The notes under the pieces: model-generated
The model's input: only the letters and a program-made list of their open reading frames with translations
Told to the model about the DNA's origin: nothing
The model's database searches: none
Translations under genes and position numbers: made by a program
Shown: positions 1 through 64,000 of the stretch, one piece after another
Layout: the number at the start of each line of letters is the position of its first letter
Numbering within the stretch: position 1 is the first letter of the stretch
DNA from: Psammoneis japonica
Lineage: Eukaryota
DNA length: 64,000 bases
Direction of reading: 5' to 3'
Assembly (NCBI GenBank): GCA_008632985.1
Contig: QPGO01000295.1
Location: 1-64,000 of the forward strand

Positions 1-1325
1 ACAGCAACAGTGATGCCAGCAACCAGATGACCGCCTGCAAAATGTTGATGATGCGCCACACTTCATCCACAAAAAATCTGGCCATGCTGTGTCCCTTGCA
101 TCTCCCATGATGCCCCTGCCAGCTCACAACAACATCATCATCTGGGAGGGCTGAGCAAGAGACAAAAACAAGCCAACGAAAGGAATGGACATTGGAGGCA
201 ACTGTTCGTCCAACACAAGCAGCACAGTCATTTGTTGTTTTCATGAAATTTTGAGTGCATTTGAAGAGGGAGGAGCTCAACAAAAGTGTCCATGGTTGGC
301 AAAATGACATTTCATTCTGATGCAAAATCAAGTGTCGAGCAAGGGTGTGGTTGCTCCACGAAGATGAGGATGGCTTCTTCCAGTTTGATTTCCTGGTTGG
401 CTGTGATTTGTTTCCATTTGTTGAGGGCCCAGTGAGCAAACAAATGTGTGTGGCTGTTGTCTTGAAGGGTTCACTGGAGTGCATGTGCTTGAAGGAAAGC
501 TGACACCATTTGTGTTTGGCCTTCAGTCTGTGCCTTGGACTTGACCTTCCATGTCCATGTCCTTGCAAAATGCGTTGAAAGCCACAACCCCGTGTTTTGT
601 GACAAGTCAATGTGGTTTGACCCTTTTGTGTTGTTTGAAACAACATGGAAAAGGTGGTTGGTTTGCAGCATTCATCTCATTTTGTTTGGATTCCAGCAAG
701 CTTCATTGGGCAACAAGGATCTCTGTGACAGGGACACATGAAAAAATGATTCTTTTCACATGAGAAATTGGAAAAGACTGCCATTTCTTTGTTGTTTTGT
801 TGAAGTGCATCCCAGCTTGGCTGGGAAGTTCAACAACATCGACATTTGCACCTTGGAAGGCAATGTTGGAGAGAATGATCCCGGCACGTGCAAGCTAAAA
901 TGACGGTCTTTTGGCATTGGTGACAAGAGTGACTGCGATGGAGGTGTGGCTGCGTGTGATTCTCATGATGCTCAGATCGGATGTGTCTCATGACCTGGGC
1001 ATTTGCAATTCGCACATGATCATTTCCAAAAGGTCTGTGACAACAATCAATGCCTTCAAGAGGACATCGCTTGAAAGTTGGTCAGTGTTGGTTTGAGCAC
1101 GTGGGGCTTCTTTGACCACTGAGAATGATGAATCAAACAATGTCTGGTGAAGGTTTGTGTTGTTTCTGCAGCTGTGACTTGTCAATTGCCACTCTCTCTA
1201 ATTCTGGCAGCTGGCGGAGCAGGTGGCCAGCTCAACCACACCTTTCTTGCATTTTTCTTGTGATTCTTTCTAGAAAAAACTCAAAACAGTCAATTCTCTT
1301 TGCCAAGAAGTCTTCCTCCTCTTTT

Positions 1326-3808
1326 TCAATTTTGCTCCTCTTTCTCTTTTTGGCGATTTCCTTTCACGATCTTGATGAGTCTTTCCTTGTCCGCGACAAG
1401 TTCCTCATTGACAAAAAGTTTCATTGTTTGCTCTTGGCGAGTGTCAGTGGCACCCCACCAATCTCTTCCATGGGGGTGAGTGCTCCTGATTTTCTTGTCT
1501 ACAAGTGTGTCTCTGGACAGACCGTTCAAAACCTTGGTCACGAGTGCAGCCGAGAAGACTCCTCGCAATTTCTTGGGGTCACCATCGAGAAACTTCTTGC
1601 AAAACATCTCTGCCATCCTCTGCGTGTTCATGTGGGTCGAATCATTGTGGCAGTTGCTTGAGTCACAGAGAATTGCAAGAATTGCTTGCACTTCCGGGTG
1701 ATCCAAGCACTTGTCTCTTCTGGCAACTTCTTGTGGCTCAAGGACCATGGGCGGCGGCTCATGTGCTCTTTGATTGTGACAATCTCCAATGTCTTTGCAT
1801 CTTTTCTGCTGTCCGGTCTTGCGTGGTGTACAACGCAAGTGGTTTGTCTCTGCTGGGAGAAGGCCAGATGGACCTTTGCCATGCAGTGCATGGCCCAAAG
1901 TCTCTCCTTGACTGGCACGTTGGATCACTTCGTCTGTGTTTTTCCTGCATGCCATCCCAACTTGCGAGTCTCCCTGGGGCATGAGGCAGATGACGCTTTC
2001 CCTTCCATCAGTGGCCAAGAGACTCTTTCCATTGAAAGTCGCATGCCCGAGTGCTTGAATCAAGTTCTCAATGCTGAAACCAACGGCGAGGCACATCACA
2101 AGGTGACTCGGAACTCGTGTGCTGGATCGACATGACGTTGCTCTCCGCATTTTCGAGCAGCCAAACACAAAAATTGGCATCTGCACACTGAACATCGCAT
2201 CAACCTTGGCGACAACCTCTGAGACTTGGCGGTTTGAAATGCAAGAGAAGCCACGCTCTTGACCTGGCAGCTGGTGAGACACCCCTTGCCCCATGCAGGT
2301 GAGAGCCACGATTGGCTTGCCGACGCAAGCACACATTTCTTGCACAAGCGCTGCCTTCTCAAAAATGTTGCCTTTGACCCGTGCCCTTCGTGTGGCGCAA
2401 TCGAGCAAGAGGACCCCCGGTTTGTTGTCGCCCAATGCTTGGTCGTACATCATCTTCATCTTCTTGTTCGTGCAGGGGATGGTGGCGCCGATTTTGGTGG
2501 CGGAAGGAAACCCAGCTCTGCCTTGGAAGCCAATGTCGTCATCAAAAGTCTTTCATCTTGCACACTTTGATCGCACACAGGTTCCTCAGCTGTTTTGATG
2601 TTCTCTTCGCTTGTGTGGTTGATGTTGTTTTCTGGGCAGATGGGCTTGCCATTCGAGTCTTTCAGTGGCTCCATGTTCTCAAGACCTGAGCAATCCGAGT
2701 GCGTGCGCAGTTTGAACAAATCAAGACTTTGCTTCAGCTCATGCTTGCAGAGCAGCACAAATGGTTTTGGCGCAGCAGTGACCATGATTTTCAAACACGG
2801 TTTCAACTCCAACAGCCGTTTCATTGCCAATTCCATCTTTTGAGACCCTTCCTTTGTCCTGAAGAAAGCATCTGCCTCGTCCATGATTGGCGCAAACTTG
2901 AACTCTCTCTCATCACATTGTCGCAGCTCTTGGCAGCGTTCCAAAACCTGAGCTCCCAAATTCATCTCACTGGCCACATCGGGAAACACCATCGCGATTC
3001 CATTTTCGGCATTGATGTGGTGCTGGAGATCCGTCATCGCATGGCGCCTTCCATGCGGCGTGAAAACCTTGCCTTGACATTCGGTTCCTTTGGCTTGAGC
3101 CAGAAGCTTGTGGCACAATGCCAGGCTTTCCGACTCATCCTTCGTGAGAATCATCACTGGAACTTTCATCATCAAACACGTGGCCATGATGACGGCTTTG
3201 CAATCAGATTTGCCGCTTTGGGTTAGCCCGCAAGTCAATCGGTCGGGGTGCCTTTCCTGCGCCAGGATCGCAGAAGCGGTGTCAGTCACGACCTCATCAA
3301 TGTCAAGTGTTTGGCATGATTTCAAATCTTTGCACAAGTTTCGCTGCACAATTTTGGAGATGTGCTCTGCCAATGCGTCCTTCTTGTCAGTTTCCTTCAC
3401 AATCTCATAAAAAATGTGTTCACCTTCTAGGTGCATGTTGAACATGGACTCTCCAGTGGACTCTCCAGTGAGCTCGTGCTGAAGCAGCAGCATCTTTTCC
3501 ATTTTCTTCTTCTCGGTTTTGTTTTCTTCAAACTCTTCGAGTGCGTCGGCATCAAAGTCTTCTCGCTCGTGGCAGTTGGGGGCATCCCTGACTTTGTCTG
3601 GCACAGCGTGAAACCACAGTGCAAAGCTGTAAAGAGCTCTTTGCGTGCGGGCCTTGACCCCACGGAGTTTTTGATCTTTGAGCCGTGCAAAGCTGTGCAT
3701 GAGATCGTCAATCGAGCGAATGTTGCAAGAAGAAGCCAGTGTGGCTTGTGTTTCGAGGGGCACATCCAGCTCTTTGTACACATGAAGGAGATCCGGAGGT
3801 AGAGCCAT
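1326..3808 (-). pseudogene. SF2 helicase-like / Z1-type P-loop protein, split into two ORFs (2456-3808 and 1326-2459)
   Basis: Walker A-like GLTQSGKS, Walker B-like IMDEAD, motif III-like VTAAP, C-terminal IFVFGCSKMRRATS and ENLIQALGHATF (QxxGR-like); frame break near 2460-2600; Tyr->Cys/His decay. Confidence 0.65.
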
Positions 3809-4091
3809 TTCGTTTCACTGGAGCTAAAGCATCTGCAACAGGTCCCTGCAAAGCTGTGTCAATCTGCTTTGTGGCAGTGAAAATGGGAAAGAATGTTGAT
3901 TCTCAGCAGGCTGCGCTGGCGGAGTGACGACGACAAATTCTTCTTGAAGAGAATCTTTCACCGCCCTCCACGCCAGCGTTTGCAAAGTTCAAGTTTTCGT
4001 GCACCTCTCTCAAAAGATTCCCCACGCAATCTACTCGCCGAAGGTGCTGTTCTTCATTCCTCTTGGACCGGGGCGCCATCATACGATCACA

Positions 4092-6122
4092 ATGGGCGCC
4101 AAGCGAAAAAAGTTGGAGGAGGAAGCAGAAAAGCTCCTGCGCACACTGGATTCTTGTCGAAACGTCAAAAGACAGTTCGGTGTGGATTCCCACATTTGCC
4201 AGTTCGAAAACAAGATCAAGACAAGGTGTCGAGCGGTTCAAGAGATCCTAGAGCAAGAAACCATCCCAGAAGATGAAGGCCACAATTCTCCATTCCTGCT
4301 GGCACCGCCTGCTTCTTGGATTGGGCCCCGAACACATGCGGGACAGGATGAACCACCATCAATTGTGGGTGATGCCGAAAGGGCAAGTGACCAGAATGGA
4401 GGCCCGGACAAAAAAGCTGCAGGTTCAAGAGAAGAAATAGAGCCAGAGCAAAGATTGTCAGCATCCAAACAGCTTGAGGCAGAGGAACCAGCAGCAGCAG
4501 AACTGGACGAAACTCTGCTCTCATTGCCGGCCGAGTGTGAGAACGAAGTGATTGAGCCGTTTAAAGCCAAGTCAACCGGGGACGAAGAACTGGACAATGA
4601 AATTCCCATGTTTTATGAATTGATTCGAAAAAGTAAACTCACTCTTGCTCTCCAAGGTTTTGGGTCGAAACAAAAGCTGAAAGGCGACACAGAAGTGCAA
4701 AATGCAGGCCCAACTAAAAGATCATTGTCTGACGGCTTTGATCCCGCCAGCCTGCGCATAAAAGGAAAGACCATCCAGAAAGGGCGTTGCCATCAGCACT
4801 TGGAAGAAAGCAACAGATGCAGTCTTGATGTTGTTGTCGCAGTCAAACACTTCTGCACAGAGAAGATTGCAATGTGCATGTTGGTGACACACTTTGAAGA
4901 GACAATCCCAGGTCAACACAAGGATGACTTTGGCTCACATCTTCATGAGTTGTTCCCTCACGTTCAAGTCGAAGGCACTGACGTCGAATTGCCACTGGAC
5001 CCATTTGGGAAAGAACAGTTGAGCGAGATTCCAGATCTTGTCTGTCAGCCACAGACAGAGGGGAAATGGCATCAGTTCGCCCACTGCTGGTCCAAACCAA
5101 GAACCAGAGAGGCGAAGCGATCCGAAAAGCACGTGTTGGATCTATTTGCAGGGTGTGGTGGCATGGGGATCGGGTTTTAGAGATGCGGATTCAAAGTGGC
5201 CAAAGCGATTGAACAAGACACTGCAGCGGTCGAAACTTTGTCTGCAAATGGCTCGCACACGTCCATTTTTGCCGGCGACATTCGCGTGTTCCTCGAACGA
5301 TGCCAAAAAGATCCAGAATGCAAGGCAAGCATTGGTTCCATCGACCACGTGCACGCTTCTCCTCCTTGCCAAGGCTTTTCCGGCACGAACCGCAATGGTG
5401 GCAAGAATGACGAAGAAAACAACCAGCTCTCGCTTTCCTTGATCGATGCAGTGAAGGAGTTTCGTCCTGTTGCAGTTTCTTTCGAGAATGTTCTTGGAAT
5501 GTGGAAACGCAAACATTTCAAGTACATCATGAGAATCGTTGCAGATCTGATGCGCATGGGACACCAGGTTTGCTGCTCCTGCCTCCACGCTTGTGATTTT
5601 GGAGATGCACAGAAGTGTCCAAGGCTCTTTTTGTTTGCGGCACACATGTGTGCCCATGTGCCACCCTTGCCACAAACGACACATGGCAGCGAGGCCGATC
5701 AACTGCCCCGTGTCTCGGTGAGAGATGTTCTTCAGCCATTTGAGGGTCGGTTCGAAGAGGACCCCTCGCTGCAAGAGGACATGGAAAGGCAACGTCTTGC
5801 AGCGGAAGCCCTTGCTCCGGCTGTGAAGACAGGAATGCCGCTGATTCACTGTTTTGAAAATTGCCGTCTTTGTCCATCCAAGTTGAAAGCATTGCAATCC
5901 TTTCCGGCAGACTGTCGATTCTTTGGAACGGCGGCGGAGCAACGAAGGCAAATCGGAAATGCAGCACCTGTGGAGCTCGCCACGGCTGTCGCCCACGTCT
6001 TTCAAGCATCACTGGAGTTTGCGCACTGCAATGAAAGCAGCAGAGAGCAAGGCAGAACTGCGTTTCCTTGGTGTTTCTCACATCCCGCGCCCACGTTCGG
6101 AAGAGAAGGACCGCTCTTTTGA
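4092..6122 (+). pseudogene. C5 DNA cytosine methyltransferase, DNMT4/RID(Masc1)-like, with an in-frame TAG at 5178-5180
   Basis: Motif I LDLFAGCGG, motif IV HASPPCQGFS followed by GKNDEEN, motif VI FENV, motif VIII QKCPRLFL (QKRPRLFL in other copies), motif IX ALQSFP, motif X RQIGNA. ORFs 3999-5180 and 5196-6122 are in the same frame. Confidence 0.88.
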
Positions 6123-7686
6123 GGATCAATGAATGAATGAGTAAAACGAGGATGCATTGCTCTGCTTGGTTGTTTTGCAGTTTTCAACAGCGTGCGAATA
6201 AATGGACGGCACACGTGCCCTCCATTGACACTCTTGTGCGAGATCTTGGGGCATTCATCATCATCTGCCAGGCCTGTCGACAGTCGCCTCATGCGAGTGC
6301 ATGGCACCACTCTTGAGGAAGCTTCAACATGGAAGGATGCCTTTTTAGTTCTTCAGAGATTTCTGACTGTTGCTGCAGTTTGGTGCCCTCTAGAGCGAAA
6401 CGTTTTAATTCACATGTTTCACACAAGTGATCCTCGGATCAGCCCTTTCGTCTTTTCCACCGTTTGCACTCTCAGCAGCAGCACTGGAACTACACTGCTG
6501 CTTGTTTGTTTTGTGGTTTCCAATGGCGCACCAAGGCAACCAGCAGATGCACGGCACACGCACCAACTGTCGACAGTCGCGTCAAGCGAGTGCACGGCGC
6601 CACACTTGAGCCCTTGGCCTTCCTGTCTTGAAAGTTTCAGGGCGCAGACTGTTGGGCTGAGGCATCTCGACGACAAGCAGCTGCATCAAACAGAGTGCTG
6701 CGCCAACGATGAATCCCCCCGTCATGGTCTTGCCTTTTTTGTGCGTCGTCCCTCACCGCGCAGTGGTTTGATGTTTTGGGGGTCATTGCACTCAGAAAGA
6801 CCGACAGACTTCTGGTTCAACAGACAGACAAGTGCAAAATCGATGCACTGTCATCACGATTTTGCACGGGACTGGCTGTTGCACTGCCAAAGCAATGAAT
6901 CAGAAACCCAAAATCAATTTGTTTTGTTTTTAAGGCATTTGCACAATGAGCTGATGGATGGCAAGATGATTGGACTTTCTGAACTTTTTTTGGTGCTGGA
7001 AACTTCGTACGACAGTGATGACAGCAAGCAACGTGCCCCAGAATCTTTTGTCATTGCAGACATTTGGGTCGTTGAGTTTGAGAATGCACTCAGTCATGAA
7101 AGTCCCCGAGAGCAACCTCTGTTTCAAAGCAAAACATTGCACCAATGCCGTGGTCTGTTTTCTGTTTTCCGACCTGTTGCTGTCATGCATTCATCGTTGA
7201 ACAACTGAGACTTCATCAGGGGGACTTTCTTTGCATGTTCATGTTTTGAGCAGTGCAGTCAATCATTGCAACAAGTGCCCATTGCAAAGTCATCCTGTGA
7301 GAGCTTGAGAAAAATGTCATCATCATCATCAGCATTGACAGCAATTTGTTGCACAAATTGCAACAAATGCACGACTGTCAATCTGCCCAACATTGTGCTG
7401 CTGTGCGCTCATTGTGCACATGCCTCAAGAGAGTTGCACTCCTTGTTGAACAGTTGCCTGTGATTGGATGCTCAAAGTTTCTCCTGTGCAGACACATGCT
7501 TCTCATTGTTGCTCAGTTTCTGGTCTGCAGGCACACCAACTCTCATTTTCAATGCACTCTTTTCTCCATTTTGGCTCACCCATCTGTCATTTCTCCTCAC
7601 TGCATTGTGCATCCTCACAAGAGTTGATTGCAACATCCTCAAAGGCGCACCTTGAACTGGAAGTGCTGTCATCTTCAAGGAACTTG

Positions 7687-8049
7687 GATGAGTTCCAGCC
7701 CTGGGTGGGACTCTGTGTGTGACATTGACCCTGACCCCAACCCCAACCCTGTCAAGCAATGAAAATGAAAAGAATTGCCAACAGAAAAAGAGGCAATTTT
7801 GTGAATGTGTCTCCTCCTTGGCGAGTTTGCCCGGGTGTGTTCTGCAGACATCAAAGAACACACCCAGCCCATTTTCATTTTCACAAATGTTGAAAATGGA
7901 AAGCCTTTGGCTTTGCAAAACAGGCAGCATGAAACAATTTCATAGAAACTCACACACAGATGTGCACATGTGTGACACGCAGCACAATCCAAAAAACTCT
8001 TGATGCCACAGTTCAGCAGTGCAAGGTCCCACCTGAGCTGGAGCATGTC
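7687..8049. mobile_element. MITE of the GACG(C/T)GTTCCAG-TIR family, degenerate
   Basis: Ends gatgagttccagccctgggtggga ... ggtcccacctgagctggagcatgtc; internal similarity to the copies at 38715 and 50518. Confidence 0.8.
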
Positions 8050-8612
8050 TTGTGCCTGTGTCTGGGCTGGTCTGCAACAGCAGACATTTGAAGCCAGCAG
8101 ATTGAAAAATGGAGCCTGAACCTGAAAACATTTCTTGGTGACAGAGAGTGCCATTCAGGTGATCAGTCAGAGCACCGGCTGGGGTGACAACAAAGATGAG
8201 TCAATCACAAGCTTTGGATGCATGCAAAGCAAGCTGAGACATTGGCCAAACAACAAAACAACAGGAGCCCCACAGTTGCAAATGAAATGATTTCTTGGAG
8301 AGTCCAACAGGCTTGCAGTGATTGACTTTGATGATTCAGCAGACCAAGCTCTCTTGCATTGGTGTCTTGAAAAAGTGACATCATGCACACAGGGCTCATG
8401 TCATCAAGAGCCCAATTGCTTCTTGCTCCAGCTGGAGCTGCAACAGTGGGGGCAATGGAAATGACTCAAATTGCCTCCCAAAATGCTTGCGTAAAATGAA
8501 AGTCATCCCAACCATGCAGACTGTTTTTGACATCCTGCAATTCTGCGCACATTCCAATTGAAAGCACCTGCGTGTTTTTGGTGCCAGGTTCCCAGCAGAA
8601 CAGCCAACCACC

Positions 8613-11600
8613 ATGGCATCTTCTTCTGTCGCTGATGGCAGCCATGGCCCTTCCCATCGTCATGATGCGACTGTGGCTGATGACATTGCTGTCGACCAAT
8701 CATCCATCAAGCCTTCTTCCAAACCAACCGAGCGTCAGTTTGAGGAAATTGCCCTTCGTTTTGACACCAGTGGCCCAGAAGTGTCGTGCAAGCCGATGAC
8801 TCTTGTCACCCCTCATTTGCAGGTTCTTCAACAAATTCTCTTCACCTGCTGCAAGGACGTGAAGATCATGGACAATGACAACAACCAAATTGCCCACATT
8901 GACGTTGCCAAATGGGTGTCATCTCTTCAACACAAAAGACACTTCATCATTTCAATGACTCGCAAAGGTGAAAAACGTCCTGTGACTCACTGCTCATGCC
9001 ACCGGATCCTTACAAAAATTCCTCTTCGTGACATTTGCTCTCATCCTCACGTCCAGAGCATTTTGGATTCCAACAATGTGGGCATGAAACGTCATCATTG
9101 GAACAAATCAGATGTTGAAATGGCCTCCCCAGCATGCTGCATTGCTGCCACGACCAAACACACTCCGGCCAACGAAGCTGCAAAAATGTTCCTCCGTGAT
9201 CTTGGGAAATGCCAGATGAAAATGCCAAAGTTCAGGTTGGTGACCACCTCTGTTCGTGCCGACAACAAAGGTCTCGCTCCTCCCCTGCGCGCTGCTGCCT
9301 TCACTGTTGAGGCATTGATGGAAGACTGTCACTCGGCCGGGAACAACAAAGGTCTCGCTCCTCCCCTGTGTGCTGCTGCCTTCGCTGTTGAGGCATTGAT
9401 GGAAGACTGTCGCTCGGCCAGGAAGGCCTTGCTTCATGCATCCAAGAAGTTCCCAACACACATTGTCATGGCCAAGACCCGGTGCATCTCCCCCCTCGCC
9501 TTTTGCAACATGGTCAAAATCCAAGCTCATCGGAATGAAGACACTTTCGTTGTTCCACTGCTGAGTGCTGCTCCGAACATTGTGCTCCATTTTGAGAATC
9601 AGCTCAAGGCATTAAAAGACGTGAAAGCAATCTTCCCATCAAGTGCCACCGCCGGCCGCTGCAACATCCTTGTCAACCGTCTCGAGTTCAAAGTCTGCCA
9701 GGGCTGCCATTTCCACGTGTGTCATGAATCTCATCCCAACAATTTCGAAAGAAGCCTGTCCCACCCCACTCTTTGAGGATCCTCCTCAAGTTTTTGGTGT
9801 GATGGAAGAGATGTCGGACACTGGCAAGTCCATTGCATTGCCCAGCATCTGCAGTTTAGAGCCTCTTGCCTTTTCTGATGTTTCGCCTTTGACAGACAAC
9901 AATGCTTTGGGCAATCATCAACACCCGCCACCGTTGCAATCGGCAGGCCGCGGTCATGATGGCAGAGGTCAAGGTTTCCCCGGCCATGGTGCTCAACAAG
10001 GATCAGCTGTTCCTCCCCACATCCACACCCAGTGCTCCCAGAACTCTCCCTCACTGCCCGGATGCTCCAGCTGCCCCGGCATGATTTCTCCACCACACTC
10101 ACATGCACAGGCCACACAGTCCACTGCCAGTTCCATCACCTCCGTTCAGCCAGCAGACGTCCAACGCAACATGTCTCAGATGCAAGAGAAAACCAAGAGA
10201 GTTTTGGAGGATTTACGTTCTCAGCACTCACGAGATGTGGAGGCGATTGACAACGCATTCATGCAACAACACAAGTGGGGCATCACAGCTTTACATGCTC
10301 AGCACTCTCAACAACTTGCGGGTGTGCAGGACCAGATGAATCAGACAGTCCACCTGCTCCAAGCAAATCATCCAACCCAAACATCTGCATGGAAACGTCC
10401 AAATCACATGGACACACTGGATTGCTCGGCTGATTCACGTGACAAGGAGAAGGATTTTTAGACAGGGGTTGGACTTTGCCACCTCCACCACCTCAAACAA
10501 TCAGGCGTCCACCCGACATCTCATCTCCTGCAAACAAGTCCCTCACCATCTCCCATTTGTTCCACCGCACCGCCAAGTGCCGCAAAATCTCCTGCAACAC
10601 TGCAACACCTGACAGTCAGAGCTCTGAGCCCCAGTCTTCTCCTTGGAGGAGTGTTGCCCAACATGAGCAGTGACTCCACCAGCACATCCTACATCAACGA
10701 ATGGCAATTGCTCTTGAATGGCACCAGCAATGGTGCATCAAGCACTCGAAGCATTGACCTTTCTCAGCCAACATCCAATGATCCTGTTGGTGATGATCTT
10801 CGTCCTGAGCTGCCCCATCATGCTCGTCTGTGTGCATTCAACGCTGATGGTTGTAAATTTGACAAAAGAGGTGGTGACATCCGCGAGCATTGTCAAATGG
10901 CAAATGAGATCCAAGCAGACATCGTGGGCATTTCGGAACTGTGTCTGGACACTGCGCAGTGTGATGTTCTGTCAGTGTGTCGATCTGCTGTCTACAATGC
11001 AATTTCCAACGGATGCGGCACCTTCTCATGCAGCTCAATCCCCTTCACTGCTCAGTGCAAACCTGGTGGAACGGCCCTCTTGTTGGGGAACTCCATCTCA
11101 GCACGACACCGCAGCACAGTCCATCAACCCCAGGAAGGCCTTTTGTGCGGATTTGTCTCATTGCCTGCAAGAGTTCTTGGTCGACTCCAATTGCAAAGTC
11201 ATCATTTGCGGAGATTTCAACACCAATTTCTCAATGGACACGGACACACTTGCCTCCCTCACCCATCGTTTTACCCTTTCGGATGTGTCACATGATTTGA
11301 TGGGCAGCAACGAACTTTCCACACACACGCGAGGATGGAAACGCCTGGATTTCATGCTTGCCACACCCGGTGCTTTGTCTGCTGCCAGGTTCGGTGGATG
11401 TGAAGCATTCGGTTGTCGTGCTGCGTCAGACCATCGTGCTCATTTCGTGGATTTTGACACGATGGCCTTGTTTGGGAATCCTGCCATTGACTTGCCCAAG
11501 GCCAGCTGCAGGGACATCCAGTCTTTGCCTCAACCCCAAGTGACGACCCACTTGGACGCCATCGGACCGATGTCAGCCAGCAGACACATGTTGGCTTGCT

Positions 11601-14226
11601 CACAAGCGCCACTTGATCAAGCCATCCCCGATCATGAACTGGTCAGAAAGGTTAGATCAAGACATGTTGCAGCAATCTTTGGCTGCTGCGAAGAAGTGTC
11701 GGATCCACAGAGAACCAGAGTGGTTGGCAGAATTGTCACAACTGCGGTGTCGGGTGCACATTCTTGGCCAAGTGGTCTCAATGATGTGCACTCGCCTGGA
11801 TCAAGTCAGCCACATCCGTGTCATCCAAGACAAGCTGCAAGGTTCCTTTGTCATCCCGGAAACCCTGGAGGACTGTTTGCGTGAGCTCCGCGCCGCCCAA
11901 GCTGAATGTGGACAAGTTGCTGCCGACAGCGTCATCCACCGCAAAAATGAAATGGCCAAGAAGATTGCTTCACTCGAATTGGAAGGCACCATGGAGTCCA
12001 AACGCAAAGCAAAGATTGCCAGGAATGTCCACAAGGCCAAAGAAACCAAGAAACTTTTCCGCAAGATTGAGTGCTGCAAACTGGATGGCAACAACGGTGT
12101 CAACAGCGTGCATGCACCCCAGAACCCCGCGGTGAATCCAAAAGAGTGTGAGGGCTGGGTTGCCATTGATGCCCCAGACAATGTGGCCTCAGCCATCCGC
12201 CACCGCAACCAATGCCATTTCGGTCAAGCACATGGTGCTCCACCTGCTGTTCCTCCACTGTCCGTTGACCTTGGTTGCAAGGCAGACACGATTTTTGCTG
12301 ATCTCATCTTAGACGGCAAATGCGACACCACCCAACTCAATGAGGCCACACCTCGTTTCACTCAGCACCTCGAACGTTGTTCCCCTGTTGCCGTCTCCTC
12401 TTGTCTCACGGCCAACGATTTGGAGGGTGAGTTGAAGTCATGGAAGGAAGCTGCCTCTGCGTCCATCAGGTTGGGATTGCACCTTGGTCACTGGAAGGCC
12501 ATGTGTGCTTCCCACGCTCATTCACGTGCCAAGACAAAGGACGGAGATCCGACGGATGCCTGCATCTGCCCAGATGATGCACAGCAGACCTTGATGCAAA
12601 TCTGGCTTAATTTGCTCAATTGCGCCTTGTGCTGGGGATGTTCCCATGACCGACAGAGGGACATTGTGAACGTGATGACATTCAAGGAAGCAGGCAATGA
12701 CAAGATTCACCATTTGCATTTCTGAGATTCTCAATTCGGGTGATGGAACATTGTTTTGCAAGCTGTCCTCTGGGAAGCAACTCATGCTGCGACAACTTGG
12801 CTGTCGTCCGCCGTGCATCGAAGTTCGAGACACCGCTGTCAAGCTCCCCAGCTCAGGATTCAGACTCCGCGCTGCTCAACTTTCACCGCAGAAGTCACAC
12901 AGCGAACACCACATCTGCTGATTGGGATGTTGTCAATGAAATCTGCTCATCAATGGAAACGATGGCTTCATCATCTGCTGAGAACACTCCACGCACTTCC
13001 GTCACTGTTCAGTGGGTCAAAGGACACCAAGATTCTAATGCTTCACATGAGACACTTTCTCCACCTGCCAAAGTGCGCCGGACAATGCCACAGAAAGTTC
13101 CAGAGCGACACCCTGCTTGCACCGCAAATGCCTCATTGTTCTGCCAACCTGGCACTGAACAATTCCACAGTGGGGTCCAAGTTCAAGCAGGTGATGCCAT
13201 GCGAAGCGTCTTGCCCAGCACTTGTGCAACACATGAAAGAGAAATGCTCATGGACAGATGAAGCATTTCAGTCTACAGATTGGGCGTCTCACTCCAAACT
13301 CATGTCAAGGAACATCAGACGAAAGGTTGGCACGGTCAAATTGGTTCAAGATTTGCTTCCCACCAACCAGATGGCGCATCGGTGCAACCCAAATCGCCCA
13401 GATGCTTGTGTGCATTGCTCACACCCAATGGAGGATCGTGGCCACATTTTAAAATGTCCTCATGATGAATCATGGCGACGCACTTTCCTTCAGGGCTTGC
13501 GCAAGAAATGCGACGACATCCACACGCCTCCTCCCTTGCAAGATCTTCTCTTGGAAGCCCTCAAAGCTTGGTTTCACGATCAAACAGCATTTCCAGAGGA
13601 CTTGCACCACAGTGTCATTTCGGTGTTCTGTTCCCAAGATCTGATGGGATGGAGGCACCTGTTTGACGGCAGATTTGCCATCCAATGAATTGCAGCACAC
13701 GCTTCGCACCTCAGGAATGTGGTGCTTCCTTCTGATGTGGAGGAGAACATCCAGAGATTGGATTGGTCTGCCACCGTGGGAAGCTTCATTTGGCCCCAAT
13801 GGTGGGAACTGTGGGATCAACATGACGATTCAGCACATGGTCACGATGCCGAGACAAGGAAGTCAGCCCAAAGGAGAGATGCAGAGGCGGAAGTCAAGGC
13901 AATTTGCTCCCGGTCAAATGAATGTCTTGCAAAGGATGGGTCCACTTTGTTCGACTTGGTGGAAGAACACTCAACTCACTCAACTTGAAGATTGCAAAAT
14001 TGGTTGGAGATGGTGAGACCCATGTTTAAATCCAGCATCAAGGAGGCGAAACGGCTTGCAGTGAGGGGCACTCGCACTGTTGCCAGTCACTTCGGTGCGG
14101 CATCACCCGAGGGTGATGCCAGAGCAGGCTGATCGCCACACGCCCCTGCCGCACACATGTGTGCTGGGGGTGTGGGCCAGCTTGTTGCCGGAGTTGCTGG
14201 GCGGAAGCCCAACGGCACTTTAAAAA
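8613..14226 (+). mobile_element. Non-LTR retrotransposon (LINE, Ambal-like), degenerate; ORF1 ~8613-10461, ORF2 ~10660-14130 with most of the RT core deleted
   Basis: APE motifs ADIVGISE, KPGGT, IICGDFN, RLDFML, SDHRAHFVDF; GLHLGHWK; RNase H WVKGHQD; C-terminal CxxC...HILKC zinc finger; 3' end with a GC-rich hairpin and short A-rich tail. Confidence 0.85.
9262..9423 (+). repeat. 81-bp in-frame tandem duplication in LINE ORF1
   Basis: acaacaaaggtctcgctcctcccctg... at 9262 and 9343; peptide NKGLAPPL.AAAF.VEALMEDC.SA occurs twice. Confidence 0.9.
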
Positions 14227-14639
14227 CAGAAGTTGGGTTTTGTTTTGTTTTTGACATTCTGATGGTCATTGTGCCCACACAAAAAACTCAATGCGCATGC
14301 TCTGGTTGTTCCCATCCACGCAACATGCTGTGCAAATTTGCTTGACTGTGGTGCCAATGCTCGCATGTTGCTGAAGCGATTGCCCAGTGAATCAGAACAA
14401 TGGGCAAACTCTTTTTGAGACAGGTCTTGTTCTTGAGATTGGAGCTGCAGCTTGACATCATGGCAGCACCAGCCACCACATGCAAGGGCACTTGAGAGGA
14501 GAGCATCATTTGTTCTGTGCTGCCAGCATTTTCCACAATGTTGGAGGTTGGGGTCAGGGTCAGGAAATCTGCTGTTGTGGTGACCAATCGGCCAACAACC
14601 AGGACTTGAATGTCTTTTGGTGCCAGCATGAGAGCAAAA

Positions 14640-16540
14640 AAAAAAAACATTCATGCTCGCGTCAAAGAGAAGGCAATTGGATGCCATGGTGTTGTTGTTG
14701 GCCACCAAGCATGTCAAAGGCTTGGTCTTGTCTTCAATGTCAAGACTGAGGCTGTCCCATGGGATGATGCTGCCATCCCCAAGCAACCAGAAAGGTCAAC
14801 AGATTGGAGTGACAACATTGACCCCACTGGCGCAGCTTCACCCAATTTTGTGCTGGCTGCCATGCAACATCAGACTCACGCCATTTCAAGCAACAAGTGC
14901 AACAAAAAGAATTGTTGAAAGATGGCATCAGGATGCAATTGTTTGGAGTTGTTTGGCTGGCACCCCAACTCATTTAATGGTGCTCTTGGCGCAGCTTTCC
15001 TGGTCCACTGGCCAAGCTCCAAGTCAAGCCTGGAACCAAGCCTTGTTGTGCCAGAGCTTGTGCCACCCCTCCTCAAGCACTTCACCCTGTTGCAAGGAAA
15101 GAAGTTGATGAGCTTTTGAGAACATTGGCGCTGTTGCTTGTCACGTTGCTTCCAAGCAGGGCATGCCACATTTGTTCCGACCAAAGAAAAATGGTGGCAT
15201 TTGTTTCTTGTCCTGTTTGTGGTGTCCAAACTCATGTCTTGTGTGCCATCCTCATCCAACTCTCCAAACCCTGATGACATGATCTGGAAAATCAAAGGGT
15301 CCACTCATTCCACATGCTTTAATCTCAACCATGGCTGCTGTCATTTTGTTCTCAACCATGAGGCTTTGTGCTGTCTTCCTGCCATGGGGCAAGCAATGCT
15401 GCCCGCAACTGCCACAAGGAGCCATGCCATCAAACAATGTCTTGCCAGCTTTTGTGAACCAACTTGGTGGTGTGCAAGACACCACTGCAGTCTTTGATGT
15501 CCTTCTTTTGTTTTGCAAAATCAACCTTTGCCCAGCATCTTCAACAAAAATTGAGATTGTTCTTCAACATCTTGCCAAGAACAACCTTCGCAGATGCATT
15601 GAAGGAACTTTCCTCACTGCTCCCAAGGTTGACTTTTTAAGACGTCATGTCATGAGGAAGAAATGGTGCCTCAGAAGCAGAGGAGTGTTCTTGTTCTCCA
15701 TTTCTGTCAAAAAAGCAGAGATGCACCATGAAAAAGTGCAGTGAACTGCTGCCACTGGATGTCACATGCAAGCCATGGCAAGTCACACAAGTTGATTTCT
15801 TTGGTCCCTGTGTGTTTGCTGACATCAGCGGCATTGACTGTGCCATCAAGGCCATCTCTGTGTTCAACTTTGCTGCTTGCTGGATTGAAATGTCATCATG
15901 TGGCTCCAAGACCTCCAAGAACATCTGATTGAGTGCTGCTCAATCCACGACCCAAGTCACTTGTTTGTGACAATGGATCAAATTCATGTCTCAGTTCACT
16001 GACTCACTTGACAGCTGTGGAGTTGATCCCAAGCAAGCCTGCAACAGCTGAAAATCTGCAAGCAAACACAATTGTTGAGCATGTCCACCAAGCCATCAGC
16101 GGCTCCATCCAATCAATGGATCTTGGCTCCAGCAGACCTTCTGACATTTCGGCCATTGCTGGCATGCTTCAATCCATTGTGTGTGGGCTCTGCACAGTGC
16201 CTGTCATGCACATCCCTCATGTCTGCTCCGGGTCAGTTGGTCTTCAGCTGTGACATCGTCATTTCCATGACATGTCTGGCCAACTGAAAATTTGTCAACA
16301 AACATCATGCTCAAAACATCCTCCACAACAATGCACATGAAAATGCCAATGTTTGCATTGTGGCTGCAAGGTCAATGACCAAGTCTGTGTGATGACCAAG
16401 GATGTGTTTGACTCAAGTTAAACCCCAAGGTGGGTCCTTTTCACACTGTGTGCACCCACACCAATGGCACATGCAGTCGCCATCCAGTGCTCTCCCAACA
16501 TTGCTGAATGACTCCTGTCCATGTTGTCTTCACCCTGTCT
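14640..16540 (+). mobile_element. Ty3/gypsy LTR retrotransposon remnant (RT and integrase fragments)
   Basis: RT-like FNLNHGCCH (LDLxMGYYH) and FLPWGKQCCPQLPQG; integrase-like PWQVTQVDFFGP, PRPKSLVCDNG, NLQANTIVEHVHQ; RT precedes IN (gypsy order). Confidence 0.75.
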
Positions 16541-16555
16541 TGTCATGGGTGCACG

Positions 16556-16737
16556 CGAGTGAATCTGGATGGAGGGCCATGTCACAACTGGTGATTGGTC
16601 AAGACACATGGCTCGAGTGGTGCTGCAGCAACATGCTCACAATCTAATCAGGTTTAGGTTTGCATTGACAGTGTCGCTGCTTTCTGTTTAGACTTAAGGT
16701 GTCGTGCTTGTTCTTTTGTTGCATCGAGATTTATTCG
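16556..16737 (+). repeat. 5' LTR of copia copy 1
   Basis: Direct repeat of 23173-23354; inverted termini cgagtgaatct...agatttattcg; followed by ctttgtcagagcca (iMet PBS-like TATCAGAGCCA with TA->TG). Confidence 0.88.
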
Positions 16738-17152
16738 CTTTGTCAGAGCCAAGACGAAAAAGACAGAGCGAAATGGTTTTGAGTGCAATTCGTCATGGAC
16801 GATTGTTTGTTGTGTTGTTTGCTTGGAACGTGCAGCTGTAGAAATGGCGCTGAACTGCACGCGATGTGTCAGAATTCGGATTGATGCACACGATGATGCG
16901 TCTCGTGTCGCTTGTTGCAACATCCACAAAAACAGCTTGCAATGGCAATGCTCGCAAAGATGGTCACTGTCCTCACATGTGCAACGGGTGTGAAGGGACT
17001 GCGGTGTTGGGCGACATGCCCAAGCGTGTGCTCAACAATGTTGGTTGACATGAATGACACAGGACTGATCACCCTGGCGTCAGGTGGCTGTGTGAACCCG
17101 TTGTCACAACACAGAGAAAGTGCAGCCATCATGACCATGCAGACTCACAGCT

Positions 17153-18676
17153 GTGTGTTCCCGGCACGGGACCTTTGCACCCTTTCTCCATTGTGGGATG
17201 GCAGCAGCGGCAGCACCAGCACCAGCACTTGCGGCGTCAGCCGCGGCAGCTGACGTTGACACAGTTTTGCAAGTTTGTGGTGTTGCTGACCAGAACGCAA
17301 GGGCGAGGTTGGTCTTCTGTGAAGGGTTCACGACTTTGGAAAACATCGCAGTGATGGAGAGTGATCACGATGTGGAAGACATGGTGCAGAGGGCGTCTCG
17401 TCGCATGGTGGCCGACGGACGTGTGACTCTTGGGGCTGTTCAGATCAAGAGCTTGCAGGCGCTAGCATGGTGGGGCCAGGATTTGCTCAAACGGAATCAG
17501 CCATTGGTTGCGGCAGACTTCAATGCAGGAGCTGTGGCTGCGGCCTGGAATGGTGGGCGTGTCGAAAAGGAGCGCACGGATTCGGACGCGTCGGCAAGCG
17601 GTCTCGTAAAGTTCAAGCCCGATGACTTCGATGTGTGCGAAGATGCTTTCTTGAATCTCTTGGCACAGAAATTTGGCATGTTGAAAGAACCCCTTTGCCA
17701 TGTTGTAAGGACAATGCCAGCTCTGGCTGCATTCACGGATGCTCGACAACAGCGCATGCACCAGATGCCATTGAATGGCGCCACACATGATGAGGACAAC
17801 CGCTTGGTCGACACGGCAGGATGGGCATGGATCGAACCGTTTGACATGACAGAAGACGGACGTGGAGCATTCGACGCATGGGTTGACCATTGCAATGGAC
17901 AGGGCAAGTTGAGCAAGCGCATCCATCTGGCTACGGCAACTGTTGAAACCTTGTTTCACAAAAAGGAAGGATCGCTCCCGTTCGAAAAGTTCAGTGACAA
18001 ACTTGCCGGTGCTTTCGCCACTTTGAACAAATCACCGGACGACCGCAAATCTGAACGACAGAAAGTTGACATTCTTCTAAAAGGGATCCGAGCGGATGAC
18101 ACTCGTCTCATTGCAGCAACGGCTGTCATTGGCAGTCAGCACCCTTGTGACTTCGCGGGGGCATGTGCTTGTTTCTCATCCGAAGTCTCTCGTTTGCATG
18201 CAGGTGCTCAGTTGGAAGCCCGGCATTGCTCGAAGCACAAGATTTCTGAAATGAGCCATGGTGGCGGCGGTGGCTGTGGTTTTTGTCGAGGTCGCGGTCG
18301 CGGAGGAAGATTTGGACGTGGGGGTGGACGCGGACGTGGTGGCCGTCAAGGTGGAGGTGGCGACCACACTGTGATGATCAATGGAGTTGATGCATCCGAC
18401 CCTACAAGGAGCTTTAGCGCTCAAGAATGGGAAAAGTTACAGTGTGATGGAGGCATGAGCTGCGTGTTCCAAGCTCGCGAACGAATGGGTCATCAAGGAC
18501 GCGATGGGGGTGGCAGGCATGCAGCTGAAGCCCAAGTCCATCAAGATGGCCAAGGCCAAACCCAACAACAGGATCAGGAGCAAAGGAGCAGCGGGCATGG
18601 TCGCGGCACTGACCGGGATCGCGGTGGACGCAATGGACGCGCCTTCGGTTGGGGAGCCTGCAATGGTTCCACCTGA
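17153..18676 (+). CDS. gag: Copia gag (hypermutated, no Tyr; the true start is probably the Met of MAAAAAP)
   Basis: 507-aa ORF with DGRGAF...HCNGQG, RGG-rich region and INGVDASDPTRSF.EW motif typical of diatom copia gag. Confidence 0.85.
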   Translation: MCSRHGTFAPFLHCGMAAAAAPAPALAASAAAADVDTVLQVCGVADQNARARLVFCEGFTTLENIAVMESDHDVEDMVQRASRRMVADGRVTLGAVQIKSLQALAWWGQDLLKRNQPLVAADFNAGAVAAAWNGGRVEKERTDSDASASGLVKFKPDDFDVCEDAFLNLLAQKFGMLKEPLCHVVRTMPALAAFTDARQQRMHQMPLNGATHDEDNRLVDTAGWAWIEPFDMTEDGRGAFDAWVDHCNGQGKLSKRIHLATATVETLFHKKEGSLPFEKFSDKLAGAFATLNKSPDDRKSERQKVDILLKGIRADDTRLIAATAVIGSQHPCDFAGACACFSSEVSRLHAGAQLEARHCSKHKISEMSHGGGGGCGFCRGRGRGGRFGRGGGRGRGGRQGGGGDHTVMINGVDASDPTRSFSAQEWEKLQCDGGMSCVFQARERMGHQGRDGGGRHAAEAQVHQDGQGQTQQQDQEQRSSGHGRGTDRDRGGRNGRAFGWGACNGST

Positions 18677-18685
18677 CTCCTTGGG

Positions 18686-21600
18686 GTGGCAACAGCCATT
18701 GGAGCATTGGCGTGTTTGGCGCACTTGTCGTTTTTGCTTGTGTTGCTCTTCTTGCTGTTGACTGAACCCCACCCAACATCTCGTTTCAAAGGAAAGGCGA
18801 CAAAGAGGCACATTGCCATGACATCAAAACGTGTGATCCGATCGACGAGTTCTGCACAGATGACAAATTTGACGACACCTGGGTTCATCACTCGAAATGA
18901 ATGTGACACTCACGCAGACACTTGTTGCGCTGGGGCGAACTGGAAGCTCATGGAGATGACAAATGAAGTGTGCGAGGTGCGCCCATTTCTGGACTCTTGT
19001 GAGCCGATCAAACAGATTCCTGTGGCACGTTGTTGCACCGCATGGACAGATCCGGAAACGACTCGTGAATTTTTGCTGGTTGGTGATCAAATGCTCTGGT
19101 TTGGGACCGACATGGAACACTCACTTTTGAATCCTAACCAACTCAGTGCGCACAACATGCCCGTGCACGACAACCCTTGCGACACCCGAAACGGATTTGG
19201 CATTGAAGCTGACGAAGCTTTCATCCCTTTCAATGCCACGGGGACAATTGTGTCTTTCAAGTCTCGTGTTCCGACGGATTGGGAAGTGCAGAACTTGCCA
19301 GTTGTGCTGTTGACAGGTGACGCATGGGATCCAGCACAGACAGACATGGGCTTGCCGGAGAGCACTAGAGAGCAGGCGGAGATGCGCACCATTCGATCAT
19401 TGACCTCTGGCATGCGACAAGAACAGGTCTCGGAATTAAGGAGCGAGAAGGCAAAGTCCCAAGCAGCACGCTGGGGCGAGGTCGAAATGCAACTGTCGTC
19501 TGCATCTCCTGTCTGTCAACTTCAATCGTTTTGCGACAGGCTTGTCAGCTCTGTGAACGTGGCTTGCACATGTCATGACGACGTGGACAAGAGGCAGATG
19601 GCAGTCAAAGACTTACACAGCAAGGATCGGCACTCGAAGGTTGACGCTGAAGAGCTGGCCCGAAAATGGAGTGTCGGTTTAGAGACGGCAAAAGATGCTC
19701 TCAATGCAACAACTCAGCGCAGTGTGCAAACGGCGACCCAGCCGATGTCACGAAGAGTGAGGGTGGATCATCTTGACTTGCATCGGAAGCGTCTGAAAGG
19801 AACATGGTTTGTGGACACTTTGATGTCCAAGGTGAAGTCTTCACTCGGCAACACGTGTGCCAATGTTTGTGCTCAGGGCAAATTCGTGAAGGTTGTGCCG
19901 ATGACCGCCAGGTCGGAGGCAGGTTTGTCTCTTGTTGAATTCACAGATGACGTGGGTGTGCCAGAACATCTCATGTCAGACGGGGCAGGAGAGTTCACTG
20001 GAAGGAGCACCGAATTTGTGAGACACACACGACTTGTGAGAACACAATTGAGAACATCAGAGCAGGGTTGGAAGAACCAGAACCAGGCAGCGGAGCACGA
20101 AATTGGTTTCTTAGCCAAATGTTGGCGGCTGCAGATGACGAAGAAGAAGGTGCCAAAGCGATTGTGGGATTTTGGTCTTTTTTGCGAGTCGGAATTAGTG
20201 TCGCGCATGGCAAGAGGCAGGGACAAGAGGACTGGATGTGAAGAGGTCACTGGGCAGACACCAGAGACAGGCGAGCATTTGGATTTTGGTTTCTACGACA
20301 TGGTGTGGTGGTGGGACAGGCCCAACAAGCCGAGTGCAACTGACAATCCTCGAAGGCTTGGACGGTGGCTTGGTGTCTCACACAAAGTTGGCTCGGACAT
20401 GTGCTGTTGGATCATTGCGGAAAGCGGGAAGATTGTCTCCAAAACATCGGTCGAGCACGTGACACAGGCTGACATGGTGCAACCGGACATTCGCGTCAAG
20501 GTCGACAACTTCAATGAGCAGCTGGAGAAGCGATTGGACGACACTGACTTTGTCTTAAAAGGCGATGAAGCTGCACCCGCATTCGTGTTGGACGATCTTG
20601 CAATTGACGGCAACCTCGGTGTGGAATGTGAGGAGGGCATCACGCCAGAGGACAAGGAATGTGGCAACATGCTGTCACCCGACGAGCGACCAGACGATGA
20701 CGACGAGCAGGCAATCGATCAACACCTGGGAATGGAACTCATGTTTGACATCGGAGCCGACGGCGAGCGACGTGGTGTTGCAACAAAACGTGCAAGAGGA
20801 CAGGATGGGCGTCCAATTGGGACTCGGCATCAAAACCCATTGTTTGACACTCGCGAATGCGAAGTGGAATGTGCCGATGGAACCACAGACAAGTGCACAG
20901 CCAATGTCATTGCCGAGAACATGTTTGCTCAGGTCGACAGCGAGGGCAACCAGCACTCTATCTTGCACGAGATGCAGGACCACGAGAGGAGTGACGATGC
21001 GGTGTCGATTGCTGACGGCACCGTACGAACCGCTGACGGGAAGGAGAAGAAGAAGATCACAACAAAAGGATGGAAGTCATTGGTCGGATGGAAGGATGGC
21101 AGCTCATCTTGGGTCAAACTCAAAGATCTAAAGGACTCCAACCCCATTGAAGTTGCTGAGCATGCTGTTGCGAACAGGTTGACGGAGGAACCTGCTTTTG
21201 CTTGGTGGGTCACACATGTCCCACGCAAACGGAATCGCATTGCATCCAAGGTCAAGAAGAAGTGCTGGCGCACGACTCACAAGTTTGGGATCCGATTGCC
21301 CAAGTCCACGGAGGATGCTTTGCGGATTGATCAGGAAACGGGGACAGATCATTGGGCTCATGCAATCAACAAGGAGATGGCAAAGGCAAAGGTGGCATGG
21401 CGCGAGCACGAAGCTGAAACCCCTCAAGTCGTCCGGGAAGGCAAGAGCACAACTTTGCGTGGTTGTCAGGAGATCAGGTGCCACATGGCATTTGACATTA
21501 AAATGGATTTCACCAGAAAGGCAAGGTTTGTAGCTGGCGGACACACGACAGAGGCCCCAGCATCGATCACTTGCTCTGGCGTGGTTTCCAGAGACAGTGT

Positions 21601-23179
21601 GCGACTTGGATTCTTGTTGGCAGCCTTGAATGGTGTCGACATTGCGGCGATTGATCTGGAGAATGCTTGTCTCAATGCACCGTGCGCAGAAAAGATGTGG
21701 TTTGAAGGCGGAAAGGAATGCGGCGAGTGCGAAGGAAAGGCACTTGTTGTCACTCGGGCGTCACATGGCTCAAAGAGCTTGGGACACTCTTGGAGGTCTG
21801 CACTGTCATTGGTCTTACGTGACTTGGGCTTTGAATCGACGAGAGCAGACCCAGATGTCTGCTTGCATGCGGCGACTCGTGAGGATGGGCACGAGTGTTG
21901 TGAAATGCTTTTGGTTTGTGTCAATGACACACTGATCATTTCCCATCAAGGGAAGTCCATTGTTGCTGCAGTGGGTGAACACCATGCCGTGAAGCCCGGC
22001 AGCGAAGGAGAACCAGAAGTTCATCTTGGAGCTAACGTTGAGAAGGTTCAGACTCAGGATGGGTGCACAATCTGGGCGAGTTCACCGAGGTCATGTGTCA
22101 AATCGGCGATTGAGACTGTGGAAGGCCTGTTGGATGAAGACGGCAATGGAGAGGTTCTGAAGAACAGTGCAAAGGATCCACTGCCCCCGAAACACAAACC
22201 GGAACTGGGCGTGACGGACGAGTTAGGCCCGGACTTGGTGGACAGGTGTTTGCAGCTGACAGGGATTTGTCGTTGGGCAATCGAGTTGGGTCGCATCGAC
22301 ATCTTGCGTGAGGTTTCAATCCCATCTCAACATCAAGCTAATCCGAGGAAAGGACATCTTGAGGCATTGTGCCACGCATTTGCGTGTGTGAAGAAACACC
22401 AGAACGTCGGACGCATCGGATTTGATCCAAAGGAACCGGTGATTGATGAATCTATTTTCAATTCGAACACAGACTGGACCGAGTTTTACGGGGACGTCGA
22501 GGAGGAACTGCCGCCATGGGCACCGAAGCCTCGTGGCAATCCGGCAAACATCTGTGCATTTGTTGACGCTAACCATGCAGGGAATGTTGTCACTCGCAGG
22601 TCGCATGGCGGGATTCTGACATTCGTCAATGACGCACCAGTGGTGTGGTTCAGCAAGCGGCAGAACACGGTGGAATTGGCAACGTTTGGAAGTGAATTGG
22701 TTGCAATGCGGATTTGTAAGGAATTGATTGTTGCTTTGCGTTGCAAGCTTCGCATGTTTGGGGTTCCCCTTGAAGGACCGGCAAGTGTCTTTTGTGATGA
22801 TCGCGGTGTTGCAAAGAATGCAAGTGCACCCGAGTCGGTTTTGCACAAGAAGCACAATGCCATCAACTGCCATGTTGTGCGAGAAGTGGTTGCAGCGGGA
22901 ATTGTTCGTGTTGGCAAGGAGGATGCGGAAACAAACTTGGCCGATCTACTTGTGAAGGTGGTTGCAGGAGAGCGGCGATGGAAGCTTTGCTCATGTGTTT
23001 TTTGGCAATGTCCCGACACCAAGGCCAGGCACCTGTGGCTCGCGCCCACGTGCAGTGGCCTCCCAAGCCAGCATGTCTGGTGGTTTAATTTGGGTTCTTG
23101 TGGTTTGCCTCTCTGTGAGAGGATGTTGCATGTTTGGACGAATTGGCACTGTCATTGCCGTTTCGCGGGGACCGAGTAA
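18686..23179 (+). CDS. pol: Copia pol (PR-IN-RT-RNaseH), open but catalytically degenerate
   Basis: Protease DTHADTCCAG; integrase SDGAGE and PKRLWDF; RT KARFVAGGH, SRDSVR, NACLNA, LLVCVND (from YVDD); RNase H FVDANHAG, TFGSE, NLADL; IN precedes RT. Confidence 0.93.
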   Translation: MATAIGALACLAHLSFLLVLLFLLLTEPHPTSRFKGKATKRHIAMTSKRVIRSTSSAQMTNLTTPGFITRNECDTHADTCCAGANWKLMEMTNEVCEVRPFLDSCEPIKQIPVARCCTAWTDPETTREFLLVGDQMLWFGTDMEHSLLNPNQLSAHNMPVHDNPCDTRNGFGIEADEAFIPFNATGTIVSFKSRVPTDWEVQNLPVVLLTGDAWDPAQTDMGLPESTREQAEMRTIRSLTSGMRQEQVSELRSEKAKSQAARWGEVEMQLSSASPVCQLQSFCDRLVSSVNVACTCHDDVDKRQMAVKDLHSKDRHSKVDAEELARKWSVGLETAKDALNATTQRSVQTATQPMSRRVRVDHLDLHRKRLKGTWFVDTLMSKVKSSLGNTCANVCAQGKFVKVVPMTARSEAGLSLVEFTDDVGVPEHLMSDGAGEFTGRSTEFVRHTRLVRTQLRTSEQGWKNQNQAAEHEIGFLAKCWRLQMTKKKVPKRLWDFGLFCESELVSRMARGRDKRTGCEEVTGQTPETGEHLDFGFYDMVWWWDRPNKPSATDNPRRLGRWLGVSHKVGSDMCCWIIAESGKIVSKTSVEHVTQADMVQPDIRVKVDNFNEQLEKRLDDTDFVLKGDEAAPAFVLDDLAIDGNLGVECEEGITPEDKECGNMLSPDERPDDDDEQAIDQHLGMELMFDIGADGERRGVATKRARGQDGRPIGTRHQNPLFDTRECEVECADGTTDKCTANVIAENMFAQVDSEGNQHSILHEMQDHERSDDAVSIADGTVRTADGKEKKKITTKGWKSLVGWKDGSSSWVKLKDLKDSNPIEVAEHAVANRLTEEPAFAWWVTHVPRKRNRIASKVKKKCWRTTHKFGIRLPKSTEDALRIDQETGTDHWAHAINKEMAKAKVAWREHEAETPQVVREGKSTTLRGCQEIRCHMAFDIKMDFTRKARFVAGGHTTEAPASITCSGVVSRDSVRLGFLLAALNGVDIAAIDLENACLNAPCAEKMWFEGGKECGECEGKALVVTRASHGSKSLGHSWRSALSLVLRDLGFESTRADPDVCLHAATREDGHECCEMLLVCVNDTLIISHQGKSIVAAVGEHHAVKPGSEGEPEVHLGANVEKVQTQDGCTIWASSPRSCVKSAIETVEGLLDEDGNGEVLKNSAKDPLPPKHKPELGVTDELGPDLVDRCLQLTGICRWAIELGRIDILREVSIPSQHQANPRKGHLEALCHAFACVKKHQNVGRIGFDPKEPVIDESIFNSNTDWTEFYGDVEEELPPWAPKPRGNPANICAFVDANHAGNVVTRRSHGGILTFVNDAPVVWFSKRQNTVELATFGSELVAMRICKELIVALRCKLRMFGVPLEGPASVFCDDRGVAKNASAPESVLHKKHNAINCHVVREVVAAGIVRVGKEDAETNLADLLVKVVAGERRWKLCSCVFWQCPDTKARHLWLAPTCSGLPSQHVWWFNLGSCGLPLCERMLHVWTNWHCHCRFAGTE

Positions 23180-23354
23180 ATCTGGATGGAGGGCCATGTT
23201 GCAATTGGCGATTGGTTGAGATGCATGGTTCGAGTGGTGCTGCAGCGACACGCTCACAATCTAATCAGGTTTAGGTTCGCATTGACAGTGTCACCACTTT
23301 CTGTTTAGACTCAAGGCATCATGCTTGTTCTTTCGTTGCATCGAGATTCATTTG
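23173..23354 (+). repeat. 3' LTR of copia copy 1
   Basis: Matches 16556-16737 over 182 bp; differences are mostly TA or CpG transitions. Confidence 0.88.
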
Positions 23355-24239
23355 CATGCATCTGTCTGTGTGCATGTCCAAGTGCATTTCTCAGTTTGCA
23401 ACAAGTCTTTTCATGGCTTGATGCATGCACAGTTTCTGCTCATTTTGTGCACTGTGTTCTGCTCAATTCTGCAAGATCTCTGAGAGAGCAGCTCTGCCAG
23501 AAAAGTTTTCTGTCTCACCTCACAATTTGAGCATCTGGCTGCAGATGGAATGTGCGGGTGTCAGACACCAGTTTCCTGGCATTTCTCTTGTAAAATGATC
23601 ATGTGGCAATTTTGTGCAATTTCAAAAAAAGATGAGGTTGAATCGAAAATGCAACAGATGCTTGCAAAAGTGCAACACAACATGAGAAGCAACAATGGCA
23701 TCCATGTGGGGATGAAAACAGCATCCACACCAATTTGAGGCATGCACACACAACAATGTTGGCACACAACAAATTCAACTGATGTGCCATTTGGCTCACT
23801 CGTGTCTTTCCAAGTGCTCCAATCGACCATTCTAGATGACGTCATTGTCATCAACATTCCTTGTAGGTGCTGTGAGCAGTTCATGCAGAAAATTGCAAAA
23901 ATTGCTGGTGACAGTTTTCCACTCATGGGCACACACACACACAACACCTTTCTGCATGTGCCCATTGCATGGAGAATGATGGTGTGCCCCATGGAGAATG
24001 ACGGTGTGCCCCATGGCCAGCGTTGCAGAGGTGACACATTCTGGCTGCTCTGGGTGGAACCATGCTCCACTGAACTGCAACATTGACAGTTTTTTGGATT
24101 GCACCACAACAATGGAAATCATCGTGGCTCTCAGAGTCAGTGCACAGAAACTGTGCAGAAGAGCACCAGCACCGTCAGCAAATTTTTGTCACTTTGTTCA
24201 TTTGCATGTGTCCAACAGACAAATGATGTCATGTGGGAT

Positions 24240-24645
24240 TTAGCATCTGAGTGTTTTGTTCTCAAGTGTCAACTTTATGCTCCTTGCCAAAGTTGCCAAT
24301 TGAATCATGAAATGTCAATGCAGAAAGTGGTCGCGGAATGCGCTGAGCAGAAGGAAGTCAGCACAAGTCAACAAAAGTCAACACAAGCAAACCAAAGTTG
24401 GCAGAAGTCAACACAAGTCAACAAAAAGTGCAGAAATGTCCAAAGACAAACTGACAGTCTCCCGCACCTTGCTTGCCTGCAGCCCCCCGTGATGAAGAAT
24501 GTCATGAACACACACAGCTTTGCATGGGCACCACGCACACATGACCAGAGGACAGTCAACACAAGTCAACAAAAGTCAACACAAGTCAACAAAAGTCAAC
24601 ACAAGTCAACACAAGTCATGACAAGTCATGACAAGTCAACCTGCT
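24240..24645 (+). repeat. Element with internal 10-bp minisatellite arrays (caagtcaaca-type), TA-depleted
   Basis: Arrays at ~24355-24425 and ~24553-24640; spacer aaatgtccaaagacaaactgaca matches the reverse complement of ~54785-54807. Confidence 0.75.
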
Positions 24646-25689
24646 TGAGCAAAAGCATTTGAGTTTGCTCACAACTTAACCCTTCAACCACCAGGGGTTG
24701 CTCCACTTGGGGATGTGTGACGTGTCTCGCACTTTTGTGAGACAATGCAATGAACACAGTGTCAAAATGTCATGTCGTGCAAAATCTGTGCAAAGAAAAA
24801 TCTCCACCGGCGGAGATTTGCTCCCAGGGTGTGGTGTCATTGCTCTGTTTGTGACAGCAATTCATAACAACCTCCATTGTCAAAGGTTGAGATTTAATTT
24901 CTCTCTGTTCACAGATGAAGCTTGCAAAAAACCCGGTGTTAAAAGGCGACATTGAACTTTCTAAATTGCAAAAAGGGCACCTCCAGATTTTCGGTGAGTG
25001 CGCACTCCAGAACAAAATCGTGCAAACAAAATGTTGTGTGTGTCTGAAATTGCTTCATTTGCCACATTTGTGATGCAAGCAAGCAAATCTCCACCCATGG
25101 AGATTTGCTCAAGTCCAGTGGTTGAAGGGCCAATTCATTCAACATCATTTGTCATGAACAAAATTTGCAAAAGATGTTTGGCAAGCAAACAAGACCAAAT
25201 TCAATGGTCATCCGTTTTAAATGGAAACCGCAAATTCATGTGTTGAGGTGTGAAATTCACATGTTCAAGACTGTGTCATTAAAATTTGCGGATGGTGCAG
25301 AAACAACTGTTGTCAGTCTGTCTGCCCATCCATGCACGAATGTCAACTCCTCAGGAAATCAGCTGAAATGTCATCTGATCAAAGGCGTTGCTCTTCACCA
25401 CATGCAAATCAAAACACCTTTGCTCAGATGACATTTCAGCTGAGCTCCCAAAAAGTCAGCAGCTCCAATCACCCTCTTGCATGACATTGCACACATTTCC
25501 ATGCAATTTGGTGTTTTTCCTCATGCAAAATGTCAGTTGTGACTTTCGCAACATTTTCAAATGATCCCCATTGTCATGCATGTGCAATTCCACATGTTTT
25601 CTTCTGCAAAGTTGCTTCACACACCTTGTGTTGCAAAGCCAAAGGCTCTCCATTTTCAACATTCATGAGAATGAAAATGGGCTGGGTGT

Positions 25690-26246
25690 GACGTGTTCCA
25701 GTCCCAGGTGACGCACAAAACGACAATCGGATTTTGAATATAATTTATGTATATTTTAGTGTATATAGCATTTTAATAAAAATACTTAGACGGATTGACT
25801 TTTATAGGCTCCTAGAGTATGAACATTTAAATAGTATTTTGAGGGGTATTCAAATCCTCATGGGATATGTATCATAAACTTCCTCAGTAGGCTCAATACT
25901 GATTGTACGTCAGTGGATTTATACTGAGATTTTTTTGTAGGTAGAAAACCTACCAAGTAGCATCGTAGAAAGATATATTTAGGTAACATCCAAATAACGG
26001 CAATATTTTCGCCGAAAATCATCCGTTGTGTTACGAATCTTTTAACGCAATGAAAAACATAGATGGCACAATTACAATGATGTTGCAACACTCACACGAG
26101 TCTTGTTAGTGTTGCAAAACATTTATATTTGCATAAATCTATACTTTTGGTGGTGAAAGTTCGATCGTAAGTTAGGGACCGCGCAAAAATCGCGCAAATG
26201 TCGTTTTTGTGCACGACATTTGGTTCACGTGCGGCTGGAACACGTC
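25690..26246. mobile_element. Young TA-rich MITE (GACGTGTTCCAG TIR, 4-bp TSD gtgt) nested in an older related MITE
   Basis: gtgt|gacgtgttccag ... ctggaacacgtc|gtgt; TA-depleted homologue at 46657-47186. Confidence 0.9.
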
Positions 26247-26479
26247 GTGTGTCATTTGGCATCTGTGGAATGTGCCCAGGGGCAGACTGTTCATGGCGCA
26301 CTTCAAGTGCACAAAGGAGGAGATGCATTCACACAACTGCATTTTTTTCTGCTGGCAGTCACCAGTGCATTCATTGCTTGATGATTTTGCTGCAGAGCTT
26401 GTGCACAAAATTCTGCAAGCCCAATGTCGCAAAGAGCCCCAGCCAGCGAGCTCAAAATGGAGGATGATCTCCCTGAGCT

Positions 26480-27140
26480 CAGAGTTGCTGGACTCTCCGG
26501 ATCAGTTTCTGGAAGGAGTTGATGGGAAGCTGGTGTCCCAAGCAGGGGAGGGATCATGCCAAGGATTGCTGGCAGGGCCGGCCTGTGGCAGTGGGGGAGC
26601 TGTCATGGCGGTGGGTTCTTGGTGCAAAAAACACACGGGGTTCCATGCAGAAACTGCCAGCGCGCCCTTGAAAAGCAAGTTGTTGCCTTCAGCAGAAGGC
26701 TTCAAAACAACTGTGTCTTGTTGCATTGGAGATTTTTGTGCTGCTTTTCTCAGACCTGAGTTCTGGTTTTTCCTTCTTCAGAAAGTGTGCTCGCGCAAGA
26801 AGGTGGTGCGGCATCATTGTTGTGTCTTGTGCAGGCCTCGTTGGCTGGTTGATGCATGCACACTTGCACTCGAGGATGATGGCCACCTTGGTTTGACTGC
26901 AGTGTGTCAAAAAATTTGAGCTGGCAGTGTCAGACATGACTTCAGCTGGATCATCAGGAGCAACCAAAATCCCACCCCCTTCTTCACTCCAGCCACTCTT
27001 GGCAGCTCTGTCTTTGAGAGTGTTGAGGAGCTGAAAAAACTCTCCCACATGACTGTCTTGTTGTGGGTGGCTCTGCAAGCCTTCTTTCTAAAGTCAAGAG
27101 TGCCTGTGATGGCTTGGGCAGGTGTCAGAGAAAATGCCAT
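26480..27140 (-). mobile_element. Probable copia gag N-terminal remnant
   Basis: MAFSLTPAQAITGTLDF and FFQLLNTLKDRAAKSGW resemble the start of diatom copia gag; fragmented. Confidence 0.45.
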
Positions 27141-27902
27141 GATGGCTGCTTGTCTCTTTTGTTGCTTTGCTCAGCACAGAGGAGGCACATTGAAGTGCCT
27201 GGCTGCTGGCCATCAGAGCTGTGGACTGACAAGAGTTTGGTCAATGCAGTGAAGCAAATTCACAAATTGTGAGCATGTGGTGGAGCAACTCTCCATTTGC
27301 ACAGATCGTTGAACAGATCACTTTCAACACACTCAACAGAGGGATTCTGGACATTTCGCAATCCACTCGAATTGCAGTCGATTGGATCAATCGGCAGGGG
27401 CCATTGGTCTTTCCCTGACAAACTCGATTTTGAGTGAGTGCGGTCATTTATTTAATTAACAAATGACTGTTTTTCAACATTTTTTATTGTCGAGATGTCA
27501 TGCAAAGACCTCTCGCGGGTTTTTTAGTCGTGCGGCAGCCTGCATCGATGACTGTGTCGACCAATGAAGCAGCAAGAACCAATGGGACTCCGGTGGTTTG
27601 GCGATGAGAACTCGAAGAAATGGGTGGACAGGGGAGGACAACTGGGATGGAACACCGAGGGACACTCTGTTTTGGAAAAGGCGTCAAGAAATCGATAAGA
27701 AAAAACGCGACAAGCGCTTTCAACATATTGTCTTCGAGAGAATGAATCGGCGACAATGAAATTTTGTCAATAAATGTTTGCCAACATTTATTATGGTAAG
27801 GGGCAGATGCTTTCGCGAAATTGTGGGAAAAGGGTGCGAAATCCATCCACTGGTACCACAAAATAAGTAAGCGAAAAGAACACAAGCAACAAAAGTGAAA
27901 CA

Positions 27903-30822
27903 ATGAAACTCTTTAAGCAAAACCGGTTGTGCGGCTGGATCGTTGCGGCTTCAGTCCTCCTTCGAGCCTGTGAGATTGTTGAGGTTCTTGCTGGGACGGA
28001 GCCATGGAACGACGAGGTAAGCTCCTATAAACATCTCGTATCGACCGAATGTTCAATGAACCAAGAACACAAAGCTTTGTATTATGTAGCTGATCTTGTC
28101 CCCTTCTTTAACCTCGTAGGCAACGCCGCATGAAGCAAGCGATTCCAATTCACGTGGTCTTCAACCTGTACCGGTATCAGATGGGGTCCAAGGAGGTGGT
28201 TTCGGAGCATATGATAGCAACGAAACCGAGAAGAAGCCGCTTTCTACTGGAGACTTCCATCTACGAGCAAGTGCACGGCGTCTTCAACATCTATCAGATG
28301 GGGTCCACGGAGGCACGTTTGTAACAGATGATACCAACGATCCAGAGACGGTGAGTTTTCATCGACGAGATTTGCACAACATCCACGTTGAATTCTGCCT
28401 CATCAAATATCGGTTTTCGCTTTGACTCTGTCAGCATGCTGCTCCATACGAAGCCCCAGATGCCAAGGCGGAGCGGGGATCAGGACATCAGGACCCTTCC
28501 GTTGCAGCACGACGTCTTGGCCCGGGAATGTCCGTGGTGTCCAGGACGCGGTTGCCGCACCTGGCTGAATACCCACCCCGCGAAGTGCATATACACGTGC
28601 AAGGACATTTCGCGTATCTCGGCTGTTACTTTTCTAAAAAAGTGTTAATCTACGACATTTCGGATCCGGCTGCGCCAAGGTATGTTGCGTCAGTCGACAC
28701 GTGCTCTACTCTTCATGGGAACTTCATTGTGGACATTTGGGTTTCTGGCACTAATTTGTGGACGGCACACCGAAGGGGAGAAATTACCATGGTTGACATC
28801 TCTGATCCCGCAAATCCAGTGACGCCGCCAGAATGCTTCTCGGAAACATATTGCCGCAAGGGCTTGATATCGTCCCATCCGTCAAATCACGGTTCTTACT
28901 TGTTTTACTCCGGACGATCCTTATCGATGTACAGCATATGGCATGAGCCGCCATCTCTCAGGCTGGAATATCGTAGCCCCCCCGTAAAACCTTCGGGTGC
29001 CGATGAGGTGATTCTCTCTCGCTATAATGAATATCTATACTGGTTGACCCGCAAGGGGCCTGTTGATGCCACCGTCGACATATACAAGATAAATTATCCG
29101 ACATACACTTACGAAAAACCAAACATTACTCTGGTTGGAAAACTCAGTCCACCAAGCGGCACTACACCTCCGCACGAAATGATTCTTGGCTATCATGATA
29201 GAATTTATGGGATAGCATTGAATGCCACGGGTCGTGGCGAAGGATTTGTTATCTATGACGCTGCCCGTGGTGAAAAAGATACGAACCCAGAAATCCTTGG
29301 GCGTGTCTCCAACCACCCACTTGCATATCGGATGGCACTTGATGACGACGGCGAAGTGCTTTACGTTGGGGATCACGATGGGAGTGCAAAAATCAGTGCC
29401 TACGACGTTCGAGATCCCACCTCGCCACGGTTGATTGACTCATATGACCTACCACCGGCCACTTATGAACTTGGATATGGCGGCTCCTTGTACCAAATGG
29501 GCGGTTTGTGGTACCATAACGCACATGTCTATACAGTCAACGGAGATGATCTCGTCATTCTCGGCTCTTCACACTCTCCTCCAGATCCGTTCGCAAAGTA
29601 TTCGGGGTCCCTTCCTTACCCCGTGCTCTTTATACATGGTTGGGGAGCCGACAAAAGGTTCTGGAAGGGCCATGATGTTCGCGGGTTTGGTGTATATTTC
29701 AAACCTGATACAGGCAGCATACCCGATCATGTCGCAAGAGAGTTTGAGGCCTATCCGTATCTCAATTATGCAAACAGGGCAACAGCCGAAAGGCCGTCTA
29801 GCGAAAGAGATGGCTATAAATACAATGGCATGGAATTCTTTGAGTCGTCGGATCCAAGGATGGATGTTGTATCAATGGCGTTGGAGTTGTCTGACAAGAT
29901 CGTTGACGTGTTGGACAAGTATTACGGTGTGGGAAGGTGGCGAAGCATTCAGAATGCAAAAATAATCTGCGTTGCCCATAGCCAGGGTGGTCTTGCTCTT
30001 CGGTGGGCAATCCACAGTGCTATGGCCACGGACCTCGGAAATCCTCTTAACCACATTGACCACATCATCACCATCGGTACACCCCACCTGGGGACATCTA
30101 TGATATTAGAAACCAGCGGCATCAAGGGGTTGGATGACATGAAAGCCATCATTGCACAGAAAAAGAAGGTCGAAATGAAAGGTGATGCCACTTGGGGTAT
30201 CTTCAAAATGGAGGGTAAGGCCGACTACATCTTTGGCATATACAAGGTTAAGGTCAAGAGGTTTGGGATAACATGGAACACGATCGAATACGATGCGTCA
30301 AAATACAAAGAAAATGTTATGAAACTCCTCGAAATCGGTGGACCTGATCTCGCCATGGGATCCTCTCTAGTCAAAGAAATGCAAAGCCATTACCCAAGCA
30401 ACACATTCACAGGAAAGAAGATACCACTGAGTGCGTTGTACAGCCATGTTGGAGATTATTTTTTGGAGAGGATTTTTCTAGAATTCAAGCGAGCGATAAG
30501 GAAGGAGAACGTGGACAGTGCAAGTGATTGGGGAGCGGGCAACGAAGTGGGAGAAATAATTGACGAAATGTTTGGCGACATCATGCCTTATGTGAAGCAG
30601 TTTGACAAGGATTGGTCAGCACATTCTGACTTGGTTGTTGATGTGAATTCTCAGATTGGGAGTGGGTTGTTTGATTCTTCCCGTGACCCCTTCAGGGCAA
30701 TCAACATCGGGACGGCCCTCCATGCAGACCATCGAAGCCCACTCTCAAATGAACTGCTGCCCGGCCAGAACAGCCTTGCCCAAAAGGAGGTTGCCAATGC
30801 AATTCGTTATCCACCCCGTTGA
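27903..30822 (+). CDS. Secreted protein with LVIVD-repeat beta-propeller and alpha/beta-hydrolase (lipase/PGAP1-like) domain; exons 27903-28016, 28120-28350, 28435-30822 (~910 aa)
   Basis: Hydrophobic N-terminus; two phase-0 GT-AG introns join in frame; repeats IYDISDPAAP, VDISDPANP, YDVRDPTSP; hydrolase motifs PVLFIHGW, AHSQGG, TIGTPHLG; normal TA and Tyr content. Confidence 0.85.
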
Positions 30823-33547
30823 GAAAAAGGGAGAGTGTTCACCAGGCAGCACACAAACAACACAAAACCCAGGAAAAGCAAAAGAAATTCTCTGTGCCAC
30901 AAAAGAATCCAGGAAAATCTCAATGCATAAACACGCTTGCTTGCCCAAACGAAAATTCAGCCACTTTTGTGTTTAGTTGCAAAGATGCCCTTTTCATTTC
31001 ATGCATGCACTTGCTCAGGAAAGACAAGCTGTTGCAACACAAAGATGAGACACTTTCCGGCAAGAAAGCTGTGTTGCTCATTCATGTCCATTTTTCCATT
31101 TGTGCAGATTTGCCACATCTAACTGATCACATGCTTGGCACACAAGCAGTCATTCACAGAGCACATCAGGCTGCTCTGCTTGGCAAAAAACAGGTGCAGT
31201 GACAAGTGGCCTTGCCAATGCTCTGTCACTGGGACATTTCGCTCTTTTTTGTCCTTGTGCATCTCCTGCTGTGGGAGTCCTCTGTCACAAGCCATTGCTG
31301 GCAATTGCCAGCTGCAATCAGCAAGGTGCATGTGCTGTCACAGACCATTCACATTGTTGTCAACACTCACACTCAAGTTGGAAATTCCATTCCACTGATT
31401 TGTCGCAGCACCTCAAAATCATTTTGAGTCCACAACACATCTTTTTTGCCACTTGCATGACAAGCAGCTCAGCGAACTTGAGAGCAAGTGCACAAGTTTC
31501 AAAGTGTGCCTGACTGCCATGATTTTTTGTTTTTTCACAGCAGTGCACACACACAAAGGCTTGGGCAACATTTGTCACAAGCACCATCTCCTCATTTTGT
31601 CAAATTTTGCTCACTCTTTGCACCCAGCAGAGAGCTGAGTGTGATTTGGGCAGCAGCGCAGTGCAGCAGCAACATTTTCACAAGGGACAAACAAGCAAGA
31701 TGGAGCTGTGCAAATGCTTGCACAAAGTTGCCAATGGAGCTCTTCATGGGGCTGCCTTTGTGGGCTGCCTCTTGAGAGCTGTTCTTGCAGAGCTGATGCT
31801 CTCTGAGTGGCATCTTGGCAACCAACCAGTCTGGTCTCTGCTCTGAAAGGACAATTTGTGCTTTTCACTGTGAGAGCACTGGCTGGCTCAAAAAGTCCAA
31901 ATGCAGCTGATGTTTGAGCTTCGACTCTCTGTGCTCCTGTGAGAGCTTTTGGCATCAGCAACAGACTGCTCCATGTGGTTGAGGCAACACCAGCACATGC
32001 CAAAAATGAGCTTTTTTGGCAACACACAGGTTTCTACACAGATTGGGAATGAGATGGCAACACCTCCTGTGTGAAAACACTTTTTCGGTTTTTGGTGATT
32101 CCCAAACACCGGCTCTGGCGGATGACCAAAACAAACAACAAACACGCAATGGCGTGTTTGAATCCATTTCATGATGGCAGTTGTCAGCCAATCATGACAC
32201 AAGTCAATGCAGTCAACACTTTTGATTGAATGTCATCTGCAGCATGAAAGACAAGGTGAAATGTGGTGCCAGCACCGCAGATCAAGTTGTGTCAGAAAAG
32301 TGCTGTTCTTGTGTCATGTTGTCACAAATGCAAATCACAAGGCAACTGGAGTGATGGCTGAGGCAAAAGTGGGGCCCTAAAATGTGGCGGATTGAACAGT
32401 CACATTTTTTCCTCTCTTCCATGTGTCTCATGTGCAGAAGACTGTGGTCTGTTTTGTGGGGCCCATTTTGTGTGGGCACAAACACAAGCCCTGAGGCAAC
32501 ATGAACAACAGCTTCATTTTGTCTGAATTGCGTCTTTTCAAGACAAGTTGTCAGTCCATTTGGGAAGATGATGCCAAGTGCAAAAAAAAAGCTGTGCATC
32601 CCAGGATGCTGTCAAATGCTCTGTTTCCTTCAACCAAGTGACCTGCTGCACTGTTGGTCAGTGTCTCCTTGGCTTGCCCATGCAAAGAAACTGCGAGTTT
32701 TGAGGTCCCTGGATGAGACATTGCAGCTGCAAAAATGAAGGTCCTGATTTTTTGCCCCAAGTTTTTGAATTGGGTGCTTGTGTGGAAAAAAGTGTCAAAA
32801 GGTGCAGTTTCTTTCACTCAACAGGCAGCTGAGACAGTGGAGAAAGTGTCTGCATGCTTGAGCTGTCAAGTGTTTTTGTCTTGGAAGTGCCTTTCATGGC
32901 CCTTCCGAGATGACATTGAGCAAAGAGGCAACAAATGAGCAATCGCTGAAATGGAACATTTCCGTTGAGCAACACACTTGCAATCACGTGCATGCCGACC
33001 CATGTGGTTCGCTGACAAAACACAATGCTTTTGTGTGATAAAGGATTCCTGATTCCCATGATTTTCAATGAAAATGTGCGCAGAAACGATTTTCACAATT
33101 TTCGTCTTGCACCACCCCAAACAACGGTTTTTTGGCATTGGTGACAAGAGTGACTGCGATGGAGGTGTGGCTGGGTGTGATTCTCACCATGCTCAGATTG
33201 GGTGTGTCTCATGACCTGGGCATTTGTAATTCACACATGATCATTTCAAAAGGTCTGTGACAACACTCAATGCATTCAGGAGGACATCGCTCGAAGGTCA
33301 ATCAGTGTTGGTTTGAGCACGTGGGGCATCTTCAACCACTGAGAATGACGAATCGAAGAATGTCTGGTGAAGGTTCTTGTTGTTTCTGCAGCTGTGACTC
33401 ATCAATCACCACTCTGTTTAATTCCAGCGGCTGGCGCAGCAGGCAACCAGCTCAACCACACCTTTCTTGCACTTTCTTGTGATTCTTTCCAGTGGAAAAA
33501 ACTTGGGACAGTCAATTCTCTTGACTGAGAAGTCTTCCTCCTCTTTC

Positions 33548-35957
33548 TCACTTGCGCTCCTCTTTCTCTTTTTGGTGATTTCCTTTCACGATCTTGATGA
33601 GTCTTTCCTTGTCCGCGACAAGTTCCTCATTGACAAAAAGTTTCATCGTTCGCTCTTGGTGAGTGTCAGTGACACCCCACCAATCTCTTCCATGGGGGTG
33701 AGTGCTCCTGATTTGTTTGTCTGCAAGCATGTCTCTGGACAGACCGTTCAAAACCTTTGTCGCAAGTGTGGCCGAGAAGACTCCTCGCAATTTCTTGGGG
33801 TCACCATCGAGAAACTTCTTGCAAAACATCTCTGCCATCCTCCGCGTGTTCATGTGGGTCGAATCATTGTGGCAGTTGCTTGAGTCGCAGAGAATTGCAA
33901 GAATGGCTTGCGCTTCTGGGCATTGCCAGTGCTTGTCTCTTCTGGCAACTTCTTGCTGCTCAACACCATGGGCGGCGGCTCACATGCTCTTTGATCATGA
34001 CAATCTCCAATGTCTTTGCATCTTTTCCGCTGTCCGGTCTTGCGTGGTGTGTGACGCAAGCAGTTTGTCTCTGCTGGGAGAAGGCCAGATGGACCTTTGC
34101 CATGCAGCACATGGCCTCAAGTCTCTCCTTGACTGTTGTGTTGGATCACTTCGTCCGTGTTTTTCCTGCGTGCCATCCCAACTTGCGAGTCTCCCTGGGG
34201 CGCAAGGTGGATGACGCTTTCCCTTCCATTGGCGGCCAAGAGACTCTTTCCATTGAAAGTCGCATGCCCAAGTGCTTGAATCAAGTTCTCAATGCTGAAA
34301 CCAATGGCGAGGTGCATCACAAGGTGACTCAGAACTCGTGTGCTGGATCAATGTGACATTGCTCTCCGCATTTTTGAGTGGCCAAACACAAAAATTGGCA
34401 TCTTGCACCAAACATCGCATCAACCTTGGCGACAACCTCTGAGACTTGGCAGTTTGAAATGCATGAGAAGCCACATTCTTGACCTGGCAAGCGGTGAGAC
34501 ACCCCTCGCCCCACGCAGGTGACAGCCACAATTGGCTTGCCGAATTTCTTGCACAAGCGCTGCCTTCTCAAAAATGTTGCCTTTGACCCATGCCCTTCGT
34601 GCGGTGCAATCGAGCAAGAGGACCCCCGGTTCATTGTCACCCAATGCTTGGTCATGCATCATCTTCATCTTGTCGTTCGTGCAGGGGATGGTGGTGCCGA
34701 TTTTGGTGGTGGAAGGAAACCCAGCTCTACCTTGGAAGCCAATGTCATCGTCAAAAGTCTTTCATCTTGCACACTTTGATCGCACACAGGTTCCTCAGCT
34801 GTTTTGATGTTCTCTTCGCTCATGTGGTTGATGTTGTTTTCCAGGCAGATGGGCTTGCCATTCGAGTCTTTCAGTGGCTCCACATTCTCAAGACCTGAGC
34901 AATCCGAGTGCGTGCGCAGTTTGAACAAATCAAGACTTTGCTTCAACTCATGCTCGCAGAGCAGCACAATTGGTTTTGGCGCAGCGGTGGCCATGATTTT
35001 CAAACACGGTTTCAACTCCAACAGCCGTTTCATTGCCAACTCCATCTTTTGAGACCCTTCCTTTGTCCTGAAGAAAGCATCTGCCTGTCCATGATCGCGC
35101 AAACTTGAACTCTCTCTCATCACGTTGTCGCAGCTCTTGGCAGCGTTCCAAAACCTGAGCTCCCAAATTCATCTTGCTGGCCACATCGGGAAACACCATC
35201 GCGATTCCATTTGAAAACCTTGCCTTGATGTTTGGTTCCTTCGGCTCAAGCCAGAAGCTTGTGGTGCAATGCCAGGCTTTCCGACTTGTCCTTCGTGAGA
35301 ATCATTGCTGGAACTTTCATCATCAACCACGTGGCCATGACGACAGCTTTGCAATCAGATTTGCCGCTTTGGGTTGGCCCGTGAGTCATTCGGTCAGGGT
35401 GCCTTTCCTGCGCCAGGATCGCAGAAGCGGTGTCGGTCACTGCTTCATCAATGTCAAGTGTTTGGCACAACTTCAAATCTTCGCACAAGTTTTGCTGCAC
35501 AATTTGGAGATGTGCTCTGCCAATGCGTCCTTCTTGTCAGTGTCCTTTGCAATCTCATAAAAAATGTGTTCACCTTCTAGGTGCATGTTGAACATGGACT
35601 CTCCAGTGGTCTCTCCAGTGAGCTCGTGCTGAAGCTGCAGCATCTTTTCCGTTTTCTTCTTCTTGGTTTGTTTTCTTCAAACTCTTTGAGTGCGTCGGCA
35701 TCAAAGTCTTCTCGCTCGTGGCAGTTGGGGGCATCCCCGACTTTGTCTGGTGCAGCGTGAAACCACAGTGCAAAGCTGTGAAGAGCTCTTTGCGCATGGG
35801 CCTTGACCCCACGGAGTTTTTGATCTTTGAGCTGCACAAAGCTGCGCACGAGATCGTCAATCAAGCGGATGTTGCAAGAAGAAGCCAGTGTGGCTTGTGT
35901 TTCGAGGGGTGTGTCCAGCTCTTTGCACACATGAAGGAGATCCAGTGGCAGAGCCAT
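33548..35957 (-). pseudogene. SF2/Z1-like helicase pseudogene, copy 2
   Basis: MALPLDLLHVCKEL..., GPTQSGKS, ENLIQALGHATF; multiple frameshifts. Confidence 0.7.
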
Positions 35958-36169
35958 TTCGTTTCACTGGATCTACAATGTCTGCAACAGGTCCTTGAAA
36001 AACTGTCTCAATCTGCTTTGTGGCAGTGAAAATGGGAAAGAATGTTGATTCTCAGCGGGCTGCACTGGCGGAGCGACGACGACAAATTCTTCTTGAAGAG
36101 AATCTTTCACCAAAGGTGCTGTTCTTCATTCCTGTTTTCCTTGGACCGGGGCCCCATCATTCGATCACA

Positions 36170-39100
36170 ATGGGCACCAAGCAAAAAAAGTTGGAGGAGG
36201 AAGCAGAAAAGCTCCTGCACACACTGGATTCTTGTCAAAACGTCAAAAGACAGTTCGGCGCGGATTCCCACATTTGCCAGTTCGAAAACAAGATCAAGAC
36301 AAGGTGTCGAGCGGTTCAAGAGATCCTAAAGCAAGAAACCATCCCAGAAGACAAAGGCCACAATTCTCCGTTCCTGCTGGTGCCGCCTGCTTCTTGGATT
36401 GGGCCCCAAACACATGCGGGACAGGACAAACCAACATCACTTGTGGGTTGTGCTGAAAGGGCCAGTCACCAAAATGGAGGCCCGGACGAAAAAGCCACAG
36501 GTTCAAGAGAAGAAAAGGGCCAGAGCAAAGAGTGTTGGCATCCAAACAGCTTGATGCCGAGGAACCAGCAGCAGCAGAACTGGACGAAACTCCGCTCTCA
36601 GTGACAGCCAAGAACAAGAACGAAGTGATTGAGCCATTTAAAGCCAAGTCAACCGGGGACAAAGAACTGGACAATGAAATTCCCATGGTTTGTGAATTGA
36701 TTCGAAAAAGTAAACTCACTCTTGCTCTCCAAGGTTTTGGGTCAAAACAAAAGCTGAAAGGTGACACAGAAGCGCAAAATTTGGGACCAACTAAAAGATC
36801 ATCATATGACGGCTTTGATCCCGCCAGCCTGCGCATAAAAGGAAAGACCATCCAGAAAGGGCATTGCCATCAGCACTTGGAAGAAAGCAACAGATGCAGT
36901 CTTGATGTTGTTGTTGCAGTCAAACACTTCTGCGCAGAGAAGAGTGCAATGCGCACGTTGGTGACACACTTTGAAGAGACAATCCCAGGTCAACACAAGG
37001 ATGACTTTTGTTCACATCTTCATGAGTTGTTCTCTCACGCTCAAGTCGAAGGCACTGAAGTCGAATTGCCGCTGGACCTGTTTGGGAAAGAACTGCTGGG
37101 CAAGATTCCAGATCTTGTCTGTCAGCCGCAGACGGAGGGGAAATGGCATCAGCTTGCCTGCTGCTGGTCCAAACCGAGAACCAGAGAGGCGAAACGATCC
37201 AAAAAGTGCGTGTTGGATCTATTTGCAGGGTGTGGTGGCATGGGGATCGGGTTTGAGAGATGCAGATTCAAAGTGGCCAAAGCAATTGAACAAGACACTT
37301 CAGCGGTCGAAACTTTGTCCGCAAACAGCTCGCACACATCCATTTTTGCCGGCGACATTCGCGTGTTCCTCAAACGATGCCAAAAAGATCCAGAACACAA
37401 GGTGACCATTGGCTCCATTGACCACGTGCACGCTTCTCCTCCTTGCCAAGGCTTTTCTGGCACAAACCGCAATGGTGGCAAGAATGACGAAGAAAACAAC
37501 CAGCTCTCGCTTTCCTTGATCAATGCAGTGAATGTGTTTCGTCCGGCTGCAGTTTCATTCAAGAATGTTCTTGGAATGTGGAAATGCAAACACATCAAGC
37601 ACATCATGAGAATTGTTGCAGATCTGACACGTGTGGGATGCCAGGTTTGCTGCTCCTGCCTCCGCACTTGTGATTTTGGAGACGCACAGAAGCGTCCAAG
37701 GCTCTTTTTGTTTGGGACAGGATAAACCACCATCAAATGTGGGTGATGACGAAAGGGCAAGTGACCAGAATGGAGGCCCGGACGAAAAAGCTGCAGGTTC
37801 AAGAGAAGAAATGGAGCCAGAGCAAAGATTGTCAGCATCCAAACAGCTTGAGGCAGAGGAACCAGCAGCAGCAGAACTGGACGAAACTCCACTCTCATTG
37901 CCGGCCGAGTGCAAGAACAAAGTGATTGAGCCGTTTAAAGCCAAGTCAACTGGGGACGAAGAACTGGACAATGAAATTCCCATGTTTTATGAATTGATTC
38001 GAAAAAGTAAACTCACTCTTGCTCTCCAAGGTTTTGGGTCAAAACAAAAGCTGAAAGGTGACACAGAAGTGCAGGGTGCAGGCTCAACTAAAAGATCATC
38101 ATCTGACAGCTTCGATCCCGCCAGCCTGCGCATAAAAAGAAAGACCATCCAGAAAGGGCGTTGCCATCAGCACTTGGAAGAAAGCGACAGATGCAGTCTT
38201 GATGTTGTTGTCGCAGTCAAACACTTCTGCACAGAGAAGAGTGCAATGTGCACGTTGGTGACACACTTTGAAGAGACAATCCCAGGTCAACACAAGGATG
38301 ACTTTGGCTCACATCTTCATGAGTTGTTCCCTCACGCTCAAGTCGAAGGCACTGACGTCGAATTGCCACTGGACCCATTTGGGAAAGAACAGTTGAGCAA
38401 GATTCCAGATCTTGTCTGTCAGCCGCAGACAGGGGAAATGGCATCAGTTCGCCCACTGCTGGTCCAAACCGAGAACCAGAGAGGCGAAGCGATCTGAAAA
38501 GCGCGTGTTGGATCTATTTGCAGGGTGTGGTGGCATGGGGATCGGGTTTTAGAGATGCAGATTCAAAGCAGCCAAAGCGATTGAACAAGACACTGCAGCG
38601 GTCGAAACTTTGTCCACAAATTGCTCGCACACGTCCATTTTTGCCGGCGACATTCGCGTGTTCCTTGAACGATGCCAAAAAGATCCAGAATGCAAGGCGA
38701 GCATTGGTTCCATCGACATGTTCCAGCTCCAGGTGGCACCTCGTACTGCTGAACTGTGACACAATTTTTTTTTGTCATCCGTCGCATGTTTCGCACGCAC
38801 ATTTCTGCATGTTCTGTTACAAAAAATTGCTCCACACTGCCTGTTTTGCGAAGCCAAAGGCTTTCTGTCATCTCCACTTGTGTCAATAAAAATGCGCTGG
38901 GCACATTCTTTAATGTCTAAAGAACACACCCGGGCATGCTGCAAAGAATGTGCTTCAAGTGTGGAGGAGGAGATGCGTTCGCAAAATTGCCTCTTTTTCT
39001 GTTGACGATCATTCATGTGTCCATTGCTTGACAATTTCACTGCGGAGCTCGCACGCAGAATTCCACGGGCCCAATGTCACAAAAAGTCCCACCCAGGACT

Positions 39101-39895
39101 GGAACCCGTCCATCGACCACGTGCACGCTTCTCCTCCTTGCCAAGGCTTTTCCGGCGCCAACCGCAATGGTGGCAAGAATGACGAAGAAAAACAACCAGC
39201 TCTTGCTTTCCTTGATCGATGCAGTGAAGGAGTTTTGTCCTGTTGCAGTTTCTTTTGAGAGTGTTCTTGGAATGTGGAAACACAAACATTTCAAGCACAT
39301 CATGAGAATTGTTGCAGATCTGACGCGCATGGGATGCCAGGTTCGCTGCTCCTGCCTCCGCGCTTGTGATTTTGGAGATGCACAGAAGCGTCCAAGGCTC
39401 TTTTTGTTTGCGGCACACACGTGTGCCCATGTGCCACCCTTGCCACAAATGACACGTGGCAGCAAGGCCGATCAACTGCCCCGTGTCTCGGTGAGAGATG
39501 TTCTTTGGCCGTTTGAGGGTCAGTTTGAGGAGGACCCCTTGCTGCAAGAGGACATGGAAAGGCAACGTCTTGCAGCGGAAGCCCTTGCTCCAGCCGTGAA
39601 GACAGGAACGCCGCTGATTCAATGTTTTGAAAATCACCGTCTTTGTCCATCCGAGTTGAAAGCATTGCAATCCTTTCCGGCAGACTGTCGATTCTTTGGA
39701 ACGGCGGGGGAGCAACGAAGGCAAATTGGAAATGCAGCACCTGTGGAGCTCGCCACGGCTGTCGCCCACGTCTTTCAAGCATCACTGGAGTTTACGCACT
39801 GCAATGAGAGCAGCAGAGAGCAAGGCAGAACTGCGTTTCTTTGGCGTTTCTCATGTCCCGCATCTACGTTTGGAAGAGAAGGACCGCTCTTTTAA
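36170..39895 (+). pseudogene. DNMT4/RID-like C5-MTase pseudogene, copies 2 and 3 (partial tandem duplication)
   Basis: DLFAGCGG at ~37215 and ~38511; HASPPCQGFS at ~37429 and ~39124; RQIGNA at ~39720. Confidence 0.85.
38715..39110. mobile_element. GACG-TIR MITE inserted just before MTase motif IV
   Basis: catc|gacatgttccag ... ctggaacccgtc|catc, 4-bp TSD; empty site at 5338-5348. Confidence 0.93.
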
Positions 39896-42800
39896 AGATC
39901 AATGAACAAATGAGTGAAACGAGGATTCATTGCTCTGCTCATTTGTTTTGCAGTTTTCAACAGTGTGCGAATGGATGGACGGTGCACGTGCCCTCCCTTG
40001 ATGCTCTTGTCTGAGATCTTGGGGCATTCGTTGTCGTCCACCAGGCCTGTCGACAGTCGCCTCATGCGAGTGCATCACGCCACTCTTGAGGAAGGATCAA
40101 CATGGAAGGATGCCTTTTTAGTTCTTCAGAGATTTCTCATTGTTGCTGCAGTTTTGGCACCCTCTAGAGCAAAACGTTTTAACTCATGTTGCACACAAGT
40201 GATCCTCGGATCAGCCCTTTCGTCTTTTCCGCCGTTTGCACTCTCTGCAGCAGCACTGGAACCACACTGCTGCTTGTTTGTTTTGCAGTTTCCAGCGGCG
40301 CACCAACAGATGCACGGTGCACGCACCCTTCCTTGAAGCTCTTGTCTGACATCTTGGGGCATTCGTCATCGTCTGCTGCCACAGGCCTGTGTCGACAGTC
40401 ATGTCAAGCGAGCCACGGTGCCACACTTGAGCCCTTGGCCTTCCTGTCTTGAAATTTTCGGGGCGCAGACTAGTGGGCTGGGGCATGTCGAAGACGAGCA
40501 GCTGCATCATCCGAGTGCTGCGCCAACGATGAATCAATCCCCTCCCCGTCATGGTTTCACCTTTCATGTGCGTCCGAATGATGAATTTGGATGGAGCGGT
40601 CTGTCCCTGGATGGGGCAGTTGCAAGGTCAGCATTTAGAGGTGCGCTCATGCGCACACAATCCAGTCAGTTTGGGCTCGCATTGATGCTGTCACTGCTTG
40701 CTTTAGACACAAGCCATTGCTTTTGCTCTTTCGTTGCATCAAGATTTGTTTGCTTTGTCAGAGCCATCAGCAAAAACGCTGATCAAAATGGTTGCAAACA
40801 CAATTTTTCATTGTGAACGATTGTTTGTTGTGTTGTTTGCATGGAGTGTGCAGCTGCAGAAATGGTGCTGAACTGCACGTGCAGTGTTTGAAGAAATGGC
40901 TTTGGATTGTTGCGCACAAAGATGCATCTTTTGTTGCACACAACATCCACTGAACAGCTTGCAATGGAAAATGCTTGCAAAGACAGTCACCATCCTTGTG
41001 TGTGTGTGACGGGTGTGGGGGGGCGGCTGCGGTGCTTGGCAGCATGCCCGAGCGTGTGCTCGACAGTGTCAAATGACACAAGATTGATCACCCTGATGTC
41101 AGGTGGCTGTGTGAACCCATCATCACAACACCACAAAGGTGCAGCCTCCATGACCATGCAGACTCCCAACCGCTTGTTCCCTGCACGGGACATGTTGACA
41201 TTCTCTCTTTGTTGTGGGATGGCAGCAGCACACCAGCACCAGCACCGGCAGTTGTGCTTGCAGCTTCAGCTGTGGCAGCAAATGTCAATGCAGTTCCACA
41301 GATTTGTGGAATCACTGGCCTGAATGTGAGGGCAATGTTGGTGTTCTGCAAAGGATTTGCGATGCTGGAGAATGTCGCAGTTTTGGAGAACAACCATGAT
41401 GTGGAGGATTTGGTGCAGAGGGCCGCTCGTCGCACTGTGGTTGATGGTTGTGTCGCCCTTGGCACTCTTGCAGGCTTCAGCATGCTGGTGTCAGGACTTG
41501 CCAAGAGGAGCCAGGCACTTGTTGTGTCTTTGGCTTGAAACGGCAGGCGCATCAAAAAGGAACACACCAAATCGGATGCGACGGCAAGCAGTCTTGTCGA
41601 GTTCAAGTCTGGGGACTTTGACACATGAGAAGAACCTCTTGGCACAGAAGCATGGTGCACTGAAGGAGCCACTGCTCTGGCATGTTGCAAGGACTGTGCC
41701 AGCACTGGCACAATTCATGGATGCTCAACAGCGATGGATGTGCCAACTGCCGCTTGCCGGCAATGCACATGACAAGGATGGTTGCAATGTGTTTTGCATG
41801 TTGAAGGAATGATTGATTGAAGCAGCAGGATGGACCTGGATTAAACCTTTGATGCAGCAGAAAATGGGTGTGGAGCATTTGATGCATGGATTGATCATTG
41901 CAGTGGACAGGGCAAATTGAGCAAGCACATTTGTTGGTGATGGCCACCATTGAAACACTGTTCTACAAAAAGAAAGGGGTGCTCCCATTTGAGAAGTTCA
42001 ACGAGAAGCTTGCTGGTGCTTTTGCCACTTGGAACAAATCTCCAAATGATCAAAAATCTGAATGGCCAAAGATTGATGTTCTTTTGAAGGCCATTTGAAC
42101 AGACAATGCTCGTCTTGTTGCTGCAACAGCTGTTGTCAGTGATCAGCACCCTCATGACTTTGCGGGGGCATGTGCTCACTTTTCATCCAAAGTCTCTTGT
42201 TTGCATGCAGGCACTCAGTTAGAAGCCTGGCATCACACGAAGTGCAAAATTTCACAGATGAGCTGTGGAGGCAGTGGTGGCTGCAATTTTCATCAAGGTG
42301 GAGGATGTGGCAAACAATGGGGTGGAGGTGGCAACTGCACAACCATGATCAATGGGGTTGATGCATTTTGTCCCACAAGGAGCTTGCCCCTCAAGGATGG
42401 GACAGGCTGCATTTCAATGGAGGAATTGATTGTGCATTCCAAGTGCATGAGAGGATGGGACAAGGCTGCGGCGGTGGCTGCGGATCCCCCACAGGACAAC
42501 CTGGACGTGATTGCAGCGGGGTCCATTGGGAGGAACAAGGATGAAATCAGAAGCCAGATCAATCGCACAGTCAAGGAGGCAGTTGTGGACAAGGTGCCAA
42601 CAGTGATGGTGGTGGATGCAATGGATGTCCTTTTGGTCAAGGAGCCCATCATGGTTCTTTGCCTGACTGTTTGGGGTGGTGACAGCCACTGGAGCTTTGG
42701 AGCATGTGTTGCACTTGTGTTTCTCACTTGTGTTGCTCTCATTGCTTTTGACCAAACCTGCAGGATGTTCAATTTGTGAGAGAAGGCAGCAACAAGGTGC

Positions 42801-43286
42801 GCTGCTGTGACAACAAAATGTGTGATGCGGTCAATCAGCTCCAATCAAATGTCTGAGCTGACAACACCCAGCTTCATTGCTTGGAGCAAATGCAACACTC
42901 ACATGGACACTTGTTGTGCCAGAGTGAGTTGAAAACTCATGGAGCTGACAAATGAGGTGTGCAAGGTTCATCCATTCTTAGAATCTCATGAAACAATCAA
43001 ACAGGTTCCTGTGGCATGTTGTTGCGCTGTGTGGACTTGTCCAGAGACGACCCATGAACTTCCACTCATTGGTGATCAAATGTTGTGGCTCGGGACCAAC
43101 ATGGAACATTCACTCTTGAACCCCAACCAAATGCAAGCATGTGATGTCCCTGTGCATGGCAACCCTTGCGACACTTGAAATGGGTTTGGCGTTGAGGCTG
43201 ATGAGGCTTTCATCCCCTTCCATTGCATGGGGACAATTGCAATTTTCAAGTCTTGTGTCCCTGCAGATTGGGAGGAGCAGAATTTG

Positions 43287-43706
43287 GGGCACGCTGAATT
43301 GATCTCACGCATTGGGTGCAACTGCTGTGGGGAGGGGGGAATGTAAAATCATGTGTTGTTCTGTAAAACACGTGCTTCGTCATGCAAAACACACAGCTTG
43401 GCTCATCACCCCATGTTTTGTCAGCAGTGTTTGTTGCACACTTGTCGGTCTGTTGTTGGTCATGTTTGATGTCAGATCAAAACCAGAAGGAACCTGGAAG
43501 TTAGAACTCACTGTCAGCGCACGCAATTTGAGTGCGCAAACAGCAAAAACTGCTTGACTCGACTGTCGAAAGCACCATGATGACCCAAGCTGCTGCTTGT
43601 CACTGGGGCATTTTACAAAACAGGGGTGTTTTACACATTTTGACAATCTGGGGTGAAAGTGGGGTCAGGGGCACTGCCCAATGCGTGAGATTAATTCAGC
43701 GCGCCC
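43287..43706. mobile_element. PIF/Harbinger-like MITE
   Basis: 30-bp TIR gggc(a/g)cgctgaatt(g/a)atctcacgcattggg; 3-bp TSD ttg (possibly from TTA). Confidence 0.85.
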
Positions 43707-44156
43707 TTGGGGTTGTGCTTTTGACAGGCAACACATGGGATCCAACTGAAGTTGACATGGGATTGCCAGAAAGCACTGGGGAACAGGCAGAGATGCGCAC
43801 CATCAGATCATCAACTTCCGGCACATGTGACAGGAAGATGTTTCAGAATCAAGGTGTGACAGGGCAAAGTCCCAAGCAGTTGGCTGGGGCAAGGTTGAAG
43901 TCAAACTGACCCATTTGTCCCCAGTTTGTCACCTCCAGTCATTTTGAGACAGGCTCATTGGCTTGGTCAATGTGGCTTGCACGTGTCAAGATGACATTGA
44001 TGCCAAGCAAAAGTCCATCAAGGAGCCACACAGTGAGGACAGACACTCCAAGATTGATGCCAAAGAGCTGGCCAGGAAATCGAACATCAGCTTGGAAATG
44101 GCAAAAGACATGCTCAATGTGGCTGCCCAACGTGGCGCGCAGATGGCAACTCAACC

Positions 44157-44348
44157 TGTGTCAAGAAGAGCAAGGGTGGACCATTTGGACCCACATTGGA
44201 AGTGCTTGAAAGAAGGGACATGTGTCAAGAAGAGCAAGGGTGGGCCATTGGGACCCACATTGGAAGTGCTTGAAAGAAGGGACATGTGTCAAGAAGAGCA
44301 AGGGTGGGCCATTTGGACCCACATTGGAAGCACTTGAAAGAAGGGATG
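44157..44348 (+). repeat. 64-bp tandem triplication within copia copy 2
   Basis: tgtgtcaagaagagcaagggtgg... at 44157, 44221 and 44285. Confidence 0.9.
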
Positions 44349-44939
44349 TGGTTCATGGACATCCAAGGTCAAGTCTTTGCTCGGTGACACGTGTGCCAAT
44401 GTCTGCACTCAAGGCAAATTTGTCAAGGTCATGCTGATGGCTACAAGGCTGGAGGCAGGTTGGTCTCTTGTTGTCTTTACAGACAATGCAGGAGCACTGC
44501 TGAGTTTGTGAGGCATGCGCGTCATGTGAGGATTGAGCTTGGGACATCAGAACAGGGTCAAAAGAACCAGAGTCAAGCAGCGGAGTGCAAGATCTGTTTC
44601 TTGGCCAAGCACTGGCGACTGCAAATGGCAAAGAAGAAGGTGCCAAAAAGATTGTGGGACTTTGGTCTTGTTCATGAGTTGGAGCTGTCATTGCACATGG
44701 TGTGGGGCAGTGATGAGAGGGCTGGGTGCAAAGCGGTCACTGGGCAAACACTGGAAATTGGCGAGCACTTGGATTTTTGCTTTTGTGACATGGCATGGTG
44801 GTGGGACAGGCCCAACAAGCTGAGTGCAGTGGGTGGCCCAATGACAGCTTGGTTGGTGGCTTGGTGTCTCACACAAAGTCAGACTGGACATGTGCTGTTG
44901 GATCTTTGTGGAGAGCAGGAAGACAGTCTCCCAAAGACA

Positions 44940-45855
44940 GACATGTTCAAGCTCCAGGTTGGACCTTGCACTGCTGGACAGTGACATGATTGTTTTTTGT
45001 CATCCATCACATGTTTTGCACATGCATTTCTCCATGTTCTGTTGTAAAAAAATTGCTCCACACTGCCTGTTTTGCAAAGCCGAAGGCTTTCTGTTTTCTG
45101 CATTTGTGACAACAAAAATGTGCTGGGCACATTCTTCATTGTCTGAAGAACACACCCGGCCATGCTGTCAACAATGCACAGTCTGCTTGCATCAACACAT
45201 GCTTTTTAACATGTGCCCACTCTACAACATGTGCCAAATGTCCGGCCTGACCCCTCGGACAAGGGTCAGAATTCCCTGTTAACAGACAGACTGATGGACC
45301 AACAGGCCATGTCGTGAATCCGTGATGCAACCAGTTTGAGGCAATGAAGTCATTGAGACTGCGCTTGAAACAACTGAAAATGCCCTCATTGACCATTGTT
45401 TGCCTCTGAGAAGTGGTCCTGGGCTTCTTTGCACCTGGCAGGACCAAAGAACAGATGAAGGCATGTCATGGTTTTTTTCAAAAATTGCAGTGGTGGCTGC
45501 GCGAACGCAGCCCAAATGAGTCGTGAGGGAGAAGCGCAAGATTTCAATCTGCGCATGTGTTGGCACTTGTTCTGTGTGTGTGGCAAAGATGCGTGCTTTT
45601 GCACCAGGAAGCAATGACACACATCCTCTCTGTGACATGTGCTGAAATTCGGCATGCACCCCCAGCATGTGTTGACGCGAGCAGACTGCACTTCAAGTGT
45701 GGAGGAGGAGATGCATTTGCAAAATTGCCTCTTTTGTTGTTGGCAATCATTCACACTTTCGTTGCTTGGCAATTTTGCTGTGGTGTGTGGAGCTTGCACA
45801 CAGAATTCGGCGGGCACCATGTCACAAAAAGTCTCACCTGGGGCTGGAACACGTC
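44940..45855. mobile_element. GACG-TIR MITE hosting a nested Tc1/mariner-like MITE
   Basis: gaca|gacatgttcaag ... ctggaacacgtc|aaca; interrupts copia IVSKTSVEH. Confidence 0.85.
45179..45688. mobile_element. Tc1/mariner-like MITE
   Basis: 24-bp TIR cagtctgct(t/c)gc(a/g)tcaacacatgc starting CAGT; flanked by 'ca' on both sides (inferred mutated TA TSD). Confidence 0.82.
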
Positions 45856-46656
45856 AACATTGGTGGAGCATGTGACGCAGGCCAATGTGGTGCAGCCTGA
45901 CATCCATGTTGAGGTTCACAAGTTCAACAGGCAACTTGAGACACACCTGGGCAACACTGGCTTTGTTTCAGAGGGTGACAAAGCTGTGCCAGCATTTGCA
46001 TTGGATGATCTTGCCACAGATGACAATCCCGGTGTCCAGTGTGAGGATGGTGTCATGCCAACGGACAAGGAATGTGGAGACATGCCATTGCCAGACAAGC
46101 GGCCAGACAATGACAATGAGCAGGCAACCAACCAGCATCTGGGCATGGAACTTGTGTTTGACATTGGAGCCAATGGTGAGCAACAAGGTGTCCTCACAAA
46201 ACAAGCAAAAGGACAAGATGGGCATCTGACTGGGACCAGACATCAGAGCCCAACATTTGACACTTGAGAGCATGAAGTCAAATGTGCCAATGGTGCAACA
46301 GACAAACACACAGCCAGTGCAGCTGCTGAGAACATGTTCAATCAAGTCAACAGTGAAGACAACCAATGTTTTGCACTGAAAGAGATGCAGGATCATGAGA
46401 AGACAGGCAATGCAATGCCAATCAATGATGGGACAGCACAAACTGCTGACAAACAGGAGTCAAAAAGGACCACTGCAAAAGGTTGGAAGCTGGTGGTCAG
46501 CTGGAGCCAAGGATGGAAGCTTGTCATGGGTGAAATTGAAGGATCTGAAAGAGTCCAACCCTGTTGAAGTTGCTGAGCATCCTGTTGCAACAAACAGGTT
46601 GGCTGAGCAACCTGCACTTGCTTCTGGGTTGTGCGCGTCCCATGCAAGCAGAGTCA

Positions 46657-47186
46657 GATGTGTTCCAGTCTCAGGCGACACACAAAAGACAATGAATTTT
46701 TGCCACAAATCATGTGTCTCTTGTGCATGAAGCATGTGAATGCAAAACACTTGGGTGGATGGGATTTTGTGGGTCTTCAAGCCTTAGCATTCAATTCCTC
46801 ATGGGACATGCATCACAAACTCCCTCTGCAGACTCAGTGCTGATTGTGCGACAGCTCATTGGATGCAGTTTTTTGGTCGCAGGTGGAACACCTGTCAGAA
46901 GGTCTTGCAGAAAAATTGTTTAATTTGACATTCAAGTGATGGCAACAATTTTGCCAAAAATCATCCATTGTGTTGCGAGTCATTTGTCACAATGAAAAAC
47001 ACAGATGTCACAAAACCAATGACATGGCAACACTGATGCAAGTCTTGCCAGTGTTGCAAAACATTCAATTTTGGACAAGTCCATGCTTTTGGTGGTGAAA
47101 TCTTGTTTGCAAGTGAGAGACTGTGCAAAAATTGCGCAAATGTCATTTTTGTGCACGATTTGGGTCACGTGCGGCTGGAACACATC
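46657..47186. mobile_element. GACG-TIR MITE, TA-depleted homologue of 25690-26246
   Basis: gatgtgttccagtctcagg ... gcggctggaacacatc; tgggacatgcatcacaaac vs tgggatatgtatcataaac. Confidence 0.87.
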
Positions 47187-48553
47187 ATCGCTTCATTTTG
47201 AAGATTGAGATGAAGCACTGGCTTGCCACCCACAAGTTTGGGATTCTTTTGCCCAAGTCTGCGGGGAAGATGCTTTGAAGATTGGTCAGGAAATGGGGAC
47301 AGATCATTGGGCTTGTGCGATTGACAAGGAGATGACCAAGGTCAAGGCAGTGGTGTGGCACGAGCATGAAGCTCAAACCCCACAAGGCATCTGGGAAGGC
47401 AAGAGCACAACTTTGCTTGGCTGTCAGGAGATCATGTGTCAAATGGTTTTCAGCGCAAAGACAGACTTCACGAGAAAGGCAAGATTTGTGGCAGGAGGTC
47501 ACACAACAGAGGCTCCATCATCCACAATGCATCCAAGCATTGTTTCCAGAGACAGCGTGCAACTTGGATTCCTGTCAGCAGCTTTGAATGGAGTTGACAT
47601 CACAGCAATTGACCCAGAGAACGTGCACTTGAATGCACCATGTGCAGAAAAGCCATGGTTTGAAGGCAGCAAGGAATGTGTCAAGCATGAAGGAAAGGTG
47701 CTCATTGTTGTTTGTGCATTGCATGGTCTGAAGAGCTCAGAAATGCTCTTGGAGATCCAGGCTGGCACTGGTCTTGCACAAATCAGGGTTTGAACAAATG
47801 AGAGTGGACCCCAATGTCTGCCTGCAAGTGGCAACTTGGAGGGCAGGCACGAGCATTGCGAAATGCTTTTGGTTTGTGTCAATGAGACTCCAATCATTTC
47901 TCATCAAGGGAAGTCCATTGTTGCTGCCACAGGTGAACACTGTGCTGTGAAGCCTGGCAGTGATGGAGAACCAGAGATCCACCTTGGGGCCAATGTTGAG
48001 AAGGTTCAGACTGAGGATGGACATGCAATCTGGGCAAGCTCGCCAAGGGCATGTGTTCAAGCAGTGGTGGAAGGTCTCTCGGATGAGGGTGGCAATGGAG
48101 AAGCGCTGAAGAGCACCGCAAAGGATTCTCTGCCCCCAAAGTGCAAGCCAGAGCTGGGTGCAATTGACAAATTGGGCCATGATCCAGTTGACAGGCATCT
48201 GCAGCTGACAAGAATTTTGTCATCATGCAATCAAGTTGGGCCCTGCTGATGTTCTGCATGAGGTCTCAATCCTTTCCCAGTGTCAAGCTGACCCAAGGAA
48301 GGGGCACCTCAAGGCTTTGCATTGTGTGTTTGCGCATGTGAAGAAACACCAGAACTTTGGAAGGATGGGGTTTGATCCAAAGGAGCTGGCAGCTGATGAG
48401 CCCACATTCAACTTGAGTGCAGATTGGACCAAGTTTTGTGGGACATTGAGAAAGAGTTGCCGCCGTGGGCACCCAAGCTCCATGGCAACCTGGTCAACAT
48501 CTGCACCTTTGTTGATTCCAGCCATGCAGGCAATGTTGTCACTTGCAGGTCTC

Positions 48554-48944
48554 GATGGGTTCCAGTCCTGGGTGGGACTCCGTGTGACATTGGGCCCGTA
48601 GAATTCCACGTGCGAGCTCCGCAGTGCGAGAATTAAATTAATGCATGTGTTTGTCTTCAAACATCAAATAAACTGCCAAGTTTGTGGTGCAATTATGCCT
48701 CTTGCCACTCGACGTTTTTGCAAATGCGCCTGCCCTGCGCGAATCTTAAGACATTGTAGAATCGCGCTGTAACAAAAAATGTCAAAAGTTGTTGGACGGA
48801 TCGCTCAACAAGTGCACCGTAAAATGACACAAAATGTCGAAAAAATCACGTAGAAATCTACGTGCGCGACATACGACGTGATTCAAAAAACTGTCGATGT
48901 CACAGTTCAGCAGTGCGAGGTCCCACCTAGACCTGGAACGCGTC
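48554..48944. mobile_element. GACG-TIR MITE, partially TA-mutated
   Basis: tctc|gatgggttccag ... ctggaacgcgtc|tctc; near-identical to 57726-58110. Confidence 0.93.
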
Positions 48945-50517
48945 TCTCATGGCAGAATCCTGACATTTGTCAACAATGCACCAATCACATGGCACAGAAA
49001 ATGGCAGAACACAGCAGAGTTGGCAACTTTTGGCGGCAAGTTGGCTGCAGTGCAGATTTGCAAGGAGTTGTTTGTTGCTTTGCATCACAAGATTTGCACG
49101 TTTGGAGCACCTCTTGAGGGTCCAGCAAGTGTCTTTTTGCGACAATCATGGTGTCATGCATGTGGAATGGAAGTGTCCCCAAATCGGTCTTGCACAAGAA
49201 GCACAATGTCATCATCTGTCATGTGGTGTGAGAAGCGGTTGCAGAGGGCATCATTCATGTTTGGAAAGAGGGCGCAGAAACAAACCTGGCAGATCTGCTG
49301 CAAAGAAGGTCACAGGAGAGCGGCGTTGGAAACTTTGCTCTTGTGTCTTTGGGCAAATGTCCCAACACCAAGGTCAGACACCTGTGGCTTGCGCCCACAT
49401 GCTTTGACCTCCCAAGCCAGCATTGCTGGTGGTTTAATTTGGGTTTCTGTGGTTTGCCTCTCTGTGAGAGGATGTCGCACGCAGACAAATCAGTGTTGTC
49501 ATTGCCAATTTTGCGGGGACCAAATGAATTTGGATGGAGTGGTCTGTCCCTGGATGGGACAGTTGCAAAGTCACAATTCAGAGGTGCGCTCACGTGCGAA
49601 CAATCCAATCAGCTCAGGTTTGCACTGACACTGTTGCCACTTGCTTTGGGTGTGAGGCATTGCTTTTGCTCTTTTGTTGCATTGAGATTTGTTCAACTGA
49701 AAACAGAATGAGACAGCCAGTCTGGCAAGGAGACAGCATCCATGGTGGCAGTCATTTCTGGGTCACAGCAGTGCAAACATTGAAACAGCAACCACTGATT
49801 CAACTGATTTGCAGCACACAGCTTTGCACCCCTGTGAAAATTGGACACCAAAATGAGACACAAGCACACAAACAATTGTGGTTGATGAGTTTTGCAGAGA
49901 TCTGGAGTTTGCAAAAAATCACCACGTGCAACATCTGGTGTCCTGTCACAGTGAAAAAAAAAACTGTGAGAAAGGCACCCTTGATCACTGGAATGCACGC
50001 TCTGACAAACAATTGTTCCACAATGACAGCGACACTGAAACACCAACATGAGTCTTGCCAGTGTTGCCAAACATCAAAATTTGGATGAGTCTGCACTTTT
50101 GGTGGTGAAAGGTTGTTTGCAAGTCAGAGACAGTGCAAAAATCATGCAAATGTTGTTGTTTTTGTGCATGCTGTGAGTCATGTGCGGCTGGAGCACATCA
50201 CGTCCTGGCCTGAATGCACCATCTTTTCTTAAAAACAGAGTGTTTGTTGACTCACATGCTTCAAGCTCTGGGCTTGAGCCCTGGCTCAAAAATCCAATTT
50301 CTTGTCCACAGCGATGTGCAACAGAGCCCCGCTTGCCCAATCTTCTGTTGCTGTCATCTGGGCATCTCAACACATCATCCCCATCAGAAACCATGGAGAG
50401 TTGATGCTGACGGCTGACAAACAAGCACCTTTGCCCATCATCATCATGGGTGGAATGGGCATGGGTGCCAAACCTTCCCTGGCACCTTGCCTTCTTTGTC
50501 AGGCTTGCCAATTTTGT

Positions 50518-50923
50518 GGTGTGCTCAAGTTCCAGGTGGGACCTTGCACTGCTGAGCTGCAACACCAAGAGTTTTTTGGATTGTGCCCCATGTCACGCAC
50601 TCACATTTCTGCCTGTGATCTCATGCAAAATTGTTTCATGCTCCCCATTTTGCAAAGCCAAAGGCCCTCCATTTTCCACATTTGTGGGAATGAAAACATG
50701 CTGGGTGCATTCCTTCACGGCTGAAGAACATGCCTGGGCAAACCACAGATGATGCACCTCAAGTGTGGAGGAGGAGATGCGCTTGCAAAATTGCTTCTGT
50801 TTTTGTTGGCAATCATTCATGCATTCATTGCTTTGCAATCTTGCTGTGGAGCTTGTGTGCAGAACTCCGAGGGCCCAATGTCACAAACAGCCCCACCCAG
50901 CTGCCGGCAGGACTGGAGCCGTC
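50518..50923. mobile_element. GACG-TIR MITE, degenerate
   Basis: ttgt|ggtgtgctcaagttccaggtggg ... ctggagccgtc|ttgt. Confidence 0.75.
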
Positions 50924-51333
50924 TTGTTGCTCTGTTTTGTGAGTGGGGACTCCTCCTTCCATGTGCCACACAGCACATTCAGTCACAGTGCTCCCAACAC
51001 ACCAGGGGCTATGAACAATTTTACGTAAACACCTTCAACATGCTCAACGGGAAAGCCAACGATTTAGTGAGAAGCCGAGCTCGAGCCGACGAGCAGGCCA
51101 TCACTTGTCCATGGCCGATCAATCAAGAATGCGGACGGACAGACTGCTCTCTTTTAGCTGGCTAGAGAGCACACAGGTCCTACTTAGCACCAACCCTATG
51201 CCAAACGACGTGAGAGAAGAGGCGGACATTGACAAGGTACTTTTTCGTCATTAGCAGGCTCCAGGAGAGGCAATGAACTGCCAGTTTTCTATGCCTATAG
51301 AACTTTAAATGGAACGCGTGGGATGTAGTTTCT

Positions 51334-54167
51334 TCAAAAGACCACGGTCACGTCAGGTGAACAGGTCGAACCACCCGCATCACACACTGTGTAAACGTAG
51401 CTCGCGCCTCCTTTTTGGCCAGTGTTGTCCATGTAAAATCCATCATTTTGGGTGGTTGTGACCAATGCACTATTTCGATAGATTTCAACATTGCTTGTGG
51501 TAGCACCAGAGAAAGTTAAGTCACAGACGTTGAATCCTTTTTCCTTGCGGGTCGTGATATTCAGGGTAATTGGGCCTCCTGTAGGTGGGGCGGGGACAAC
51601 TACCTGGGCAACGTTGGACCATGCAGAATTTCCATCTGTATTGTAGGCTCTCACGCGATAGTCATACGTAGCGGAAGGCAAAACGTCAAAGTCCACCGAA
51701 GAAGCGGTCACGGTCGTGGCGCTGGGGACCCAGGTCGTTCCACCATCCTCGCTACGTTCAACTTCAAAACCCAACTCATCTATAGAGTTGTCGTTCCAGG
51801 TGAGCTGCACTTCGGTGCTCTCTGGTGCCACTGCCACCAAGTTGGACGGAGCTGATGGTGGACTGCCACCGCCAGTACTCACGAAAGCCTTGATGAAAAG
51901 CTGGTCAACGTAGACAGTGTCAAGAGTCCGCTCTCCCTGGACACGATTAGCATCAAGTACTCGCACTCTTACATCGCTGACACCAGACCCCGAAATAAGT
52001 TTCGTGTAGGTGCTTGCGGAATTGCTGTTTACGACAAACAATCTTGAAAAGCTGTTTCCTCCATCCAGGGAGACGTCAAAATTGAAAGCTTCTTCGCCTT
52101 GGTGCCACGCTGTGGCAGTTACGGTGGCATGATCCCATCCGTTTGGAAGGCTGAAATACCATTCATGAGACAATCGGGAAATACGACGACTAGGATTGCC
52201 ACTAGATTCTTCTTCACGGATGGATTCAGCATTGCCATCTGCGGCATCAAGGCGCGCGAGAGAACCAGTCACCGTTCCAAAACTGTTGGTCTCGGTCGAA
52301 GGGAACACTTCAACATTATCACTCGTTGTGGCAGACACGGTGGGCGATGGGCTTGTAGAGCTTAGTCCTTTTTGAGCTGTAACGTTGTAGGAGTACTCCG
52401 TTGCCAACTGGAGATCAGTGTCCGTGAACGTCGTTTCAGAGACCTGCCAGCTTCCTCCACTCAACCTCTCAACAACATAGGAGTCCGCTCCATCAATTTC
52501 CCCCCAATTTAGCCGAATTTCACTTCCAGAAAGGGCCGCTGCCGTCACAGAGCCCATTGCCGGCGCTGTAAGTGTTGCTTGGCCAACGTTTGAATATTCA
52601 GAGGAACCACCGCCATTGACGGCACGAACACGGTAAGAGTTGGTCGTCCATGGCGCTGTAATGTCGCTGAAAGAGGTGACATCACTTGCAAGAGACTCGA
52701 TTTCCTCCCATGGACCCTGACCAATGTATCGCTCCAGCCTGAAGGTCTCTTCATTGGAGGAGTTATCTTGCCAGGAAATTAAAATTTCGTTTGCGCCGAC
52801 GGTGGTGGCCTCCAAGTTCGAAGGTGCATTCGGGGCGGGAACAGTCACCGAAGCTCGAAACGCGGCCGTGATGGCCATGGTGTTGCGGATGCTTTCAGCA
52901 TTGTTGGCAGTTTCGGTACCAGCTACCGCGCCTTCGTAGGTAAGGTTAGGACTGGAAAACAAATTCTGGCGAGTTGCCCCGGTGCAGCCGTAGGCCATGA
53001 TAGTGCGAAAGTAGGGGGGAGGGAGACTGCCATCGTTACATACACGGTAACCGTAGGAATAAGGATATGCGGCACTTCCCCCGTTTTCGATGTTATGGGT
53101 AGAACCTTATTTATAAATGAAGCAATGAAAACGGGATGAGAAAATGGGAGAGAATGAGACAATGGAAAAATAATGAACGTACCTTGATTGTGGCCGATTT
53201 CGTGGGTGAAGGTCAATCCGGAAATGCAACTTGAAAATGTCACGCTGAAGGCATAAGGAGCAAAGTCTGAGCTATCACTCGTCATGACATAAGCAATTCC
53301 ACAATAGTTATTGTCTTCCGATATCATGGCGACAAGATCTGCACCATATTGATCCCTAACGGAGTGCACTTCATCCATAAAGCCATCGCCGGGAGTTCTC
53401 AAGCGACTGAGAGTGAGACCCATGTCACCTGTTTCTGTATAGCCGACCTCATACATGTACACAAGATTCAGCTCGAGGTTGATTTGACTGTTGATATAGC
53501 CTTGGTTTGCAAGTTGGATAGCTTCCACGATCTTAGCTTCAATTCCCGCGATGCCACCATACCTGGTTCGGCTGGCTGGCGTGTATACCACCATAATGTC
53601 TTGTACTGTGTTCCAGAGTGACTTGCTCCCTCCGTGTGAATCCGAAGTGTCAAGACTGGTCTGCTCGCTGATGGTGTCTCCGTCGGTTGCTCCACGGAGG
53701 AGCCTGCGAGAAGCGGGCGGGAACAGTTCCTTCGTTGGAGGAAGCTTGTCTTCGTCAATCTGCGCAAAGATTGCCGTTCCACCCTGTTCCGACGAAATCT
53801 CGAATATCTCAGAGACGCCGTAAACGATGGAACCGGAAATTGCTCCTTTGTGGAAGCTAAAGGAGGCCACACTGTTAGGAAAGCCGACGACCTGACCCAT
53901 CCAGGTGTGTTCGCCGCGCTTGCCAATTACGGTGCGGTCCTGGCGAAGAGTCAAGGGGGCACTGCCATCTTCGAAGAGATCAACGAGGATAGTAGCGGCG
54001 TTGAGACTTCCTCGATTCAAGCGAATCTGGTCGACGTGTCCTGGGACGTGATACGGAGAGGCCTTCGAGGGCGCCGGCATTCGGGAGCTGAAGAGCGGAA
54101 CGGCGTCCTTATTGTTTGCCGCTGCCGACCCTAGCAACAAGGCAAAGGCAAAGACACGGGGGAGCAT
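51334..54167 (-). CDS. Secreted reprolysin-like (M12B) zinc metalloprotease with fibronectin type III domains; exons 54167-53183 and 53105-51334 (~918 aa)
   Basis: Signal peptide MLPRVFAFALLLGSAAA; removing a 77-bp GT-AG intron (53106-53182) restores HEIGHNQGSTH (HExxHxxGxxH); Met-turn TIMAY; FN3 repeats APSNL...W.DNS...YRVRA.N. Confidence 0.9.
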
Positions 54168-54589
54168 CGTTTTGCTTGAATAAGATCAAAAGTTGGATCA
54201 AGAAGACACGATGGGAGGAGAAAGGTGATGTTGTTTTTTATGGGCTTCACGCCGTTTCTACCAGGAGAAATCGGATGTAAAAAATGAGGTCATTGATGGC
54301 TGGCATTTTGTATGTTCTGAGAGACGTAGAATGTACTGTACGTGCAACATGGAACATAGAACTTGGTCATGGTCATAAATGAATGAATATTTCATATGAA
54401 CGGTCATTCCGTTTACAGCATTAGATTTATGCTGCACCGCACCGTCCGCGAATTTTTATAAGTCATGCGTATTCATACAATTACAACGGAAATTTTGGCC
54501 TGCGTGATTTGTAGTTCGTAACGGTTATCCGTTGAATTTAGTCTTGTTTGGCAAAGAACACCTTTTACGTATGTTTTAAGTCGTTGGGG

Positions 54590-54990
54590 CTGGTGATGAC
54601 TTATGATGACTCTATGATAACTTATGATTACTTTTGATGACTAATGATTACTTATGATTACTTGTGGTTACTTATGATTCCTTTTGATTACTTATGATTA
54701 CTTATATGATTACTTTAAAAAGTCGAGTGTGTCTGTCTTGTGCAAAAAATATCATGTTAACGGTCAGATTTAAAGGGCTGTTGTGTCAGTTTGTCTGTGG
54801 ACATTTGTCTTTATTACTTACGGTTACTTGTGATTATTTATGATTACTCATGATTAATTATGATGACTTATGATGACTTTTGATTACTTGTGATTACTTT
54901 TCATCACTCATTATTACTTTTGATTACTTTTGATTACAAATGATAAGTTAACGTCTTTCTGCGACCAACTCTCGATTGACATTTAACGAT
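54590..54990 (-). repeat. TA-rich 10-bp minisatellite element (tgattactta-type), relative of 24240-24645
   Basis: Arrays at ~54595-54715 and ~54825-54945; flanks shared with the ~24300 element. Confidence 0.8.
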
Positions 54991-54993
54991 TAA

Positions 54994-56232
54994 GGGTGGG
55001 AAATCCCTTGTGTTTTTGACATGTGAATGCAAACACATGAAAAATAACTGACGTTTTAAGGCGGGTCATCCCCCACTTTTTTTAGCTCGAATTTGGCCGA
55101 ACAGCTCGTGATTTGCATGATTTTTCTTGAATTTCACCGCGCTTCACCGTGGTGAAAACATCAAGCCACAAGTCTGTGACGGAGGTGGGCCGTGCGTCAA
55201 CTTTCATTTGTTTTGTGCTTGTTGTGTGTCTGGGGTCGCACACACATCAAATGTTTGCGCACGGACCGCTGCATTTTTGGACTTGTGTCGACATTGCCGT
55301 CATCATCGTGCTTCGATCACAGTGTCTGATGTTCTCATTTTCATGCACGATCGGGGGTGAATGTGGGCAATTTTTGCATTCAAAAACAAACACTGCAAAT
55401 GTCCTCATTCAAATGCCACGACAATTTCTGGGACAAATGCGGGGATGACCCACCTTGAGGCGGGTCACCCCCATGTTTGTCCCAGAATTGCCGTTGTTGC
55501 ATTTGTGTGAGATTTTTTGCAGTGCTTGTTTTTGAATGCAACAATTGTTCATGGTCACACCTGATCGCGCACGAAAATGAGAACCATCAACACCACGATC
55601 GAAGCACGACGATGACAACAATCATCGACATTTCTCAAAAACGCAGCGTGCCGTCTGTCAACTTTTCATGCATGCACAATCTTTGATGCACAACAAACAC
55701 AAAACAAATGAGAGTTGGCAGACGGACCACCTCCGTCACAGACTTGTGGCTTGTTGTTTTCACCACAGTGAAGCACGGTGAAATTCAGGAAAAATCATGC
55801 AAAATGCGAGCTGTTCGACCAAATTCGAGCTAAAAAAAGTGGCGACTGACCCGCCTTGATCATTTGTGATGCAAATGTGGAAAAAACACACCGACGCGTT
55901 CTGCGCTCACCGTGCAAACAGCACGACAATGGACGAAATGCCATTCGTTCTCGAAAACTGACAGGGGTGGCCTCCAACTTTTTTCACAGTGTGTCGCATT
56001 TGACATGGTCAACAAACTCATGAAGAAAGTTGGAGGCCTCCAAACCTGCACTGCGTTCAATGGACGGCATTTCGGCCATTGTCGTGTTGTTTGCACGGTG
56101 AGCTCAGCATTCGCTCTCCAGCCTTTTGAACATTTTTCCACAAATTGCACGCATTTGTGAAAAACACTGTCTTGTTTCAGACATTTTTTGTTTGAAATTT
56201 CTAAAATTCACAAAAAAAGAGGGTTCCCAGCC
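54994..56232. mobile_element. TTAA-targeting MITE hosting two further MITEs
   Basis: ttaa|gggtgggaaatccc ... gggttcccagcc|tcaa. Confidence 0.6.
55060..55855. mobile_element. Two ~395-bp TTAA-site MITEs in inverted tandem (55060-55454 and 55459-55855)
   Basis: ttaa|ggcgggtca ... tgacccacc|ttga|ggcgggtca ... tgacccgcc|ttga; the second copy is an imperfect reverse complement of the first. Confidence 0.88.
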
Positions 56233-56449
56233 TCAAAACCATTGGCAATTTGGTGAGCACAGAATGTGTCTTGTCGCTGAAGCAGTGCTGACCTTCACAA
56301 CATTTCTGTGCATCAGTCCGTTGGGTTCACATGAAAAATGTTAACCTTCATAACATTTTTGTGCATTGGTCCGTTGGGTTCACATGAATGCATGGGGAAA
56401 TAAAAATTCGCTGACGGTGCAGGCATCCATCATTGTGTTCATGATGTTG

Positions 56450-56845
56450 GACGCGTTCCAGCCCCAGGTGGGAGCTCGCAGCACTGACATGTGACACAAA
56501 CAATTTTTGTCATCCGTCGCATGTTTTGCACGTGCATTTCTGCGTGTGATGTTTAAAAAAAATTGTCCAGACTCACTGTTTTGTGAAGCCCCAGACACTT
56601 CACACAACAAATTTGCAGAAACGATGATGCGCCAGTTGCATTCTTCAATGTCTGAAGAGTGCAACTGGCCAAGCAAAAAGCGATGTGCTTCAATCATGGG
56701 CAAGTTTGTGCATTTGCAAAATTGCCTCATTTTCTGTTGGCGATCATTGGCACTTTAACTGCCATGTGCTTTTGCTGCGGAGCTCGCACGTGGAATTCTG
56801 CGGGCCCAATGTCACACGGATTCCCACCTGGGTCTGGAACACGTC
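56450..56845. mobile_element. GACG-TIR MITE
   Basis: gttg|gacgcgttccag ... ctggaacacgtc|gttg. Confidence 0.9.
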
Positions 56846-57725
56846 GTTGTGCCAGCAGGGTCCTGTTGTTTTTATGGGCTTGAGGCCGGTGTTGTGCTGA
56901 GAGACGTGGATTCTGTCTGCAGCACTGGCACAGAGCATGATCAAGGTCAATGATGAATGGACATTTCTTGGCAGTCACGGTCTTCAATGAATGGACATTT
57001 CCTGTGAACGATCATTCTGCAAGGTCAAACAAGACAAAGACTTTAGAGTTGGCAAAAATTGTGAGCGAAAGACCAAGGCAACCAGGTTGCTGTCAGCGAA
57101 GCCCGCTGCAATGGCTCTTGTCATGTCTCACAGAATCATCAATGCTTTTCTGCGCAAGCACACATTGGCAGTTTTTGTGAGGAATTCCACGGGTTTTTTG
57201 CACCAAGCAGCCATCACCATGACGACCCCTCCTCCACCGCAGGCTGGCCCCGCCGGTGCTCCTCTTCCGGATCTTCCTCCCATTGTGGATCGCACTCCAT
57301 CAACCCCAACAAGAGCTGGCTCAAAAAAGCTCAACGTGATTGGCCCAAAAGAAATTGCCACCCGATTTGAGTTGACATTGGCAGAGGACAATGCCCCTGC
57401 AGTCCCAGCTGAGGGTCACACCAACACCCTCCATGCCCTTCAGCAAAAGGTGTCCCAAGATCCGTTGATGCACAAAATCTCCATCATGTCGAATCGTGGT
57501 GTTGATGTCCCCAATGTCAACATCATTGAATGGAGTTCTGGACTGACGCACTTGCAACATTTTGTTTTACACCAAGTCGGAGGCACCCGCCGCCGCCCTC
57601 CTGCGTGCATCATCACTCACTGCATCTGCACTGCCTTGGCTCTTGCCAAAATCAGGAACACACCCTTTGCACACAAAGTCCTTAAAGACAATGGCTTTCA
57701 CATGAAATGTCATGAATGTGACAAG

Positions 57726-58110
57726 GACGCGTTCCAGCCCTAGGTGGGACTCCGTGTGACATTGGGCCCCGTAGAATTCTACGTGCGAGCTCCGTAGTAC
57801 GAGAATTTAATTAATGGACACATTTATCTTCAACATCAAATAAACGGCCAAGTTTGTGGTACAATTATGCCTCTTACCACTCGACGTTTTTGCAACTTCG
57901 CCTGCCCTACGCGATTCTTAAGACATTGTAGAATCGCGCTGTAACAAAAAATGTCAAAAGTTGTTGGACGGATCGCTCAATAAGTGTACCGTAAAATGAC
58001 ACAAAATATCGAAAAAATCACGTAGAAATCTACGTGCGCGACATACGACGAGACTCAAAAAACTATCGATGTCACAGTTCAGTAGTACGAGGTCCCACCT
58101 AGACCTGGAA
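57726..58110. mobile_element. Young, nearly unmutated GACG-TIR MITE (right terminus clipped)
   Basis: gacgcgttccagccctaggtgggac ... gtcccacctagacctggaa; TA-rich. Confidence 0.9.
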
Positions 58111-60942
58111 TCTTGTGCTGCTCTTCTCCTGGATTTTGTGCCTGAGCACTGCCCTGCGGACATTGTTCAGAAATGACTTGTGTCAATTCCACCCCCCTGC
58201 AGTTGCTCCAAGGTTCCTTTCCGGTTGATTGTTCAATCGGCATCTTCCCCAATTGACAAGGACATCAAATCGACTCATTGTGCCATTGAGACCCCACGAG
58301 ACTGCGCCAAGGACATGATTGCAGCCCTGATGGAAGCATTGGAGGATCGTCCATTGGCGGCAATTTTCACCTGCTGGCAGCACACTCAACCAGAACAATT
58401 CGACAAAGCAGCGCGCAAGCAACGAAAAACCTCCGCAAAAATTCACGTGATCCCATTGCTTCGCTGCAAGGACAGGATGCATTTTTGTGTGTCCAGTGCA
58501 ACTTCCATGATTCCAGGGGCAGTGGACGTTGTCCCCTCAAAGAAGAAAATCTCAGTCCCACGTTGCAACATTCTCGTGGACAAACAGTGCTTTCGAAAAG
58601 TCAAAGAGCACATTGCAGAAAACCTCTCAGGCTGGACGAACCATCTTCCAGAAAACGAATTGCCGTTCATTCACCAACCTCGCCCAACAAATCCTGGTGT
58701 CAACAACGATGTCTCGGACACTGTTCAGTCAATTGCCTTGGCTGGCATCCAAAGCTGGAAGTCTCTGGGACATTTCTGACATTTCTCCTTCTGACTCACA
58801 AGCTCCTGCTGAATCCGCAACACAGCCAGCACCTCCACTGGTTCCGCGAAATGTTGGGATTGTTGGCGGCTTTCAGATGTTTGCACAAGCCCTGGAAAGT
58901 TCCACCAGTGTGGCAGTCCCCACAGCAACCCCCACTTTGGAGTTGACATCTCATGCCAACAAAACAGCTGAGCTTGAACAGATGGTGCTTCAACATCATC
59001 AGGAGCAGGATCATTGGTCAGAGCTGCTAGAATGACAACATCAAGCATCTCTTGTGCAGCTGGCTTCCAAGTTTCAAGATTTGATTCAGGAAACCATTTC
59101 ACCCATGATGACTCCGGGAGCTTCATCTCCTCAGAGGAAGAAACCTGCACTCTCAGCCCCAGCAGGCTCTTCATCTCACCATCCTCCCAACGACACTGCC
59201 GCGGATGACGTGGATCAAGAAGACTCAGTTTTTCCTGAGGCAGGGCCAGTCATCCAACCTGCCCATTTCCCAAGATGCATGCACCTGTCGTGCTGTTCAG
59301 TCTTTCTTCGAGAAAGCACGGCATCACACCCAGGGGTGATGCCCCTTTGGTGGCAGTTGGTCCCGCTGCCCAGCAGTTGACCCAGATGTTGTCAGGCAGA
59401 AGTTTTGCACCTCCCTCCAGCACTGTTGATCACACTGCTCTGGCACAGAATGACCTGATTGGTGATCCGCTGGGACCCAAATCACCAGACCAAACATGTT
59501 TGCACGCGTTTGATGCAAATGGATGTGCTTGTGACCTGCAAGGCAGAGACTTCAACACCTGTTCTCAAGTCACTGCGGAAACACAGGCAGACACAGTTGG
59601 AATTTCCGAAACTTGTTTGGGCACAATGCAATGCAAAGTTCGACAGAGTTGCACAAACACAGTTTGCCAATCTTTCCAACACGGCCATCTGACATTGTCA
59701 TCCTCCAAGACTGCCTTTTCCATCCCTTGCAAACCTGGTGGCACCGCCTTGCTTTCATGCAATTCTTTGTCTTCACAATGCCATGCACAATGTGAAGATC
59801 TTCTCGGGAGATGGTCGATCCAAATTTTTGATGGACGCCATGGACGGCAAGTTGTGTTTGTGTCGTGTCATCAAGTGTGCTTTGGCTCTTCTGTTGCAGG
59901 TGAAACAACAGCTTGCGCAAAACAGGAAGCATTGCTTTGACGACAAGGACGCGCAAATCCCGACACAAGATGATCATTTTGCACGGATCTGACCCGCATC
60001 CTAGAGCGGTTTCTCGATGATCCAGACCAAGAGGTTGCGCTGTTTGGAGATTTTGGCACTGACAATGACACCCTTGCTTCCATGGCGCAACGGTTCAACA
60101 TGTCGGACGTGATGTGTTGCCATCAGGAAGATCTTGAATTTTCCATGCATGTGAGAGGATCTTGTCAGCTGGGCTGCATTCCAGCAACTCCAGGAGCTTT
60201 GGCTGCATCAAGAAGGTGTGGGTGCAAATCATTTGGTTGTCACACATCCTTGGATCATTGAGCTCATTTTGTCAGCTTTGACACTGTGGCATTGTTTGGC
60301 AACCCTGCCGTCAACTTGCCTCGTGCCGAACATCGAGGCTTGCAAGCAAATTCTCCGAAACACGCAACTGCACATTTGGAGACAATGGCTCCCCTCCTGC
60401 AAAGTTGCAGTGTCAAGGAGCAAACCAAAGCACTGGCACAGTCTGAGACGCCAAATCACAGACTCACAGAGAGACTCAGCCGCAACAGTCTGCAGCTCTC
60501 ATTGTCTTCTGCGAAGCATTGTTGACGTCACAACAAACCAGAATGGTCAGCAAAATTGGCCAGTCTCTGCAGACAGATTTTGGTGTTGTCCAGGATGATG
60601 TCCATGTTTTGCGCCAAGGTTGACATGGCACCAATGATTCCATGTGCTGAGTTTGATCTCAAAGAGTCCTTTGTTCTTCCAACCACCTTACAAGAATGTG
60701 CCACAGCTCTACAAAAGGCTCAGTCAGAGTGCCGTCAGGTGGCAAGAGAGAGTCAGAAACACCAAGATGAAGAATGAGACGCCCGCATCGCCAAACTTGA
60801 ATTAGACTGCACCAAACAGTCAAAAGCCAAAGCACAAATCCTGCGCAATCAACGCTGTGCAGAAGAAACTGAGCGGGCATTTAAGAAAACCAACGCTTGC
60901 AAAAAGACGGAAGGAGCCAGTGCACAAACCATTCAAATCCCT

Positions 60943-61334
60943 GACGCGTTCCAGCTCTGGGTGGGACCTTGCACCACTGAACTGTGACATTGACAGTTTT
61001 TTTGGATCGCGCCGCATGTCGCGCACGTAGAATTGCACAAGACTTTTGTGAAATTTTGTGTCATTTTGTGGTGCACTTGTTGAGCGATCCGTCCAACAAC
61101 TTTTGACATTTTTTTGTTACAGCGCGATTCTGCAATGTCTTAAGAATTGCGCAGGGCAGGCACATTTGCAAAAATGTCAAGTGGCAAGAGGCACAATTGC
61201 ACCACAAACTTGGCCGTTTGTTTGATGTTGAAGATGAACACATCCGTTGATTAAATTCTTGCACTGCGGAGCTCGCACGCAGAACTCTGCGGGCCCAATG
61301 TCACACGGAGTCCCACCCAGGACTGGAACCCGTC
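60943..61334. mobile_element. GACG-TIR MITE (opposite orientation to 57726), heavily TA-mutated
   Basis: ccct|gacgcgttccag ... ctggaacccgtc|ccct; removal restores LINE peptide IQIPEDP. Confidence 0.93.
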
Positions 61335-64000
61335 CCCTGAAGACCCCCGAGACAATCCCAAAACGTGCGAGAATTGGGTGACGACAGATGCCCCAGACAA
61401 CATTGAATCTGCGCTCCAGCACTGCAAAAAAACCAACGACACTTCGGACAGGCACATGGCACTCCTCTCACTGTCCCACCCTTGTCTGTTGACCTTGGAT
61501 GTGAAGGAGACACTGTCATGGCCGATTTAATCCTAGACGGAGAACATGAAACTGGACACCTGAACCGTGCCACTTTGCTGCTGACACAGCATCTTCGAAG
61601 AAGGACACCACCAACAGCTCCAAATTCTCTCACTCCTGGGGCTCTCCACTTGAAGACAAAAATGTGGTCAGAGTCAACGTCTGCTTCATTGAAGTCAGGG
61701 ATTCATCTGGGACACTGGAAGGCCCTGTGCGCTCCACATTCCCATGCAAATGATTGTGACAATGACGGGAATCCATCCGAGCAGAAAGAATTGTTGGACT
61801 CGGTCCAGCAATCCCTTGTGGCAATGCAACTTAACCTGATCAACTGCGCTTTAAAGCAGGGTTGCTCACGCAAATGATGGAAAGACATTGTGAATGCAAC
61901 GATCTTCAAAGAACCAGGCAACAACAAAATGCACCGATTGTGCATGATTCACATCTGCGAGGCGGATTTCCAACTGATTGCAAGTGTCAAGTGGCGCAAA
62001 TTAGCCCAGCATGTGGATCACCGCTGAATGTGCAACCCAGGGATTTGCAGATGTTGCTCCTTCCTTTCCGCCCAAACGCCTGTTTTTCTCAAAAACTTGA
62101 TGCTGGAGATGTCACGTGCTTCCCGGAACACTTTGCTCACCAGTGACGATGACTGCACTTCTTGCTGTGACAGGAACATCCCAGCAACAGTGGGTTTGCG
62201 TGCAAAGAGTGATGGCATGCACAAGAGAGTGGTCAAAGTCAATGTGGCAATGTCACATCATGCATGTCATTGGCTGTGCACTCTGTCAGGAATCACCCAA
62301 AAAAGTTGTTCCCATTCCTCTGAGTTCCCGTTGCATGGAAAAGGACAAGGCAGCGGAAATTCTCCTTGGTGCTGGAACACTCTGCGCAGTGGACTGTTTG
62401 ACATCTTTGATGCTGAAGCTGTTGGTTTGTTCTTCAAAACTCTGGACGGACAGTTCCACATCCAAGCATGCAACAGGGGTCATGTTGATGACACTTCCAA
62501 GCAGGTGAATGATTTCAGAGCCAGCCCTCAGCCCTCCACGCTCAAGTTGTCCCAGTCTCTCCAATCGGACAGCCGGTTGTGGTGTGACTTGTTGGACACA
62601 GCAGGACATGAACTTGAGTTGCTGAAGTGTTCCTTCCATGCCACAGAATGGGACTTTACAGAGTGCGGAGAACCGCACATGTGACCCTGCCATGACAACA
62701 TTGAGGTGGAGATCTTTTCCACTGTCCAAACCACTTCCAGGTGCAGCCAGCAATTGTCAGCACACACACCTCACAAAACCCTGGGACACTGCATGACTCC
62801 AATCGGTGCACAGAAAACTCAATCGAAGAAACCCCAACACAAGAGCAATGCTGTCTCCTTGTTTCTCAGGTTGTGCCCGCTGGACAGGACAGAAACATGG
62901 CAACAATGCCGCGCTTGTCACCTCTCCTTGATGACACGTGTTCTGGCTGGCTCAAATTTTCTTCCAAAAGAGCTCCAACAGGTGCAACAAAAGGCCATGC
63001 CGACGATTTTTGCCAAATGTGGTTACAACAGAAACACCAAAAGGCTCGTTCTCTACAGACCACAGTCGCTGGGAGGCGGAGGTTTTCGATTGCTTGATGT
63101 TGAACAAGGAGTGGCCCAACTTCAACAACTGTTGAAGCACTCAAGAGGAGTTGCCCACCTGCAACTCTCGCCACAGGCAGTGACGGGTCAGTTGGGGAGG
63201 GAGCCACCTTCGGATGGACGATTGCCTCAGATGGTGCGCCATCAGTGAATTGTGCAGGACCCGTTTTTGGAAAGACGCCATCTTTGCATCGCGCAGAGGC
63301 CTGTGGCATCCTTTCAATTGCACGGTTCATTTTTTGATTGTGTGAATGTTGTTGGATTTTGGTTCCTTTGGACGCTGCAATTCATTGTGACAACAAGGCT
63401 TTGGTTGACGGTCTTTCCCGGTTGACATCTGCCCCACCAGCGATTGACCCAGACGAAGAAGCTCACGCTCCACACAATTTTCATGTTCGCTGCAACGGCG
63501 CTGATGCCATTTCTCCAGATTGGGACGTTCTGAACAAAATTCTTCACACCCAGCAAACTCTGAAGCAGCTTTTGGATTCAGAGGATCTGTTCTCCCTCCA
63601 GTCTCATGGGTGAAAGGACATCAAGGCAGGCATTCTCCAGTCCATGCCTTGCCCACAAACGCCAGAGTCAACATCCGCGCTGACAGATTGGCAGGAGCAT
63701 GTCAGGGTCACTGCCTGTGTGACAAGTCAAGCATCTGCCTCATTGCAACTCTCACCTCAAAACAGAGGGAGGCACCGCAACATCGAGCCACAAGAAACAG
63801 ATCAGACATGCAGCCACCGCCCCCCAACTGATCGACTGCATCATTGAACGCAGCCAGTGGACCCCTCCAGTGATGGAGCAAGTCAATTGGAATGCCCGTG
63901 CAATCCTGGTGAAGTGCCATTCAAAGAAGCATGTCAACGCGGCAAAACTGGTGCATGACTTGCCACCACCCACGAACAAAATTGCTCGCAGATGCGATCA

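Follow-up and report, generated by a model that had tools for sequence, protein, structure and literature searches.

Most of the window, by which we mean the whole 64,000-nucleotide stretch of DNA analyzed here, has very probably been subject to a targeted hypermutation of TpA to TpG or CpA, which acts after integration on transposon-derived, apparently silent DNA and hits the two strands independently. Each strand would be attacked on its own at the half-site T-A-Y (or R-T-A), elements that are otherwise still intact would become saturated, and expressed genes and their promoters would be spared, together with the youngest insertions, which would be untouched so far. The putative agent is an enzyme, either an adenine deaminase or one that modifies thymine into a base pairing with G, with silencing or foreignness as the putative cue, and the process may be the same as the live TpA hypermutation of Bigelowiella natans (Mettrop et al., bioRxiv 10.64898/2026.01.13.699255). 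The consequences are the conversion of Tyr codons to Cys or His along with many further missense changes, the loss of TAA and TAG stops and of TA-rich signals, and an increase in GC content; TpA editing alone would make no stop in an open frame. The coordinates of the features are collected in Table 1.

TA Depletion Across the Window

TA occurs 616 times in the window, against 4139 ± 47 in 200 base-composition shuffles, and its observed/expected ratio (O/E) is 0.15, with 1.57 for TG, 1.62 for CA, and 0.58 for CG. A previous, sequence-only reading of this DNA had claimed that TA is missing over hundreds of bases at a time, and our counts bear this out: the longest TA-free gap measures 1,678 bp, compared with a shuffle maximum of 196 bp, and TA O/E is below 0.2 in 53 and below 0.1 in 42 of the 64 1-kb bins. 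The longest gaps (e.g., 46921-48599) sit in depleted domain 2. The depleted part amounts to 55,123 bp (86% of the window) and holds 199 TA where 3,508 are expected (O/E 0.057; TG 1.63, CA 1.69, CG 0.52), and in such DNA only 1.7 TAA and 0.9 TAG are left per 1,000 positions (10.5 and 9.5 for comparison). The normal part, with O/E 0.655 for TA and 0.98 for CG over 8,877 bp, consists of five islands whose edges are sharp, a few tens of bases in width, and which correspond to two genes, one of them shown to be expressed, and three young repeat copies.

The abundant TA that had been noticed in the two single-copy genes is confirmed, with TA O/E of 0.63 and 0.67 (CG 0.97 and 0.96) for islands 27449-31120 and 51010-55084, respectively. 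The three young repeat copies, absent from the earlier reading, are also TA-normal. The transcript of the LVIVD/DUF676 gene runs over ~27588-30949, with GT..AG introns near 28015-28119 and 28350-28433, as judged from a spliced contig of run X2; this run is RNA-like, its cover within the 20 kb compared is confined to 27.3-31.3 kb, and stretches that it does not cover were not counted as silent. Relatives of the 798-residue gene are distant (at most 25% identity, covering 39% of the query), and the Atlas matches of the metallopeptidase are bacterial clusters. All DNA beyond the two genes and the three young inserts is depleted, as could be expected from a genome-wide TA>TG/CA bias with selection retaining TA in genes only. 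Nevertheless, TA is normal in the introns and untranslated ends of 27588-30949, in the ~900 bp of AT-rich upstream DNA that belongs to island 51010-55084 (54185-55084), and in young non-coding repeat copies embedded in TA-free surroundings, which makes such a bias a very improbable explanation.

Systematic miscalling, or a polishing error at modified TpA, is hardly credible as the origin of the signal either. X1 contigs, built independently by another assembler with a word depth of ~45-80, match TA-free DNA almost perfectly (6 differences in the 1,761 bases of 30523-32283, 6/531, and 3/594), and since contigs built from public reads reproduce it, the TA-free DNA is not an assembler artefact. 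The changes are, moreover, evolutionarily coherent, with graded copies, discordant TG/CA paralogues, and sharp islands at young inserts. In favor of an artefact, the reads come from one sample, possibly the assembly's own source, and their platform is unrecorded.

Table 1. Features located in the 64,000-nucleotide window.
Feature	Position	Strand	Remarks
TA-depleted domain 1	1-25738		Duplication copy A, LINE-like remnant, copia 1; TA O/E 0.01-0.15 in 1-kb bins
Segmental duplication copy A	903-6750	+	Partner 33124-40574
C5 DNA methyltransferase (DNMT) pseudogene copy A	4596-6035	+	Pfam PF00145, E 9e-31; tblastn with relative P0152
LINE-like element, degraded	8562-13688	+	Exo_endo_phos E 3e-4, Exo_endo_phos_2 E 0.018, zf-RVT E 0.014, all under Pfam's curated cut-offs
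Copia 1, structurally intact LTR retrotransposon	16553-23362	+	Pfam RVT_2
Copia 1 LTRs	~16553-16745 and 23170-23362
Copia 1 gag-pol frame	17135-23179		One in-frame stop
TA-normal islands (5)	25739-26175, 27449-31120, 48599-48930, 51010-55084, 57741-58101
Young MITE-like repeat copy, unmutated	25739-26175		High-copy family; TA O/E 1.03, GC 0.32
TA-depleted spacer	26176-27448		Ends ~140 bp upstream of the gene's transcript start; single TA (27089) in 26173-27449
Expressed single-copy gene, LVIVD and DUF676 domains	27449-31120 (island)	+	Pfam; spliced X2 contig
TA-depleted domain 2	31121-48598		Duplication copy B (33124-40574), most of copia 2
DNMT pseudogene copy B	36673-39808	+
Copia 2, older, degraded, with nested insertions	40586-49703	+	68-75% identical to copia 1
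Copia 2 LTRs	~40586-40760 and 49529-49703
MITE-like copy, half mutated	48540-48950	+	13 TA
Single-copy gene, Reprolysin-type metallopeptidase and fn3 domains	51010-55084 (island); ORFs 51334-54185	-	Pfam
TA-depleted DNA	55085-57740
MITE-like copy, least mutated	57715-58120	+	Terminal inverted repeats; 27 TA, TA O/E 0.92
TA-depleted domain 3	58102-64000		HVDD motif; no assigned element family
MITE-like copy, almost fully mutated	60940-61345	-	4 TA

Substitutions Run From TA to TG or CA

The direction of substitution is from TA to TG or CA, i.e., from A:T to G:C, as the sequence-only reading had proposed and as comparisons with 40 copia relatives, with DNMT relatives, and with young repeat copies all show. 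At 25 Tyr columns conserved in the copia polyprotein, the window has Cys in 17, His in 6, and Tyr in only 2. Conserved columns have changed in 107 cases, 48 of which are single TA>TG or TA>CA steps; the remainder comprise 13 changes by CpG decay, 7 other transitions, 16 transversions, and 23 multi-step changes. The TA-derived steps thus make up 48 of the 84 single-step changes, where other A:T>G:C changes number 5, and CpG decay overlies the signature. The Cys and His motifs reported earlier are all present in the sequence, with CVND (21917), NACLNA (21662), and TCSGVV (21569) in the copia ORF, where the consensus of the relatives reads YVDD, NAYLNA, and TYSSVV, and HVDD at 62481. Neither RIP nor CpG decay is able to remove TA, a point of the earlier reading that we uphold.

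Non-coding DNA gives the same picture. The repeat at 25739-26175 belongs to a family with an X1 word depth of ~8,000-10,000, and the stretch 25500-26460 contains 52 TA, compared with 1-2 in old copies at 46700-47200 and 49950-50910. When the young copy was aligned to the old one at 46.7k, 20 of its 48 TA corresponded to CA and 16 to TG.

The DNMT pseudogenes changed from Tyr to His or Cys, as copia did. Copy A, which has a single DNMT domain, holds His in four, Cys in two, and Tyr and Phe in one each of eight conserved Tyr columns, and two conserved Tyr columns read His in copy A and Cys in copy B. The latter is interrupted by a tandem duplication of 1 kb (36418-37422, 37714-38717) and also split by a very high-copy 390-bp insertion (38715-39110); its fragment 39112-39808 was misplaced by the aligner, and the column counts from it were left out. 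The relatives are proteins of 600-980 residues that carry the DNMT domain only and have weaker matches to DNMT1. The pair is DNMT4-like by description, a likeness drawn without a tree or a reference sequence: in the accessible part of the MMETSP survey, DNMT4 is a single-domain protein that forms a clade with RID and DNMT1 and occurs in diatoms only (PMC9998398). A diatom origin of the window is likely, given two named relatives (Fragilaria crotonensis) among the 120 listed and this DNMT4-like gene. The pseudogene pair, the only DNMT seen here, is a target of the mutation and does not speak for a role in it.

Mutation Acts on DNA After Integration

The mutation acts on DNA after integration, and the DNA-level action claimed earlier is supported: both LTR pairs and the duplication carry TG/CA double differences, and the MITE-like copies have graded TA counts. 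The LTR pairs contain 5 such doubles in copia 1 and 8 in 175 bp in copia 2, counts that take in a few misaligned end columns, and in the LTR core of copia 1 only ~2 differences are neither TA- nor CG-derived (alignment judged by eye). The two copies of the duplication share 92.8% of 5,678 aligned bases and have 66 TG/CA doubles, where 13 are expected by the CpG route; their other differences are 134 between CG and TG or CA, 20 between TA and TG or CA, 55 other transitions, and 66 transversions. Copies would diverge this rapidly because each site can become either TG or CA. In the three-copy alignment of the MITE-like element, TA decays from 27 to 13 to 4 while GC climbs from 0.44 to 0.49.

These results bear on RNA-level A-to-I editing of retroelement transcripts by an ADAR-like enzyme, fixed by reverse transcription, which we regard as an extremely unlikely source of the changes. 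Such editors prefer a U before the edited A, according to the accessible part of the Discussion of bioRxiv 10.64898/2026.01.13.699255, and two of the elements are retrotransposons. However, TG/CA doubles separate the two LTRs of a single element, although these start out alike when it integrates; MITE-like elements, whose ends are terminal inverted repeats and whose movement is assumed to be as DNA, decay in the same manner; both copies of the duplication decayed, and did so independently; and TG equals CA on the sense strand.

Both Strands Are Hit at a Half-Site

TG (5648) and CA (5707) are equally frequent, with 2-kb skew within -0.16 to +0.14, so both strands are hit, as claimed before. No strand-coordinated bursts or runs were found in a runs test on 53 discordant sites (z -1.19). 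TA survival depends on the flanking bases, being 1.3% in RTAY, 5.6% in mixed contexts, and 28% in YTAR, values fitted by f = 0.113, u = 0.53, and f × u = 0.060. The outcome also depends on them: RTAR gave CA in 24 cases and TG in 10, whereas YTAY gave CA in 12 and TG in 24 (Fisher p = 0.002), and (YTGY+RCAR)/(RTGR+YCAY) amounts to 1.38 for the depleted part vs 0.88 for the normal part (p = 3e-8). The survival by flank fits a model in which T-A-Y is hit independently on the two strands, and this half-site rule is new to the present analysis. The A of 5'-T-A-Y-3' (equivalently, the T of 5'-R-T-A-3') changes ~3.4 times faster than in the other flank class. Attack on A and attack on T are indistinguishable from sequence, and the adenine-directed action proposed earlier is to that extent not established.

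From the duplication we estimate a relative rate of ~80 times background substitution and ~5 times CpG decay in the same DNA, which is a floor because the sites are saturated. Ordinary CpG decay contributes to the surplus of TG and CA (CG O/E 0.52). AA is not depleted (O/E 1.23 in depleted DNA vs 1.14 in normal DNA), so the WA-to-WG signature of pol-eta, one of the candidates put forward in the earlier reading, fits poorly.

What Is Targeted

The element types named earlier were partly recovered: copia (RVT_2), MITE-like elements, and the duplicated pair stand, the LINE appears in sub-cut-off matches only, and gypsy found no support. A further 114 ORFs, searched for gypsy and other families, had no Pfam family at E 0.001, and a laxer Pfam scan of 22 ORFs gave only weak LINE-type matches. 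No match was obtained for 62028-62681 in a PDB sequence search or for 59239-59937 in an Atlas search. None of 69 related metagenome copia loci is TA-depleted (TA O/E 0.47-0.93), so the process is not general for the present copia lineage, though metagenome contigs are biased to young, abundant elements.

Repeats had been proposed as the target. That repeats as such trigger the process, through homology, is not established: the repeat at 25739-26175 and one MITE-like copy (57715-58120) are unmutated, so copy number alone is not the trigger, old mutated copies have by now become unique, and silent chromatin or foreign origin explains the targeting as well as repeats or homology do, on an association seen in one 64-kb window. 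The untouched youngest insertions suggest episodic action; together with the MITE-like TA counts (27/13/4), they are compatible with either episodes or plain age.

TA could also decay passively, wherever DNA remains silent for a sufficient time, if silent, methylated DNA underwent error-prone replication or repair (e.g., by pol-eta-like synthesis) or a mutagenic modification of TpA; such a by-product of chromatin state, in place of a dedicated system, is rather unlikely in our view. Low CpG is a mark of methylated DNA, and the depleted domain largely coincides with it (O/E 0.52 vs 0.98); yet copia 1 is TA-saturated (23 of its 25 conserved Tyr columns are now Cys or His) despite an open frame and a CpG content close to normal (O/E 0.74-0.93 for bins 17001-23000), from which we infer that the TpA process is much faster than CpG decay. 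The borders track transcription units rather than element ends, and the sparing of high-copy young elements agrees equally well with episodes and with how long an element has been in silent chromatin. The rate excess, estimated at ~80-fold, and the AA O/E of 1.23, unlike a WA motif, speak against a passive origin, as does B. natans, in which only some lines mutate and where the authors, in the accessible part of the preprint, read this as regulated action.

Targeted hypermutation after integration, our preferred reading, could belong to something broader. Tentatively, diatoms and chlorarachniophytes might share an old, dedicated defence that edits double-stranded DNA at the R-T-A-Y half-site in silenced or foreign DNA. 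It would mirror RIP and rely on a thymine-modifying enzyme or on a DNA adenine deaminase occurring in nature; transposons and integrated viruses would be disabled as missense changes accumulate and signals disappear, and copies would become too diverged to recombine. The dedicated defence system that the sequence-only reading raised as a candidate is, however, not established.

Should the processes be the same, the signature would be present in two widely separated branches of SAR, by an old pathway or by repeated invention, and a single-species curiosity would become a general question of how protists disarm mobile DNA. Diatoms are transformable and culturable, the T-A-Y flank rule on each strand supplies a concrete biochemical fingerprint for judging candidate enzymes, and a natural enzyme that converts A:T to G:C within double-stranded DNA would be of interest to base-editing technology. 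There is also a practical side. The near-loss of TAA and TAG leaves many long false ORFs (177 of at least 110 codons here), and Pfam misses most transposon domains in such DNA (the 114 ORFs without a family), so gene and repeat annotation of such genomes will be systematically misled.

Comparison With Known Systems

Like RIP of ascomycetes, the process hypermutates transposon copies at the DNA level through transitions at particular dinucleotides, hits both strands and duplicated genes, and makes copies diverge rapidly. In fungal RIP, which depends on a DNMT of the RID or DIM-2 type and on the premeiotic stage, C:G becomes T:A at CpA (or another CpN), TA and AT content increase, and new stop codons arise; the direction here is the opposite, with TpA becoming CpA or TpG, GC going up, and stops being erased. 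A RIP-type duplication trigger would agree with the hit on the two-copy duplication, yet two repeat-family copies are unmutated. Deamination of methylated CpG has the same TG or CA endpoints and operates alongside the TpA process (CG O/E 0.52), but it does not remove TA, is ~5 times slower here, and is uncoupled from TA loss in copia 1 and in 55001-56000 (TA O/E 0.06, CpG O/E 1.02), both of which have lost TA with CpG at normal levels. ADAR and APOBEC3 restriction in animals is likewise a base-editing hypermutation of invading sequences. ADAR acts on RNA and APOBEC3 on single-stranded cDNA, with strand-biased changes made before integration, whereas the changes in the window are strand-symmetric, follow integration, and also affect MITE-like elements. 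The tRNA adenosine deaminases TadA and ADAT2 naturally act on the A after U33 of the anticodon loop, which for TadA lies within U-A-C and so resembles T-A-Y, and laboratory adenine base editors derive from TadA; we know of no established natural action of this family on chromosomal double-stranded DNA.

The closest counterpart is the TpA hypermutation of B. natans. Two viral insertions acquired 231 mutations in its mutation-accumulation lines, of which 230 were A>G or T>C, all at TpA, and an ADAT2 homologue is proposed as the candidate enzyme (bioRxiv 10.64898/2026.01.13.699255). The sequence-only reading knew of no described system of this kind in diatoms; one with this signature has been described, though not in a diatom, and our literature search, subscription-only papers being outside its scope, found no report of the signature in diatoms or otherwise beyond B. 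natans. The two cases differ in host (Rhizaria there, probably a stramenopile diatom here) and in material: there, mutation was measured live in single-copy giant-virus and virophage insertions with mild depletion (Rho 0.45), whereas here it is inferred from sequence in LTR retrotransposons, MITE-like repeats, and a duplicated gene, close to saturation (O/E 0.057). The flank rule and the joint CpG decay are described here and not in the accessible part of the preprint. What they share, as far as that part goes, is an almost exclusive A:T to G:C change at TpA, with TpG or CpA as the product according to which strand is hit; a restriction to foreign, silent regions in sharp contrast with host genes, seen here in one window; and a long-term trace of low TpA and high CpA plus TpG. 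In B. natans, TpA-poor coding sequences are enriched for reverse-transcriptase and DDE domains, the rate exceeds that of the rest of the genome by orders of magnitude (here ~80-fold, a relative estimate), and the process is not constitutive, with only some mutation-accumulation lines mutating; the graded copies found here would fit such episodes or plain age.

TA depletion in the window

The loss of TA described in the sequence-only reading is real and far beyond chance: we counted 616 TA dinucleotides in the window against 4139 ± 47 in base-composition shuffles (n = 200), and the observed/expected (O/E) ratios for the whole window were 0.15 for TA, 1.57 for TG, 1.62 for CA and 0.58 for CG. 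The longest TA-free stretch (46921-48599) measures 1,678 bp, compared with a shuffle maximum of 196 bp, and when the window was divided into 64 bins of 1 kb, TA O/E fell below 0.2 in 53 and below 0.1 in 42, and was at least 0.4 in seven. From the TA positions we delimited five TA-normal islands, at whose borders the switch takes a few tens of bases; two of them hold ordinary genes, and the other three are short repeat copies that carry terminal inverted repeats. Outside these islands lie 55,123 bp (86%), here called depleted DNA, with TA O/E 0.057 (199 sites, 3,508 expected), CG 0.52, TG 1.63, CA 1.69 and a GC content of 0.495; the corresponding values for the 8,877 bp inside are 0.655, 0.98, 1.19, 1.16 and 0.465.

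Public reads were available from three runs of one sample, possibly the source of the assembly itself. Contigs of one run (X1), built by another pipeline and with a word depth of ~45-80 in unique DNA, differ from TA-free window DNA at only 6 of 1,761 bases (30523-32283), 6 of 531 and 3 of 594; the TA-free DNA is not an assembler artefact. X1 contigs aligned at 90% likeness depart from the window at 437 places; 368 of these are transitions, as expected if other copies have decayed likewise. An artefact of the reads themselves could be suspected, as the platform is unrecorded and the sample may be that of the assembly, but it is unlikely in view of the near-perfect match of X1 contigs to TA-free stretches, the gradation among repeat copies, the discordance between paralogues and the sharply bounded young islands.

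Elements and genes

Features of the window and how they were located
Feature	Position	Strand	Source
Copia-type reverse transcriptase (1,500-codon open frame)	18677-23179		Pfam
C5 DNA methyltransferase (DNMT) domains	5181-6122, 36457-37725, 39032-39895		Pfam
DNMT pseudogenes, single DNMT domain	4596-6035 (copy A), 36673-39808 (copy B)		
Endonuclease, weak match	10718-11884		Pfam
Gene with LVIVD and DUF676 domains	28426-30822		Pfam
Gene with Reprolysin-type peptidase and fn3 domains	51334-54185	minus	Pfam
Segmental duplication (copy A, copy B)	903-6750, 33124-40574		self-comparison
Second, older copia (copia 2)	40586-49703		self-comparison
TA-normal islands	25739-26175, 27449-31120, 48599-48930, 51010-55084, 57741-58101		TA positions

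Self-comparison also revealed several short repeat families. A further 114 ORFs scanned against Pfam matched no family, and at relaxed thresholds nothing but weak matches of LINE type appeared; neither these scans nor sequence searches with parts of the window confirmed the gypsy element that had been proposed. Relatives of the copia polyprotein number 1,168, with identities of 60-66% for the best, and two of the 120 listed come from the diatom Fragilaria crotonensis. For both genes in TA-normal islands, all relatives are distant. Those of the LVIVD and DUF676 gene that carry a name, few in number, are bacterial, as are all Atlas clusters for the peptidase gene, and both genes may be of bacterial origin in this eukaryote. 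The former (27.6-30.9 kb) contains just two short GT..AG introns; a contig of another run (X2) is spliced across it, so this run behaves as RNA. Between 27902 and 30521, mismatches with the window number 14 in 2,618 bases for the X1 contig and 6 for the X2 contig, indicating ~0.5% variation between alleles or strains. Upstream of the peptidase gene, AT-rich DNA holds imperfect direct repeats of ~110 bp, ~80% identical (54599-54950), and short tandem repeats are also present at 9262-9424 and 44154-44346.

The DNMT relatives are proteins of 600-980 residues with a DNMT domain only. According to a published survey, DNMT4 was found in diatoms only and its family is related to RID, the enzyme of fungal RIP (PMC9998398); compared by that description, the duplicated gene fits DNMT4. 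Together with the copia relatives and the gene structure at 27.6-30.9 kb, this makes a diatom the likely source of the DNA. Copy B of the gene has besides undergone a tandem duplication of 1 kb and the insertion of a repeat. The inserted repeat, 390 bp long (38715-39110), has a summed X1 word depth of ~57,000, compared with ~47 for single-copy DNA, so its family may number roughly a thousand copies; the one here is already TA-poor.

Direction of change

The changes were polarised in an alignment of the copia frame and 40 relatives, which has 660 conserved columns, 107 of them changed in the window. By codon-level class these comprise 27 TA>TG, 21 TA>CA, 9 CG>CA, 4 CG>TG, 5 other A:T>G:C, 2 other G:C>A:T, 16 transversions and 23 multi-step changes, several of the last being two TA events (for example, T-ATA to T-GTG). 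Particularly, the 25 conserved Tyr columns hold Cys at 17, His at 6 and Tyr at 2, and at the altered motifs singled out earlier, all of them found in the sequence, the consensus of the relatives reads YVDD, NAYLNA and TYSSVV. The DNMT pseudogenes present the same picture: the eight conserved Tyr columns of copy A are four His, two Cys, one Tyr and one Phe, the six covered by copy B are three Cys, two His and one Phe, and at two columns one copy has His and the other Cys. Moreover, when the TA-rich repeat stretch at 25500-26460 (52 TA) was aligned to its old copy at 46700-47200 (2 TA), the latter carried CA at 20 and TG at 16 of the 48 aligned TA sites. The direction put forward in the sequence-only reading, TA to TG or CA, is borne out by all three comparisons.

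Action on chromosomal DNA after integration

An LTR retrotransposon integrates with two identical LTRs. We found sites with TG in one LTR and CA in the other five times in copia 1, the element with the long open frame, and eight times in copia 2, the pattern expected of independent decay of one ancestral TA; in the aligned LTR core of copia 1, nearly all remaining differences are CG-derived. The duplication, compared over 5,678 aligned bases, shows 66 such TG/CA doubles, 134 sites with CG against TG or CA, 20 with TA against TG or CA, 55 other transitions and 66 transversions. Judging from 168 conserved and 134 half-decayed CG, the CpG route accounts for ~13 of the 66 doubles. In addition, three copies of a 400-bp family with terminal inverted repeats, taken to be a non-autonomous DNA transposon, retain 27, 13 and 4 TA, and TG (5648) and CA (5707) are balanced, with a skew in 2-kb bins between -0.16 and +0.14. 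These four observations exclude editing of retroelement RNA and uphold the DNA-level action claimed from the sequence: the process is strand-symmetric and acts on chromosomal DNA, after integration, on each copy separately.

Rates and order of events

Against a background in the duplication of ~1.07% change per site and copy, the share of sites changed in each copy is ~82% for TA and 28.5% for CpG, roughly 80 and 16 times the background per base, the TA figure being a floor owing to saturation. Copia 1 has lost nearly all its TA, and yet its 2,013-codon gag-pol frame has one in-frame stop and zero frameshifts, with CpG O/E at 0.74-0.93; in 55001-56000, TA O/E is 0.06 and CpG O/E 1.02. TA loss therefore came first and was quick. 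The youngest inserts are unmutated though surrounded by TA-free DNA, which argues against spread from the flanks; these inserts are still to be hit, either because the process is episodic or because they are just young.

A flank rule

The 199 TA sites that survive in depleted DNA include 108 YTAR and 9 RTAY, compared with 62 and 113 in the normal islands. Scaled by length, RTAY sites survive at 1.3%, the classes RTAR and YTAY jointly at 5.6% and YTAR sites at 28%, which fits two independent half-sites (0.113 and 0.53, product 0.060), the A of T-A-Y (or T of R-T-A) changing ~3.4 times faster than that of T-A-R. Three further results are as this rule predicts: polarised events at RTAR gave 24 CA and 10 TG, and those at YTAY 12 CA and 24 TG (Fisher p = 0.002); the ratio (YTGY+RCAR)/(RTGR+YCAY) is 1.38 in depleted and 0.88 in normal DNA (p = 3e-8); and among the 53 discordant sites of the duplication, R..Y flanks are the most frequent (18) and Y..R the least (8). 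No strand-coordinated bursts were found among these 53 sites (z -1.19).

Mechanism and consequences

The process described here is fast, affects both strands alike and turns A:T into G:C specifically at TpA in the chromosomal DNA of transposon-derived regions, with a T-A-Y half-site preference; it spares the two genes with their immediate flanks and leaves the youngest inserts untouched. An enzyme probably performs the change. It could deaminate adenine to hypoxanthine, which pairs with C, or it could oxidise or otherwise modify thymine so that it pairs with G, two routes that would look alike by sequence alone; the flank rule, new here, makes the enzyme question testable. Homology could be imagined as the trigger, as a duplication of only two copies was mutated, but copy number alone is insufficient, and silencing or foreign origin may be the targeting cue. 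The repeat dependence, the adenine target and the defence system put forward in the sequence-only reading are best treated as hypotheses.

In the copia frame, Tyr has fallen from 3.18% to 0.13% of residues and Cys has risen from 1.16% to 3.73%. TpA editing alone creates zero new stop codons in an open frame. GC is raised by 3-5 points, and copies diverge fast from one another. TAA and TAG are almost erased from depleted DNA and TGA is retained; the near absence of the first two explains the many long ORFs (177 stop-to-stop ORFs of at least 110 codons on both strands of the window, among them the 114 without a Pfam family), and gene callers would be misled in such DNA.

Comparison with known systems

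As had been argued from the sequence, neither fungal RIP nor CpG decay can account for the removal of TA: RIP is a functional analogue that runs in the opposite direction, and CpG decay is present in the window but cannot remove TA. The WA motif of pol-eta-type synthesis, one of the candidates proposed, fits poorly, as AA is not depleted. None of 69 related copia loci in metagenomes was TA-depleted (TA O/E 0.47-0.93; such contigs favour young, abundant elements), which suggests that the process is not a property of the copia lineage as such.

No report of this signature in diatoms was found in the literature outside subscription journals. Nevertheless, the novelty claimed in the sequence-only reading is out of date, as one process of the same kind is already on record for another alga, the chlorarachniophyte Bigelowiella natans, from mutation-accumulation lines (bioRxiv 2026, 10.64898/2026.01.13.699255). 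There, two integrated viral regions hold 231 of 302 nuclear point mutations, and the rate in them exceeds that elsewhere in the genome ~1,000-fold; 230 of these mutations are A>G or T>C changes, every one at TpA, and the hypermutation occurs in some lines only. Reverse-transcriptase and DDE domains are enriched among TpA-poor coding sequences, and the authors' candidate is an ADAT2-like adenine deaminase (10.64898/2026.01.13.699255). The signature is the same, but the window differs in host lineage, in its targets (LTR retrotransposons, MITE-like repeats and a duplicated DNMT gene), in its near saturation, in the flank rule and in the CpG decay alongside. As an instance of this kind of process it is new, much stronger than the first and from a second major lineage.

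What the first reader, a model, noticed from the sequence alone, without database searches (positions are those of the whole stretch)
1326..6122. Divergent DNMT4/RID-like methyltransferase + SF2/Z1-like helicase gene pair, duplicated as a unit
Seen: a head-to-head pair about 280 bp apart. The MTase has H.SPPCQ.FS....GKNDE.N; the partner has GxTQSGKS, DEAD and QxxG(R) motifs. Established: HxSPPCQ...GKNDExN resembles the RID/Masc1/DNMT4 family, RID is required for fungal RIP, and GxxQSGKT/DEAD Z1-domain helicases accompany C5-MTases in bacterial restriction-modification loci. Inference: an MTase-helicase module, either transposon or viral cargo or a host defence locus, in a genome showing RIP-like mutation. 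A causal link to the TA mutator is speculative, because a C5-MTase would not itself mutate adenine.
Basis: partly seen in the sequence, partly recalled or inferred. Interest (0 to 1): 0.72.

Follow-up and report, generated by a model that had tools for sequence, protein, structure and literature searches.

The report
Conserved diatom methyltransferase-helicase gene pair
The window holds two dead, hypermutated copies of a diatom gene pair in which a DNA cytosine methyltransferase sits head-to-head with an uncharacterised DNA motor protein related to those of bacterial restriction systems, and the same pairing is kept across many diatoms, which points to an undescribed two-part DNA-silencing module.

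Summary
The pair is real: a helicase-like gene (1326-3808, minus) and a C5-methyltransferase (4092-6122, plus), 283 bp apart, duplicated at 33124-40574. Both copies are broken, and their TpA steps were erased independently. It is a host module, not transposon or viral cargo. A paralogous pair lies on C59 (its helicase split by a young gypsy). In metagenomes, 10 of 12 helicase loci with enough flank (of 20 found) have the methyltransferase adjacent, 9 head-to-head, among changing housekeeping neighbours. All 16 linked methyltransferases form one clade (98/88), sister to the unlinked chromodomain-type diatom DNMT4-like clade, with a BAH-plus-catalytic fold. The partner is an SF2 ATPase homologous to bacterial Z1 helicases (HHalign 90.5%) but has no Pfam Z1 hit; its relatives occur in cryptophytes, and giant-virus proteins are its closest folds. 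Best reading: a co-expressed ATPase-assisted methylation module, a two-gene analogue of DNMT5 or a nuclease-free CglI (0.55). RID membership was not testable. A causal link to the TpA mutator is unshown (about 0.15). The scan found TpA erasure before on other pieces of this genome; the pair itself was not found in earlier notes or papers searched.

The parts
903..6747 (.). Duplicated unit, copy 1 (pair plus about 420 bp and 620 bp of flank)
   Evidence: self-BLAST and flank alignments; flanks found only on C297 and its allele C301
1326..3808 (-). Z1-related SF2 ATPase pseudogene: N-terminal ~85-aa helical domain, two RecA-like domains, C-terminal winged-helix-like end; frame break near 2550-2620 shared by all three copies
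3206..3229 (-). Walker A GLTQSGKS
   Evidence: family consensus GxTQSGK
2870..2881 (-). Motif II DEAD (family DE[AC]D)
2028..2057 (-). Motif VI, decayed (QALGHATFNG; family QxxGRATFNG)
3809..4091 (.). 283-bp spacer between the two start codons; inferred bidirectional promoter
   Evidence: sequence; promoter function is inferred, not tested
4092..6122 (+). DNMT4-like C5-methyltransferase pseudogene: helical N-terminus, acidic linker, BAH-like domain (about 4760-5100), catalytic domain (about 5130-6010); in-frame TAG 5178-5180
5358..5372 (+). Catalytic motif IV SPPCQ
33124..40574 (.). Duplicated unit, copy 2, same orientation; more indels; right end abuts a copia-like element
33554..35997 (-). 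Helicase pseudogene, copy 2 (several frameshifts)
36170..39895 (+). MTase pseudogene, copy 2, with internal 1-kb duplication (37714-38717) and a ~390-bp dispersed repeat (38715-39110); start approximate

Best explanation
An old diatom host module of two genes kept head-to-head: a BAH-domain C5 DNA methyltransferase of the DNMT4-like radiation and an SF2 ATPase descended from the Z1-type motors of bacterial restriction-modification loci. Shown: linkage, co-inheritance, folds, intact catalytic motifs in relatives. Inferred: the two are co-transcribed from the short spacer; the ATPase is a DNA translocase that loads or drives the methyltransferase on chromatin (the job that SNF2 does inside DNMT5), giving cytosine methylation and silencing of repeats or foreign DNA, with no nuclease. 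The copies in this window are dead: one of two ancient paralogous pairs was duplicated locally, came to lie in a transposon island, and each copy and allele was then hit separately by the genome's TpA-to-TpG/CpA mutator and by CpG decay.
For: Linkage: 10 of 20 metagenomic helicase loci carry the MTase; among the 12 with 3 kb or more of flank on one side it is 10 of 12 (9 head-to-head, 1 convergent), or 9 of 10 after merging near-duplicates L047/L048 and L050/L057. Five more protein pairs share source and contig length (indirect). C59 has a second, paralogous head-to-head pair, 40% (MTase) and 29% (helicase) identical to copy 1. All 16 linked MTases in the tree form one clade, 98/88. Helicase and MTase tree distances correlate, Spearman 0.75, p 1e-4, 16 pairs. 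The helicase's N-terminal domain also sits at the MTase N-terminus in L056 and P0112 (E about 4e-9). MTase model pLDDT 95, aligns over residues 1-452 to DNMT1 BAH plus catalytic domain, Z 37.5, rmsd 3.5, 425 aligned. Helicase model pLDDT 88 matches SF2 motors, best RecG Z 17.8, rmsd 4.5, 342 aligned. HHalign to bacterial Z1 helicases 90.5%, E 1.3e-6, 404 columns; 63 of 80 Z1 loci have a C5-MTase within 6 kb. Independent erasure: 4 of 5 scorable conserved Tyr columns end as His or Cys differently among the three copies.
Against: No activity, expression or binding was shown. Some family helicases are unlinked (L047/L048 with long flanks; the gene next to Seminavis Sro141_g065750 has no InterPro label), and cryptophyte members have unknown neighbours. 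Tree congruence follows from linkage and kinship alone. Short head-to-head spacing is common in compact genomes, so linkage could persist through a shared promoter without a shared pathway. This assembly has no uninterrupted helicase yet is viable. In Phaeodactylum, DNMT5 accounts for most methylation and DNMT4 is absent (PMC9998398 passages).
Confidence: 0.55

Rival explanations
1. The pair is the targeting core of the TpA mutator, a diatom counterpart of RIP: the MTase marks or recognises repeats (as RID does) and the ATPase opens the duplex for an adenine deaminase encoded elsewhere.
For: DNMT4-like placement and published relatedness of diatom DNMT4 to RID (PMC9998398 passages). The gypsy inside the C59 helicase is the only one of 4 very young copies with whole LTR pairs that shows no TA difference between its LTRs (0, against 8, 19 and 15). 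TA-erased DNA also occurs in a metagenome contig that carries a family helicase (L047, TA o/e 0.08-0.15 at 10-12 kb).
Against: A C5-MTase does not change adenine (established chemistry). TA loss runs far ahead of CG loss in young LTRs (21 of 33 against 1 of 34), so it is not a by-product of CpG methylation. The mutator acted on elements only 2-7 transversions from the insertion that split the last helicase. The unedited LTR pair is equally explained by being youngest or lying in a gene (1 of 4, no significance). No third conserved gene, such as a deaminase, was shared among the loci. No Bigelowiella name appeared among named hits, a weak negative.
Confidence: 0.15
2. The linkage is regulatory or historical only: two genes with separate jobs (for example a repair or replication motor and a methyltransferase) share a bidirectional promoter or a life-cycle stage.
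For: Unlinked helicases exist; helicase relatives in cryptophytes and giant viruses have no shown MTase neighbour; best solved folds are repair motors (RecG, FANCM, RadD, Mfd).
Against: All other neighbours change while this one stays, also through a paralogous duplication and one switch to convergent orientation; a domain is shared between the partners in one subclade; bacterial homologues sit beside C5-MTases too.
Confidence: 0.2
3. The pair is cargo of a transposon or endogenous virus, or a selfish two-gene element that moves as a unit.
For: Neighbours differ at every locus; local duplication as a unit inside a transposon island; the helicase's closest folds are giant-virus proteins (HaV01 E 1.1e-16; Atlas clusters).
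Against: Only 2 places plus an allele for this pair and 1 for the paralogue in 91 Mb; no terminal repeats seen at the unit's ends; neighbours are housekeeping genes; several loci are split into exons; 0 of 17 viral-contig candidates encode the helicase; the best 80 viral MTases are at most 35% identical and nearly all match only the catalytic domain.
Confidence: 0.1

Closest known systems
CglI / NgoAVII restriction-modification systems (M + R + SF2-Z1 ATPase; PMC4267653 passages)
   Same: C5-MTase gene beside an SF2 ATPase with homologous motifs (GxxQSGKT, DEAD, TATP/SAT, PxxYxG, SRG, QxGR).
   Different: Eukaryotic, head-to-head, no nuclease gene shared among loci; MTase has a BAH-like domain absent from bacterial hits; no Pfam Z1 hit; in CglI the ATPase works with the nuclease, not the MTase.
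Diatom DNMT4 (PMC9998398)
   Same: Diatom DNMT1/RID-type C5-MTase; sister clade holds chromodomain forms and the Skeletonema menzelii enzyme.
   Different: A separate clade defined here by a linked ATPase gene; BAH-like domain shown by fold; the passages read call most DNMT4 single-domain, function unknown, and mention no linked helicase.
Fungal RID/Masc1 (PMC7862722 passages)
   Same: DNMT1-related enzyme in a genome with repeat-targeted hypermutation.
   Different: RIP is C-to-T at CpA, here TpA to TpG/CpA; the review reports no BAH domain in RID/Masc1; no linked motor gene known to me (recalled).
DNMT5 (MTase fused to SNF2 ATPase; PMC9998398, PMC7862722 passages)
   Same: Methyltransferase coupled to an SF2 ATPase.
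   Different: Two genes, a DNMT1-type catalytic domain and a Z1-related, not SNF2, motor.
TpA hypermutation in Bigelowiella natans (bioRxiv 10.64898/2026.01.13.699255)
   Same: Identical signature, TpA to TpG/CpA, on foreign or repeated DNA.
   Different: Chlorarachniophyte; proposed cause is an ADAT-like deaminase; the parts read name no MTase or helicase.

Membership tests
C5-cytosine DNA methyltransferase (PF00145) | Motifs I, IV (PCQ), VI (ENV), VIII, X and Pfam score over cut-off | tested here: met
   107.9 bits for copy 1, 156.8 for C59, cut-off 22; P-C-Q, E, R invariant in 47 relatives
DNMT1/CMT/DIM-2 superfamily | BAH domain before the catalytic domain; best solved matches are DNMT1/CMT/DIM-2 | tested here: met
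   (model 1-452 on mouse DNMT1 745-1600, Z 37.5, rmsd 3.5, 425 aligned)
Diatom DNMT4 (as in PMC9998398) | Clusters with T. pseudonana Thaps3_11011 and chromodomain diatom DNMT4 | tested here: inconclusive
   Sister (98/88 versus 97/94) to the clade with chromodomain forms, all diatom rows together 100/99 against bacteria; the reference sequence itself was not available
Fungal RID/Masc1 | Monophyly with RID/Masc1/DmtA in a tree | not testable with these tools
   No RID sequence was returned by any search
Fungal RID/Masc1 | Drives C-to-T mutation of repeats at CpA | tested here: not met
   The genome's repeat mutation creates CpA/TpG from TpA; only the signature was tested, not the enzyme
SF2 helicase/ATPase | Two RecA-like domains with Walker A, DExD, motif III and motif VI | tested here: met
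Z1-domain helicase (PF10593) | Pfam Z1 hit | tested here: not met
   0 of 1 at E up to 1, 0 of 53 relatives at E up to 0.01, none in the genome; bacterial controls score 174-266 bits
Z1-domain helicase (PF10593) | Homology of the whole motor to Z1-type helicases | tested here: met
   HHalign 90.5%, E 1.3e-6, 404 columns; family HMM E to 3.7e-8 (Z=1e6) on Z1 proteins; no non-Z1 ORF of 3524 scored under E 30, though only 3 other SF2-like controls were present; Atlas structure rows with Z1 at TM 0.42-0.48
CglI-type restriction-modification system | A nuclease (R) gene in the locus | tested here: not met
   No third conserved ORF among 14 metagenomic loci and the C59 stretches (ORFs of 170 aa or more, short exons could be missed)
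CglI-type restriction-modification system | MTase descended with the Z1 helicase from one bacterial operon | tested here: inconclusive
   Diatom clade (99) is not placed within 25 Z1-neighbour MTases; deep forks are open
Transposon or endogenous viral cargo | Dispersed copies, terminal repeats or viral neighbours | tested here: not met

The most novel reading that the evidence does not exclude
The pair is the conserved targeting machine of a RIP-like defence in diatoms: a RID-related methyltransferase and a restriction-system-derived motor that together expose repeats to TpA adenine deamination; in this genome the system has erased its own duplicated copies, and the last helicase copy has just been hit by a retrotransposon.
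Probability: 0.15. Interest if true: 0.92.

Novelty: new variant of a known kind. Interest (0 to 1): 0.68.

Why it matters
Diatom DNMT4 has no known function (PMC9998398). The conserved linkage gives one branch of it a specific, testable partner and splits the family into a helicase-linked and an unlinked clade. It also shows a Z1-related restriction-system motor domesticated in eukaryotes and again paired with a cytosine methyltransferase, a third way, beside DNMT5's fused SNF2 and HELLS/DDM1, to couple ATP to DNA methylation. The pair is a concrete candidate to test for the still enzyme-less TpA mutator.

Tried and rejected
Complex prediction of MTase with helicase: no verdict, the job was not folded, so binding is open. 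Expression: no RNA holder listed. Empty allele at the C59 gypsy: no contig of 2 runs from one sample joins across it, and contigs run 30-40 bases into the LTRs; contigs cannot show absence. Recalled likeness of the helicase N-terminal domain to diatom copia Gag: no hit, rejected; Atlas gave nothing at 0.9 or more for that domain. Fused helicase-MTase proteins: none among 53 relatives scanned; searches were length-limited, so not excluded. PADLOC: no significant hit for 8 helicases. PDB sequence search with the helicase profile: nothing under E 0.07. Phage records: no match. Seminavis neighbour genes: only 1 of 3 loci was in a supplement that was cut when stored; none in PMC8027222 supplements. 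Common origin of both genes from one Z1 operon: unresolved. bioRxiv supplements of the Bigelowiella paper are closed and were not seen; they could bear on whether that alga has the pair.
Full report
Observation. The two genes are at the stated place: a minus-strand helicase-like gene from ATG 3808 to 1326 and a plus-strand C5-methyltransferase from ATG 4092 to 6122, 283 bp apart. The MTase scores 107.9 bits on Pfam DNA_methylase and has an in-frame TAG at 5178-5180; the helicase has Walker A, DEAD and a decayed motif VI, with a frame break near 2550-2620. The unit 903-6747 recurs at 33124-40574 at about 91-92% identity. The rest of the window is mostly decayed copia, LINE-like and short repeats with three host-gene frames of normal composition. 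The genome is 91.4 Mb in 597 contigs; I call it diatom-like because the named homologues are diatom proteins.

Copies in the genome. The pair occurs twice on C297 and once on C301, and its flanks occur nowhere else. C301 is the other haplotype of window 1-31574, so that copy is an allele. TpA o/e is 0.08 and 0.06 in the two genes against 0.44 and 0.47 in paralogues on C59; the window MTase has 2 Tyr in 676 codons against 23 in 752. Of 460 differences in 5641 aligned bases between copies 1 and 2, 148 lie in TG/CA double changes, 146 in CG versus TG/CA, 20 in TA versus TG/CA, 58 are other transitions and 88 transversions. At 4 of 5 conserved Tyr columns scorable in all three copies the outcome (His, Cys, Tyr) differs between copies, so erasure came after duplication and after the alleles split. 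The helicase frame break is shared by all three: the gene was already broken, or an intron is hidden by mutation, before the duplication. That weakens a simple story in which duplication killed a working pair.

A second pair. C59 carries a paralogous MTase (753-codon open frame, motifs intact) and helicase, again head-to-head, about 580 bp apart. A 6.6-kb gypsy element with near-identical LTRs and a 4-base target duplication lies inside the helicase after about 80 codons. Core identities to copy 1 are 40% and 29%. The other DNMT4-like genes (C10, C34 with a chromodomain, C28 decayed) have no helicase hit beside them. So this assembly holds no uninterrupted helicase.

Conservation. A metagenome scan gave 20 helicase loci. 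Ten carry the MTase next door, 9 head-to-head and 1 convergent; 8 have under 3 kb on both sides and cannot be scored; 2 (one organism, 99.95% identical) have long flanks and lack it. That is 10 of 12 scorable loci, or 9 of 10 after merging near-duplicates. No other ORF of 170 aa or more is shared beside the pair; of 21 neighbouring ORFs scanned, most are housekeeping genes such as cysteinyl-tRNA synthetase, aldehyde dehydrogenase, ZIP transporter and a PPR protein. Five further helicase and MTase proteins share source and longest-contig length (8079, 7792, 7264, 8457, 8404), which is indirect. In a 65-row tree (13 bacterial outgroup rows; partial rows L059 and copy 2 and 8 near-duplicates left out; bootstrap not fully settled) all 16 linked MTases fall in one clade of 32 rows, 98/88, sister to a clade with the chromodomain and unlinked forms, 97/94; the 16 other rows in the clade have unknown neighbours. 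Helicase and MTase distances correlate over 16 pairs (Spearman 0.75, p 1e-4), which shows co-inheritance, not co-evolution.

The proteins. The MTase model (pLDDT 95) aligns over its whole length to DNMT1, ZMET2 and DIM-2, its first 125 residues on their BAH domain. This domain is also in the unlinked diatom clade and absent from the bacterial hits shown. The helicase model (pLDDT 88) is an SF2 motor (RecG Z 17.8, FANCM 17.7, RadD 17.6, tied) ending in a winged-helix-like part. The family has 998 members at E up to 0.001 among 50%-cluster representatives, of which I saw the best 150; named members are diatoms and cryptophytes. Its nearest folds are uncharacterised giant-virus proteins and Z1-containing bacterial proteins. 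With 80 bacterial loci picked by a recalled Z1 motif (3 of 3 checked carry Pfam Z1), profile comparison gives 90.5%, E 1.3e-6 over 404 columns, and 63 of 80 loci (47 of 58 with full flanks) have a C5-MTase within 6 kb. Pfam Z1 itself does not hit the diatom family. It is Z1-related, not a Pfam Z1 member. An ~85-residue N-terminal domain of the helicase also heads the MTase in one subclade (L056, P0112), a hint of contact between the partners.

Mechanism. Shown: linkage, shared descent, folds, intact motifs in relatives. Inferred: co-transcription, ATP-driven translocation that serves the MTase, and methylation of repeats or foreign DNA (0.55). In CglI the SF2-Z1 subunit hydrolyses ATP at rates consistent with translocation, in complex with the nuclease (PMC4267653, passages); here no nuclease is linked. 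Rivals: shared promoter only (0.2), core of the TpA mutator (0.15), mobile cargo (0.1).

The mutator. TpA-to-TpG/CpA hypermutation is described in Bigelowiella natans, with an ADAT-like deaminase proposed (bioRxiv 10.64898/2026.01.13.699255, parts 1-3 of 5 read), and the scan noted it before on other pieces of this genome. Here, LTR pairs of three young gypsy siblings differ by 8, 19 and 15 TA changes with at most 3 other changes, and TA loss runs ahead of CG loss. The mutator is thus very recent and not a by-product of CpG methylation. The copy inside the C59 helicase has no TA difference between its LTRs, though its pol region has lost TA sites, mostly shared with siblings (51 of 57). This fits a shut-down after the insertion, but equally a younger or protected insertion; it is one case in four.

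Literature. Diatom DNMT4 is reported in 31 of 60 diatoms, function unknown, moderately grouped with RID (PMC9998398: passages; first 30 of 58 DNMT4 rows of Supplementary Data 1; Supplementary Data 3 whole). A review reports no BAH domain in RID/Masc1 (PMC7862722, passages). SF2 helicases with DNA methylases in MORC-type restriction loci are in PMC2292703 (passages), and DNMT1's origin from an M.NgoFVII-like methylase in PMC3417536 (one passage). PMC13398520 (passages) has no mention of a helicase. PMC7335047 was seen only as supplement rows: Sro141_g065750 is a core gene with piN/piS 0.20. Searches for the pairing and for TpA loss in diatom repeats listed no paper that describes either in diatoms; the library lacks most subscription papers. 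Earlier scan notes on the pair: none.

Verdict. The copies in the window are pseudogenes, but they mark a real, conserved and apparently undescribed two-gene module. New variant of a known kind; interest 0.68.

Noticed in passing
G000 gypsy family: C13:779758-786369, C71:278803-285415, C120:41098-47703, C295:14517-21007, C59:365044-371655 (L309-L312, L062): TpA erasure is polarised inside young elements: the 3' LTR and pol are hit, while the 5' LTR (4 of 4 siblings) and gag (3 of 4) are largely spared; TA loss precedes CG loss.
   Followed up: partly
L062:1991-8616 (C59): Young gypsy inserted in the coding sequence of the only unmutated helicase paralogue; its two LTRs differ by one transversion and no TA change.
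   Followed up: yes
L047:9741-12395: A TA-erased transposon-like remnant (TA o/e 0.08-0.15) in a metagenome contig of another organism, so the mutator is not limited to this genome.
   Followed up: no
L056:5799-7811 and P0112: The MTase begins with the ~85-residue domain that otherwise heads the helicase; some helicases carry it twice (L047, L049, L054, P0035).
   Followed up: partly
window:55058-55857: An 800-bp imperfect palindrome (about 80% arm identity) with short direct repeats at 54594-54950, in DNA with near-normal TpA and CpG.
   Followed up: no
window:16556-23355 and 40575-49700: Two copia elements, the first with a 1500-codon pol frame that stays open although its Tyr codons are largely replaced.
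   Followed up: no
window:28426-30822 and 51334-54185: Host genes with normal TpA inside the island: an LVIVD-repeat/lipase-like protein and an M12 metallopeptidase with fibronectin III domains; the first is also intact on C301.
   Followed up: no
L033:4733-6853 and L034 (C10): An unlinked DNMT4-like gene lies in a segmental duplication with ankyrin genes; the second copy has stop codons.
   Followed up: no
P0282, P0283, P0347, P0352: Guillardia theta has four members of the helicase family and Hanusia phi at least three; their neighbours are unknown.
   Followed up: no
window vs C301 (L063, L064, L029, L030): The two haplotypes differ by 1-9% in the island, mostly by separate TA and CG changes, and by private insertions and deletions.
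   Followed up: partly

What the first reader, a model, noticed from the sequence alone, without database searches (positions are those of the whole stretch)
4340..37730. Three paralogous copies polarise the mutation and show that duplicated non-TE-like genes are also hit
The same site reads gaTGaa (4349), gaCAaa (36427) and gaTAaa (37723), so an ancestral TA was resolved independently on opposite strands. Copy 1 vs copy 2 peptides show HVYKEL/HVCKEL, ALYSF/ALHSF, MMYDQ/MMHDQ and FKYIM/FKHIM. Mutation therefore continued independently after duplication and is not restricted to retroelements, which argues against RT error or RNA editing as the source.
Basis: seen in the sequence. Interest (0 to 1): 0.7.

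Follow-up and report, generated by a model that had tools for sequence, protein, structure and literature searches.

The report
TA-erased diatom helicase–methylase gene copies
Dead copies of a conserved diatom gene pair (a DNA motor and a DNA methylase) each had nearly all their TA steps rewritten to TG or CA separately, in the chromosome itself, which extends a little-known DNA hypermutation process from one alga to diatoms and shows that being duplicated is not what triggers it.

Summary
In detail: TG (4349), CA (36427) and TA (37723) are homologous, and all four peptide pairs exist. One site cannot set the direction, and about half of the differences between copies are ordinary CpG decay. 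With a fourth copy (contig C301), TG/CA double differences exceed CpG expectation (58 vs 8.9; 61 vs 15.1). At codon positions 1-2, 17 of 21 trace to Tyr. A likelihood fit gives TpA mutation about 280-300 times background, nearly all after the copies split. Both strands are hit, and DNA MITEs lose TA one-way, so this is in-place DNA mutation, not RT error or RNA editing. The unit has no TE hallmarks. It is a head-to-head SF2 helicase plus C5 methyltransferase pair, also found in Seminavis, Chaetoceros, Amphora and intact on C59. Duplication alone is not the trigger: on C10 a duplicated ankyrin gene is erased (27 doubles), while neighbouring duplicates keep TA (0 doubles). The process matches TpA hypermutation in Bigelowiella natans (2026 preprint); this scan noted it before on other DNA of this genome. 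New here are the rate, the timing, the controls and the gene pair.

The parts
903..6747 (.). Copy 1 of the two-gene unit; TA o/e 0.08, CG o/e 0.70
1329..3811 (-). SF2 helicase-like gene (GLTQSGKS, IMDEAD, QALGHATFNG); one frame change near 2450-2550; Tyr 0.3-0.7%
4092..6122 (+). C5 cytosine methyltransferase gene (PF00145; SPPCQ, FENV), head-to-head with the helicase; in-frame TAG at 5178-5180; Tyr 0.3%
4349..4350 (+). Site reading TG in copy 1
33124..37713 (.). Copy 2a (matches 903-5637); several stops and frame changes; TA o/e 0.04; left end set by a multicopy repeat of about 520 bp
36427..36428 (+). Site reading CA in copy 2a
37714..40574 (+). Piece 2b (matches 4340-6747). The part matching 4340-5637 is copy-1-like, the rest copy-2-like; short microhomology at the left junction; the right end abuts Copia-derived sequence
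37723..37724 (+). Site still reading TA in piece 2b
38718..39108 (.). MITE-like insertion of about 390 bp with terminal inverted repeats and a 9-bp target duplication, inside 2b
28426..30822 (+). Control: LVIVD/alpha-beta hydrolase gene, TA intact (o/e 0.65); vs its C301 counterpart 99 shared TA, 1 single, 0 doubles
51334..54185 (-). Control: reprolysin-FN3 gene, TA intact (o/e 0.60); vs C371, in 50900-54399, 127 shared TA, 3 singles, 0 doubles
57725..58110 (.). TA-rich MITE copy (27 TA); its relatives at 48554-48944 and 60943-61335 lost 14 and 21 TA with 0 gains
25692..26246 (.). TA-rich MITE copy (52 TA) inside erased flanks; its relative at 46789 lost 22 TA with 0 gains

Best explanation
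This is a diatom genome with a locally targeted mutator that converts the A of TpA to G (equivalently T to C) in chromosomal DNA on either strand, preferring TAY, inside sharply bounded silent domains. The helicase-methyltransferase pair was copied as DNA while its TA steps were largely intact. The copies then died and were erased separately, to 4-10% of the expected TA, while other sites diverged only about 1%. CpG decay ran alongside, about 8 times more slowly. Shown: direction, independence, both strands, DNA level, rate, non-TE targets, and that duplication is not sufficient. Inferred: the trigger is the silent, probably 5mC- or small-RNA-marked state of a locus. Proposed by analogy only: adenine deamination, as suggested for B. 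natans.
For: Doubles observed vs CpG-only expectation: 58 vs 8.9, 61 vs 15.1, 19 vs 4.6. Of 52 doubles scored against homologue profiles, 30 favour TA, 11 CG and 11 are unclear; at codon positions 1-2, 17 of 21 favour Tyr and 2 Arg. CG control sites give 17 TA vs 139 CG of 202. In 16 Tyr-dominated profile columns the copies hold 22 C, 13 H, 2 Y and 13 other residues among 50 codons. Likelihood fit on 742 YR sites: TpA hazard 1.23 and 1.30 per base and branch, background 0.0044, CpG 0.15; forbidding TpA mutation after the copy 1/C301 split costs 42.6 log units. Both outcomes occur in each copy, e.g. 52 TG and 47 CA in copy 1. TIR-bearing MITEs lose TA 14:0, 21:0, 22:0. C10 ankyrin pair: 27 doubles, 17 shared TA; adjacent duplicates: 0 doubles, 115 shared TA. 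In MITE and LTR pairs, YTAR is kept at 10 of 23 sites and RTAY at 2 of 37. Same signature measured in B. natans.
Against: No methylation, chromatin or RNA data were available; no RNA holder was listed. CpG loss does not always accompany TpA loss: the MITE at 48554 lost 14 TA and 0 CG, and the C10 ankyrin copies keep most CG, so 5mC may not be the targeting mark. The model assumes a root and one context factor. 11 of 52 doubles favour CG, close to the share expected from CpG decay. The enzyme was not identified. C301 may be an allele of copy 1 rather than a paralog.
Confidence: 0.8

Rival explanations
1. RIP-like homology sensing: duplicated sequence is detected by pairing and mutated because it is duplicated.
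For: All four copies of the unit are erased, while the divergent pair on C59, with no close copy found, is intact. The C10 ankyrin gene has two close copies found and both are hit. Both copy 1 and C301 were hit after their split, which suits a trans-acting signal.
Against: On C10 a 1.9-kb duplicate at 95% identity (about 99% over 1.4 kb) and a duplicated methyltransferase keep TA, with 0 doubles. TA-rich MITE copies persist among erased relatives. The B. natans target is single-copy.
Confidence: 0.12
2. Only methyl-CpG deamination; the TG/CA doubles come from CG, and the low TA is compositional.
For: CG singles are the largest class (105 and 117), and CpG runs at about 34 times background.
Against: Doubles are 4- to 6.5-fold above CpG expectation; they map to Tyr, not Arg; intact homologues have TA o/e 0.43-0.47 against 0.04-0.10 in the copies; no CG/TA doubles were seen.
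Confidence: 0.02
3. RNA editing or RT error during retro-copying produced the changes.
For: Much erased DNA in the window is Copia- or LINE-like.
Against: The unit has no RT or integrase and keeps two divergent genes with their intergenic DNA. Copy 1 and C301 share flanks over kilobases. Both strands are hit within one copy, and DNA MITEs are hit.
Confidence: 0.02
4. Same targeting but different chemistry: the T of TpA is modified (for example oxidised to 5-hydroxymethyl- or 5-formyluracil by a TET/JBP-type enzyme; chemistry recalled, not from a call) and read as C.
For: TA to TG/CA is symmetric, so the sequence cannot tell A deamination from T modification.
Against: No such enzyme was searched for here; the B. 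natans authors favour an ADAT2-like deaminase, also untested.
Confidence: 0.25

Closest known systems
TpA hypermutation of integrated NCLDV and virophage DNA in Bigelowiella natans (Mettrop et al., bioRxiv 10.64898/2026.01.13.699255; read parts 1-3 of 5 and found passages, supplements not seen)
   Same: TpA to TpG/CpA on both strands, at DNA level, confined to regions; TE-derived sequences are among its TpA-poor sequences.
   Different: Here a stramenopile; near saturation (o/e 0.04-0.10 vs 0.45 in the NCLDV insert); targets are TEs, MITEs and dead copies of nuclear genes; TAY preference; CpG decay alongside; inferred from copies, not measured per generation.
Fungal repeat-induced point mutation (RIP, RID/DNMT4-dependent; recalled, and passages in PMC9998398)
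   Same: Transition mutation that destroys repeats and extra gene copies in place.
   Different: Opposite direction (RIP creates TpA by C to T); duplication is not sufficient here; no link to the sexual cycle or to a methyltransferase is shown.
Diatom 'DNMT4' methyltransferases (Hoguin et al. 2023, PMC9998398; section 7 and passages read)
   Same: Diatom-wide C5 methyltransferase, mostly single-domain; one family member in this genome (C34) lies right behind a chromodomain ORF; nearest Atlas clusters are Ascomycota methyltransferases of 576-753 aa.
   Different: The helicase-linked enzymes form their own clade (95/92), apart from the C34 and C10 members. No reference DNMT4 or RID sequence could be compared. 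PMC12344493 (passages) places DNMT4/RID in fungi only. The passages read mention no helicase neighbour.
DEAD-Z1 helicase plus C5 methylase modules (bacterial CglI/NgoAVII type, recalled; giant-virus pairs in scan notes e1-5598243 and e1-5313678)
   Same: A two-gene pairing of an SF2 motor with a GxxQSGK Walker A and a C5 methylase; Atlas and fold look-alikes are NCLDV proteins and Z1 proteins.
   Different: No Pfam Z1 hit in 43 of 43 members; no nuclease in the unit; only 14-17% identity to the best viral folds; no relative in viral contigs; the pair sits among host genes in diatoms.

Membership tests
B. natans-type TpA hypermutation | A:T to G:C transitions focused on TpA | tested here: met
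B. natans-type TpA hypermutation | Both strands, DNA level | tested here: met
B. natans-type TpA hypermutation | Confined to regions, host genes spared | tested here: met
B. natans-type TpA hypermutation | Targets of viral origin | tested here: not met
   Targets are TEs, MITEs, an ankyrin gene and an algal gene pair with only distant viral look-alikes
B. natans-type TpA hypermutation | De novo rate per generation; same enzyme | not testable with these tools
   Needs mutation accumulation and genetics
Fungal RIP | C to T direction creating TpA | tested here: not met
   TA is lost one-way
Fungal RIP | Duplication is sufficient to trigger mutation | tested here: not met
   C10 duplicates at 85-99% identity keep TA; one locus pair only
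Fungal RIP | Needs a RID-type methyltransferase; acts in the sexual phase | not testable with these tools
   No genetics
Transposable element (the unit) | Transposase, RT or integrase gene | tested here: not met
   Pfam finds only the methylase in the unit's 6 ORFs scanned; helicase family is DEAD-like only
Transposable element (the unit) | Terminal repeats and target duplication | tested here: inconclusive
   None at the shared ends, but copy 2's ends are set by other insertions, so the true ends are unknown
Transposable element (the unit) | High copy number | tested here: not met
   5 DNA matches on 2 contigs, plus one distant pair on C59; counts are lower bounds
Diatom DNMT4 / RID | Groups with T. 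pseudonana DNMT4 or fungal RID in a tree | not testable with these tools
   No reference sequence at hand; the supplement searches did not name our homologues (11 of 23 files not searched)
Diatom DNMT4 / RID | Single DNMT domain, sometimes with a chromodomain; diatom range | tested here: inconclusive
   Fits the wider family; the Atlas lead points to Ascomycota enzymes
DEAD-Z1 restriction-modification | SF2 helicase fold | tested here: met
   AlphaFold model of homologue P0123, pLDDT 86.9; SF2 matches
DEAD-Z1 restriction-modification | Z1 domain (PF10593) | tested here: inconclusive
   0 of 43 Pfam hits; structural neighbours with Z1 at TM 0.42-0.48 by query
DEAD-Z1 restriction-modification | Linked C5 methylase | tested here: met
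DEAD-Z1 restriction-modification | Nuclease subunit | tested here: not met
   None in the unit; neighbours in other loci were read by eye only

The most novel reading that the evidence does not exclude
The helicase-methyltransferase pair is itself part of the diatom silencing and mutation machinery: a RID-like methylase and a Z1-like translocase of ancient viral or bacterial restriction origin, kept as a two-gene module, that marks foreign or repeated DNA for TpA erasure. The intact C59 pair would be the working copy, and its surplus copies would have been destroyed by their own system.
Probability: 0.08. Interest if true: 0.9.

Novelty: new variant of a known kind. Interest (0 to 1): 0.58.

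Why it matters
TpA hypermutation is in print, as far as my searches reach, only for viral inserts of one rhizarian alga. These copies show it in a diatom at about 300 times background, acting on TEs and dead gene copies in place. They also give paired hit and spared duplicates, which make the open question of what triggers the process directly testable. It predicts Tyr-to-Cys/His decay that will distort annotation and dating of diatom repeats. Separately, the conserved helicase-methylase pair, which I did not find described, gives an uncharacterised diatom methyltransferase clade a candidate partner.

Tried and rejected
Polarising from the single three-way site alone: ambiguous on the actual tree. 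Terminal repeats of the unit: none convincing. Strand-coordinated tracts (processive action): weak and inconsistent; runs tests gave p=0.28, 0.028, 0.14 and 0.33 for the four copies, 0.043 and 0.31 for the ankyrin copies and 0.76 for the LINE region, so no claim is made. Purifying selection between copies on transversions: none seen (10 synonymous vs 7.7 expected; 1 vs 2.0; 1 vs 1.1). Viral origin: no helicase relative in viral contigs; viral methylases only 25-35% identical; 0 of those 80 loci carry the helicase; no PHROG hit for 6 helicase queries; one marginal PADLOC hit among 6. A single-protein metagenome scan found nothing; the alignment scan did. No RNA holder listed, which says nothing on expression. 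Contig depths (about 30 for copy 1 and a second haplotype, about 48 for copy-2-type contigs) hint that C301 is an allele but are no copy number. The first script stopped early on a division error; its tables were redone. Fusions of distant helicase relatives to DNA-modifying domains: none among the 24 scanned.
Full report
Setting. The window is C297:1-64000 of a 91-Mb assembly. Named homologues of its genes are from diatoms, so the host is taken to be a diatom. TA o/e is 0.15 over the window, mostly 0.01-0.12 in 2-kb blocks of repeat DNA and 0.5-0.9 in gene islands near 28-30.5 kb and 51-55 kb; CA and TG are in excess where TA is missing. Domain borders are sharp, within a few hundred bases.

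Observation. The three readings and four peptide pairs are real. The anatomy differs from 'three paralogs'. Copy 1 is 903-6747. Copy 2a (33124-37713) matches 903-5637. Piece 2b (37714-40574) matches 4340-6747 and carries a 390-bp MITE with a 9-bp target duplication. Away from YR dinucleotides, the first 1.3 kb of 2b differs from copy 1 by 0.7-1.0% and from 2a by 3.1-4.1%, while its remainder differs from copy 1 by 2.8%. I infer that a copy-1-type patch was pasted into copy 2. On that tree the site at 4349 needs two changes from TA or from CA, so it does not fix the ancestor alone. A further copy lies on C301, which shares about 24 kb with the left half of the window at 91-99%. It lacks the 4349 site and may be the other haplotype: the gene at 51-54 kb also has a 99% partner, on C371.

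Separating TpA loss from CpG decay. Both give TG and CA. Copy 1 vs C301 (4551 columns): 58 TG/CA doubles, 14 TA singles, 15 shared TA, 105 CG singles, 155 shared CG, 24 other transitions, 15 transversions. Copy 1 vs 2a (4539 columns): 61, 11, 10, 117, 113, 46 and 66. Independent CpG decay predicts 8.9 and 15.1 doubles (Poisson p=8e-28 and 7e-19). I scored each site that mapped confidently onto profiles of intact homologues. Of 52 doubles, 30 favoured TA, 11 CG and 11 were unclear; at codon positions 1-2, 17 of 21 favoured Tyr and 2 Arg. Control sites with a surviving CG gave 17 TA, 139 CG and 46 unclear of 202; sites with a surviving TA gave 11, 2 and 2 of 15. Copy 1 proteins hold 0.3-0.7% Tyr, against 2.9-3.1% in the intact C59 pair and 1.3-3.2% in three other homologues.

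Rate and timing. A four-state model on 742 YR sites of copy 1, C301 and 2a gave TpA hazards of 1.23 and 1.30 per base on the two youngest branches, against 0.0044 for other transitions (about 280-300-fold; 0.43 of that at TAR). CpG came out at 0.15 (about 34-fold). The hazard before the copy 1/C301 split was estimated at 0 (log-likelihood drop 1.5 at 0.1 and 3.8 at 0.2). Forbidding TpA mutation after the split cost 42.6 log units. The ancestral TA content (11.4% of YR sites) corresponds by my arithmetic to o/e about 0.4, like the C59 genes at 0.43-0.47. The root position is assumed, but the result that TA was largely intact at that node does not depend on it. The flanks differ: the neighbouring LINE shows 16 doubles vs 8.2 expected, and the spacers 1 vs 1.7 and 1 vs 3.1, so they were mostly erased earlier. 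The unit was therefore a TA-intact island or a recent arrival that was erased later in each lineage.

DNA level. Each copy carries both outcomes interspersed (52/47, 46/39, 47/37 and 13/23 TG/CA). The unit keeps two divergent genes with their spacer and has no RT or integrase. TIR-bearing MITEs lose TA one-way: 14:0, 21:0, 9:0, 22:0 and 6:0 in the five TA-rich-versus-relative pairs (for the ends). RT error and RNA editing are excluded for these sequences. The TAY preference noted earlier by the scan is reproduced. Strand-coordinated tracts were not established.

What the unit is. The plus-strand gene is a C5 methyltransferase. The minus-strand gene is an SF2 helicase-like protein of an algal family found in diatoms, haptophytes and a cryptophyte. 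Its nearest look-alikes are uncharacterised giant-virus proteins and Z1-type restriction motors at low identity. Both genes are broken in all copies here. The pairing is conserved. An intact head-to-head pair (31-46% identity) lies on C59 with a Gypsy element between the genes. Seminavis Sro257_g100890 and g100900 are divergent and 349 bp apart by their source coordinates; Chaetoceros tenuissimus CTEN210_03823 and 03824 have adjacent tags; Amphora scaffold640 genes 1 and 3 share a scaffold. Of 14 metagenome loci, 7 are 5 kb or longer, and 4 of those 7 carry the methylase within about 3 kb (3 divergent, 1 convergent). L062 and L063 (near-identical) and L069 do not; 7 loci are too short to tell. 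Against a strict rule: the other two Seminavis helicases have no partner among my hits, and the methylase loci on C10, C28 and C34 have no helicase within the 20 kb fetched for each. All 11 linked methylases in the tree (8 shown, 3 inferred from equal contig lengths) fall in one clade of 23 rows (95/92), scattered among rows of unknown linkage. The family resembles diatom 'DNMT4' and, by Atlas features, Ascomycota methylases of RID size. That is a lead only; the papers disagree on whether diatom enzymes are RID relatives.

What triggers mutation. The LVIVD gene keeps 99 of 100 TA sites against C301, and the reprolysin gene 127 of 130 against C371. These may be alleles, so they show sparing of genes but not of duplicates. 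The C10 inverted duplication, about 65 kb apart on one contig, is a true test. The ankyrin gene, with two close copies found, shows 27 doubles and 17 shared TA. The adjacent duplicated methylase and an unknown gene show 0 doubles and 115 shared TA, including 1.4 kb at about 99% identity (p=3e-19). So non-TE genes are hit, but duplication is not enough. This rests on one locus pair. A silent-state trigger is the best inference; CpG loss often but not always accompanies TpA loss, so 5mC is not shown to be the mark.

Comparison and novelty. The signature equals that measured in B. natans, where the main target is a single-copy silent viral insert and an ADAT2-like deaminase is proposed (parts 1-3 of 5 and found passages read, supplements not seen; the text has no occurrence of 'diatom'). 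Four searches found no report of the process in diatoms, and three found none of the gene pair; the library lacks most subscription papers. The scan's own notes describe the process many times in this genome and similar two-gene modules in giant viruses; I used these as leads. Two metagenome contigs from other samples also show TA o/e of 0.0-0.17 in stretches of 1.5-2.5 kb, so the process is probably not confined to this genome.

Verdict. Observation confirmed; interpretation partly supported; a new variant of a recently described kind; interest 0.58.

Noticed in passing
G000:C59:363124-374718 (L024, L025): Intact head-to-head helicase and C5 methylase pair with a Gypsy element between them. 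The pair recurs in Seminavis, Chaetoceros, Amphora and 4 metagenome contigs.
   Followed up: yes
G000:C59:365652-371400: The Gypsy element is only partly erased: the gag region keeps TA (5-19 per 200 bp), while the pol region near 368000-369000 has 0-2 per 200 bp.
   Followed up: no
G000:C10:612222-620030 vs 680220-687390: Inverted gene-cluster duplication: the ankyrin gene is TA-erased in both copies with CG largely kept; neighbours are spared; 1.4 kb is about 99% identical, which suggests recent conversion.
   Followed up: partly
L061:10500-12000; L062:10000-12500: TA-erased stretches (o/e 0.0-0.17) in metagenome contigs from other samples; the L062 stretch looks transposase-like by eye.
   Followed up: partly
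window 25692-26246 and C301:11249-11801: The same TA-rich MITE family sits at two sites about 300 bp apart in C297 and C301, each with the other site apparently empty: independent insertions or a local hop.
   Followed up: partly
G000:C34:43385-45776 (L047): C5 methylase directly behind a chromodomain ORF on the same strand, like the chromodomain DNMT4 forms in PMC9998398.
   Followed up: partly
window 16556-23355: Copia-like element absent from the matching place in C301; its 183-bp LTRs are 87% identical and 16 of 18 difference events are at YR steps, so LTR dating would overstate its age.
   Followed up: partly
window 28426-30822 and 51334-54185: TA-intact gene islands inside erased repeat DNA: an LVIVD-repeat alpha/beta hydrolase (paralogs at 67-75% on four other contigs) and a reprolysin-FN3 protease. 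TA thins in the last 300 bp of the hydrolase ORF.
   Followed up: partly
G000:C34:48554-54315: TA-erased Helitron-like Rep and Pif1-type helicase ORFs with almost no Tyr (label by eye).
   Followed up: no
G000:C301:52000-54000: Tandem-repeat block with TA o/e 0.5-1.2 inside otherwise erased DNA.
   Followed up: no

Follow-up and report, generated by a model that had tools for sequence, protein, structure and literature searches.

Results

Layout and coding frames of the element

The window, that is the whole 64-kb stretch of DNA analysed, contains a full-length retrotransposon and, further downstream, an older copy of the same family (Table 1). Judged by its sequence, the full-length element is a Ty1/copia-type, diatom CoDi-like LTR retrotransposon. 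Its two LTRs flank the coding region in the same orientation and are identical at 160 of 183 positions (87%), with no gaps. The primer-binding-site-like motif TTTGTCAGA(G/C)CC, whose pairing with a tRNA is putative, adjoins the LTR likewise in the older copy and in the unmutated relative L004, and CGGGGAC before the LTR is conserved in both. Damage to the primer-binding site by TA-to-TG, relative to a copia primer-binding site, was ruled out, as the unmutated relative has the identical TG. The 5-mers of the candidate target-site duplication mismatch at four of five positions, by transitions throughout, and each mismatch is derivable from one 5-mer by TA-to-TG/CA or CpG-to-CpA, a weak and post hoc assignment.

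Table 1. Features of the element and of its older sister copy in the window.
Feature	Position	Strand	Remark
Ty1/copia LTR retrotransposon	16556-23355	+	6.8 kb, full-length
Candidate 5-bp target-site duplication, left copy GCACG	16551-16555	+	weak, post hoc
Candidate target-site duplication, right copy ATGCA	23356-23360	+	weak, post hoc
5' LTR, 183 nt	16556-16738	+	direct repeat of 23173-23355
3' LTR, 183 nt	23173-23355	+	direct repeat of 16556-16738
Primer-binding-site-like TTTGTCAGAGCCAAG	16739-16753	+	immediately 3' of 5' LTR
Polypurine-tract-like TCGCGGGGAC	23163-23172	+	immediately 5' of 3' LTR
gag coding region, first ATG onward	17198-18673	+	frame open from 17135; 0 Tyr
Native in-frame gag stop TGA, then CTC	18674-18676	+	pol continues in frame
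pol (protease, integrase, reverse transcriptase, RNase H)	18677-23005	+	2 Tyr; RVT_2 and alignment
Reverse transcriptase active-site motif, CVND (TGT GTC AAT GAC) vs YVDD in relatives	21917-21928	+	alignment and codons
Former pol stop, now CAA (Gln)	23006-23008	+	codon alignment with relatives
pol read-on through 3' UTR into 3' LTR	23009-23179	+	ends at TAA 23177-23179; 57 additional codons
Older copy, same family	40581-49693	+	~68-75% nucleotide identity in blocks
Older copy, LTRs	40581-40750 and 49524-49693	+	80.6% identical

Two stop-to-stop open reading frames on the plus strand, 17135-18676 (513 codons) and 18677-23179 (1500 codons), share one frame and are separated only by the gag TGA. 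The first contains no Tyr and the second contains two (pol residues 540 and 1271, both TAC), in agreement with the 507 and 1497 codons of the initial annotation, which differ only by the counting start. Reading the junction TGA as damage was rejected: TGA CTC is also found at the L004 junction, and the L006 junction likewise has an in-frame stop, so that the TGA is the native gag stop of the family. The description of the element as structurally young holds, in that the LTRs carry no indel and gag-pol carries no frameshift or non-native stop.

The pol frame matches Pfam RVT_2 (PF07727) at residues 943-1093 (E 5.3e-08; 33.2 bits against a cut-off of 31.6), while the integrase and gag models of Pfam gave no match, for the gag frame included. 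The integrase region upstream of the reverse transcriptase was recognised from end-to-end alignment with copia-type polyproteins. Specifically, pol is alignable along its full length with 19 relatives, and its best identity with diatom-type copia polyproteins is 63%, across 94% of the query; a diatom origin is supported by the named close matches, which come from Fragilaria crotonensis and Nitzschia inconspicua. Gag is homologous to that of L004 (496 aa, 11 Tyr) and to the N-terminal stretch of P0173 (13 Tyr).

Loss of tyrosine and of conserved residues

The loss of Tyr in the element is far beyond chance or family habit. Tyr makes up at least 1% of residues in 148 of 150 representative relatives (median 3.8%); in 120 closer matches the median is 3.45% and the lowest value 1.71%. 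Conversely, pol contains 3.7% Cys and 3.6% His, against medians of 1.21% and 2.73% in the 120 close matches. Of 30 columns with Tyr conserved among 21 close relatives, 19 hold Cys in the element, 7 hold His, and 2 still hold Tyr. Similarly, 15 Tyr codons of L004 gag align with 5 His, 4 Cys, and no Tyr in the element.

Conserved residues have been lost well beyond Tyr. Among 753 columns conserved in the 21 close relatives, 122 are altered in the element; 54 of these are undone by one TG/CA-to-TA step, 14 by a CpG step, and 54 are classed as other. At the same columns, the unmutated control L002 is altered at 36, namely 1 TA-type, 9 CpG-type, and 26 other. The reverse transcriptase active site is among the lesions, as its Tyr-to-Cys change is TA-to-TG and its Asp-to-Asn change is CpG-to-CpA across a codon boundary; CpG decay of the element contributes too, this change of a catalytic Asp included. 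These changes bear out the earlier proposal of inactivation by missense. A further candidate lesion, DADHAG to DANHAG in RNase H, was rejected, since DANHAG also occurs in close unmutated relatives. The 54 other changes exceed the 26 of the control at conserved columns, an excess that the mutator does not explain.

The pol stop was erased as well. The codon aligned to CAA is a stop in all five relatives with DNA (TAA: L001, L006; TAG: L002, L003, L004), as the initial annotation had supposed from TGG CAA at 23003-23008. Proteins of close relatives terminate in ...IFW or ...IMW, whereas the element reads ...VFW Q and continues. The homologous 3' UTR of L002 is open in the pol frame too and closes with TGA at the equivalent place, and L004 and the older copy read TG where the element has its terminal TAA; this TAA therefore probably arose by G-to-A.

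A dinucleotide-specific change on both strands

From 17153 to 23179, the o/e of TA is 0.10 (33 TA) and those of CpG, TG, and CA are 0.85, 1.46, and 1.55, respectively; with no frameshifts, the near-complete TA loss without indel decay noted before is upheld. In gag and pol, TA o/e is 0.09-0.11, against 0.53-0.78 in 20 related loci. The change is specific to this dinucleotide: where relatives have TA, the element retains TA at 2-6% and has TG or CA at 48-58%, while eleven other dinucleotides are retained at 18-59%. It is also directional. Single-step changes at conserved columns number 92. A>G on either strand makes up 59 of them, 54 falling at TpA, and G>A makes up 15, 14 falling at CpG; in the control, A>G accounts for 5 of 31 single-step changes. 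Both strands were acted upon, with 32 of the 54 TA-type events giving TG and 22 giving CA. Even the closest unmutated relatives reach no more than 63% protein identity, so that most changes of the body are polarised via distant relatives and are undatable relative to insertion.

Surviving TAs show a flank bias, in that RTAY is lost and YTAR is kept. In strand choice, the 54 high-confidence events show only a trend with the flank (YTAY 12 TG and 5 CA; RTAR 2 TG and 6 CA; Fisher p = 0.08), and ascertainment is biased, since synonymous outcomes escape notice. Off-target A>G beyond TpA found no support, as its 5 of 59 events at conserved columns are about the control's 4. A>G at R-A-Y would account for five of the 40 read differences listed and for the 2 LTR differences classed as other.

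Open frames follow from the chemistry

A:T-to-G:C changes create no stop codon, so the open frame follows from the chemistry. When 90% of TA was changed to TG or CA in two relatives in simulation, no stop was added in 500 of 500 runs each; an equal number of RIP-like changes produced a mean of 16-22 stops, and random substitutions produced 7-8. The gag stop TGA contains no TA and is thus immune to the mutator. With 20% CpG decay included, 3-6 new TGA are expected and only 0.4-2.4% of runs have none. The element has no new TGA stops and 23 CGA codons persist, a mildly surprising result, so that either CpG decay of the body is well under 20% or something unexplained is at work. In random frames, inflation of open reading frames is modest: depleted DNA has 3.4-3.8 frames per kb that reach 100 codons, and the gene islands have 2.0-2.25.

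LTR divergence and timing

The two LTRs differ at 23 positions, by transitions only and with no indel. Of these differences, 21 fall in the 96 positions of TA, TG, CA, or CG dinucleotides and 2 in the other 87. Divergence outside TA/CpG-type sites is therefore about tenfold lower per position and not equally high, the outcome that the initial annotation had set against its own reading. Some of the activity followed insertion, as the LTRs differ mutually at TA/TG/CA sites. CpG sites account for 8 of the differences and unambiguous TA sites for only 2-3, one of which (LTR position 6) looks from the outgroups more like a gain of TA from TG. Five CA-versus-TG double differences are compatible with an ancestral TA or CpG. 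Polarisation of these sites relies on an L004 LTR that is mostly unalignable and on LTRs of the older copy that are themselves mutated.

TA o/e is higher in the LTRs (0.40 and 0.32) than in the body. The flank bias may explain this post hoc, because the surviving TAs of the LTR are mostly of the slow YTAR class. CpG o/e, at 0.85 within the element, is only about 0.2 on either side, and it shifts at the LTR edges: a sharp rise sets in at the start of the 5' LTR, and at the outer edge of the 3' LTR the value falls from 0.81 to 0.24. The flanks outside the element bear the TA-loss signature too. Run X1, the one DNA sequencing run listed with this sequence, is made up of contigs and is possibly the source sample itself; other copies in it have TG/CA swapped relative to the element in 9 of 40 listed rows, a further sign of activity after insertion. 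No RNA sequencing run was listed as containing this DNA.

An older copy and the rest of the window

The older copy has a TA o/e of 0.06 and a CpG o/e of 0.32. Its frame shifts between HSPs, and it contains 28 in-frame stops (27 TGA and 1 TAA) and a single Tyr. It is a later stage of the same decay, in which frames stay open only for a time. The two copies in the window give an order: TA erasure, then CpG decay, TGA stops, and indels.

TA loss extends over most of the window, with TA o/e below 0.25 in 109 of 128 windows of 500 nt (about 85%). Two gene islands, located near 28.0-30.5 kb and 51-55 kb, keep a TA o/e of 0.45-0.89 and contain Tyr-rich open reading frames with Pfam domains. Host genes are spared from TA loss.

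Discussion

Proposed mechanism and alternatives

We consider it likely that a full-length copia element was hit, after insertion, by host TpA-specific A:T-to-G:C hypermutation. The element would have inserted into DNA already mutated, and its chromosomal DNA would then have been hypermutated by the host on both strands, TA to TG or CA, with roughly 87-93% of its TA removed before much CpG decay and before any indel. Because changes toward G/C never turn a sense codon into TAA, TAG, or TGA, disabling would be by missense only (Tyr to Cys/His, Ile to Thr/Met/Val, Val to Ala, Leu to Ser, Asn to Asp). Both coding frames would remain open, with TAA and TAG destroyable and the pol stop erased. The agent may be an enzyme such as a DNA adenine deaminase that targets silent or repeated DNA, possibly serving genome defence. 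Within one window, repeats are indistinguishable as a target from anything outside expressed genes.

The extent of TA depletion, which covers both flanks and about 85% of the window and so reaches beyond the element, would also be expected if silent chromatin had a region-wide, context-specific bias that slowly removes TA and CpG with no recognition of repeats or foreign DNA. Near-saturated TA loss with a CpG o/e of 0.85 and no indels would require a very high rate, however, and fits a burst or targeted process better than slow drift; the process in Bigelowiella natans is reported to be local and episodic (Mettrop et al.). We regard such a bias as an unlikely explanation. Editing before integration, either ADAR-like on genomic RNA or by deamination of cDNA, would mean that the copy arrived mutated. 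The lower TA o/e of the body than of the LTRs and a modest coding-strand A>G excess (TG over CA, and 19 Tyr to Cys against 7 to His) point that way, but change is heavy on both strands, the non-element flanks bear the same signature, and mutual LTR differences at TA/TG/CA sites are possible only after integration. Moreover, a copy with CVND could not make itself, though copying in trans is possible. Altogether, editing before integration seems quite improbable.

Frames open for 513 and 1500 codons could also belong to an intact or domesticated copy of a family that is TA- and Tyr-poor by codon or dinucleotide bias; that active relatives might be Tyr-poor was a caveat of the initial annotation itself. 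The relatives refute this explanation, with median Tyr of 3.4-3.8% and the higher TA o/e given above; 28 of 30 conserved Tyr are replaced, the reverse transcriptase motif is broken, and the mutation spectrum yields an open frame without selection. This explanation is hardly credible.

Implications of the proposed post-insertion hypermutation

Hypermutation of the inserted element by the host would bear on more than this locus. Since the mutator makes no stops and erases TAA and TAG, dead transposons retain open frames of kilobase length and can be mistaken for intact genes or for active elements, with consequences for annotations, transposon-age estimates, and protein databases. The predicted mis-annotation as Cys/His-rich genes is borne out in part: three public predicted proteins of the family carry Tyr-to-Cys/His changes, but an exact look-up of the gag and pol frames of the element (one ATG start each) in the protein collection found neither.

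We tentatively propose, as a generalisation that we hold to have a little less than an even chance, that diatoms carry a TpA-specific A-to-G DNA mutator acting on repeats or silent chromatin, of the same kind as that of Bigelowiella and either ancient in SAR or convergent. It would be faster than CpG decay, prefer a 5' purine and a 3' pyrimidine, kill by missense only, and leave genome-wide Tyr-free, Cys/His-rich pseudo-ORFs that inflate gene counts. Should the process be what it seems, a major group of marine primary producers would possess a genome defence with the reverse chemistry of RIP. The flank bias of surviving TAs is a testable clue to the enzyme.

Comparison with known systems

RIP, in Neurospora and other Pezizomycotina, changes C to T at CpA and makes TpA and many stop codons. 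The process at the element is alike in being a dinucleotide-specific transition hypermutation that disables repeats or mobile DNA in place and spares genes. It is opposite in chemistry and outcome, as it destroys TpA and can make no stop. When the RIP signature (TpA enrichment with CpA/TpG depletion) was looked for in the element, the reverse was found.

In methylated transposons, deamination of 5-methylcytosine causes CpG decay and yields TG and CA. CpG decay is also active in the element (8 LTR differences and 14 conserved-column changes), but unlike the TA process it cannot remove TA, makes TGA from CGA, and is much slower here. Methylation of diatom transposable elements has been described (PMC9998398).

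Diatom elements are described as having 'one or no stop codon/frameshift' separating gag and pol (Maumus et al. 2009, PMC2806351). The element is like CoDi in being Ty1/copia with the order PR-IN-RT-RH, a likeness of general type. TA loss goes unmentioned in the searched passages of that CoDi account, and a 2025 preprint about transposons of diatoms never uses the words TpA, dinucleotide, hypermutation, RIP, or deamination. Among the papers found in searches for a diatom report of TpA mutation, only the B. natans preprint was relevant.

As a process this is not novel: it agrees with the TpA hypermutation of B. natans, where mutation-accumulation lines are reported to mutate only at TpA, to TpG or CpA, in integrated DNA of giant viruses and virophages (Mettrop et al., bioRxiv 10.64898/2026.01.13.699255). 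What the element adds is the stop-codon logic, the loss of the pol stop, and the flank bias of surviving TAs; the main text of Mettrop et al. makes no mention of diatom, tyrosine, stop codon, context, trinucleotide, or flanking. They do list 324 predicted CDS that are depleted in TpA and enriched for reverse transcriptase and DDE domains, so TpA-depleted relics do get annotated as genes. Common to B. natans and the element are A>G/T>C at TpA on either strand and a TpA-depleted, CpA- and TpG-enriched sequence. In B. natans, as described there, the process is local to foreign DNA, and in the window likewise TA is lost outside the gene islands and host genes are spared. B. natans is a rhizarian alga in which viral integrants were observed in real time; the present case is a fossil footprint in a diatom-type stramenopile that, unlike those viral targets, covers most of a 64-kb window and includes a complete LTR retrotransposon.

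Structure of the element

Two stop-to-stop ORFs in the same frame of the + strand (gag and pol in the ORF listing) are separated solely by a TGA at 18674-18676 and are enclosed by 183-nt direct repeats, which are identical at 160 of 183 positions with no gaps. TTTGTCAGAGCCAAG lies immediately 3' of the 5' repeat and TCGCGGGGAC immediately 5' of the 3' repeat; both are kept at the same places in the older copy of the family and in L004, an unmutated relative on a metagenome contig. Pol matches Pfam RVT_2 and aligns over 94% of its length, at up to 63% identity, with polyproteins for which Fragilaria crotonensis and Nitzschia inconspicua, both diatoms, are the sole organisms named. The element is a complete Ty1/copia-type retrotransposon of the diatom kind. 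The candidate 5-bp target duplication (GCACG and ATGCA) differs at four positions, every one a transition. The L004 contig (5603 nt) is circularly permuted, in the order pol 3' part, LTR, gag, pol 5' part, as would be expected of a tandem or circular form of the unmutated relative or of assembly across one LTR.

Features of the element and of the host gene islands
Feature	Positions	Strand	Remark
5' LTR	16556-16738	+	direct repeat with 3' LTR
gag ORF	17135-18676	+	513 codons
pol ORF	18677-23179	+	1500 codons
3' LTR	23173-23355	+	direct repeat with 5' LTR
Host gene island, Tyr-rich ORF	28426-30822	+	798 codons; TA o/e 0.63-0.84
Overlapping ORFs	51334-54185	-	590 and 420 codons; TA normal

The reverse transcriptase motif YVDD of relatives reads CVND in the element (TGT GTC AAT GAC, 21917-21928), through a TA-to-TG and a CpG-to-CpA change. 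Because 28 of 30 conserved Tyr residues are gone, this copy cannot be autonomous. DANHAG in place of DADHAG was considered as a second lesion and rejected, since close unmutated relatives have DANHAG too.

Loss of Tyr and TpA relative to relatives

The initial annotation had counted no Tyr in gag and two in pol, and both counts hold (0 of 513 and 2 of 1500 codons). Cys and His make up 3.7% and 3.6% of pol, against medians of 1.21% and 2.73% in 120 close hits. Natural Tyr poverty of the family, which would have offered another explanation, is not seen: median Tyr content is 3.8% in the best 150 representatives of 29,067 hits (at least 1% in 148 of them) and 3.45% in the 120 closer hits (minimum 1.71%). 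At the DNA level, TA o/e is 0.53-0.78 and CpG o/e 0.79-1.30 in 20 related loci; the corresponding values for 17153-23179 are 0.10 and 0.85.

In an alignment with 19 near-full-length relatives, 24 columns are at least 60% Tyr; at these the query has Cys at 13, His at 4, Tyr at 2 and another residue at 5. Every conserved Trp (15/15) and His (10/10) is retained, as are 39 of 43 conserved Gly. In a second alignment, with 21 closer relatives, the query deviates at 122 of 753 columns conserved to at least 80%, and its 30 conserved Tyr columns comprise 19 Cys, 7 His and the 2 Tyr left. Reading one TG or CA as TA reverts 54 of the 122 deviations, reading one as CG reverts 14, and neither reverts the other 54. 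The same pipeline applied to L002, an unmutated relative, gives 36 deviating columns (1 TA-type, 9 CpG-type and 26 other), although this control understates ordinary divergence because L002 is nearer to the 21 relatives than the query is. The query thus also has an excess outside the TA and CpG classes (54 versus 26).

Among 92 one-step nucleotide changes at conserved columns (a further 30 are multi-step), 59 are A>G on either strand (54 at TpA), 15 are G>A (14 at CpG) and 18 are transversions. The TA-type events split into 32 TG and 22 CA, and the proposed TpA-specific process (hereinafter, the mutator) struck both strands. Aligning the query by codon with six stretches of DNA from relatives shows that relatives' TA positions are still TA in 2-6% of cases and TG or CA in 48-58%, with retention of eleven other dinucleotides at 18-59%. 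The direction of most changes in the body is read from distant relatives, the nearest unmutated ones being 63% identical in protein.

Stop codons and open frames

The TGA that separates gag from pol is native. L004 has TGA CTC at the same site in the same frame, the related locus L006 likewise carries a stop in frame at this junction, and diatom elements are described as having at most one stop codon or frameshift separating gag and pol (Maumus et al. 2009, PMC2806351). The pol stop, by comparison with relatives, has been erased. Pol of five relatives ends in IFW or IMW followed by TAA (L001, L006) or TAG (L002, L003, L004), while the query has VFW followed by CAA at 23006-23008, as the annotation had proposed. 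The frame continues for 57 extra codons to a TAA at 23177-23179 within the 3' LTR, which probably arose by G-to-A change, because L002, L004 and the older copy have TG at this site.

Changes to G or C cannot convert a sense codon into TAA, TAG or TGA; TAG and TGA are obtainable in this way only from TAA. Consistent with this, 90% TA-to-TG/CA conversion (151-163 events), simulated in 500 runs on each of two unmutated relatives, added no stop in any run, compared with a mean of 16-22 stops for an equal number of RIP-like CA/TG-to-TA changes, about 5 for random transitions and 7-8 for random substitutions. In the depleted DNA of the window, TAA and TAG occur 1.8 and 0.9 times per kb (each 9.7 times in the gene islands), TGA 22.5 times (20.8), and ORFs of at least 100 codons 3.4-3.8 times (2.0-2.25). 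The influence of the mutator is modest on random frames and strong on frames open from the start. Simulated CpG decay of 20% would give 3-6 new TGA; the element has none, with 23 CGA codons left, and CpG decay in its body is probably well under 20%.

Timing and the older copy

LTRs are identical at insertion, so their 23 present differences, all transitions with no indel, arose later, and the mutator was partly active after insertion, as was CpG decay. The comparison of LTR divergence with and without TA and CpG sites, which the annotation had called for, gives 21 differences in 96 positions within TA, TG, CA or CG dinucleotides versus 2 in the remaining 87. By site, they comprise 3 TA versus TG/CA (at one of which outgroups favour a gain, TG-to-TA), 8 CpG, 2 others and 5 CA-versus-TG doubles, for which the ancestral state is TA or CG.

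Gag and pol have CpG o/e of 0.84-0.89 and the flanks 0.18-0.24, with the switch at the LTR edges, and TA is low throughout, which indicates that the element inserted into already decayed DNA and then lost TA early. The proposal that TA loss ran ahead of other decay is thereby upheld, with TA o/e of 0.10 beside CpG o/e of 0.85 and no LTR indel. TA o/e is 0.40 and 0.32 in the LTRs versus 0.10 in the body (16739-23172). The LTRs also seem to have more CpG loss per copy than the coding body, although numbers are small (of 11 ancestral LTR CpG sites, the 5' LTR has lost 5 and the 3' LTR has lost 3).

The older copy (40581-49693) shows a later stage of decay. It has TA o/e of 0.06 and CpG o/e of 0.32, frame shifts between HSPs and in-frame stops (27 TGA and 1 TAA). 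Aligned with the young copy, it shows 6.8% transversions, and 295 columns in 6.6 kb are gaps.

Flank bias of surviving TAs

Surviving TAs of the element are RTAY in 1 of 42 cases and YTAR in 24 of 42, versus 35% and 18% of 1575 TAs in six unmutated relatives (chi-square p = 4.9e-10). Across the window, the RTAY share changes from 105/361 in normal to 9/210 in depleted windows, and the YTAR share from 51/361 to 113/210. TAs left in depleted DNA are YTAR-heavy (TTAA, CTAA, TTAG), and RTAY (ATAT, GTAT, ATAC) is nearly gone.

These shares suggest that the mutator may have a flank preference, and the bias is compatible with quicker editing of A before a pyrimidine. Alternatively, it might come from newly created TAs. 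TAs left in the LTRs are mostly YTAR, and strand choice by flank shows only a trend (p = 0.08). Regarding a preference of the mutator itself, tRNA adenosine deaminases target A34, beside the invariant U33, and an enzyme of this type would therefore suit TpA. An ADAT2-like candidate is proposed in a preprint (Mettrop et al. 2026, bioRxiv 10.64898/2026.01.13.699255).

Other copies and public proteins

X1, a DNA run made of contigs and possibly from the source sample, contains 2119 pieces matching the element (471 at >=99% identity, 601 at 95-99%, 833 at 90-95% and 214 below 90%), and 251 of 275 difference places are transitions. Among 40 differences listed, other copies have CG versus TG/CA at 14, the opposite TG/CA choice at 9 and TA at 1. 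The family is thus multi-copy, and its other copies are TA-poor as well. At 17435, 17451, 18092, 21971 and 22209 (5 of the 40), the element has G and the other copies an A that lies in an R-A-Y context. The two non-dinucleotide LTR differences also have the R-A-Y pattern, on the opposite strand. There is a hint of weak off-target A>G, which the conserved-column counts do not support.

The prediction that such elements are mis-annotated as intact genes is borne out in part. The signature is present in three public predicted proteins of the family: in P0104, His or Cys replaces 7 of 8 conserved Tyr; in P0170, whose frame is open for 1405 aa, 9 of 30 are so replaced; and P0137 has Tyr below 1%. 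The element's own ORFs are absent from the protein collection by exact look-up under the starts tried.

Rest of the window

The Tyr-rich ORF, with Pfam matches to LVIVD repeat and DUF676/PGAP1-like serine esterase, is a host gene island that has escaped the mutator. The overlapping ORFs encode a reprolysin-like M12B metallopeptidase (HEIGHN) followed by fibronectin type III repeats, and are probably one gene with an intron. Near-normal TA is also observed in two isolated 500-nt windows amid depleted DNA, 25501-26000 (o/e 0.76) and 57501-58000 (0.58). In depleted DNA just downstream of the element, a 10-nt unit (AAGTCAACAC-like) is repeated in an array at 24344-24648.

Comparison with known systems

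Our literature search found no description of TpA hypermutation in diatoms. The process in the element corresponds to the TpA hypermutation that integrated viral DNA undergoes in Bigelowiella natans, whose TpA-depleted predicted CDS are reported in the same preprint to be enriched in RT and DDE domains (Mettrop et al. 2026, bioRxiv 10.64898/2026.01.13.699255). New here are the stop-codon argument with its simulation, the pol stop erased relative to five relatives with the native TGA preserved, the two-stage decay series inside one window, the flank bias, and the public proteins that share the signature.
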